50,067 nt of DNA from Chiloscyllium plagiosum (Eukaryota), in the NCBI RefSeq assembly GCF_004010195.1, contig NC_057754.1:3381527-3431593 (forward strand), given 5' to 3'. Each line of letters opens with the position of its first letter. The stretch's first letter is position 1. A program made the position numbers and the translations under genes. The notes below the pieces were generated by a model. It worked only from the letters and a program-made list of their open reading frames with translations. It was not told where the DNA came from and ran no database searches. Shown here in pieces: positions 1 through 50,067 of this stretch.

Positions 1-1197
1 AAACCTACAGACAAACCGACAGAACACCCATGGGATCTTCGATATCAGGGTTCTTAGCAGAGGTAGTAATGCAGAGACTCAAATAAACAGCTCTGCCAAT
101 CCAAACTTTGGGTCCGCTACATGGATGATACCTTTGTCATCACTAAATGAAACAAATTAAAGGAAATCTTCAAGACCATCAATAATACCCTTACTGGCAT
201 AACATTCACTAAAGAGGAGGAAAACAACAACAAACTGCCATTCCTAGATGTCACAGTAGAGCGAACAGCCAATGGGGAAGTTCAAACCAGCGTCTACAGG
301 AAAACAATACATACAGACCAAATATTGAACTACAGAAGCAATCATCCCAACACCCACAAACGAAGCTGCGTTTGAACATTATTTTAATAAGCCGCCACAC
401 CACCACACACTGCAGCACAGAGGAACTATGCAGAGCAGAGGAAAATCACCGACACAGTGTATTCAAAAAGAACGGGTACTCAATGAACACAGTCTGCCAA
501 TTTCTCAGCAACAAACCCAAACAAGCAGACAAAACGCGTCCAGAAACCCTAGCCACTCTCCCCTACATCAAAGACATTTCGGAAATAACTGCCAGACTGC
601 TCTGACCCCTTGGCATCATGGTGGCCCACAAACCCAACAACATACTACAACAGCAGCTAATGAACTTGAAAGACCCTATACAGACAACCAAAACTAATGT
701 CATTTACAAAATACCGTGCAAGGACTGTAACAAACACTACATTGGACAAACAGGCAGAAAACTAGCCACCAGCATACATGAACATCAACTAGCCACAAAA
801 AGACATGACCCACTCTCACTAGTATCCTCACATACAGATGAGGAAGGACACCACTTCGACTGGGACAACACATCTATCCTAGGACAAGCCAAACAGAGAC
901 ATGCGCAAGAATTCTGAGAAGCGTGGCATTCCAACCGGAACTCTATCAACAAACACATTGACTTGGGTCCCATTTATCATCACCTGAGAAAAAGGACCGG
1001 ACATGACATCATCACCATAAATAACATCACCACAGGAAATGACATCACCAGTCCAAGGAAACCTAAACACATAAACAAAAAACCGGGCATACCACCAGTG
1101 CTACATCCGGAGGCTCACTGATGATGTTACCTAGTATGGTGACAAAACATCTGAAAATGAACCTTCCAGCTCAACGAGCAAACCTACCTCCAGAACC
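1..1197 (+). mobile_element. Decayed Penelope-like retroelement, 3' part (RT C-terminal half, GIY-YIG endonuclease, pLTR); truncated by the window start
   Basis: Frameshifted translation gives PMGS..SGFLAEVVM and WVRYMDDTF (RT YxDD, about 108-134). ORF 618-917 reads NVIYKIPCKDCNKHYIGQTGRKLATSIHEHQ (GIY-YIG with CxxC), followed by SINKHIDLGPIY. Multiple stops and frameshifts. Confidence 0.92.
1115..1154 (+). ncRNA. Minimal hammerhead ribozyme motif in the Penelope pLTR, probably inactive
   Basis: tca-CTGATGA-tgttacc tagtat ggtgac-aAAA-c-aTC-tga. Stem I is tca/tga and stem II is gttacc/ggtgac. The expected cGAAAcGTC reads cAAAAcATC. Confidence 0.7.
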
Positions 1198-1831
1198 TTC
1201 AGCTTTTGTTTCAGATTTACAGCATCCGCAGTGTTTTGCTTTGATAAGGCCAAGAAGAGATTCAGTCAAGGTGTTCAAAGCCTTAAGGGAGCTGGGCCAA
1301 GTAGATGGGGGTTTGGAGGGGAGTTAGTAAAGGGTCAGGAAACTGATTTGAAGATGAGGAGAAATGTTTCTCGCGCAGCGAGTGGGTAGAATTTAGGGTG
1401 TGTTAACCCTGGAGAGGCTTTCTGAGAGGGGATGACATAAAAGTGTGTCAGCCGACCTCCTCCTTCACATTAACAAAGGGACTTGGTTAATTATCCACAA
1501 AGCGAGAGGTTAGAGGTGGAAGGGATGTTGGATTGGGTGGGACGCTGCGGCAGCGGTTTGGTAAGATCTAAGTGGCGTCCTTTGTCCTTTATCTCGCAAT
1601 GAATATAGTTGTATTGAGGTCAGTTCATAGAAGGTTCACTAGATCGGTTCCAGAGGTGAGGCTTATGAAGAGTGATTGAGCAGTTTAGGCTTGATTAGTT
1701 TCGAGTTTCGAAGGATGGGGAGACCTAATTGAGGTGTATGAGATGCCAAAGAATATTCAAAGTTTGTGAGAAGATTTGTAGCTCGGGTGCTCGTTGTTGT
1801 GGTTCTGTTCGCCGAGCTGGGAATTTGTGTT

Positions 1832-1871
1832 GCAGACGTTTCACCCCCTGTCTAGGTGACATCCTCAGTGC
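1832..1871 (-). ncRNA. Minimal hammerhead ribozyme motif
   Basis: Minus strand reads gca-CTGAGGA-tgtcacctagacagggggt-GAAA-c-GTC-tgc. The core is intact, stem I is gca/tgc, and the base of stem II is imperfect. Confidence 0.65.
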
Positions 1872-2083
1872 TTGGGAGCCTCCTGTGAAGCGCTTCTGTG
1901 ATCTTTCCTCCGGCATTTGTAGTGGTAATCTGCCTTTTCTGGTTGTCATCAACAGATTCAATCAATAAGCACATCGACCTGGACCCAATATACCAGCTGG
2001 AACTGACAACGGGAAGAGGCAGGTACGAATCACTATAAATGCCGGAGGAAACAACACAGAAGCGCTTCACTGGAGGCTCCCAA

Positions 2084-2123
2084 GCACTGAGGATGTCACC
2101 TAGACAGGGGACGAAATGTCTGC
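2084..2123 (+). ncRNA. Minimal hammerhead ribozyme motif
   Basis: gca-CTGAGGA-tgtcacctagacaggggac-GAAA-t-GTC-tgc. The core is intact, with a C>T change in stem III. Confidence 0.7.
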
Positions 2124-3295
2124 AACACAAATTCCCAGCTCGGCGAACCCAGCCAAAGAATATTCTCAAAGTAGATGTAGAAAGGATATTTCCTCAAGTG
2201 AGGGCAACCTAGAATGAGGGGCTTTATGATAAGAGGGTAGCAGATTTAAAATAGGAGAAATTGCATCTCTCAAAGATTCAGGAATCTGTGGAATTCACTA
2301 CCCCAGAGTGCAGTGGATGTTGGGACATTGATTACATTTAAGAAGGAGATAGATTTTTTTAAAATTAGTAATGGACTAGATGTTTGGGGAGCAGGCAGGA
2401 AAATAGAGTTAGTGCTGAGATGAAATTAGCCATGATCCTGTTGATTGGGCTCGAGGGGGTAAAAAGGCCTACTCCTGCTCCTAGTTTATATGTTCTTGTT
2501 CTCCTGTGCTGTGCAGTGACTCGACAATTCTGTAGGTACTCCTGATGAATTGTGAAAACATCAGGCTTGTGTTGGCCCTCCAATAGGGAGGTGAGACGAA
2601 AGTGTGGGTGTTGTTTGACCAGATCCTGCTCACTTTCCGATTGTAAGTCACATTGGAAAATGCTGTGACCCGAGAGTAGATTGATTCCTGGCAAACAACC
2701 TACTGGGCCCATTTCACAAGATGCCTCAACCTTCCATACCCTAGGACCTTTGTACCCTATCCTTGGAAGTTAAAGCTTGCTCTCGCTCTCCCCCCACTTC
2801 AAGAAACTTCATTGAGCCACCTCTTTGACAGAGCTTTGCTCATCTGTCCTGACCTGTAGGTTCATGTCAAATACAATGGCTGATGACACACGAGGGAAGC
2901 TAAGTTTTGTTGCTGAGGGGTGCTAGACTGATTCAGGGTTTTGTCCCTGCTTTTTATTCACTCAGGGAGTATGGGTGTCACTCGCTAGACCAGCATCTAT
3001 TGCCAGGCTCTAAATGTCCCCTGTAGAAGGTGGGGATGACCTGCCTTCTGGAACCACTGCAGTGTGTGTGCTGTAGGGACACCCACAATAACATTGGGAA
3101 AGGGAGCTCCAGGATCTCGACCCAGCAACACCAAAGGAATGGTGATATATTTCCAAAATGGTGTGTGGCTTGGAGGGAAACTTGCAGGGGATGGCAATTC
3201 CCATGTATCTGCTGCCTTTGACCTTCCTTCCCAGGGGTTGAGAGTTTGATAAGTGTTGTTGAAGGAGCCTTGATAAATTTCTTGAGTGATTCTTT

Positions 3296-3985
3296 GAGAC
3301 CATAAGAAGTCAGAACTGGAACAGGGCATTTGGCTCCTCAAGCTTGCTCCACCTTAGTGGGCCGAAGAGCCTGTTCTGTGCTGTACTTTGCACCACTTAG
3401 TAGGAACGGGGCTGAACTGACATTCCTGCCTTTTCCCCATATGGCTTGATTTCTCTCCTGATCAAGAATCTATCTATATATCTATTTCAGCCTTAAATAT
3501 ACACAAGGACTCTGCCCTTCTGCTCTTTGTGGCAAGGAGTTCCAAAGACTCTGAACCTCCTGAGACGAGAAATTCCTTCTCACCTCCACCTTAAATTGGC
3601 GTCCCTTTCTCAGAGACTCTCTCCCAGGAGGGGAAACATCCTCTCAGCATTTATCCTGTCAAGCCCCTTAAGACTCCTGTATGTTTCCATGAGATCACCC
3701 CTCATTCTTCTCATACCTCTGTTACCTCTAAACTCTGGTGGTAGAGTCCCGACCAGTCTAGCTTTTGTTCATAAGACAGTCCCTTCACACCGGGGATCAT
3801 CGTGGTAAACCTTTTCCAAACTGCCTACTATAAAACGATTTCTTAAATCAGGGACCAACACTGCTCACAGTACTCCAGAAGTGGTCTCCCCAGCACCTTG
3901 TACAATTGCAATAAGACTTCCCTACTCATCTAATCCAATGCCCATGTCATATTCCCATTCTGTTAGCCTATTCCCATTTGCATTC
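3296..3985 (-). mobile_element. Degraded CR1-like LINE 3' fragment
   Basis: Reverse-strand CR1 motifs (gaccataagaag tail, gagatcacccctcattcttct, ctgctcacagtactccag). Boundaries approximate. Confidence 0.6.
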
Positions 3986-4427
3986 TTGTCTAGAATTTAA
4001 CTGGCCCCTAATTTATTCTGAACAATCTTGGAGATAATTTGTCCCATGCTCATTTTTGAAATTATTTCCATATAAAATGGTAACGAGGCCCCATTCACAG
4101 ATTTGTAGGGCCAACGCATCATTCCCATCTCTCCTTTTTGTGCTTCCTTTTTCCTGTAATTTGTCCCTTTAACCACTGTTGTCTCATATTTATATTGTAA
4201 CCTCACCAAATTCCAAATAATTTACAACGCACTGAGAGATTCCAATTAATTCCCACTTCAGAGCAAGTGAATAAATAACCAGTGCACCACTTTCTAATGG
4301 TATGGATAAGGGGAGTAAGGCAGGCCCAGATCCATCAAAAATACCATGCTGCTTCTAGTGGTACGAAGTGAAGACGTGGGAGGGCATCATCTCAGGAGGG
4401 AGGGGTGTGGGGGCTGGAGGGGTTAAA

Positions 4428-5120
4428 AGATGGGGAGGGGCTGACAGAGATGGGGAGGGGGGGNNNNNNNNNNNNNNNNNNNNNNNNNNNNNNNNNNNNN
4501 NNNNNNNNNNNNNNNNNNNNNNNNNNNNNNNNNNNNNNNNNNNNNNNNNNNNNNNNNNNNNNNNNNNNNNNNNNNNNNNNNNNNNNNNNNNNNNNNNNNN
4601 NNNNNNNNNNNNNNNNNNNNNNNNNNNNNNNNNNNNNNNNNNNNNNNNNNNNNNNNNNNNNNNNNNNNNNNNNNNNNNNNNNNNNNNNNNNNNNNNNNNN
4701 NNNNNNNNNNNNNNNNNNNNNNNNNNNNNNNNNNNNNNNNNNNNNNNNNNNNNNNNNNNNNNNNNNNNNNNNNNNNNNNNNNNNNNNNNNNNNNNNNNNN
4801 NNNNNNNNNNNNNNNNNNNNNNNNNNNNNNNNNNNNNNNNNNNNNNNNNNNNNNNNNNNNNNNNNNNNNNNNNNNNNNNNNNNNNNNNNNNNNNNNNNNN
4901 NNNNNNNNNNNNNNNNNNNNNNNNNNNNNNNNNNNNNNNNNNNNNNNNNNNNNNNNNNNNNNNNNNNNNNNNNNNNNNNNNNNNNNNNNNNNNNNNNNNN
5001 NNNNNNNNNNNNNNNTGGGGAGGGGGTGGGGAGGGGGAGGGTCTGACAGATGGGGCGGGGCTGACAGAGATGGGGAGGGGCTGACAGAGATGGGGCGGAG
5101 CTGACAGAGATGGGGAGGGG
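4428..5120. repeat. About 20-bp G-rich minisatellite (agatggggaggggctgacag) flanking an N gap
   Basis: Units are visible on both sides of gap 4464-5015. Confidence 0.8.
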
Positions 5121-5429
5121 TGGCAAGTCAGGATTGTTAATCGTCTTTTTTTTCAAAAAGTACTTTGAGTTGCGGAGCTGAAGTCTGCCCTAAAATCAGC
5201 CATGAACTGGTAGAACAGGCTAGCAGGGCTGAATGGCCTCTAATTCAATCAGTCCCTTTCTATACAGCAGGAGTATGCCTGTCCTATCCTGCCCCGCCGA
5301 GGGAGGTGTGCAATGCTGGCTTTGGGTCACCCACAAAGCTTCCTATTTTAACACCCAGAAAGTGACTGAACAGGCAGGCAGTGGATGCTCTTGGGCGAGG
5401 AGTAGCACCGAAGGGCTGAATGGCCTCCC

Positions 5430-5677
5430 GTCATAAGACGGAATGGTCGAATCCCCGAGTCACATGCGATACCCGGGAACCAATGGCTGAGCAGCCGTCT
5501 TCCCCTTGCGACTTGCTTCCGCATTCGTGAACGTGACGGAGGGGTGGGAATCCCCTTCATTGTTCCGATATATCGCTGCTGCGTCACACAGGGGCTGTAA
5601 TACAACGCATTCTAGGGGGAACCCTACCACCCTTACCCCCTCCTATCACTCCATTCAGCTCCCGGGGGCTGGGCCAG
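5430..5677 (+). promoter_or_regulatory. NUDT22: Probable NUDT22 promoter and non-coding first exon
   Basis: Locally CpG-rich unique sequence with a CCAAT box at 5480-5484 and a consensus donor CAG|GTGAGT at 5677/5678. The first coding exon has an acceptor (tcttcctgttgcag, ending 7637) upstream of its ATG, which implies a 5' UTR exon. The transcription start is unknown. Confidence 0.6.
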
Positions 5678-6245
5678 GTGAGTATTTCACCCTGACTGCA
5701 GCACTAACAGCAAGCTCTGAGTGAATCTCAGGAACTAGCCCTTCCTGAGTAAATTGCCACTAGACTCTTTTCTTTCTCCCCCCCCCCCCCCCCCTCATCT
5801 TGCACCACCTGAAAGTGCAAAGATCTCATTCCTCAGAGGAATCTGCCTTTTGCCCGATGTGTCTGAGAGATGGTGAGCCCTGGTATGGCTCGGACACTCA
5901 ACTGCAAGGCACATCGCCACCTATGCTTAAACTGTGCCCTTCTTTTGCTGGCACCCACCAAGTGGGCACTGGGGTTGAGTTGGAGCACCCCGTGCACCCT
6001 CCCCACCCCATGCAGATTTTCGTTTTCCACTATGCCACCGATGGCCACTGAACCCCTTTGTTCCTCTCCCTTTCACCATTCCAACAGGCAGAGGGCTACT
6101 TCAGAATCAAGGATGGAGTCCAACCCTGTTCCAATGACCAGTACCAGAGAATCGGTCAGTGGAACACTGGATTTCTGTGCCCATCTCTTGCCAGGGAACA
6201 GACCTCTCCCAGGTAAAGCTAAGTAGCTGCAGAGAATTCTCAAAG

Positions 6246-6370
6246 GAGAAAGTGAGGTCTGCAGATGCTGGAGACCAGAGCTGAAAAATGTGGTGCTGGA
6301 AAAACACAGCAGGCCAGGCAGAATCTGAGGAGCAAGAGAATCGACGTTTAGGGCATAAGCCCTTCTTCAG
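6246..6370 (-). mobile_element. Non-autonomous Penelope-related hammerhead element, single arm
   Basis: Direct repeat gaattctcaaag at 6234-6245 and 6371-6382. Minus strand reads CTGAAGA-agggcttatgccc-tAAA-cGTC, so GAAA is mutated. Confidence 0.8.
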
Positions 6371-6615
6371 GAATTCTCAAAGTCAAGGTGTTGCCTGGGT
6401 GGGTTGCAACAGAAAGGGATTAGCCGGATTCCCCCGTCCAGGCCCCACAAAGTGGCCAGATTCTGCATCGGACTTTCACCTCCACCACAAGTGACCCGTG
6501 GGGTAGATAAGGTGAACTGGAGTGGTAAAGATGTGAAGGACCCCTGGAGTGTGAGTGTAAACAGAAGGAGGGCAGGGTGCCGGCCTGCTGGAGGTGTAGT
6601 TCTGCCTGCTATTTA

Positions 6616-7135
6616 TAGAGTCCTACAGCACAGAACAGACCCTTCGCTCCAACCAGTCCATTCAGACCATCATCGCAAACTAAACTAGTCCCACCTGCCT
6701 GCTCCTGGCCCATGTCCCTCCAAACCCTTTCCTATTCATGTACTTATCCAAATGTCTTTTAAACATTGTAATTGTACCTGCATCCACCACTTCCTCTGGC
6801 AGTTCATTTCACACACAAACCACCCTCTGTTTAAAAGAAAATGTATCCCTTTATGTCATTTTAAAATCTTTCTCCTCTTGCCTAAAAATATGCCCCCTTG
6901 TCTTGAAACTCCTCCACTTGTGAGGTATAGATAAGGTGAATGGCAGGTGTCTTTTCCCTAATAATTTTACAAATCTCTATAAGGTCAACTCTGAACTTGC
7001 TACATTCCAGTGAAAAAGTACCAGCCTCTCCTTATGTCTCAAACCCTCCATTTTCATCAACATTCCTGCTAAGTCTCTTCTGAACCTCTCCAGCTTGGTA
7101 ATAGCCTTTGTATAGCAGGGCAATCTGAACTGTCC
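6616..7135 (-). mobile_element. CR1/HER1-like LINE 3' fragment
   Basis: tagagtcctacagcacagaacagacccttcg tail and cctgcatccaccacttcctctggcagttcatt, both shared with other copies in the window. Confidence 0.7.
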
Positions 7136-7346
7136 ACTGAGCACAGAGTGGAAACCGCCAGTCTGTACTTGTCCCCAGGGGTCTTGGAGACTGTGGCTTT
7201 CAATAATTTGCAGAGATTGCTTTGGTGCTTATTGAACATACATTCTGCAGGGGCCATGGGACAGTGTGGCTTAGGCGAATGGGACTGACTGGATTGGTGC
7301 CCAGAGAAGATGGACTGAATGGCCTCTTACCTCACCATAGTCACAT

Positions 7347-7533
7347 CTTGGTCAATTGCGCCTGCAAAATGGTGGCTGTGTAGCCAACAATACCGTGTGC
7401 AATGGCTGTAATCACTCCTTGACCAATTCTGCCCACAAAATGGTGGCTGTTTTTCCAACAATACCGTGTGCAGTGGCTGTAATCACTCCTTGACCAATTG
7501 TGTCCACAAAATGGTGGCTGTATTGCAAACAAT
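7347..7533. repeat. 71-bp tandem repeat, about 2.6 copies
   Basis: caaaatggtggctgt recurs at 7365, 7436 and 7507. Confidence 0.9.
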
Positions 7534-7673
7534 GCTGCGCCCAGTGGCTTCGCTTCCTTGGCCATGAATTGGGGAATGAAACAGCCTAGGGCCGTGCCAG
7601 TTGCTATATCAATGCATAGTCTGTCTTCCTGTTGCAGTGTTCCCCTCCGGCTCTTCCATCAAAAGGTGCAGGC

Positions 7674-8144
7674 ATGGACCCAGACGTCTCTCTCATGGCC
7701 CACTGCCCGCCCACAGGGGGGCTGACTCAAGAGCAGGTCCAGGTGGAGATTTCGGCTGAGTATAACCGCCAGGTCCTCCACAGCCACGAGCAGAAGATCG
7801 CTGCCATCTGGCAGCAGAGGAAGCAGGAGAAGCCGTGGCTGTTCAACGGAGCCAAGTTCCGCATTCACTCGGCCCAGCTGGAGGGCGGGGAACTGCTGCT
7901 GCTGAGACTGGGCCTGACCTGCTACAAGGACTACCTGGGCACAAACTGGGCGCCCGAGGCCCGGCTCCTGCAGGAGCGGGGCGTGGCAGACTTTGGCGAC
8001 AGCCAGGCCTACCTGGCAGAGCCGCTGGGGGTCGGCGCCATGCTTCACACGGCCGACGACTGCTTTGTGTTCCTGAGGAGGAGCGAGCGGGTTGCTGAGG
8101 CAGCAGCGCAGGTGGACATTCCGGGAGGACACGCAGAACCCAAG
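7674..8144 (+). CDS. NUDT22: NUDT22 (UDP-glucose pyrophosphatase, Nudix hydrolase 22), coding exon 1
   Basis: MDPDVSLM...PWLFNGAKFRIHS...LRLGLTCYKDYLGTNW...YLAEPLGVGAML...FLRRS...DIPGGHAEPK matches the NUDT22 family. ATG at 7674, 157 codons, donor AAG|gtttgt, phase 0. Confidence 0.97.
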
Positions 8145-8210
8145 GTTTGTTCCTCCAAACAAAAAAATCAAAGCAATCGCTGAGGCAGCCACTCAACCCA
8201 ACTGGTCAGT

Positions 8211-8516
8211 GATTAGATTAGATTAGATTACTTACAGTGTGGAAACAGGCCCTTCAGCCCAACAAGCCCACACCGACCTGCCGAAACATAACCAACCCAG
8301 ACCCATTCCCCTACATTTACCCCTTCACCTAACACTACGGGACAATTTAGCACGGCCAATTCACCTAACCTGCACATTTTTGGATTGTGGGAGGAAACCG
8401 GAGCACACCCACGCAGACACAGGGAGAATGTGCAAACTCCACACAGACAGTCACCTGAGGTGGGAGTTGAACCCGGGTCTCTGGCGCTGTGAGGCAGCAG
8501 TGCTAACCACCGTGCC
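8211..8516 (-). mobile_element. HE1-like tRNA-derived V-SINE
   Basis: Reverse complement of ggcacggtggttagcactgctgcctcacagcgccagagacccgggttcaa (A/B boxes), V-domain core and (tctaa)n tail. Confidence 0.9.
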
Positions 8517-9286
8517 ATTGGTTTCCTCCCGTTCTATCTACATCACCTCTGCCTTTCAACACCCCCTTTTGGAAAGTGCTCCTTACTCAAGTCATCGCCC
8601 TGCCTCCTCTCCTTCATGGGAGGGCGGTGGTGCACCCAGGAGACCATTCAGCCTGAAATTCCGAAAGATTTTGATCAAGCGCTCTCAGAGAAGAGGCAGT
8701 TGAAAACAATAAGGGGTTTTTGACAGGGTAGAGAGGGGAAACTGTTCGCAGTGGCAGGAGGGTTGGGAGTGAGGGGGACACAGATTGAAAGCAGTTCACA
8801 CACGACGGAGAGGGGGAGATGGTTTAACACAGTGGCGTTCCGCGGTGTGGGAGGTGCTGTTTGTAAAGGGCGGCGAAGCACATTCAATTGGAAGTCGAGC
8901 TGGATAAATACTGGGAAAGATTACATTTGCAGCACAGTTGGGGAAGATCGAGGGAAAGTCGGTGCATATGAATGAGGGGCAGGAGTAGACCACTCAGCCC
9001 CTCTAAAGAGGCTGCTCCATCATTTGATAAGATCATGACAGTGTCATCTATCCACTTATCTGATGAGCCCCTTTATAAAAGCCCCCTGCCCAGGATTGGA
9101 ATCCAGGTCTCCCATGTGACACACAGACGTACTAACCTCTATACCGACACGGGACACATTGGAGAGCTCCTCTAGGACAGGCATGAAGGGGCTGCATGGC
9201 CTCCTCCAGCCTCATATCTTCAGCCATTCATGCCAGCCTCTGCCATCACCTTCAACATGAGCTATCCGCGCTCTCTCTCCTTACAG

Positions 9287-9394
9287 GCAGCCGTGAAAGG
9301 AATTCCGGAAGATTCCATTCAGGTGCAACACTTGTCGGGGGAGCTGGTGGTTCAGGAAATATTTTCCTCCATTCTGGGCGAGATCCGAGATGAG
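9287..9394 (+). CDS. NUDT22: NUDT22 coding exon 2
   Basis: ctctctccttacag|GCA...GAG|gtaaaa, 108 nt, AAVKGIPEDSIQVQHLSGELVVQEIFSSILGEIRDE, phase 0-0. Confidence 0.96.
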
Positions 9395-9735
9395 GTAAAA
9401 ACAGAAGATGCTTTGAACGTCCTCCGATTGGTGGGTGGGGGAGGGGACTCAATGCCGTCAAGCTAACTCCCTCGAGGGCACTGACAATTCCGTGGGGCAC
9501 ACTTTACCTGTTGCCCTCGAGAGCATACTGGCGAGGTAGCACACAGAGGGCAGTCAGGAACTAACCCTGTCGCTGTGAACCCAGAGTCACATGTGAGATC
9601 ATACAGAGAGGTTGACTTCTGTGGAGCAGTGATACGTACAAACATAAGAAATAGGAGCAGGAGTAGGCCATTTAGCCCTTGCCCTGTTATTCAGTAAGAT
9701 CATGGCTGATCTTTTAGTGGACTCAGCTCCATTGT

Positions 9736-10042
9736 GGGCGGCACGGTGGTTAGCACTGCTGCCTCACAGCGCCAGGGCCCCGGGTTCAATTCCCGCCTCA
9801 GGCGACTGACTGTGTGAAGTTTGCACGTTCTCCCCGTGTCTGTGTGGGTTTCCTCCGGGTGCTCCGGTTTCCTCCCACAGTCCAAAGATGTGCAGGTCAG
9901 GTGAATTGGCCATGCTAAATTGCCCCTAGTGTTAGGTAAGGGGTAAATGTAGGGGAATGGGTGGGTTGCGCTTCGGAGGGTCAGTGTGGACTTGTTGGGC
10001 CGAAGGGCCTGTTTCCACGCTGTAAGTAATCTAATCTAATCT
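9736..10042 (+). mobile_element. HE1-like V-SINE, near full length, inserted in a CR1-like fragment
   Basis: gggcggcacggtggttagcactgctgcctcacagcgccagggccccgggttcaattcc...gtaatctaatctaatc. Confidence 0.9.
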
Positions 10043-10971
10043 ACCCGTCCAATCACTGTAACCCTTACTTCCTTTATTCGTCAAAAATCTATCTATCTTT
10101 GCCATCAAATCATTCAACAAGCTGCCTCACTGGGCAGGCGATTCCACTGATTCCCAACCCTGTGGGTGAATAAATTCCTCCTCAACTCAATCCTCCATCT
10201 TGCTCCTCCCATATTTTGAGACTCCGCTTCCTAGTTCTGGTTTCAGTAGAAACACCCTTCCTGCTTCTATCGTATCTATTCCCTTCATAATTTTACATGT
10301 TTCTTTCAAATCCATTCCTCATTCTTGTAAATTCCCATGAACGTAGTCCCAGTCTGTTCAATCTGCCCTCAAAATCGGCACCACACCCTCCCTTCAGCAC
10401 TGAAGCTCAGTTGCAGCAGTGTGTACCATCGACAAGATGCATTGCAGCAACTCATCAAGGCTTCTTGGACAGCACCTTCCAAACTATCTGGAAGGACAAG
10501 GGCAGCAGATCCCTGGGAAACATCACCCCCTGCAAGTCCCCCTCCGAGCCACTCACCATCCTGACTTGGAAATGTAAAGTCGTTTCTCCAGCGTCACTGA
10601 GTCGAAGTCCTTGATGGTGTTCTGACACTACGTGGACTGCCGTGGTACAAGAAGGCAGCTCAGTCCCTCCTCCTCAAGGGGCAATTAGGGATGGGCAATA
10701 AATGCTGGGCCTTGCCAGCCACACTCTCATTCTGTGAATGAATGAAAGAAAGAAAAATATTCATTAATTTCTGTCCTGAAGAGATGTATTCTGATTGTGA
10801 TTGTTATAGCCCCTGGTTCTAGACTCACCACAACAGTGGGTGTCAAGGTCCCACATTGTGTACCTTATCAACCTCCCACCAAAGTCCTGAAAATCTCCAT
10901 TGAATCACTGCTCAATAGAAATCTGACATTTTGCAACATATTCGTATGATCTCACATTTGAGTCTACTCTT

Positions 10972-12125
10972 GCTCAGTGGTTAGCACTGCTGCCTCACTG
11001 CGCCAGGGACCCGGGTTTGATTCCAGCCTCTGGCGACTGTGTGGAGTTTGCACATTCTCCCCCTGTCTGCGTGGGTTTCCTCCGGTTTCCAAAGATGTGC
11101 AAGTTAGGATGGATTGGCCATGCTAAATTGATTAGATTCGATTCCTTACAGTGTGGAAACAGGCCCTTCGGCCCAACAAGTCCACACCGACCCTCCGAAG
11201 AGTAATCCACCCAGACCCATTTCTCTCTGACTAATGCACCTAACACTATGAGCAATTTAGCATGGCCAATCCACCCTAACCTGCACATCCCTGGGCACTA
11301 TGCACAATTTAGCATGGCCAATCCACCCNNNNNNNNNNNNNNNNNNNNNNNNNNNNNNNNNNNNNNNNNNNNNNNNNNNNNNNNNNNNNNNNNNNNNNNN
11401 NNNNNNNNNNNNNNNNNNNNNNNNNNNNNNNNNNNNNNNNNNNNNNNNNNNNNNNNNNNNNNNNNNNNNNNNNNNNNNNNNNNNNNATTTAGCACGGCCA
11501 ATCCACCCTAACCTGCACATCTTTTGACTGGGGGAGAAAACCGGAGCACCCGGAGGAAACCCCACGCAGACATGGAGAGAATGTGCAAACTCCACACTGT
11601 CACCCAAGGTTGGATTTGAGCCTAGGTCCCTGGTGCTGTGAGGCAGCAGTGCTAACCACTGTGCCACCGGGTTAAAATATCACGTGAAAAGGGAATGGGT
11701 CTGGGTGGGTTACTCTTCAGAGGGTTGGTGTGGACTTGTTGGACCGAATGGCCTGTTTCCACACTGTAGGGATTCTAAGTTCTTCAGCTGATGGATTGCT
11801 TGTGGCTGGCACGGTGGCTCAGTGTTTAGCACTGCTGCCTCACAGCGCCAGGGACCCGGGTGCAGTTTCAGCCTTGGGCCACTGTCTGTTTACACTGGTC
11901 TGCATGGGCTTTCCTCCAGGTGCTCCAGTATCCTCCCACAGGCCAGAGATGTGCAGGTTCGGTGGATTGGCCATGACTGAGTTGCCCCCTAGTGTGGATT
12001 AGCAGTAAAAGCGCTGATCAAAATGTAAAAACTGGGTTACAAGGCATGGGGCTAGATATAGGTGGGATGCTCTTCAGAGGTTTAATGTGGAATCGATGGG
12101 CCGATTGGCCTCTTTCAGCACTGTG
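10972..12125. mobile_element. Cluster of nested or adjacent HE1-like SINEs in both orientations around an N gap
   Basis: + head at about 10972-11125, - copies at about 11131-11667, + tail at about 11690-11775, and an older + copy at about 11806-12125. Confidence 0.85.
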
Positions 12126-12305
12126 ATTGGTTTTGTAGGATACAGAGCTTGGTGTATGGGGGTATACATCAGTGCCCAAGAACCATGACTCTGAGAGGCT
12201 TACTGAGCTCAGCGCTGGCTGGGTGACCGGCAGGGAGCAGCACCAGACCCCACACTCCTACTCCCTGACCCTCAATGTGTACTTTCTCCCCTTACTTCTC
12301 TTCAG

Positions 12306-12403
12306 GTCAATGTTCCTCTGGAAAGTTTAAGCAGACCTTTGCTGCTGGGAATTGCAAGGAATCACAGAAGCGCAGGACGGCCCAGTGCGGAGTTTTATGT
12401 CCG
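12306..12403 (+). CDS. NUDT22: NUDT22 coding exon 3
   Basis: cttacttctcttcag|GTC...GTC CG|gtaaaa, 98 nt, [32 protein letters not shown](R), phase 0-2. Confidence 0.96.
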
Positions 12404-13067
12404 GTAAAACATCTTCACTTTACCAGAAGTGTGAATCTCTCTCCAATCACTCTGCACTTTTCTGAGCAGGAGTTTCGAACATAGAACATTACAGCGCAGT
12501 ACAGGCCCTTCGGCCTTCGATGTTACATCGACCTGTGAAACCAACCGAAGCCCATCTAACCTAAACTATTCCATTGTCATCCATTCTGTCTATCTAATGA
12601 CTGTTTAAATACCCTTAAAGTTGGCGAGTCTACTACTGTTGCAGGCCTGCCTGCAGTAGAGTATATCCTTGTGTTTGTCCTTACTGCTGTGGCGCTGGTC
12701 TCACACAGTATCTACAACAGGGACTCAGGCCATTCAGCCATCTGCTCTCTGCTAGTGTTTATTGTCCACATCAGCCTCCTCCTATCACCAAGTCATTGTA
12801 TTCCTTTCTCGGTCATACACCTTTCCCTTAACAGTATCAATGACTGTATGGATTAGGGGCAGCACAACGCCCTTTGGCCCCTCGAGCCTGCTTGAGTATT
12901 TGATAAGGTCATGGCTGATCTGATTGTGGCTACCCCACCTACACCCCATTGTGGTCCAGCATCTATTGACCCTGTCCTGAAGTGGTGCATGCTGGTCCAG
13001 TTACAACATTTAAAAGACGTTTGGACAGGTACGTGAATAGGATAAGTTTGGAAGGTTTTCTTTTTAA

Positions 13068-13582
13068 GATTCCCAAGTGTGGAAACAGGCCCTTCGGGAT
13101 TAGAGATGCTGGAAAAGCACAGCAGTTCAGGCAGCATCTGAGGAGCAGTAAAATCGACGTTTCGGGCAAGAATACATTTGGTATTCTTGATAAAGGGCTT
13201 TTGACCGAAACGTTGATTCGACTGCTCCTCGGATGCTGCGCTTTTCCAGCACCTCTAATCCAGAATCTGGTTTCTAGCATCGTTGTTTTTACCTAAACAG
13301 GCCCTTCGGCCCAAACAGTCCACACCGATCCTCTGAAGAGTAACCCACCCAGACCCATTTCCCTCTGACTAATGCACCTAACACTACGGGCAATTTACCA
13401 TGGCCAATTCACCTGACACGCACATCTTTGGACTGTGGGAGGAAACCAGAGCACCCGGAGGAAACCCACACAGACACGGGGAGAATGTGCAAACTCCACA
13501 CGGACAGTCACCCGAGGCTGGAATTGAACCTGAGACCCTGGTGCTGTGAGGTAGCAGTGCTAACCACTGAGCCACCGTGCCA
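13068..13582 (-). mobile_element. HE1-like SINE, itself inside a CR1 3' fragment, interrupted by a hammerhead-type element
   Basis: SINE tail at 13068-13097 resumes at 13310. CR1 sequence lies on both sides (about 12975-13060 and 13593-13695). Confidence 0.85.
13098..13294. mobile_element. Fold-back Penelope-related element with degenerate hammerhead
   Basis: 15-bp TSD aaacaggcccttcgg at 13083-13097 and 13295-13309. Inverted arms run gattagagatgctggaaaagc...gcttttccagcacctctaatc. The core reads tTGATaA-agggcttttgacc-GAAA-cGTT. Confidence 0.85.
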
Positions 13583-15246
13583 TCCCAGCGTTGTGGACCA
13601 AATGCAGGCCAATGGGACTAGTTTAGTTTGGGAAACTTGGTGGGCATGGACGAGTTGAACCAAAGGGTCTGTTTCCATGCTGTCTGATTCTATGATCCAC
13701 GCTGTACTGCTGGGAAAAATGTTCGACTCATACACTCAGCCCTCCAAGAGAAACCCGATTCCTCCCCATCTGTCTTAAATGGGAGACCCTGTGTTCTGAA
13801 ACTGTCGTGCTAGTCTCTTTCACAAAGGGGAACCATCCCAGCATCCACCCTGTCAAGGCGCATTAGAATCTTGTACATCTCAATAGCATCACCTGTACCT
13901 TTTCAAGTCAGCCACTCCTTATGGAAAGCCAATTCCACTTTCTCCCCACCCTCCTGAGTTCCTCGTTAGATTTAGTCATGACCTGTATTGTTGGCTGTTC
14001 CCCTTGTTCTGCTCTTGCCTGCAAATTGGAAACGCCTGATTCTAACCCATCGAGCCCTCTCCTCATTTTAACAATCTTTATTCGGCTAAATCAAGACCAG
14101 GGAGCATTGTAGGACGGTGGGAGGAAAAAGGATGTGTGGGGCAACTGCTCTGCATAAAGTAGTTCATCTGTGGAATAGAATTCCAGAAGGAGTAATGGAG
14201 CGAGTGCAGTTACGATGTGTAAAAGCTATTTGGATAGGTTCTAGAATAGGAAATGTTTGGAGGGATGTGGGTCAAGCACAGACAGGTGGGACTGCTATCA
14301 TTTGGGATTGTGGTCAGCGTGGATTGGTTGGGCCGAAGGGTCTGTTTCTGAGCTGCTTTATTCCATAATCCCGAAACTATGAGAACTGCCCAGAAGTATG
14401 TATGGGGAAGGGTTGAACCCGAGTTGCTGATGTGAGGAGCTTGCCTCTTGTTTAGATTTGTTTCCGGAGCACTGTGGGTCATGGTGTAAGAATTCCACGC
14501 TGCCCTCTGGGTAATAATTCTGGGTGAGCTCCTCCTCTTGAAAGGAGAAAGGATTCCCTTGTGCTCTGTGGTGGTTTGACTCCATCATGAGGAGCCACAG
14601 CTCCCTGAGAGGTCGCCGTGGTCTCAGTGCAGCATCGATACCCCGTATCTGGGTGAAGGTTCCAACTCTCCCACAGGGACTGATTTCCCCACCGACACGG
14701 TGGGTTGGCTTGTGTCTGCTTCTGATTTTGAATAAGACGTGGGGCTTGTTGACCAGGCCAACTTCTGTTACACAGCCCTAATTGCCCCTCGTGAAGGCAA
14801 TAGCGAGTCTCCTTCTTGAAACACAACAATCTGCATCGTGCAGGGACGCCCACAATACTGTTAGGGAGAGATTCCCGGGATTTTAACCCAGCAACACAGA
14901 ACGAATGTCACTGTACTTCCAGGTCAGGATGGCGAGCGGCTGGGAGGGGAGCTTGCAGGGGATGGTGTTCTGCTGACCATGTCCTTCCAGATGGTGGGTT
15001 TGGAAGGTGCTGTTTGAGGAGACTTGCTGAATTTCTTCAGTGCATCTTGTCGAAGGTACACACTGCTGCTACTGAGTGTCGGTGGTGGAGAGAGTGTGGC
15101 GCTAATCAAGTGGGTGTGGGGGCCACTTATGGTGTCGGGCTTCTTGAGTGTAGTTGGAGCTGCCCGCATCCAGGGCAGGTTGGGTGGGGGGAATGTATCC
15201 CATCGTAGTGTAAATGTACCATCTGTGTGTGGGGCTTCTCTTCCAG

Positions 15247-15340
15247 GTGTAAGCTGACGTCGGAGGAGGTGAGGCAGCGCTATCTCATCGGAGGAGTTGA
15301 GGCCCATGAATCGACCAGCATCAGCTTTGTCAAGCGTGAG
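15247..15340 (+). CDS. NUDT22: NUDT22 coding exon 4
   Basis: cttctcttccag|G TGT...GAG|gtaaca, 94 nt, CKLTSEEVRQRYLIGGVEAHESTSISFVKRE, phase 2-0. Confidence 0.96.
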
Positions 15341-15927
15341 GTAACAGGCTTTCAGCTCAGTGAGCCACGTGAGCTGGCACTTACATGTCTGATCGCCGAG
15401 CCTCGGTCAGCGCACATGGAGAGATTTTTATTCCTTTGTACTACCATGCATTGTGGGCATCCTCGGCCAGGTTGACATTTCTTGCCCGTGCCTAATTGCC
15501 CCTTCAACTGAGTGTCTCACTGAAGCCAATACAAAGGGCAAGTCAGACAGAATCAAATTGCCGTAGGTCTGGAGTCACTTGTAAGGACGGGAGAAAGAAC
15601 ACGAATGAACCACATGGGCATTTACACCAATTGAAGGTAGTTTCATGGCCAAGAGAGGATTCCATTTCAGATTTTTAAACATCAAGTTAAATTCTACCCA
15701 CCCCATGATTGGAGTCTGTGTCCCCAGAGCATTAGTCTGGCTCTCGGGATTAAAGGGACAGTGACTTCCACACTGCACCATCGCCTCCCCTACGTTGGTG
15801 GGTCAACATTACGAGAGGGAGGAGGTCATTTGCCCACTTGACGCTGTTCCAGCCCCATTCAGTTCAATCATTGCAGCTTCAAGGGAGGTGGCGACATTGG
15901 GGAAATATTACTGCCTGAGCTGGAAGG

Positions 15928-16062
15928 CTGCCGTACTGTCGGAGGGTCAGTGCTGAGGGGGCGCCGCACTGTCGGAGGGTCAGTGCTGAGGGAGCGCCAG
16001 ACTGTCGGAGGGTCAGCGCTGAGGGAGCGCCGCACTGTCGGAGGGTCAGCGCTGAGGGAGCA
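15928..16062 (+). repeat. 33-bp minisatellite, about 4 copies; same family as 39670-40992
   Basis: Unit cactgtcggagggtcagtgctgagggagcgccg. Confidence 0.9.
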
Positions 16063-16111
16063 TCATGCTGATGTTGCAGCTAATACATTGAGGTTTGGCT
16101 GATTGTGTCTT

Positions 16112-16307
16112 GGAGAAAGTGAGGACTGCAGATGCTGGAGATCAGAGCTGAAAATATGTCGCTGGAAAAGTGCAGCAGGTCAGGCAGCATCCAAGGAGCA
16201 GGAGAATCGACGTTTCGGGCANNNNNNNNNNNNNNNNNNNNNNNGATTCTCCTGCTCCTTGGATGCTGCCTGACCTGCTGCGCCTTTCCAGCAACACATT
16301 TTCAGCT
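16112..16307. mobile_element. Fold-back Penelope-related hammerhead-family element; centre is an N gap
   Basis: TSD ctgattgtg(t/c)cttg at 16099-16112 and 16308-16321. Inverted arms, and the shared end ggagaaagtgaggactgcagatgctgg. Confidence 0.85.
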
Positions 16308-16578
16308 CTGATTGTGCCTTGCCAGACATGTTAAGTTGTGGTTAATAAGGGTCATGGCAGGGGCGGTTTGGTCTGTTACTGCTTTAAAGAGCCAGTGAAT
16401 CGATAGTTGTGCCGAATTCTGATTCCCTTGACTCAGCTGCTGGGTTCTGCGATGTGGTCCATTAATGCCTGGCTGCTGGCAGCATTGTCCCTGGCCTTCA
16501 CCTCAGCGATTGCACTGAGAGATTATGTTTCCATCACCCTGTGACAATGGGAGGAGTGGGCAGGCACTATGGGAATGA

Positions 16579-16662
16579 CGGCTCATGCCCGAAACGTCGA
16601 TTCTCCTGCTCCTTGGATGCTGCCTGACCTGCTGCGCTTTTCCAGCAACGCATTTTCAGCTT
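16579..16662 (+). mobile_element. Truncated hammerhead-family element (3' half of the motif only)
   Basis: 9-bp TSD tgggaatga at 16570-16578 and 16663-16671. Contains gcccGAAAcGTCgattctcctgctcc but lacks CTGAnGA. Confidence 0.8.
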
Positions 16663-16696
16663 TGGGAATGAAGGTCTGACTGCCTGTTTTTTGCAG

Positions 16697-16804
16697 GACG
16701 TCCTGAAACTGGAGGAAGATGCGGAAAGCTGGCAAGAGCTGTGCCCGTCAGCCAAGGGCGCCGTCAAGCTCTACACACTCGTGCGCCCCTCCTGGGCATC
16801 TTGA
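16697..16804 (+). CDS. NUDT22: NUDT22 terminal coding exon
   Basis: ctgttttttgcag|GAC...TGA, reading DVLKLEEDAESWQELCPSAKGAVKLYTLVRPSWAS*, with the conserved WxELCPSAKGA motif. Spliced CDS is 292 aa. Confidence 0.96.
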   Translation, partial: DVLKLEEDAESWQELCPSAKGAVKLYTLVRPSWAS

Positions 16805-17236
16805 ACCCTCTCCGAGCAGAACTGGAACTGTGACACTGGACCTTCAATACTGAGTTGGGAAACGGCATGCTCTAGGAAAGCACAAAGTACAATGGACATG
16901 TTTCTGGGCATCGGAATCTGTCGGTTTGTCTCTCTCTGTCTCTGTGTGGTGGGGGGGGGGGTTGGTGAACGCGGTATACATTGTCTCCAGGATCTGTGCT
17001 GCTCGAGCCAGCTGAGTGGTAAGGAGGCCATTCAGTCCGTTGTGCCTGTATCGGGGAAGAGATGGGCAGGGTAGCATCGGGAGTTGGCTCACGGACAGAG
17101 CCAGCGCAGTAACGACAGAGGGGCCGAATGGCCACTTCCTGTGATGGAGCCATTCTCTGATTGTGACAGAGTGAAGGGGTAACAATAACCGAGGGTGGCC
17201 AGTACATCGGGTTAGAGCTGTGGAAACTCAACATCA

Positions 17237-17242
17237 ATTAAA
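17237..17242 (+). terminator. Candidate NUDT22 polyadenylation signal (ATTAAA)
   Basis: First canonical-type hexamer I found, about 430 nt after the stop codon. Confidence 0.4.
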
Positions 17243-18200
17243 GAATCTGCATTCACATAGCACCGTGCCTGACCTCATTGCATCCCGATGGTGTGCTTCA
17301 TCAAGTGGAAACTGTGTCCCTAACCCCAGCCCCCTCACGCACTCTTCGCTCTCATTAGTTTCTGTCAGTCATGATCTACCCTCATTTCTCAGTGGGCTAA
17401 AGGGTCCTGAGCTCAACTGCTGGCCCCACAAGGCAGGAGGGTAATTGCTGAGGAATTGGCGGGGGAGAGGGAAGGGAGTTGGCAGCCCATGGCTGCCCCT
17501 ACTGTGGCTCAAGGAGGCAGCTCATTGCACCCCTCCTCCCCCCTTTAACCAGGGGCTATTAAGGAGGGGCAATGTATTTATGTAAGGGGTTTAATGGGAA
17601 AGAAATATTCCGCAAAGCACGTGGAGGGCAAATTGGAGTTTGCTGGAGTCTGAGCTAGTTCAGGGCCCAGCCTCTCACTCAAGGAGAGTGGATCTCGAGT
17701 GCTGGGGAGCCGGGTGGGTGGGTAGGAGAATGGGGAGGGGAGGTATGGCGCCCACCTGAAGGTCCTGTGGGCCCTGGTAACCACGGCGATGGAGGACCGA
17801 GGCCGGACTCAACACGAGCCTGCTCTCGGTAAATTGGATCAGTTTGAAGCCAGGAGCTGGAAAAGCAGAGGGTACCCAGCCCCGGGTGAGAGGGGAGGAG
17901 TACAGAAGACAGCATAGGGGAGCTGGGGTCCATCCACAGGGTGACTCTCCCCCCATCTCCCGGGAATGGGAAACAGACCTGCCAGCTGTGGACTGCCATG
18001 TAACCTGTGTGTATATCGATATATGTAAATAGAATCATACATCCCTATAAACCCTTCCTATTCATGTCCCCATCCAGATGCCTTTTAAAGGTTGTTATTG
18101 GACCAGCCTCAAACACTCCCTCTGACAGCTCATTCCATACATGGACCACCCCCTGAGTGAAAAACTTACCCCTTGCATCCCTTTTATATCTTTCCCCTCT

Positions 18201-18504
18201 CACCTTAAAGCTATGCTGTCTACTTTTGGACTCCCCTACCCTAGGGGTAAAAGCTTTGGCCTCCCCTCATGATTTTATAAACTGGTTCAGTTTCACTCTC
18301 TTGGACGACTCTGTGTAGAGTTCACACATTTTGTCTGCGTCTGTGTGGCACCTTAAAGCTATGCTGTCTACTTTCGGACTCCCCTACCCTAGGGGTAAAA
18401 GCTTTGGCCTCCCCTCATCCCCTCATGATTTTATAAACTGGTTCAGTTTCACTCTCTTGGACGACTCTGTGTAGAGTTCACACATTTTGTCTGCGTCTGT
18501 GTGG
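18201..18504. repeat. Tandem duplication of about 150 bp spanning a CR1/SINE junction
   Basis: caccttaaagctatgctg...tgcgtctgtgtgg occurs at 18201-18348 and 18349-18504. Confidence 0.9.
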
Positions 18505-20062
18505 GTTTCCCCCCGCAGTCCAGGTTTGGGTAGATTGGCCATGCTCATTTGTCTCTTTGTATCCAGGGATGTGCAAGTTCGGTGGATTAGTCTGGAGAGA
18601 ATGCAAGGTTATGGGGTAGGTGTCTGGATGGGATGTCCTTCAGAGAGTCAGTGCAGACTTGCCGGGCTGAATGGCCATTTTTGCAATGTAGGGATTCCAA
18701 AAATATTGTTGGTGACTCTTATATCAATGGCACCTAGTTCAGATCTTGCTTGCAAGTCAAACATCGCTAAGGCTCTCGTACGTTAATTTAAACCTAGACT
18801 AAATAGCTGAGGTTTGTTTGATCTTTCCATAGTCTAACCTTTCAGTTCTGATGTCATCTTTGTTCACCTTTGCATTTTCTCCAGTGATTGGTCCACACAC
18901 TGGAATATATGTCAGGTGTTAATAGGTGTTTGGGGAGGGAGTTCCAGGATTTTGAGCCAATGACGGAACAAACAGCTAAAATAGATCCCAAGTCAAGATA
19001 GCGAGTAACTCGGAGGGGAACTTGCAGGGGGTGGTTGTTCCCATGTATCAGCTGCCCTTCTCCTAGGTAGAAGTGGTCGTGGGTTTGGAAGGTGCTGTCT
19101 AAGGTGCTTTGATGAAGTTCTGCAGTGCATCTTGTGGAACTGCTACTGAGCGTCAGTGGTGGAGGGTGTGAATGTCTGCGCTGCCAATCAAGCGTGTGTG
19201 CTCCGGCCGGGAAGGGGCCGAGTTTAGATGGGGGCTGCACTCATCCAGGCAGGTGGGGAGTATTCCGTCACACTCCTGACTTCTGCCTTGTAGGTGGCGG
19301 ATAGACTTTGGGGAGACCGGAGGTGAATTACTGCAGGGTTCCTAGCCTTTATTGTGATTCTCACCAGAAGACTGTGAGCTCCTCCTGCTGCTAATGAAGG
19401 GGATAAAATACCGTGGTGTCAAGAGTAGCTGAAGTCCGCCCTCTCTGGGTGTGAATTGAACCTGAGCTGGTCACAGTACCGGCCAATTCCATAATTGCCT
19501 TTATTTACTGTTGGCACCTCAGTTGGCAAACCCAGCCCTGGACACAGTTAACCCTCAGTCCCTCTCACACACTGATGCACAGGCAGCAGACAGTCTGTGC
19601 CATCTCTATAGGAGTAAAACTCTCCTAAAGATCCTTGCCTCTCCATGCAACCATAGACACACCCAGGTCTACATCATCGAGAGGAAGCCATTCTGCCCAT
19701 TGTATCGTTTTCGGCAGCAATCCAAAACCCACAGCATTGTATAATGACAGTGCAAGAGTTCCACAGGATTGTAAGGCCCTGGAATTTAACAGCAGATTTC
19801 ACACCTTCCAGCAGCTGTAGAGGGAACACTGGGTCTGGATGGAAAAGGGACCTGATAACAAAGTTTTGCAGGTGAGAAGTCCAGATCATAAGGTGGAAAC
19901 AAAAACCAGAGAGCGATGGAGAAACTCCGCAGGCAGCACCCGTGGAGAGAGAAACAGTCAGGTCCTGGTATGGTTCCTCTTCAGGGCTAGAAAACAGTGG
20001 CTTCCAAGCTGCAGCCAGAGGGCAAGGCAGAGCCTAATGGTGGTAAAGGAGTGATTGAGATG

Positions 20063-20775
20063 TGTTCTGAAGGTGTAAGGGGTACTGTACCTTTAAGAGA
20101 GTTCAAAGCTAGCAGAAGTAGCTGACAGCACCAAGTGTTCTGAACAAGATACAACGTAACGTGGTCAAGCAGCTAAAGTAGCTGGTTGCCTGGAGACAAA
20201 AACAAATTAGAATTAGGCCAATCAATTTAAATTATAACCCTCCCCAAAAAACCAAACTCAAATCAAGTTTGAATGTAGTATAATGATAATATTAAAAGCC
20301 AATGACACAATCCAATGTTTTGGGGGTTTAAGACCGGGAAAAATGGAACAGTTGAGTGAGAACTACCAAAGGACCAATAGATGTAGGCTGCCAGTAAGAA
20401 CTCTTGGAGAGGTCCCTGTCTAGAGAAGGCATTTGCACAGAGAAAAACATCGATACCGACCTGGAGAACAAATCTACAGAGGAAGATCCACAAAGAGGAT
20501 TCGATAGCTGGCTGGTTTTGAAATTTGCATTTTTTGGTAAATCTTACTCAGTCTTCTAGTATTTTAGAAGGGAAAATAAAAGATAGGTTAGAGGAAGGAG
20601 TTGTAAATAGTTGTTAGTTAATTATTCTCTGTTATACTTTAAGAAATAAAATTGTTACTTTTTACTTTAACTAGTTCCTGGCCCCTCGAATTTTCACAGA
20701 TTACTGCATGGGATAAATCCTTCCTGTGTTGCTGGTTTAAAATTAACTGAAGGGGGTTTACCCTGTGATGTAACA
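20063..20775 (+). mobile_element. Putative solo LTR
   Basis: AT-rich block of about 0.7 kb ending in ...tgtaaca, with AATAAA at about 20645 and a TG-type start. The left boundary is uncertain and no clear TSD was found. Confidence 0.5.
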
Positions 20776-21280
20776 ATTGTAAAATCGGTATAAAGACAGG
20801 TGTAAAAAGGAGAAAATGCGTCCATTTTTTAAAAAATGATTTATTCACAGGATGACGGTGTCATGGCTAGGCCATCCCTCGTTGCCCTGATGGCAGTTAA
20901 GAGTTAGCCATGTTGCTGTGGGTCTGGAGTCACGTGTAGGCCAGACCAGGTAATGATGGCAGTTTCCTTCCCTAAAGCATATTAGTGAACCAGATGGGGT
21001 ATTTCCAACAATTGACAATAGATTCATAGTCACCATTAGATTCTTAATTCCAGACACTTATTTCTTCAAATTCCACCATCTGCCGTGGTGGGATTTGAAC
21101 CTGGGTCCCCTGAATATTAGCCGGGTCTCTGGGTAAACAATGCAGCAATAACTCTACTGAGAGCAAATCCACAGGAAATGGCGGGTGGGGGGGGGGGGGG
21201 GGGGGGTATGTAGGAGGAAGAAGGCAGGAATTGTTAATCAGAATGGAAGCGAGAGGCCCTGCTGTGGAATTGTTGAACAC

Positions 21281-21473
21281 ACACTGGGCGGTTACAGCAG
21301 ACCCACACACTGGGCCATTATAGCACATCCACACTGGGCTGTTACAGCACGTACTGGGTGGTTACAGCAGACCCACACTGGGCGGTTACAGCAGACCCAC
21401 ACACTGGGCCATTACAGCAGACTCACACTGGGCCGTTACAGCACGTACTGGGCAGTTACAGCAGACCCACACA
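21281..21473. repeat. About 24-26-bp minisatellite (cacactgggcggttacagcagacc) running into an N gap
   Basis: About 8 visible units. Confidence 0.9.
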
Positions 21474-22234
21474 NNNNNNNNNNNNNNNNNNNNNNNNNNN
21501 NNNNNNNNNNNNNNNNNNNNNNNNNNNNNNNNNNNNNNNNNNNNNNNNNNNNNNNNNNNNNNNNNNNNNNNNNNNNNNNNNNNNNNNNNNNNNNNNNNNN
21601 NNNNNNNNNNNNNNNNNNNNNNNNNNNNNNNNNNNNNNNNNNNNNNNNNNNNNNNNNNNNNNNNNNNNNNNNNNNNNNNNNNNNNNNNNNNNNNNNNNNN
21701 NNNNNNNNNNNNNNNNNNNNNNNNNNNNNNNNNNNNNNNNNNNNNNNNNNNNNNNNNNNNNNNNNNNNNNNNNNNNNNNNNNNNNNNNNNNNNNNNNNNN
21801 NNNNNNNNNNNNNNNNNNNNNNNNNNNNNNNNNNNNNNNNNNNNNNNNNNNNNNNNNNNNNNNNNNNNNNNNNNNNNNNNNNNNNNNNNNNNNNNNNNNN
21901 NNNNNNNNNNNNNNNNNNNNNNNNNNNNNNNNNNNNNNNNNNNNNNNNNNNNNNNNNNNNNNNNNNNNNNNNNAGGTGGTGAAAGCAGAGTCCTTGAATA
22001 TTTTTAAGGCAGAGGTAGATAGCTTCTTGATAAATAAGGATGGGGGAGGGGAGTGGAAATGTGGAGTAATCAAATCAGCCATGCAAGCTCGAGGGGCCAA
22101 ATCCGCTTCCTGATGCATAAGCGAGAAAGAAACACGTGTACTGTTGACCTTAACCACTCCCTGATGGGAGTGACGTTCTCCCCATTCTCTGGGGACAGAC
22201 GTTTCTCCTGAATCCCCGAATGGATTGTGAGTGA

Positions 22235-22860
22235 CCATCTCCTTTTGGTGGTTGTAGAGGATGCAGATACGGTGTACAAGGATGTTAGTGGGGCTGGAGG
22301 ATTTGGGGTAAAAGGAGAGAACGGATCGGCCGGGACTTCTGTCTCTGGAGAGTAGGAGGTTGAGGGACAAAGTCATAGAGATGTACAGCACGGTAACAGA
22401 CCCTTCGGTCCAATTGTGCATACCGACCAGATAGCCTAAATGAATCTACTCCCATTTGTCAGTCCATATCCCTTCCTATTCATGTACCCAACAAGATAGC
22501 ATACAGAGGGTAACCTTATCGAGTTTTATACAATCATGAGCAGCATAGAAAAGGTAAATAGCCAAGGATAGGGGGAGTCCAAAACTAGAGGGACCAGGTT
22601 TAAGGTCAGAGGGGAAACAATATAAAAGTGACCTGCAGGACAATCTTTTCTCGCAAAGGATAAACTGGAATGAACTGTCACAGGAAGTGGTGGATGCAGG
22701 TACAGTTCCAACATTGAAAAGACATTTGCACAGGTACATGAATGGGAGTTAGAGGGAGATGGGCCAAACGCAGGCGAGTGAAACTAGTTTAGTTTGGGAA
22801 ACTTGGTGGGCACGGACGGGTTGGACCGAAGGGTCTGCCTCCATGCTGTACTACTCTAAG
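22235..22860. mobile_element. CR1-like fragments, with a - strand tail nested in a + strand copy
   Basis: gtcatagagatgtacagcacgg tail (-) and ggttggaccgaagggtctg tail (+). Confidence 0.65.
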
Positions 22861-25410
22861 TGATGCTAACACGTTGCTCCAAGTTATCTTCACTTGAAAG
22901 CTTAACGTTGTCCCTCATATGATATCCAGTCCATCTTGTTGTGAGAAAGCTGCTGACATAACTGTATCTCTGCCAGGGTGCGACATCAGCCCTGCCCATC
23001 TCTCTCTCCGGGATACAATAGACATACCATGGCTGCTTCCTTTAGATAAGGTGGCTCGGACAGAGGGGTTAAAGTTCAGTTTGGACAGGCAGTCGGGCTG
23101 ATTTATTTACATTGAGACAGCTTTCTCCCAGGCGTTTGTAGTTTTGGAATCAGGTCAGCCCCTGTGTTCCAGGGATTGATAACCCGTCCGGCAGCCTGCA
23201 GTTCAGAGCCACCGCTGGGGATGTCTGCCCAGCTCGCCCCCGTCACTCAGCAGAGGACGGCATTGAGTTGCAAAGAGTAGTCCCACACCCACTTGGTTGT
23301 ACACAGGGCTGCTGAAAAGACAGACAGTTTACCAGAGCTTTTTGTCTTGCATCCGAACAATCGCAATATTCAAGACAGCGGGAAGGTTTGGTGCTTTCAG
23401 ACCATGATGTTGTCAAGGAGAAAGGAATGATGAGCTAAGGGCCGGGGGTATTTGAGAGAGGTGCTAGGGTCAAGCGTGTTCCAGATGGTTGGTGTAAATG
23501 TATATCGCTTCCACCTAACGTACCAGCGTCTCATTGTGAGTTCACCTGATGACCTTGCATTGGTTGTGAGTGTAGTTGTCGGACTCTGTCCAGTTGTGGA
23601 ATCACATCTAATGGTAGCTGTTTTCCTTTGGTTGTGGGCCGGTTGACTTCACCAATAAGCAGAGGTGACAGAAAGAACCAGACTGAGTGGCAGGACAGCC
23701 GGAGGAGTTCAGTCTCTCAGCTCAGGTGTTAACCAAGGCAACACCAGCCCCCCCAGGAGTCTGGTAATGATGAAGGCCACTGTTCAGAGAGGGGTTGGAA
23801 ATCAGGTGTCCCAGAGAGGGCAGTGTGGGGCATAATCTGTGGTTTTGTCCGTCATCCTGAGGACCACTCCCTCCGTCAGAGCCACCAGGAGGAAAGCAAA
23901 CAGCTCTGACCACTCCTTCTCCCAACATCATTCTAGCAAATTGCTTCACCTGCGATGTGATGTTGCTGTGGACGGGACAGTTTCAGAATCACAGGATGGT
24001 AACAGGACAGAGGAGTCTATTCGGCCCATTGTGTCTGTGCTGGCTCACCACGTGAGCAATTCACCTAGTGCGACTCTCGCCACCTCTCTATGCCCCTGCA
24101 CATTGTTACTCTCTGTCTATTTGTCCAGTTTCCTCTTGATGGAAGCTGTCTCCACCTCACTCTCAGGCAGCCCGTTCCAGACCCGAGCCCCTCACGGTGT
24201 GAGAATATCTCTCCTCTGGTTATTCTCTCCATCACTTTAACCTGGTGACCTCTCGTTCTTCATCCTTCATCTGTCGCTCCTGCCCAGTCGGAACACTCCA
24301 AAAAACCTCCCCTCAACCTTCTCTTCCAAGCGAGAAAAGTATAGAAACAGGAGTGGACCACTTGGGCCTTTGAGCCTGGTCCACCATCCACATGGCCGAC
24401 CATGCACCTCAGCACCCTGTTCCTGCTTTCTCCCCTGTACCCTGAGATCCCTCTTCTACACACAAAGCAGTCCCAGCCTCTCCAATCCATCCAGTTAACT
24501 GAAATGTCTCAGCCCTGGAAGCGTGGCCATGAATCTTTTCTCTGGCACCTTCACATCTTTCCAATAGTGCACTACCCAGAACTGGATGCCCTCCTGCAGC
24601 TGAGTGTCTGAAACAAGTTCAGCAGAACCCATTTCCTCGTGTGCTGAGTGCCCTGATTAAACAAACCCTGGGATGCTCACACATCCTGTCCCGACACCTT
24701 CAGTGCACCCAAGTCCCTCTGCTCCTGCAGCACCTTGAGAATTGCCCCCTTGGACCTTAATGTCCTTCTGCATCACAGCTCAGTTCCGGTCCAGAGAGAC
24801 GGGGCCGGATCTCTGATCCAGAAGCATCAATATAGAACTGCACTGGCACACCCAAAAGGCCAAGGACCAGATCCCCATCGATGCTGACAGGCAGTGCACG
24901 AGAATGTGGTGGTTGTTGGAGGGAGCTCAGCATTTTGAAAAGACACGAGAGCGCTGCTCGTGAGGCAGGAACTGTCAGAGATCACGTCCGCTCAGGGGAG
25001 AGAAGACAGAGGCAGGAAGCGAGAGCTAGTCACTCATCTACGTGTGGGAGTGCACACACACTCAGTCCCGGCGGGGAGCGAAGCTGCTCAGACTCCCTCC
25101 CACCTCGGTTGACGTCTCAGAGGTGATTGTGTGTACATTGAGATGAGACAGCTTTCTCTGAGTGTACACCCGGGCTCTGCAGCTCTGTTGTTGCAGGTTA
25201 CGCCTTGGCGGAAGCATTCATGTTTTCTATTCATCCTGCTGAATGGGGAATGTGATACCCTAAAGCAGGCGAGATGCTTTCACACAGCAGTGAGCTCTGT
25301 CCGCTCCCAACTCCTTCTCTCCCTCCCTACCCCCACCGAACGGCAAGTTCGGAGCACACCGTCTGTGCTGACTAGAATGCTCTGCTGTGTCTGTCTCTCC
25401 ATCTCCAAAC

Positions 25411-25691
25411 CCCTCCCTATTTCTGTAACCCCCTCCAGCCCCTACACCCCTTCCCTATCTCTGTCAACCCCTCCAGCTCCTACACCCCTCCTTATCTCTG
25501 TCACCCCCTCCAGCCCCTACACTCCCTCCCTATCTCTGTAACCTCNNNNNNNNNNNNNNNNNNNNNNNNNNNNNNNNNNNNNNNNNNNNNNNNNNNNNNN
25601 NNNNNNNNNNNNNNNNNNNNNNNNNNNNNNNNNNNNNNNNNNNNCTCCCTATCTCTGTAACCCCCTCCAGCCCCTACACCCCTCCCTATCT
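25411..25691. repeat. About 37-bp C-rich minisatellite spanning an N gap
   Basis: Unit ctccctatctctgtaaccccctccagcccctacacc. Confidence 0.9.
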
Positions 25692-26322
25692 GTGGGATGT
25701 ATTGCTGCTACCATGTCTTATCCCAGCTCTGATCCCCACCTACCCCCCGTCCCCCATAACTTGTTAAAGAATATCCTACTATGTCAGACCCCACCTGAAG
25801 CTGGCCCTCAGTCCGTCAGTGAGCTAGGGAGCTGCTCTGTCTCATTGTGCTGTCTCACTGGCTGCTGGTGTGCAGCCATGACTGTCCTTTCCCTTTAGTA
25901 CCTCTGCACAAGCCTCCAGTTCCTGCAGTTACCTTTCCTCAGAATGTGTTGGGGGATGTGGGCACCACAGGCTGTGCCCAGCATTTATTGCCCATCCCTA
26001 ATTGCCTTTGGGAAGATGGTGCTGCAGCCCACGTGGTACAGGGTCACCCAGGCAATGCTGTTAGGGAACAAGCTCCAGGATTTTGACCCAGCGACTGAAG
26101 GAATGGTGACATATTTCCAAATCAGGGTGGGATGGGAGATCTGTGCAATGGGGGAAGATGATGTTGTCCATTATGGTTTGTTTCACTAAATTGTTTACCC
26201 CTGGCGTATTCCAGCTTTTTGATTCTCTTGCGACTGTTCCAACAACGTGGGCCAGTGCATTCCTGTCTAGTTCCATTCCTCCTCACGTTTCCCCAGGACC
26301 GATGATCTCTGATGCAGACTCT

Positions 26323-26940
26323 TGTCTGGGTTTTTGTGTTGGGAGCCAGTCAGCCAGGAATCAATACTCACCAACAAACAGAAGAAATGTTTATTAACAA
26401 CACCAAGCTTACACAAAGACACAAGAATCATTGACACAAATGTGAATTATGCAAATATATATCTGTCCTTCTAAACAAGGAACTAAAACGCACATCTCAG
26501 GAGAAACATAGTTATGTGGCGTGTTAACCTTAAAGTACTTTAGCCAAGTAACAGATACAGTCAGAAGAAAATGCATAAGCACCGGATGATCTGATTCTGT
26601 ATCTATTCAGCGCACACGCACACACATACAGAAGATGCAGAGACTGGGCTGTCTTCCTGAAACAAACCGTTGCATGTGCCCGAATTCCCTTTGCTTCTGG
26701 TGTTGGAGTAGGTGGCAAAGTATTCCCCCCCAAGTGCTGAAGATGACTTCTCGTGGGTTTTCAGCCTTTTTCGCTGAGGTTTGCAAAGAAAGACCGAGGG
26801 AATAACGGTGGGGCGCTGCTCACTAATCCTCTTTCCGTCCAATTTCAAAAATCCAATAATCTTATTCCACCCCCCACCCCAACTTCCCACAAAGTGAGCC
26901 CCCTCTCTGATAGGCCTCCAGACCGAATAACGTCCAGACA
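26323..26940 (-). mobile_element. Putative solo LTR (618 bp)
   Basis: Terminal inverted 7-mer TGTCTGG...CCAGACA (TG..CA ends), with AATAAA on the minus strand near 26390. No TSD is evident. Confidence 0.5.
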
Positions 26941-27753
26941 TGTGATCCCCTCCAGCATTGCTTTGGAACTTCCACAGTACGCAAGAGATAGGAACAGTAG
27001 ACCATTCGGCCCATCAGTCCTGGCCATGCTGTTCAACACGATCCTGGCTGAACTTGAGGTTCAGTCCTGCTGTCCCGCCCGCTCCCAATATCCCGAGAGA
27101 CAGACAGTGGGCCCATCCCAACCCTCAAATGCTGTAACGGAGCAGGGCAATCTGGAGGAGGCCACTTATCCCCTCTGCCTCCGTGCTGTCCCTTTTCGGG
27201 AAGAGGCCTACATCCCCACCCACTCCTCACCAGAATGTTTCTCTTTTATTAAAAAGAAACGTTTTTGTCTTTGGGCTTTTCTCGATTTAAAGATGGCGGG
27301 AATGGGGAAAATGGAGCTGGCGGAGTCAGGCTGGCCAAGATGTAACAGCAACCAGAGTGTGCGGGGTCAGTCCAACAGGGCTCTCCTTGGCAGCAGGGTG
27401 TGCCACAGGCAGCCAGAGCACTGGGGGGGTGGGGGGGGGGATTAACTCAAACTCACCCCTACCACCCTCCCCCCCACCCAAAACTCTTCCCTATTGTGTG
27501 GACAAGCTCTGGTCATGGATTGCAGATGGAGTCCCCAGGGCGACGGCTCACTTGTGTGACAGGGAGTCACAGCCATAAGTTGGCACCTCCCATCTGCCAG
27601 ACTGGGTTTAATTCATGGACCCTCCCAACACCAGCACCCCACACTCACACACACACACTCTCACACCACACAGACACAAACTCACACACCAGCACATACA
27701 CACACGTACACAGACAGACACCTGCCCCATTCACCACCTCTCTCTCTTCACAG

Positions 27754-27853
27754 GCTGAATGGCTTCAAGAAGCAGCAGGAGATCCTACGGCAGAAACACG
27801 CTGCCTTCATGGAGAAATACAGGCTGAAGACACGTGGGGGCGGCAATGAGTGA
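27754..27853 (+). CDS. DNAJC4: DNAJC4 terminal coding exon; upstream exons not visible
   Basis: Strong acceptor cctctctctcttcacag|G, then LNGFKKQQEILRQKHAAFMEKYRLKTRGGGNE*. This resembles my recollection of the fish DNAJC4 C-terminus (NGFKKQxEILRQKHAEFxEKY). Position between NUDT22 and a VEGF gene matches human 11q13. Confidence 0.82.
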
Positions 27854-28548
27854 GAGGCCAAAACCCCCACCCTGCCCGTCCTCGCGACTCAAGAAGTAGG
27901 CGTTGGCACTGCCCACCCACCCCCCTCCCCCATAGGGCTGACTCCTGAAAAGATGAGAGAGCACAGCCTGCTGTTTTGTGTGCATTCACTCCTGGCGGTA
28001 TGGGGAGGGGTGGGGGAAGCAGCGGGAGTGGGGGGGTAACGATGAAAGGAGGGGAAGCTTCTTATTGCAGACTCCAGTCTGACCAGTCCGGCCTCCTCAT
28101 GGCTTTGTAACGTGTATTGTTTTCTCGTGGTTCAGGACACCCTCCACCCAAGACCCAGTTTAGAGTGCGCATGGGGCACCGGAATCACATACCTCGTGTT
28201 CCCATTCCCCAGTGAGATCCGCTTTTGATCTGCACCGAGTGGGGAAGTGAGGATTCAAGCTGCAATCCAAGGAAGACTGGTCCCGCGCCTCGGAGGGGAC
28301 CGCTCATCGATTTCAGGCCAAGCCAATAGATGCTCACCCCTCACCTTCCCCAAGACCCTGTGTTTCATCGCCAACCCTCCCCTGCCCCACCCACCCTGGA
28401 ACTCCGCATACCAGCAAACCAAGTGGCATGAGGTACCAGTGCCAACGTTTCTTATTTTACTGACACAGGCTTCCACAGAAATACGCACTGGCGGACTCAC
28501 CTGTCCTGCTCAGACATCGAGTCTCCACGACTGTGTTTTACCCACCGA

Positions 28549-28554
28549 AATAAA
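28549..28554 (+). terminator. Candidate DNAJC4 polyadenylation signal (AATAAA)
   Basis: About 700 nt after the stop codon, at the end of unique sequence. Confidence 0.5.
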
Positions 28555-28864
28555 TTTCATCAGGATGCAATCCTCTCCTCGCTCCTTCTGCAATGCTCCC
28601 CTGCCCGATACAAAGGGGAATGGGTATGAGGCTGGCAGATCGAATATCCTGTGTCTGATGGACGTCAGTCTGTATCATCTCTGCTGTAGAGAAAGTCTGA
28701 AAACCAGGCTTTATTCCCACTGGAATTTAGTGGACTCCTTTCTGTCTTCCACTTCCCTTTCTGTGCATCTGGATGTCACAGGAACAGGTGGAGGCCATTC
28801 AGCCCCTCAAGTCTGTTGCACCATTCAATGCAATCATGGCTGATTTGTGGCCTAACTCTACGAC

Positions 28865-29490
28865 TATGGCTGCTGGAGGTCAGTCATCTCAGCTCCAGGA
28901 CATCTCTGCAGGAGTTTCTCAGGGTAGTGTCCAAGGCCCAACCATCTTCAGCTACTTCATCAATGACCTTCCCTCCATCATAAGGTCAGAGGTGGGGATG
29001 TTCTCCAATGATTGCACAGTGTTCTGCGCCATTCACAACTCCAGATGCTGAAGTAGTTCATGTTCAAATGAAACAAGATCTGGACAATATCCAGCTCGGG
29101 CCAACAAGTGGCAAGTAACATTCGCACCACACAACTGACCATCACTCCTTGACATTCAATGGTTTTACCATCACTGAATTCCCCACTGTCAACATCCTGG
29201 GGGTTATCACTTCCATCAAGAAGGACAAATGCAGCAGATATATGGGAATGCCACCACCTTCAAGATCCTCTCCAAGCCCCTCACCATCCTGACTTGGAAA
29301 TATATCGCCGTTCCTTCATTGTCAAAATCCTGTTATTCCCTCCCCAAGGGCACTGTGGGTGACCCCCAGCCTGTGGGCTACAGTTCAAGAAGGCAGCTCA
29401 CCCACCCCCCCCCTACCCCCCCGGCACCCATCTGCTCAAGGGACAACTAGGGACTAGGCCCAGCCAGTGACGCCCACGATTCCTGCAAAT
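28865..29490 (+). mobile_element. LINE (CR1/L2-clade) RT fragment and 3' part
   Basis: GVSQGSVQGPTIFSYFINDLPSIIRSEVGMFSNDCT, a degenerate form of GVPQGSVLGP...FADD. Confidence 0.8.
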
Positions 29491-30577
29491 GAGTTAAAAA
29501 TATACCTTCCTTGGCCCACATGCTTTAATGTCTTTGCTTAATAAAAACAATTGTAGCTCTCAGATTTAAAATTAACAACTGATCCAGCATCCACTGCCAT
29601 TTGTGGAAGAGTACCAAACTTCTATCACCTTTGTGCGTGGAAGTGCTTCTTGTCATCTCTCCTGAATGATCTGGCCCGAATTCTCAGACTATGCCCCTAG
29701 TTCTAAATCCCAACCAATGGAAACAGTTTATCTTCATGTACTCTGTCTTTTCCTGTTAATATCTCAAAGACTTTGATCAGATCACTCCTTAACATTATAA
29801 ATTCGAGAGAAAACAGGCCTAATTTGTATAATCTTTCCTCATAATTAATCCCTGAAGTCCAGGAACCATTCTAGCAAACGATATCAGGTTGCGTTCGGTA
29901 CATTAGAGTGGGGCAGCAGGAAATACTGTCCATTTCCCCAGTTTAAGGATGGGCAAAGCACTGATGACCTCCTAGAAGCTGACTCTGAACCATCCACAGC
30001 CTCACTCCTGAGCGTGCTCGCCAGCGTGATGTAGGAATTGGCAATTTGTACTCATGCAAATTCCCACAAGCAGCAACGCGAGACTGACTCAGATTGTTTC
30101 TGTTAACATGATGCTAGATGAGGGATAAATGGCCGAGGCATTCCCGAGTGGCACTCCAAGCCCCAATTCCCTGACTTGCGTCCGAAAGGACTGGCATGGC
30201 AGTCTTTGAGCTGCCCAGGGAACAGGGAGGAAGAGGAGGCAGTCTACCTGCCCATGCCCTCTGTGCAAGTGTTAATCTCTAACCCAGTGCCAGTTCCAGG
30301 CAGTGAGTGAATTGAGTGTTGGCGCTGATAACAGGGCTGTTTATAACCTGCTTGAAGATTACGTGCAGTACAGCCACACTGCAGTGACCTTTTCCTCCCC
30401 AGGCAGATTAAATTGCTACCTGCGTCCCAACAAAGAGGCTGCTGTCTCTGAGTAGCTTCTACAGCAGGTATCTGCCCTCAATTGAGTCCCCATGTGATGC
30501 TAGGCAACATATGTTGGCAGTGTTTATGATCATCAAGGTTGGTCTGCCACCATGTGACAACAGCAAAGCAACAGATT

Positions 30578-33500
30578 CCCCATCTCTCTCTCTCACCCTG
30601 AGGAGCAGGGACCCTGTCCGATTACACCCTTCTCTCAGATCTTGGGGATCACTAAACAGTGATCAGGAACAAGGACCTTCTCTGATTCCTCCTCTCTCTA
30701 ACCCTGGGGATCACTGGACAGCGATCAGGAGCAGGGACCTTGTCTGATTCCCCCTCTCTCTCTAACCCTATGGATCACTGGACAGTGATCAGGAGCAGGG
30801 ACCCTGTCTGATTCCCCCTCTCTCTCTAACCCTATGGATCACTGGGCAGTGATCAGGAACTGTGAATAATTCTACCTCTCTCGCTAACCCTGGGGATCAC
30901 TGGACCGTGATCAGGAGCAGGGACCCTGTCTGATTACCCCTCTCCCTCTAACCCTATGGATCACAGGGCAGTGATCAGGAGCAGGGACCTTGTCTGATTC
31001 CCCCTCTCACTCTCTAACCCTGGGGATCACTGGACAGTGATCAGGAGCAGAACACCTGTCTGATTACCCCTCTCTAACCCTATGGATCACAGGGCAGTGA
31101 TCAGTAACTGTGTCTAATTCCACCTCTCTCTCTAACCCTGGGGATCACTGAACAGTGATCACCAGCAGGGACCCTGTCTGATTACCTCTCTCCCTCTAAC
31201 CCTGGGGATCACTGGACAGTGATCAGGAGCAGAAACCCTGTCTTATTCCCGCTCTCTCTCTAACCCTGAGGATCACTGGACAGTGATCAGGAGCAGAGCC
31301 CCTGTCTGATTGCCCCTCTCCCTCTAACCCTGGGGATCACTGGACAGTGATCAGGAGCAGAAACCCTGTCTTATTCCCCCTCTCTCTCTAACCCTGAGGA
31401 TCACTGGACAGTGATCAGGAGCAGGGCCCCTGTCTGATTACCCCTCTCTCTCTAACTCTGGGGATCACTAGACAGTAATCAGTAGCAGAAACCCTGTCTT
31501 ATTACCCCTCTCTCTCTAACCCTGGGGATCACTGAACAATGATCAGGAGCAGAGCCCCTGTCTGATTCCCCCTCTCTCTCTAACCCTGGGGATCACTGGG
31601 CAGTGATCAGGAGCAGGGACCCTGTCTGATTACCCCTCTCCCTCTAACCCTATGGATCACTGGGCAGTGATCAGGAGCAGGGACCCTGTCTGATTCCCCC
31701 TCTCACTCTCTAACCCTGGGGATCACTGGACAGTGATCAGGAGCAGAAACCCTGTCTTATTACCCCTCTCCCTCTAACCCTGGGGATCACTGGACAGTGA
31801 TCAGGAGCAGGGACCCTGTCTAATTACCCCTCTCCCTCTAACCCTGGGGATCACTGGACAGTGATCAGGAGCAGAAACCCTGTCTTATTCCCCCTCTCTC
31901 TCTCACCCTGAGGATCACTGGACAGTGATCAGGAGCAGAGCCCCTGTCTGATTGCCCCTCTCTCTCTAACCCTAGGGATTACAGGGCAGTGATCAGGAGC
32001 AGGGACCCTGTCTGATTTCCCCTCTCACTCTCTAACCCTGGGGATCACTGGGCAGTGATCAGGAACAGGGACCCTGTCTGATTACCCCTCTCTCTCTCTC
32101 TAACCATGAGGTTCACTGGGCAGTGATCAGGAGCAGAAACCCTGTCCGATAACCCCCTCCCTCTAACCCTGGGGATCACTGGACAGTGATCAAGAGCAGA
32201 AACCCTGTTTGATAACCCCCCTCTCTAACCCTATGGATCACTGGGCAGTGATCAGGAGCAGGGACCGTGTCTAATTCCACCTCTCTCTCTAACCCTGGGG
32301 ATCACTGGACAGTGATCAGGAGCAGAAACCCTGTCTGATAACCCCCCTCTCTAACCCTGGGGATCACTGGACAGTGATCAGGAGCAGAACCCCTGTCTGA
32401 TTCCTCCTCTCACTCTCTAACCCTGGGGATCACTGGGCAGTGGTCAGGAGCAGAAACCCTGTCTGATTCCCCTTCTCTAATCCTGGGGATCACTGGGCAG
32501 TGATCTGGAACAGGGACCCTGTCTGATTACTCCTCTCCCTCTAACCCTGGGGATCACTGGGCAGTGATCAGGAGCGGAAACCCTGTCTGTTTCCCCCTCT
32601 CTCTCTAACCCTGGGGATCACTGGGCAGTGATCAGGAGCAGAAACCCTGTCTGATAACCCCTCTCTCTCTCTAACCCTGGGGATCACTGGACAGTGATCA
32701 CCAGCAGGGACCCTGTCTGATTACCCCTCCCCCTCTAACCCTGGGGATCACTGGACAGTGATCAGGAGCAGAAACCCTGTCTGATTCCCCCTCTCTCTCT
32801 ACCCTGGGGATCACTGGATAGTGATCAAGAGCAGAGCCCCTGTCTGATTCCCCCTCTCTCTCTAACCCTATGGATCAATGGGCAGTGATCAGTAACAGGG
32901 ACTGTGTCTAATTCCATCTCTCTCTCTAACCTGGGGATCACTGGACAGTGATCACCAGCAGGGACCCTGTCTGATTACCCCTCCCCCTCTAACCCTGGGG
33001 ATCACTGGACAGTGATCAGGAGCAGAGCCCCTGTCTGGTTCCCCCTCTCTCTCTAACCCTGGGGATCACTGGACAGTGATCAGGAGCAGGGACCCTGTCT
33101 GATTACCCCTCTCCCTCTAACCCTATGGATCACTGGGCAGTGATCAGGAGCAGGGACCCTGTCTGATTCCCCCTCTCACTCTCTAACCTGGGGGATCACT
33201 GGACAGTGATCAGGAGCAGGGACCCTGTCTGATTACCCCTCTCCCTGTAACCCTATGGATCACTGGGCAGTGATCAGGAGCAGAGCCCCTGTCTGATTCC
33301 CCCTCTCACTCTCTAACCCTGGGGATCACTGGGCAGTGATCAGGAGCAGGGACCCTGCCTGATTACCCCTCTCCCTCTAACCCTGGGGATCACTGGACAG
33401 TGATCAGGAGCAGAAAACCTGTCTTATTACCCCTCTCTCTCTAACCCTGGGGATCACTGGACAGTGATCAGGAGCAGAATCCCTGTCTGATTACCCCTCT

Positions 33501-34790
33501 CCCTCTAACCCTGGGGATCACTGGACAGTGATCAGGAGCAGAAACCCTGTCTTATTCCCCCTCTCTCTCTAACCCTGGGGATCACTGGACAGTGATCAGG
33601 AGCAGAGCCCCTGTCTGATTGCCCCTATCTCTCTCACCCTAGGGATCACTGGGCAGTGATCAGGAGCAGGGACCCTGCCTGATAACCCCTCTCCCTCTAA
33701 CCCTGGGGATCACTGGACAGTGATCAGGAGCAGAAACCCTGTCCGATTACCCCCCTCTCTCTCTAACCCTATGGATCACTGGGCAGTGATCAGGAGCAAG
33801 GACTGTGTCTAATTCCCCACCTCTCTCTAACCCTGGGGATCACTGGACAGTGATCAGGAGCAGAAACCCTGTCTGATGCCCCCTCTCACTCTCTAACCCT
33901 GGGGATCACTGGGCAGTGATCAGGAGCAGAAACCCTGTCTGATTCCCCCTCTCTCTCTAACCCTGGGGATCACTGGGCAGTGATCAGGAGCAGACACCCT
34001 GTCTGATAACCCCCCTCTGTAACCCTGGGGATCACTGGGTAATGATCAGGAACAGGGACCCTGTCTGATGACCCCTCTCTCTCTCTAACCCTGGGGTTCA
34101 CTGGGCAGTGATCAGGAGCAGAAACCCTGTCTGATGCCCCCTCTCACTCTCTAATCCTGGGGATCACTGGGCAGTGATCTGGAGCAGAAACCCTGTCTGA
34201 TTCCCCCTCTCTCTCTAACCCTGGGGATCACTGGGCAGTGATCAGGAGCAGAAACCCTGTCTGATAACCCCCCTCTCTAACCCTGGGGATCACTGGGTAA
34301 TGATCAGGAACAGGGACCCTGTCTGATTACCCCTCTCTCTCTCTAACCCTGGGGATCACTGGACAGTGATCAGGAGCAGGAACCCTGTCTGATTCCCCCT
34401 CTCTCTCTAATCCTATGGATCACTGGGCAGTGATCAGGAGCAGGGACCCTGTCTAATTCCACCTCTCTCTCTAACCCTGGGGATCACTGGACAGTGATCA
34501 GGAGCAGGGACCCTGTCTGATTACCCCTCTCTCTCTAAGGAGAAAGTGAGGTCTGCAGATGCTGGAAGATCAGAGCTGAAAATGTGTTGCTGGAAAAGCG
34601 CAGCAGGTCAGGCAGCAACCAGGGAACAGGAGAATCGACGTTTCGGGCATAAAGAAAGCCCGAAACGTCGATTCTCCTGTTCCCTGGATGCTGCCTGACC
34701 TGCTGTGCTTTTCCAGCAACACATTTTCAGCCCCTCTCTCTCTAACCCTGGGGCTCACTGGACAGTGATCAAGAGCAGGATTTCTGTTCA
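30578..34790. repeat. Satellite of about 64 bp (units about 62-67 bp), roughly 60 copies
   Basis: Unit taaccctggggatcactggacagtgatcaggagcagggaccctgtctgattacccctctccctc. Confidence 0.97.
34539..34730. mobile_element. Fold-back hammerhead-family element inserted in the satellite
   Basis: 15-bp TSD cccctctctctctaa at 34524-34538 and 34731-34745. Near-perfect inverted arms. The centre (ataaagaaa) lacks CTGAnGA. Confidence 0.9.
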
Positions 34791-34845
34791 ATTCTCCCCC
34801 TCTCCTTCCCTTAGAGGCACTGAGGCCAGATAGAGTTTTGTTACC

Positions 34846-35104
34846 TTCCCATCTATCTGCTCCACCCTCCTCTCTGACCTATCACTTTCACCCCCACCTC
34901 CATCTACCTGTTACATTCCCAGTTATTCCGCATTCCCATGCCCTCCCATTTATCTCTCAGCCCCCTGACCCACATGCCTCGTTCCTGATGAAGGACTTAC
35001 GGCCGAAACATCGATTCTCCTGCTCCTTGGATGCTGCCTGACCTGTGTGCTTTTTCAGCACCACATTCTTGACTATGATCTCAAGCATCTGCAGTCCTTT
35101 CTCC
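34846..35104 (+). mobile_element. Longer Penelope-related 3' fragment with hammerhead motif
   Basis: Imperfect TSD tagagt(t/a)ttgt(t/a)acc at 34831-34845 and 35105-35119. CTGATGA-aggacttacggcc-GAAA-cATC at 34985-35012. Ends in ctgcagtcctttctcc, the reverse complement of the family end. Confidence 0.75.
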
Positions 35105-35623
35105 TAGAGTATTGTAACCAGTTGGAATCAGATCTCTGAGCTGCAAGGAGATAAATAAGCATATGTTGCCATCTTGCCAATCTTCACTGTCGGTGGTTGG
35201 CATGGAGCAGAAATCATTCACCAGGCACTGGTTCTTCAGGGCAGATTCCAAGAGTGTCCAAATGTCAAGCTGACTGTTGTGGAATCATACAATGCAAAGG
35301 AGACCACTTCTGTACCATACTCTCTCTCTCTCTCTCCATGTGTTAAATGATTGGATAGGGTGGAATGCGGGGAAACTGGCTAGCTGAGTGACTGTTAAAA
35401 TGTGAGGGTGTCAGAGCTCCAACCCAGGACCACCGTTACAAATGACTGGGCCTGCTGAATACTTCCAAGGGATCTTCATCTGATCACAGCTTCCTCACCC
35501 TAAAAGGAAAGGGTTACGCCCAACACAAGGTGCTCAAATAACACAGCAGCCTGAAGGGGTACCACAAAAAATTAACCATAAAACATTGCACCGCCTTCAG
35601 AGTCTGAGTGCCTCATTGATGTT

Positions 35624-37036
35624 CTCAGGGTGACCTGTCCTCACGGTGACCTGTCATCATGCTGATCTGTCATCACGGTGGCATGTCCTCACGGTGACCT
35701 GTCCTCAGGGTGACCTGTCCTCATGGTGACCTGTCATCACGGTGACATGCCCTCACAGTGACCTGTCATCATGGTGACCTGTCCTCACGGTGACCTGTCA
35801 TCATGGTGACCTGTCATTACGGTGACCTGACCTCACGGTGAACTGTCATCAGGGTGACCTGTCCTCACAGTGACCTGACCTCACAGTGACTTGTCATCAC
35901 AGTGACCTGACCTCACGGTGACCTGCCCTCACAGTGACCTGACCTCACGGTGACCTGACCTCACGGTGATTTGCCCTCACAGTGATCTGTCCTCACAGTG
36001 ACCTGACCTCACGGTGACCTGTCATCACAGTGACCTGACCTCACGGTGACCTGTTCTCACAGTGACCTGTCTTCACAGTAACCTGTCCTCACAGTGACCT
36101 GACCTCACAGTGATCTTTCCTCACAGTGACCTGACCTCACGGTGACCTGTCTTCACAGTGACCTGACCTCATGGTGACCTGCCCTCACAGTGACCTGTCC
36201 TCACAGTGACCTGACCTCACGGTGACCTGTCATCACAGTGACCTGACCTCACAGTGACCTGACCACACGGTGACCTGTTCTCACAGTGACCTGTCCTCAC
36301 AGTGACCTGACCTCACAGTGACCTGTCCTCACGGTGACCTGACCTCACGGTGACCTGTCATCATGGTGACCTGACCTCACGGTGACCTGCCCTCACAGTG
36401 ACCTGTCATCACAGTGACCTGACCTCACGGTGACCTGTCTTCACGGTGACCTGACTTCACGGTGACCTGTTCTCACAGTGACCTGTCCTCACAGTGACCT
36501 GACCTCACAGTGACCTGTCCTCACAGTGACCTGACCTCACGGTGACCTGTCATCATGGTGACCTGACCTCACAGTGATCTGACCTCACGGTGACCTGCCA
36601 TCACAGTGACCTGGCCTCATGGTGACCTGTCCTCACCGTGACCTGACTTCACGGTGATCTGTCCTGACGGTGACCTGACCTCAGGGTGACCTGTCCTGAC
36701 TGTGACCTGACCTTACGGTGACCTGTCCTCAGTGACCTGACCTCACGGTGACCTGTCATCACGGTGGCCTGTCCTCACAGTGACCTGTCCTCACGGTGAC
36801 CTGACCTCACGGTGACCTGTCATCATGGTGACCTGACCTCACAGTGATCTGACCTCACGGTGACCTGCCATCACAGTGACCTGGCCTCATGGTGACCTGT
36901 CCTCACCGTGACCTGACTTCACGGTGATCTGTCCTGACGGTGACCTGACCTCAGGGTGACCTGTCCTGACTGTGACCTGACCTTACGGTGACCTGTCCTC
37001 AGTGACCTGACCTCACGGTGACCTGTCTTCACGCTG
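35624..37036. repeat. 16-bp minisatellite (tcacRgtgacctgWcc), about 88 copies
   Basis: Direct reading. Includes a block of about 230 bp duplicated at 270-bp spacing (36551 vs 36821). Confidence 0.97.
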
Positions 37037-37111
37037 ACTTATCTTTATGGAGTACGTCACAGGATTTGCCACTTGCTGAAGACTTCCATGTTAATCAGGT
37101 TCTCACAGTTG

Positions 37112-37455
37112 CAGTGTCGAGTGGGCTTTACTCTGTATCCGCCCTGTGTTGTCTCTGTCCTGGGAGTGTTTATTGGGATCAGTGTAGAGGGAGCTTTACT
37201 CTGCATCCGCCCTGTGCTGTCCCTGTCCTGGGAGTGTTTTTTGGGATCAGTGTAGAGGGAGCTTTACTCTATCTGCCCTGTGTTGTCCCTGTCCTGGGAG
37301 TTTTTTGGGATCAGTGTAGAGGGAGCTTTATTCTATCTGCCCTGTGATGTCCCTGTCCTGGATGTACTTACTGGGATCAGTGTAGAGGGAGCTTTACTCT
37401 GTATCCGCCCTGTGCAGTCCCTGTCCTGGGAGTGTTTAGTAGGATCAGTGTAGAT
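37112..37455 (+). repeat. About 65-70-bp satellite, about 5 copies; same family as 48905-49367
   Basis: Unit cagtgtagagggagctttactctgtatccgccctgtgctgtccctgtcctgggagtgttt. Confidence 0.9.
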
Positions 37456-37662
37456 CAAGTTTGACACTCATTTTAAAAGTGCAGAGATGCTTTTCTCTGT
37501 ACCTAACCCCATATTGTCCCCATCCTGGGAATGCTCGATGACCAATTACCTTTGCTCTGTATTTAACCCCGGGTTGTATGTCCAGGGAATATTTGACCTG
37601 CCAATTTAAAAGAAGTTTTGGATACCCTTTAAATATAAACTCTTATTTCCAGAAGCTGTTTA

Positions 37663-38760
37663 TAGAGTCATACAATAGGAAACAGGCCATTTGACCCAAC
37701 TTATCCATGCTGACTGGGTGTCCTAAACTAAACTAGTCCCATTTGCATGTGTTTACCCATATCCTTATAATCCTTTCCTACTAATGTACCTATCCAAATG
37801 TCTTTTGACTGTTGTAATTGTACCTGCCTCCACCACTTCCTTTGGTAGCTCTTTCCATATATGCATCCTCCTCTGTGTAAAATGTTGCCCCTCAGGTCCC
37901 TTTTAAATCTTTCCCTCCAACCTTAAACCTATGCTCTCTAACTTTGAACTCCCCTACCCTAGGGAAAAGTCCTTGGCTATTCACTCTATCCATGCCCCTC
38001 ATGATTTTATAAACCTCAATAAGGTCACCCTTCAGCCTTCTAAACTCTATTGACAAACATCCCAGCCTCTCCTTATAACTCAAGCCTTCAAGTCACAGCA
38101 ACATCCTTGTATATCTTCTTTGCACCTTTTAATAACATCCTTCCTATAGGAGGGTGACCAAAATTGTACGCAGTGCTCCAAATGTGGTCTTACTAATGTA
38201 CAGCCACAACATAATAGCCCAACTCCTGTACTCAGTGCCCTGACCAATGAAGGTGAGCGTACCAAATGCGGTCTTCACCGCTCCGTCTACCCGTGACACC
38301 ACTTTCAAGGAGCTATATACCTGAACCCTTAGGTCTCTCTGTTCAACAATACTGTAATTAACTGTGTAAGTCATCCCAAACTGCCACACCTTGCATTTAT
38401 CTGCATTATATTGTCTGCCATTCTTCAGCCCACTGGCCCAGTTGGTCAAGATCCCGTTGTACTCTGAGATGACCTTCTTCACTGTCCATCATACCACCAA
38501 TCTTGGTGTCATCCGCAAACTTACTAACCACGCCTCCTATCTTGTCATCCAAACCGTTTGTGGAAATGAGGAAAATCAGTGGGACCCAGCACTGATCCCT
38601 GCGGCATGATGCTGGTCACAGGGCTCCAGTATGAAAAGCAACCCTCTACCATCACCTTCTGTCACCTCGCGTCAAGCCAATTTTGTAACCAATTCACAAG
38701 CTGTCCCTGGATTCCACGTGACCTAACATTTCTAACCTTGTCGAAGGCTTTGCTAAAATC
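37663..38760 (-). mobile_element. CR1/HER1-like LINE 3' fragment (about 1.1 kb) with RT C-terminus
   Basis: Minus strand encodes KFADDTKIGG (about 38495-38522), LVRPHLEHCVQFWSP and RRLKGDLIEVYKIMRG. Confidence 0.9.
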
Positions 38761-39574
38761 GGTGCAGTCAGTGAATGATTATAGAATCTGTCGGCTGCAA
38801 CTGCAAAGGACCTCTCTTTCGACACTTCCTTTCAAAGCTCACCAACGGCTTCAAAGGAAGAAGCAGTTGCATTTCTGTCGTGCCTTTCACACCTCAAAGC
38901 CATGGTCATTGAAGTATTTTGAAGGTGTGGCCAATATTGTCGTTACAGGAAATGATCTGTACCAGTCAGTTCCCACAAACAAGGATGTGATAAACAATCA
39001 GATCATCTATTCCTTTCGTACGTTCTGATCAGAAGTCATTGATCTGAAATTTTAATTCTGCTTTCTCTCTCTCACCGTCCTGAATGCTGTGTATTTCCAG
39101 CGTTTTCTGCTTTGTTTCAGATTTCCAGCTTTTGTACTATTTTGCTTTTATTTTAGTCCTGTTGTTTGAGGCCTGAACTGCAAGGGGATTACACTGGTTT
39201 CCTTAAAGTTGGCATCTTGAGAGGGTGGGGAAGGGCCTCTGTTTAATGTCTCATCTGATAGATGTTACTTCCAGCATCGTAGCACTGGTCTGGACGCCAG
39301 TGCTCCAGACTCTGGAGTGGGGGAGAGCGAAGTTTGGGTGACAATGTGTGTTGTCCTTTGCAACACCAAAATCCCAGGGTGGTTAACAATTCACACAGAA
39401 ATACTGAAGCAGTCCATCGCACTCTGGCACTGTACCCTATGGTTCTGAGATGATCATTCTGATATTTTGTTAGTCTCTACACCAATCTGAACACTATATC
39501 AAGGAACCAAAGGTCTGGCTCCTACACCAGTGAACATCCTGGCTGTTTCTCCCTACACCAACTCGCTTGGTCTC

Positions 39575-39670
39575 GACTTGAGTCAGAAGGTTGTGATTTC
39601 AAGCCACACTCCAGAGACTTGAGAATGATGCCAATACCAATGATGCAAACTGTTTAAACATGATTACTAC
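39575..39670 (+). mobile_element. Old Deu-domain-type SINE head fragment leading into the 33-bp array
   Basis: gagtcagaaggttgtgatttcaagccacactccagagacttgag resembles the recalled tRNA-like head of shark DeuSINE (SacSINE1). Confidence 0.5.
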
Positions 39671-40992
39671 GGAAGCGCCGCACTGTCAGAGGGTCAGTGC
39701 TGAGGGAATGCTACACCATCAGAGGGCCAGTGCTGAGAGAGTGCTGCACTGTCAGAGGGTCAGTGCTGAGGGAGCACTGCACTGTCGGAGGGTCAGTGCT
39801 GAGGGATCGCTGCACTGTCAGAGGATCAGTGCTGAGGGAGCAGGCACTGTCGGAAGGTCAGCGCTGAGGGAGCAGGCACTGTCAGAGGGTCAGTGCTGAG
39901 GGAGCAGGCAGTGTCGGAGGGTCAGCGCAGAGGGAGCGCCATACAGTCAGAGGGTGTTTGCTGAGGGAGCGCCACACTGTCAGAGGGTCATTGCTGAGGG
40001 AGTGCTGCCCTGTTGGAGGGTCAGTGCTGAGGGAGTGCCGCACTTTCGGAGGGTCAGTGCTGAGGCACCGCTGCCCTGTCAGAGTGTCAGTGCTGAGGGA
40101 GTGCTGCACTGTCAGAGGGTCAGCGCTGAGGGAGTGCCACACTGTCGGAGGGTCAGTGCTGAGGGTGTGCCGCACTGTCGGAGGGTCAGCGCTGAGGGAG
40201 TGCCACACTGTCGGAGGGTCAGTGCTGAGGGTGTGCCGCACTGTCGGAGGTTCAGTGCTGAGGGTGTGCCGCACTGTCAGAGGGTCAGTGCTGAGGGATT
40301 GCTGCACTGTCAGAGGGTCAGTGCTGTGGGAGTGCTGCACTGTCGGAGGGTCAGCGCAGAGGGACCACCGCACTTTCGGAGGGTCAGCGCTGAGGGGGCA
40401 GGCACTATTAGGGTCAGTGCTGAAGGGAGCATCACTGCATAAAAGGGTCAGTGCCGAGGGAACGCCACACTGTCAGAGGGTCATTGCTGAGGGAGCGTGG
40501 CACTGTCAGAGGGTCATTGCTGAGGGAGCACTGTACAGTCAGAGGGTCTTTGCTGAGGGAGTGCCACATTGTTGGAGGGTCAGCGCCGAGGGAGTGCCGC
40601 ACTGTCGGAGCGTCAGTGCAGAGGGAGCGCCGCACTGTCGGAGGGTCAGCGCTGAGGGAGCAGGCACTATCAGGGTCAGTGCTGAGTGATCATTGCACTG
40701 TTGGAGGGTCAGTGCTGATGGTGTGGACACTCTCAGGTCAGTGCTGAGGGGGCAGGCACTGTTGAAGAGTGAGTGCTGAGGGAGCACCGCACTGTCGTAG
40801 GGTCAGCGCTGAGGGAGCAGGCATTATCAGGGTCAGTGCTGAAGGGAGCATCACTGTGTGAAAGGTCAGTACTGAGGGAATGCCACACTCAGAGGGTCAT
40901 TGCTGAGGGAGCATGGCACTGTCAGAGGGTCATTGCTGAGGGAGTGCCGCACTGTCAGAAGGTCAGTGCTGAGGGAGTGCCGCACTGTCGGA
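39670..40992 (+). repeat. 33-bp minisatellite, about 40 copies
   Basis: Unit gagggtcagtgctgagggagtgccgcactgtcg, which produces spurious 11-aa repeat ORFs. Confidence 0.96.
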
Positions 40993-40999
40993 AATGTCA

Positions 41000-41317
41000 T
41001 TAGATTACTTACAGTGTGGAAACAGGCCCTTCAGCCCAACAAGACCACACCGACCCGCCGAAGCGCAACCCACCCATACCCCTACGTTTACCCCTTACCT
41101 AACACTACGGGCAATTTAGCATGGCCAATTCACCTGACCTGCACATCTTTGGACTGTGGGAGGAAACCGGAGCACCCGGAGGAAACCCACGCATGACACG
41201 GGGAGAATGTGCAAACTCCACACAGTCAGTCGCCTGAGACGGGAATTGAACCCGGGTCAACCCGGGTCTCTGGCGCTGTGAGGCAGCAGTGCTAACCACT
41301 GTACCACCGTGCCGCCC
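41000..41317 (-). mobile_element. HE1-like V-SINE
   Basis: Same family as 8211-8516, with a small internal duplication aacccgggtc x2. Confidence 0.9.
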
Positions 41318-43170
41318 ACAAAACAGGGTGAATCTTTCACAAGGCATGAATCTGAGACCTCATCTGCTTTCTCCAATGGCTGCAATAGGAAGAACATCAG
41401 GCGGGAAGTGTATCCAGTGTTGTGGAGCCAACATTCATTGCTCACAGCAATATCGTTGAAAAATTCAAGGGTCTAGGTCATTATGACCTTTCTGTTTGTG
41501 AGAGGTTGCCTTCCTCAAATTAGCTGCTGCCTTCCCTACAGTATGACACACAATTGGCTGCAAGATGTTTTGGTGGTCAAACCTGCTGTGATTGTGTGTG
41601 TGTTACTCACTCTGCCTTATGGGCTTAAATTTCCCTCCTCTTTCACACTCACTTCATCACAAGTTCCCTATTACCTGCTGAATGTGGATGCTAGCGTTTT
41701 TGTGATTCTTGCATAAAGACTCCCAAATCTCTCTGTGCTTTGGCTTTCTGCAGTCTTTCACCATTTAAATTATGTTGAAACTCCCCCTGCTCCCCCCTTC
41801 CACTCCTCTTCCATTGGTCTCCTGGCTTCTTCCCCTATACAGGGCTCAGAATGAGACCGGATTTAGCTTTGATGTACCCCCATGGTTGAAAGTACACAGC
41901 AGGCAGGAGCAGAAGGCATAAGAGTGAAGCCACAGCTTGTATGGACTGAACCTCCCCAAGCACTCAGACCCTTCAGAGGGGTAATGGCATATCAGTTATT
42001 TCTCGCTTCCGAAGATTCACCCTGTTTTGTAAGACGTTCGCCCTGTTTGACTGAGACAGTCACAGACACTTCGGATACACAAACTGTACCTGCCCAACCA
42101 CATAAATATTGTGGGCTGGGAATCCATCAGTAAACACTTCACCCCCCTGTCTCCCCAAAGCCTGTCCACCACCCAGGAGTGCGATGGAATACTCCCTGAG
42201 TCCCAGCAGTTCCTACAACACTCAAGGAGCAGGAGGAAGCAGGGTGCCTAACTTGGCACCACATCCGCAAACACTCACTCCCTCCACCATTGACGATGAG
42301 TGGGAGCAGTGTGTGGACCATCTACAAGATGCACTGCAGAAATTCTCTAAGGCTCCTTCACACTCACAACCCCATCATAGAAAAGACAAGAGCAGCAGAT
42401 GCATGGGAACACCATCCCCCTGCAAGGTCTATCCTTCTTTGGGAAATATTTTATCATTCCTTCATTGTCACTGGGTAAAAATCCTGGAACTCCTTCATTA
42501 ACGGCACTGGGTGGGTGTCCCTACAGCACATAGGCTGCAGCGGTTCTGGAAGGCAGCTCACCATTACCTTCTCAGGGGACAAGAAGGGATGGACAATATA
42601 TGCTGGCCTCACCATATGCTGTGAATGAAGTTTACAAATCATGGACCTGGTTACCGGGGTGGAAAAGAGATTGTATCCCCATTTGGCTAACTCCCAGAGA
42701 CAAGTGTCCAGTTTGTAGGCACCACTCATCCCTCAGCAACAGAAGGCCTTGTGTTTTCAAGCTCCACTTTGGAGACATGAGCTCAAAATGTCAGATTGAC
42801 ACTCCCAAAGCTGGGGCTGAAGGGGAGTAGCAGTATCAAAGATGTCATGCTTTCAGTCCCAGAACTGTTAGAGTGCCAGGGAATCCCATCATGGCTCTGC
42901 AAATGAGCATCTTGACTTAGAGCCATAGTCCTGCCCTTCCTCCCTAATTCTGCCTCTTGTTCCAATTGAAATAACCATCTGGAATGATTGAACCTGGCTC
43001 TACCACACTTTACGGCAGAGCAATCCTCACTGGGACCACTCACTGTGTGATGAGGGTTCTCTTTTACCCCACTCAACACATGTTTGCTTCTTTCACAAAC
43101 CACTTTAGATCTGTGCCCTTTTGTACCCATTTTGTTTCCAAGTGGGAACAGTTGTTCCCTATCTACTCTG

Positions 43171-43380
43171 GGGAGAAAGTGAGGTCTGCAGATGCTGGAG
43201 ATCAAAGTTGAAACTTTATTGCTGGAACAGCACAGCAGGTCAGGCAGCATCCAGGGAACAGGAGATTCGACGTTTCGGGCACAGGCCCTTCCTGAGGAAG
43301 GGCCTGTGCCCGAAACGTCGAATCTCCTGTTCCCTGGATGCTGCCTGACCTGCTGTGCTGTTCCAGCAATAAAGTTTCAA
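43171..43380. mobile_element. Young fold-back Penelope-related element with a perfect 87-bp inverted repeat
   Basis: Perfect 14-bp TSD ccctatctactctg at 43157-43170 and 43381-43394. Arms 43207-43293 and 43295-43381 surround a single G at 43294. Confidence 0.93.
43289..43322 (+). ncRNA. Intact minimal (type I) hammerhead ribozyme motif
   Basis: ttc-CTGAGGA-a-gggc ctgt gccc-GAAA-c-GTC-gaa. Stem I is ttc/gaa, stem II is gggc/gccc, and the ACGT stem III is palindromic. Predicted cleavage is after C43319. Confidence 0.8.
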
Positions 43381-43649
43381 CCCTATCTACTCTGCCCCAG
43401 CCTCGCTCAGTTTTTGAAAACTTCACTTGAAACTCCTCAGGTTCCTTCTGTCTGAAGAGAACCATCCCAGGTTCTTCAATCTATCCCGATCTCTGAAGTT
43501 TCTCAATCCTGGAATCATTCTTTCCAATGTACACGATACTTCAGCTGAGGTCTAACCAGTGTCCCGGACTGGTTCAGCACCAGCTCCTCACTCTTGTACT
43601 CTCTTCCTGAAGCCTGGAATTGTGATTGCACTCTCCAGCTAATCTGTGA

Positions 43650-44748
43650 AGTCGTCTTGAAGATGGAGTCACAGGTAGACAGGGCAGTGCCTTGAATGTA
43701 GGAGTTGGGAGGTCATATCACGGCTGTACAGAACATCGGTGAAGCCACTGCATTCAGTTCTGGTGTCCCTGCTATAGGACAGATGTTGTGAAACTTGAAA
43801 GGGTTCAGGAAAGATCTGCAAGGATGTTGCCAGGGTTGGAGGATTTGAGCTACAGGGAGAGGCTGAATAGGCTGGGGCTGTTTTCCCTGGAGGCTGAGGG
43901 GTGACCTTGTAGGGGTTTATAAAATCATGAGGGGCTTGGGTGGGGTGAATGGGCAAGTTTTGTTCTCCGGGGTGTGGGAGTCCAAAACTATAGCAGATTG
44001 TTATTAAACTGGAAAAAGTGTAGAAGAAATTTACAAGGATGTTGCCAGGATTCAAGGGCCTGAGTTATAGGGAGAGGTTGGACAAGCTAGGATATTTTTC
44101 TCTAGAGCGTGGGAGACTGAGAGGGAATCTTATAGAAGTGTATAAGATCATGAGAGGCAGGGACAGGGTGAATACACATTCTTTTTTCCAGGATTGGGGA
44201 ATCAAGGACTGAAGGGCATCAGTTTAAGGTGAGAGGGGAAAGAATAAAAGGGAACCTGAGGGGCAACTTTTTTTACACAGAGGGGGGGGACGCATATGGA
44301 ATGAGCTGCCAGTGGAAGTGGTTAAGGCGGGTACATTAACAACATTTAAAAGGCATTTGGACAAATACATGGATAGGAAAGGTTTAGAAGGATAAGGGGC
44401 TATAGCAGGGAAATGGGGGTTAGCATGGATGGACGTTTTGGTCAGCATGGACAAGTTTGGGTGGAAGGGTCTGTCTCCGTGCTATGACTCTAGAGGGCAT
44501 AGGTTTAGGGTGAGAGGGGAAAGATTTAAAAGGGACTTGGGCAACTTTTTCACACAGAGGGTGGTATGTGTATGGAATGAGCTGCCAGAGGAAGTGGTGG
44601 AGGCTGGTACAATTCAGAAGGCATCTGGATGGGTATATGAATAGGAAGGGTTTAGAGGCATATGGACCAAATGCTGGCAAATGGAACTAGATTAATGTAG
44701 GATATCTGACCAGCATGGACGAAGGGTCTGTTTCCGTGCTGTACAGTT
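43650..44748 (+). mobile_element. Nested CR1/HER1-like LINE 3' fragments
   Basis: The outer copy is interrupted at about 43992 and resumes at about 44491 (tagagggcataggtttagg). The inner copy ends in its own tail, ctatgactc. Confidence 0.85.
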
Positions 44749-44799
44749 CCACGTTTTTTTTGTGAATGACCGACCAAACCAGGCCAGTGTACCCTCTCA

Positions 44800-44905
44800 G
44801 ACACAAAAACAGAAGTGGCTGGAAAAGCTCCGCAGGTCTGGCAGCATCTATGGAGAGAAATCAGGGTTAATGTTTCGGGTCTGGTGATCCCCTTCCTCAG
44901 AACTG
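44800..44905 (-). mobile_element. Short element of a related hammerhead-bearing family
   Basis: Minus strand reads tt-CTGAGGA-aggggatcaccagaccc-GAAA-cATT-aa, flanked by a short direct repeat accctctc. Confidence 0.65.
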
Positions 44906-45635
44906 AGTACACCCTCTCTGCAAATTGCAGAGCAAGATTGGATGGGAGATCTCAGCAAAGTCCAGGGACCAATAATTATCCCTTAATCAAAAGCTGACTA
45001 GCTGTGTACCAATGACCTACAATTTCAGAAAGGAAGGAAGTTTTCTCTCTCTCTCTCTCTTTCTCCAGTGAAAGCAGACAGGTTCTGCACAAAACTGTGC
45101 CTGAATGCAGTTCAGTCCCTGGCTATTGGGCTAAGGGAGGCAGATTGAGTCCCGAGTCTGTGGATGTAATGCCAGACAGCAACGGGCAGGAAGGAGTTAA
45201 GCTGAGTCGGAATCATGTGAAGGCGGTGACAGTGCACAGAGAGAGAGAGAGAGAAAGGGAGGTGGGCGAGAATGAGGGAGAGGCTGTTTCTGAGCAGGCC
45301 ACTGAGAGTGACTGTATCCAGTGGAAGTATAGGAGCTGTCAGAGTTGTGTGAGTGCAGTGGGCGTTTGACTGGTTATCCTGCACCTCCGCTGGGGAATGC
45401 CTTTGGGATTTTTCCCGGAATCTCCCTCGACCATGTTTTTGGGGAAAGCAAGGAAGTGAACAAGGAGAGAGAGAGAGAGAGCAGTCAATTCTCTGTTTCT
45501 CCCTCTGTGACTGCCACTGGGAGAAGGGGACATGGACTCTGTAACCCAGAGCCTCGGCTGAAGGAGCACTTTGCAAAGCACCCAGCCTCTTCCCCAGCTC
45601 CCCCCCCCCCCGGGATCCGAATGATCTTTGTGAAG

Positions 45636-45707
45636 ATGGATGTAACTTCAACCCTGACAATCCTGCACTGGCTACTCGCACTGTCCCTTCGCTGGTCCTC
45701 TGCCAAG
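45636..45707 (+). CDS. VEGFB: VEGF-family gene, first coding exon (signal peptide); VEGFB by synteny
   Basis: aagATGg Kozak (alternative in-frame ATG at 45621). MDVTSTLTILHWLLALSLRWSSAK|gtaagt aligns with VEGFA exon 1 MNFLLSWVHWSLALLLYLHHAK, including the GCCAAG|gt phase-0 boundary. Gene order is NUDT22-DNAJC4-VEGF. The paralogue call rests on synteny only. Confidence 0.72.
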
Positions 45708-46084
45708 GTAAGTATTGACAAATGAGACTGGATGCTCTGAGGGGGCTTTGGTGGGAATTTCAAAAGGTTTGGACGGTGATGGGAAGGGTCCTTTCAGCCT
45801 ATTTCCCTCTTCCAACAGAAAGCCGCAGAAGTTTTCCCAACTTTGTATCAGCTCAGAGACTAGCCTCTCTCACAAGATCACTTCAATGCAGCCTCCTCTC
45901 TCTCTCTCTCTCCCCCCTTCATCCTGTGCTGCTGACAGTTAGGAGGATATCAGCTGGTGCTCTCTGAGCTGCCCCTACTGGGTTCGCCTGCCTGCAGATA
46001 GGAACCTTTCCCCTCCCCAGTACTGAAGTAAGATGTGGGCCACAACAAAGCAGATAGATTGGTGTTAGTGAGTGGTACAGTGTG

Positions 46085-46573
46085 AATGACCTGTCTGTGA
46101 CTGGGACAGTGTCTGTATGTGTGACCCTGTGTCTCTGTGACTGTGTCATTGCATCTGTATAACTGTATCTCTGACTGTCACTGTGTGAGTCTGTGTGTGT
46201 CTATAACTGTCACTGTGTGTGTCTATAACTGTCACTGTGTGAGTCTGTGTGTCTATAACTGTCACTGTGTGACCCTGTGTGTGTCTGTGACTGTCTATAA
46301 CTGTGTCTGTCTGTGCCTGTCATTGTGTCTATTCCTGTGTGTGTGTCTGTCTGTGCCTGTCATTGTGTCTGCCTGTGACTGTGACTGTTGCTCTGTGTGA
46401 CCCTGGGTATTTGTGATTGTGTATGTGACTGTGTGCACGCACCAGACTTTATGTGCGCAAATGAGGCTGTATCCCTGTAACACAATCTCACCCTGTAAAT
46501 GCTGCACTGTTAAGTCCTGAGTCTAGTTCTGGGATCTTGAGTGTCTCTGTATCTGTCGCTCTCTGTTTCTGTG

Positions 46574-46612
<39 letters not shown>

Positions 46613-46615
46613 GTC
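46085..46615. repeat. TG/CT-rich low-complexity and microsatellite tract (intron 1)
   Basis: Degenerate ctgtgtgtgt/ctataactgtcactgtgt units and (CT)n. Confidence 0.85.
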
Positions 46616-47609
46616 TACGGGACCTATCGGTTCTGGTGTCTGTGCTGACATCTTCAGAGGAGTTGGTTTCAGCTGAGGGGGCAGCTGTTTCTGAGACGCT
46701 TGGAGGAGTGATTCCCTTTTGAAAGAGGAGGATGAATTGAAGATGGGGCGTGGGGAGTGTGTGGAGACTGACAGCAGAACCCCTCTGTCCCCTGTCCTTT
46801 GAGACTGCAGTGAGTAGGAATGGAGGGGGAGAGGGAGTTTTAACCCTCTTTCTGTCTCTGCATGTTTCTCACAGTCAGATTTTTAATAGAATGGATTTAG
46901 CTGAGTGAAAAATGCTCAAGAATCCCATTGTGGTCCAAGGCTGAGTAGGCAAGGCTCCCTCTTCGATCGTGGGGACTGCAGAGTGGAGGGAAGGTGGGGG
47001 TGTTTGTAAATTGATTGATTAATGCCAAACGGAGCGCTCAGAGCTGCAGGGTGAGGTGCGTTTCAAAGCAGGCTTGTGTGTAGAGCAGCAGCAGCAGAGA
47101 GAGACTTTCCTGGGCATTAACCGACTGAGTTCCCGGGTCAGTGCCCTGCCTGTCCCAGATTAATATCAGCAGCAATCCCCCCACCCCCACCCCCGGCCTC
47201 ACCTCCTGGCCAGGCTGTGAAAATTGTGCATTTGCTTAGCGCCTTTCTCCTCTTCTCCAGACCCCCCCCCCCAAAAGGGCCGAGGGAAGCCTCCTTTCCT
47301 GTTTGCGCACAGCAAGCTCCCAGAAACAAGCAGAGCTCGATGAGGTTTGGTTGGGGTCTGGTTACCGGTCACCCCTTGCCCCTTCTTTGAGAAGTGCCTG
47401 GCTGGTCAGACAGTTCAAGTGGAAGGTGGCGTTGCCCCTCTGTCGCCACCAGCAGTGCCAGCCTTGATGATGTGGTCAGGTCTCTGGGAGGGGGGCATCT
47501 CTGACCCTTGGACCTGTGAATAGATGTGAGAGGGAGAGTTTGGGTGGACTGCAGCTGACAGTTCGGTGCCCACTGTGGGTGACTCTGCCTTCCAGTCACC
47601 AGTATTAGC

Positions 47610-48407
47610 CGATGTAACTCACTCCCAGGTAGCTGATAGTCCATTGTAACCGACTCCAAACCCCTCAATTAGGTTACAGTCTGTAACTCACTCCCGGGGA
47701 TCTGTTATTCTGTATATAACCCACCCCGAACCCCTTGATTAGATTCCAGTCTGTAACTCACTCCCGGGTATCTGTTATTCTGTATAGAACCCCACCAAAC
47801 CCCTTGATTAGATTCCAGTCTGTAACTCACTCCCGGGTATCTGTTATTCTGTATAGAACCCCACCAAACTCCTTGATTATATTCCATCTGTAACTCGCTC
47901 CCAAGGGTCCATTATTCTGTATATAATCCCATTCCGAACCACTCGATTAGATTCCAGTTTGTAACTCACTCTCAGGTATCTATTATTCTGTATATAAACC
48001 ACCCCGAGCCCCTCGATTAGATTCCAGTCTGTAATTCACTCCCAGGTATCTGTTATTCTGTATAGAACCCCACTAAACCCCTTGATTAGATTCAATCTGT
48101 AACTCGCTCCCAAGGGTCCATTATTCTGTATATAACCCCATTCCGAACTACTCGATTAGATTCCAGTCTTTAATTCACTCCCGGGATCGATTATTCTGTA
48201 TATAATCCCATTCCGAACCACTCGATTCGAGTCCAGTTTGTAACTCACTCTCAGGTACCTGATAGTCCATTTATAACCCACCCCAAACCCGTCAATTAGA
48301 TTCCAGTCTGTGAATCCCCCCAGATATCTGTTATTCTGTGTGTAATACACCCCCGCCAAACCTCTTAATGAGATTGCAATCTGGAAGTCACTCCTGTGTA
48401 TCTGTTA
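47610..48407. repeat. About 70-bp satellite, about 11 copies
   Basis: Unit tgtaactcactcccgggtatctgttattctgtatataaccccaccccgaaccccttgattagattccagtc. Confidence 0.93.
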
Positions 48408-48904
48408 GGCTCTGCCTGTGAAGTGGCACTGTGTTGCAGTGTGTTCGGGTTCAGTCGATGTTATTGTGGTTTGGAATCAGAATGGGTGATATGGTGTACT
48501 ATTCTCCTGAACCTGGGATCAGATACCCAGAGCAAGGCATGGTGGGGCTTGGGAAAGTGAGGCATGTTGCTAGGTTGTTCTCTCTGTCTCTGTCTTCCTC
48601 ACTGCCCCCTCAGCTGCCAATTCCCCACTGCCCTAACTTCCCATTTCTGTGTGTGCCTCACAGGCAGACTGCACTGTCACTGTTCAACTGAAGCAGTCGA
48701 TGAAAGCACTGCCTGACTGATACAAGCAACCTACTCCCTCCCTCTCTCTTTCTTTCTCTCTCTCTCTCTCTCTCTCTTTCACTCACTCACACTCTCACAT
48801 GCACTGATTCTCACTGGGGTATGAGCAAACACACACTCCCACTGTCTGCCTCTCTGATTTTCAGCACAATAAGTAAAATGGAGCTTTACATTCGGTTTAA
48901 AACA

Positions 48905-49367
48905 ATAGAGGGAGCTTTACTCCGTATCTAACCCCGTGCTGTCCCTATCCTGGCTGTGTTTGGTGGGGGACAGTGTAGAGAGAGCTTTACTCTGTATCTA
49001 ACCCCGTGCTGTCCCTGGGAGTGTTTGATGGGGACAGTGTAGAGGGATATTTACTCTGTATCGAACCCCGTGCTGCCCCTGTCCTGTGGAGTGTTTGATG
49101 GGGGACAGTGTAGAGGGAGCTTTACTCTGTATCTAACCCCGTGCTGTCCCTGTCCTGGGAGTGTTTGATGGGGGACAGTGTAGAGGGAGATTTACTCTGT
49201 ATTTAACCCCGTGCTGTCCCTGTCCTGGGGAGTGTTTGATGGGGGGACAGTGTAGAGGGAGCTTTACCCTGTATCTAACCCCGTGTTGCCCCTGTCCTGG
49301 GGAGTGTTTGATGATGGACAGTGTAGAGGGAGATAAACTCTGTATCTAACCCTGTCCTGGGAGCTTT
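48905..49367 (+). repeat. About 70-bp satellite, about 7 copies
   Basis: Unit gtgtagagggagctttactctgtatctaaccccgtgctgtccctgtcctgggagtgtttgatggggaca. Confidence 0.93.
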
Positions 49368-50067
49368 AATTTCAAAGAGTAGAGAGTTGTTTTTAATGAG
49401 CCAGAGGATAACATTTCTGCACACTGGCCTCACATTGATCTTGAGGTGACTGGACAGTGCCATACTGGAAGCCACCACAGAGGGGTGAGATGATACAGGT
49501 AGGCACTTCTTTCGCTGCTTTAGACATCCTGATAAGAGATGCTCCGAATCCCTCCCTGAAAATGCCGCTTCTGCAGCTTTCGTGGTCTTGGGGAGAGATG
49601 TCCTGAAGTCGATGGGGACACTGCATTGTAACGTTTCCTCTGGCCTCCTGCTCACCCACCACCCTGTTTGGAGTCAGGAGCATGTTTTATGACACAGGGC
49701 CTGACTCCAGGTGATGCTGACCTGGGATAAGACACTAGTGTCAGAGCATCTGTCCTTTCTGTGGATATGTACAAGTGTCGCTACTGATGAATGCTGGAAG
49801 GATCAGAGGCATCGACGTGTCTCTGATAAGGACAGGAGGGTTGGACATTGCTCTGACTCCACCCCATGGTCTTTAACTGAAATATTAATTGTCCCAGTAC
49901 ATCTCTCAGCAGATGCAACTAAGATCTGTGGTTGGGAGGGGCTGTGGGTGCGTGCCCCGCTCTGTGGGACCTGCTGCCTGGAACCTGTGACTTTCTGCCT
50001 CCAGAGGAATGTGTTTTTACATCACTCTCACTCTCTCTCTCTCACTCTCTCTCTCACTCTCACTCTC

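Follow-up and report, generated by a model that had tools for sequence, protein, structure and literature searches.

Complex insertions of EN+ Penelope-like retrotransposons (PLEs) contain a head-to-head inverted repeat with a 30–40-bp tail on one arm, a target-site duplication (TSD) of variable length, a palindrome at the junction and microhomology at the 5′ end (PMC3846280; PMC8557442). Both PMC8557442 and PMC11167929 leave open how PLEs come by their inverted repeats and one-sided tails. The protein of PAc, a Poseidon element from Anolis carolinensis, nicks and extends both target strands in vitro from uncut RNA as template; two start sites flank the tail, a dimer is predicted, and ribozyme cleavage is dispensable (PMC11167929). 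Drosophila virilis Penelope has a defined transcription start and an internal promoter (PMC2377424). Animal non-LTR retrozymes are non-coding, pLTR-related, hammerhead-bearing head-to-tail tandems with one ribozyme per unit, reported in one chondrichthyan (10.64898/2026.07.22.740005).

We analysed 50,067 nt of Chiloscyllium plagiosum DNA (in the following called the window). All eight related short copies listed in a preliminary description were recovered, at 6246, 13098, 16112, 16579, 34539, 34846, 43171 and 44800. A profile search of the window gave 23 rows, resolving into 12 arms in eight insertions, all at E≤1e-18, and 11 weak rows (next best E 0.008). The density of 0.164 copies per kb of non-N DNA, or 1 per 6.1 kb, agrees with the earlier estimate of about one per 6 kb. 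The terminal sequence quoted there does open four copies (6246, 16112, 34539 and 43171), and a near reverse complement of it closes the 34846 copy. Four insertions are fold-backs and four are single arms. Below, numbering starts at the opening base of hammerhead stem I (+1), with the predicted cut between +32 and +33.

34981–35016, + strand: putative minimal type-I hammerhead of the 34846 copy, cut after +32; +1 is also the family-wide 5′ boundary
Predicted hammerhead parts: stem I 5′ strand +1 to +4; core +5 to +11; stem II +13 to +24; GAAA; palindromic ACGT in most copies
6246–6374, − strand: single arm, tailed; 5′ end at +1 (6374), overlapping the TSD by 4 nt
6234–6245 and 6371–6382: its TSD, 12 bp, exact
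13098–13294: fold-back of a diverged subfamily, inside another repeat
13098 to about 13172, sense on − strand: its tail-less arm, reaching +19; a 9-bp snap-back hairpin lies at the junction
13183–13294, sense on + strand: its tailed arm, starting at +1, with a U3/A8 core variant
13083–13097 and 13295–13309: its TSD, 15 bp, exact
16112–16312: fold-back with a 23-N gap (16222–16244) between the arms
16112–16221, sense on − strand: its tailed arm, reaching at least +20
16245 to about 16307/16312, sense on + strand: its tail-less arm, readable from +33, abutting the N gap
16099–16112 and 16308–16321: its TSD, 14 bp, 1 mismatch
16579–16659, + strand: single tail-less arm; 5′ end at +8 to +12, with 4-nt microhomology to the TSD
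16567–16578 and 16660–16671: its TSD, 12 bp, 1 mismatch (9 bp exact)
34539–34730: fold-back inside a 64-bp satellite, junction in stem II
34539–34652, tailed arm (to +17), then a 5-nt insert, then 34658–34730, tail-less arm (from +21)
34524–34538 and 34731–34745: its TSD, 15 bp, exact
34846–35104, + strand: long single arm, tailed; its upstream part is pyrimidine-rich and 135 nt long, +1 falls at 34981, C3 of the core at 34985 and the cut between 35012 and 35013
34831–34845 and 35105–35119: its TSD, 15 bp, 2 mismatches
43171–43380: youngest fold-back
43207–43293 and 43295–43381: its arms, 100% complementary over 87 nt
43171–43206: its tail, on the left arm only
43294: centre base of its junction, an 11-nt palindrome (+2 to +12); reads as the sense of the tail-less arm
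43157–43170 and 43381–43394: its TSD, 14 bp, exact
44800–44904, − strand: single arm without tail, from another diverged subfamily (the second) in which stem II is longer and stem I compensated; its 5′ end lies at +1 (44904) or possibly 1–2 nt further
44791–44798 and 44911–44918: its weak TSD, 8 bp, exact, found by eye

A scripted TSD search assigned 12, 15, 14, 12, 15, 15 and 14 bp with 0–2 mismatches to seven of the eight copies, where only 0.5% of 2082 random position pairs reached a score ≥10. For 44800 the script returned none; by eye one can read either an exact TSD of 8 bp or one of 13 bp that has 2 mismatches. The empty site of 34539 is matched by seven satellite units, and that of 13098 by one other copy of its host repeat. 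With half of the copies inverted and TSDs of 12–15 bp in seven of eight, the family shows the inverted, 5′-truncated, variable-TSD pattern of PLE insertions.

The copies resemble the complex insertions described for EN+ PLEs in all features named above, but there is no ORF between the repeats and the units span only 80–210 bp (PMC3846280; PMC8557442). Most of their 5′ ends lie at one fixed position at the hammerhead start, for which we found no description in the accessible parts of these two papers. Like retrozymes, they are non-coding, pLTR-related and hammerhead-bearing; unlike them, they occur singly or head-to-head, and their limits are not cut sites (10.64898/2026.07.22.740005). None of the eight insertions in the window is tandem or nested, so that the head-to-tail hammerhead units of retrozymes are absent, and the window holds no partial head-to-tail tandem (pLTR-ORF-pLTR). 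The TSDs and anatomy make it very probable that the family consists of non-coding, pLTR-only insertions of a PLE, made by target-primed reverse transcription. As an element class the family is ordinary and of a kind already known.

A minimal-hammerhead descriptor gave five matches in the window, four in this family and one in a second PLE family (mean of 100 shuffles, 0.02). Stems I and II carry compensated changes between subfamilies, which argues that the fold has been kept, and motif and stems together mark a putative ribozyme. It shares with metazoan PLE hammerheads the core boxes, an extra base before stem II, a G-C closing pair, palindromic 15.2/16.2 positions and the lack of helix III, as well as the U3-A8 variant (here in 13098) and the occurrence mostly as dispersed single motifs or opposite-strand pairs; its stem II is short (4–5 bp), and the available text of that survey names no shark family (PMC4209133). 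An Rfam search gave no hammerhead match at E≤5; Rfam miRNA models scored the copies at E 0.0002–0.005, far below gathering. All five monomers folded without notable structure (z −1.3 to +1.1), as expected of minimal motifs that depend on dimers. Compared with PAc, both have a minimal hammerhead about 60–100 nt upstream of two 3′ ends that bound the tail, and an uncut template; the shark hammerhead has no detected ORF start, and its targets are not AT-rich (PMC11167929).

The 3′ ends fall at two positions. Tail-less ends lie 61–63 nt after the cut in four copies and tailed ends 97–98 nt after it in four, which sets the tail at 35–36 nt, inside the 30–40 bp known for PLEs (PMC8557442). The tail is on one arm only in all four fold-backs. 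Loose read ends at 35098 confirm the tailed end in two runs (among the 24 of 823 rows listed). Previously only the quoted terminus was regarded as fixed; it is, and the outer end of the short arm is nearly so. By analogy with PAc, the two positions may be the start sites of reverse transcription (PMC11167929).

The readable 5′ ends of arms lie at +1, +1, +1, +2, +2, +8 to +12, +17, +19, +21 and about −135. None of the ten is at the GUC cut (+33), and nine fall in +1 to +21, about 11–32 nt upstream of it. Counted per insertion, six of seven have their ends in this zone (p about 1e-4 to 1e-5, a crude value under a uniform null). Since the cDNA passed through the cut site, the template RNA was uncut; that most copies end about 32 bases before the cut suggests copying from uncut RNA to its start and not from ribozyme-cut RNA.

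Public reads from four runs, with a poly(A) single-cell library as the RNA run, were aligned to the long copy at 34846 as reference. A loose end at 34982 (+2) appeared in all four (546, 423, 167 and 26 records; among the 24 of 823 rows listed). Agreement beyond it was 0.32–0.37, compared with 0.27–0.36 in unrelated flanks and 0.67 at 34844, where the element continues. Rows at 35003–35006 yield a consensus that stops at about +1 or −1; none extends further upstream (same 24 rows). Raw RNA reads numbered 450 over +9 and 46 over the base 5 nt before +1, where read ends by themselves would leave about 410. Across the boundary, contig depth drops to 11%, 4% and 6%, and upstream sequence has 1.4–8% of the core depth in the four runs. 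There is thus a family-wide 5′ boundary at +1, 32 nt before the cut; its position is good to about 3 nt and the contig share is overstated, because at +1 and upstream the reference is not the majority sequence, some contigs jump from the upstream block to 34982, as in diverged long copies, and unique junctions are over-counted. Another 400 contigs continue upstream of 34844, implying a longer parent. The upstream motif derived from the reads has no match in the window. Across the four runs, no position emerged at which many molecules start or stop, and the 15 of 69 joints listed include no fold-back joint in raw reads. With these 15 joints and the 24 of 823 loose-end rows as the sample, a smaller peak at the cut may also exist.

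The base at +1 lies in an initiator-like site, and on this motif we lean towards +1 as the transcription start. A DPE-like word stands 2 nt off the usual spacing; as its spacing also shifts with stem II length, we do not press this reading. A splice acceptor at +1 was considered, as an intron in D. virilis ends at helix I (PMC4209133), and rejected: a spliced template would share an upstream consensus, and none appears among the loose ends listed.

The inversion point lies inside the hammerhead in three of four fold-backs; in 16112 the N gap masks it. The preliminary description was right on this location, while the arms end upstream of the cut and not at it. All three readable junctions differ from each other. 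Within the first 60 nt, self-pairing is strongest at +2 to +12 and +12 to +25, the two sites where the junctions lie. In 43171 the centre base agrees with the tail-less arm, an arm that cannot template the tail; in 34539 it agrees with the tailed arm. Centre bases thus come from either arm, the symmetry that a two-cDNA model predicts, although only two copies enter this argument.

We propose that a PLE protein would nick the target with a 9–15-nt stagger, and that cDNA would begin internally at one of two set positions, which lie about 97 nt past the cut for tailed arms and about 62 nt past it for tail-less ones. Reverse transcriptase would copy uncut RNA through the hammerhead and run off at +1, so that the products would be run-off cDNAs of the RNA's first ~95–130 nt. 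One primed nick would give a single arm, joined by microhomology. If both nicks were primed, with one cDNA per start site, two strands of the same polarity would need joining, and their pairing would require either self-complementary stretches or a snap-back. The palindrome round the core and stem II, both within the leading 24 nt of the RNA, could provide for this. That two cDNAs were joined into a head-to-head repeat with a one-arm tail seems to us slightly the better guess for the fold-backs. Inversions would then coincide with the hammerhead because the 5′ end of the RNA is made up of it, not because of cleavage. Such fold-back products were not analysed for PAc (PMC11167929). As a whole, run-off cDNA from uncut RNA with two-nick priming and palindrome joining is the explanation we prefer, with modest confidence. 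We regard most of the short copies as probably dead, by-products that derive from the 5′ leader of the parent element.

In a SINE-like reading, which we consider unlikely, the same junction mechanics would act on another source RNA: a ~130-nt unit with an internal promoter and both reverse transcription starts, whose single arms are transcribed and moved in trans by a PLE protein. The low upstream depth indicates that short units dominate, and Penelope's internal promoter (PMC2377424), the sufficiency of pLTRs in cis for trans mobilisation (PMC3846280) and known non-autonomous PLE derivatives (PMC8557442; 10.64898/2026.07.22.740005) all suit it. However, the anole protein requires RNA up to ORF position +172, past the main starts at 111–118 (PMC11167929), so inserted short copies may lack the binding region; moreover, the longer parent is abundant, tandem or nested short units are missing from the window and the fold-back junctions differ from copy to copy.

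Somewhat less probable still is a single tailed cDNA that stalls at the hammerhead hairpins, primes itself and copies back as far as the tail boundary, where an endonuclease or annealing would terminate it; +1 would then mark a stop caused by structure or a nick made by the endonuclease at ATT, and no transcription start. The arms within each copy share subfamily variants (0–4 mismatches in 55 nt), 13098 carries its snap-back hairpin, and both palindrome self-priming (PMC3846280) and EN resolution of the tail (PMC8557442) have been proposed. The anole EN favours ATT (PMC11167929), the sequence of +1 to +3 in the main subfamily; 44800, however, stops at +1 without ATT, and a second ATT at +34 has no loose end among the 24 of 823 rows listed. 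The tail-less single arms 16579 and 44800 imply that the inner site primes by itself, and snap-back of a tailed strand would not give the centre base seen in 43171.

The view put forward earlier, that ribozyme cleavage creates RNA ends where reverse transcription stops or folds back, is largely refuted here and very improbable. Breakpoints do concentrate in the hammerhead, its stems are compensated, the short arm of 16112 is readable from +33 (against the N gap), and one opposite-strand joint, from +2 to +34 in two contigs, lies 1 nt from the cut (the only such one among 15 of 69 listed), where a reference mismatch at +30 can halt alignments. Against it, every readable end carries 12–32 nt from upstream of the cut, ribozyme mutants leave insertion unchanged in vitro with no RNA ends at the cut (PMC11167929), and in the window's second PLE family the inversions lie some 80 and 135 nt upstream of the hammerhead core. 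A TIR DNA-transposon MITE, once considered as a possible refutation and suggested by four near-palindromic copies with TSDs, is refuted by the variable 12–15-bp TSDs and one-sided tail, together with unequal arms, a single arm in four of eight copies, three differing centres and the hammerhead.

The proposed non-autonomous Penelope partner system holds for its Penelope-like origin and RNA-based insertion; no partner ORF could be linked. Two readings of the unit, used as queries in protein searches, led to no credible partner ORF; one match at E 8e-4 lacked any Pfam domain and was treated as chance. Four window ORFs were scanned with Pfam. An RT/GIY-YIG fragment at 1–960 of the window belongs to a different terminus, and tblastn of the window with it revealed no convincing further PLE fragment. 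DNA pattern scans gave no match in viral contigs, metagenomes (long pattern) or prokaryote genomes; a short-pattern scan gave 119 loci, none aligned over >41 nt, also treated as chance. In the literature covered, which included few subscription papers, neither this shark family nor a fixed 5′ end at stem I of a hammerhead is described.

Near-palindromic copies of this kind may be misfiled as MITEs or microRNA precursors in genome annotation. In a family so rich in short copies, whose 3′ ends are fixed at two points and whose 5′ ends lie mostly at one, junction counts in one genome could separate the two-primer, snap-back and ribozyme-end models. More tentatively, and at less than even confidence, the copies might be a very large natural record of a PLE 'strong-stop' product: reverse transcription would start internally on the first ~130 nt of a capped mRNA whose +1 is the hammerhead's first base, the run-off cDNA would integrate, and dimer-primed cDNA pairs would join at ribozyme palindromes. 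If this is true, inverted pLTRs, one-sided tails and junction palindromes, for which Penelope elements had so far offered no explanation, would be explained in one step, and the ribozyme would be a 32-nt decapping switch at the mRNA 5′ end rather than a maker of template ends.

The preliminary description placed eight hammerhead-bearing insertions in the window, and these were confirmed at their positions (each is named here by its start). A profile built from the copies recovered 12 strong arms in the window (E ≤ 1e-18), an arm being one stretch of the family unit, all within these eight. Eleven weak rows followed from E 0.008 upward, three of them resembling old remnants; 39084-39151 (E 0.2) and 19915-19950 (E 0.008), outside the eight, are weak older relatives of the 3′ part of the family. 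Four insertions (13098, 16112, 34539, and 43171) are fold-backs of two arms head-to-head and four (6246, 16579, 34846, and 44800) are single arms. A scripted search found target site duplications (TSDs) of 12–15 bp with 0–2 mismatches in seven of the eight and none for 44800; scores that high occurred in 0.5% of 2082 random position pairs. Removal of the insert and one TSD left an intact host satellite unit at 34539 (7 matches) and an intact host-repeat unit at 13098 (1 other match).

Position +1 is the first base of stem I, counted along the ribozyme-sense strand; the core spans +5 to +11, stem II +13 to +24, and the cut falls after +32. A minimal-hammerhead descriptor gave five matches in the window, four of them in this family, versus 0.02 per shuffle, and no Rfam hammerhead model matched at E ≤ 5. 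Copy 13098 alone carries core U3/A8 in place of C3/G8 (13183-13220), its U3 recurring in the adjoining snap-back hairpin. This is the compensated variant that PMC4209133 describes for Schistosoma Penelope-like elements (PLEs); it could also be two chance transitions.

5′ ends of the readable arms
+1: 6246, 44800, and the long arm of 13098
+2: both arms of 43171
+8 to +12: 16579
+17 and +21: the two arms of 34539
+19: short arm of 13098
about −135: 34846

Both arms of 16112 were omitted from this count because an N gap conceals the junction; one extends to at least +20 and the other is readable from +33. Counted by insertion, six of seven have their 5′ ends within +1 to +21; a uniform null, itself crude, puts the probability of this at about 1e-5 to 1e-4.

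The family has two 3′ ends, and what had been described as its fixed end corresponds to the 3′ end of the unit in reverse complement. The outer one lies 97–98 nt past the cut in four copies (two others, which carry deletions, have 92 and 80), the inner one 61–63 nt past it in four main-subfamily arms (58 and 69 in two diverged subfamilies). The 35–36 nt separating these ends are carried by a single arm in all four fold-backs, and the tailed end is confirmed by loose ends at 35098 in two public read runs aligned to 34846. This segment is the PLE tail, given in PMC8557442 and PMC3846280 as 30–40 bp at a single end, next to an inverted 5′-truncated copy. The family is very probably the terminus of an EN+ (endonuclease-bearing) PLE, sharing with such elements the hammerhead (PMC4209133), tail, inversion, and variable TSD. 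Protein searches and scans of viral, metagenome, and prokaryote DNA linked no defining PLE ORF to the terminus. Unlike retrozymes (10.64898/2026.07.22.740005), the family is not tandem.

Four public runs, one from a second organism, were aligned at 80% likeness to the long single-arm copy 34846 (31,155, 29,561, 1,891, and 1,097 records). A loose-end row at 34982 (+2) was among the six listed for every run (546, 423, 167, and 26 records), and its agreement was 0.32–0.37, near the 0.27–0.36 simulated for unrelated flanks. The consensus from rows 35003-35006 can be followed upstream to about +1 or −1, beyond which it dissolves. By contrast, 400 contigs continue at 34844 with an agreement of 0.67, so that a longer parent exists; the depth of its upstream block is 1.4–8% of the core. 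Because some contigs jump from this block to 34982, part of that row represents diverged long copies, and the boundary is precise to about 3 nt since the reference departs from the majority at +1. Raw RNA reads numbered 450 over +9, 119 over +1, and 46 over the base lying 5 nt upstream of +1; a loss due purely to read ends would have left about 410 there. The read evidence draws on 24 of 823 loose-end rows and 15 of 69 joints, with contig counts biased towards unique junctions; the four aligned runs showed no site where many molecules begin.

We propose that +1 would be the 5′ end of the RNA, and that most copies would be run-off cDNAs of its first 95–130 nt. In the main and 44800 subfamilies, whose sequences differ there, +1 lies within an initiator-like word. 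A defined start and an internal promoter are described for D. virilis Penelope in PMC2377424. That short units predominate, and that the promoter may be internal, would also suit a SINE-like family, which seems unlikely as the anole PLE protein requires RNA past its main start sites.

According to PMC11167929, both strands are nicked and extended by the anole PLE protein, a predicted dimer that uses two internal start sites bounding the tail. A fold-back of the shark family may consist of two cDNAs, one for each nick and each start site; the tail-less single arms 16579 and 44800 show that the inner site can prime alone. Joining two strands of the same polarity requires a self-complementary stretch or a prior snap-back. 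Within the first 60 nt, self-complementarity is strongest at +2 to +12 and +12 to +25, where 43171 and 34539, respectively, have their junctions. The evidence on junction origin comes from these two copies: the centre base of 43171 matches the tail-less arm, from which the tail could not have been templated, and the junction loop of 34539 derives from the tailed arm. In 13098, run-off reaches +1, a 9-bp snap-back follows, and the sequence then changes to that of the other arm. One opposite-strand joint was among those listed from the reads (2 contigs, +2 to +34). Arms of one copy have subfamily variants in common (0–4 mismatches in 55 nt), which snap-back, a single source locus, or gene conversion fit alike. 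Snap-back of a single cDNA, with the boundary set by structure or endonuclease, follows PMC3846280 and PMC8557442 and is distinctly unlikely here.

The preliminary description suggested that RNA ends made by the ribozyme may determine where reverse transcription stops or folds back. None of the ten readable arms has its 5′ end at the cut, and copies read through that site, so the template was uncut; this agrees with the anole PLE, for which PMC11167929 reports equally good insertion with a dead ribozyme. A fold-back of a second PLE family at 1764-2150 (~40-nt one-sided tail, 17-bp TSD with 2 mismatches) is joined about 80 and 135 nt upstream of its hammerhead core, and therefore the ribozyme is not required for inversion. 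The inner 30 nt of its arms are much more divergent than the outer 115 nt, as if there had been two templates. Ribozyme-made ends are thus highly improbable, and a MITE, which fails the tests run here, deserves almost no weight.

Other features of the window
1-1198: 3′ part of a different PLE, of the second family to which the fold-back at 1764-2150 belongs, with RT end, GIY-YIG (Pfam E 0.079), and a hammerhead-like motif at 1118; 85–89% identity to Stegostoma tigrinum proteins, one with RVT_1, which points to a shark host; adjoins an old tail-like remnant at 1190-1243
7620-8183 and 9176-9466: long open frames resembling host-gene exons, presumably Nudix-like; no Pfam match for 7620-8183
30558-34780, 35528-36800, 39591-41025, and 47649-49359: tandem arrays with units of about 64, 16, 33, and 70 bp
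15844-16075: the 33-bp tandem unit again
8216-8517, 9737-10041, 11130-11889, 13268-13585, and 40993-41296: another SINE-sized interspersed repeat with many copies, one of which contains copy 13098

A Penelope-like expansion in a shark has already been published (10.1101/443036; PMC8455134); our literature search turned up neither this family nor a 5′ end fixed at stem I. The fixed 5′ end at stem I is possibly a detail new to print, and it is testable.
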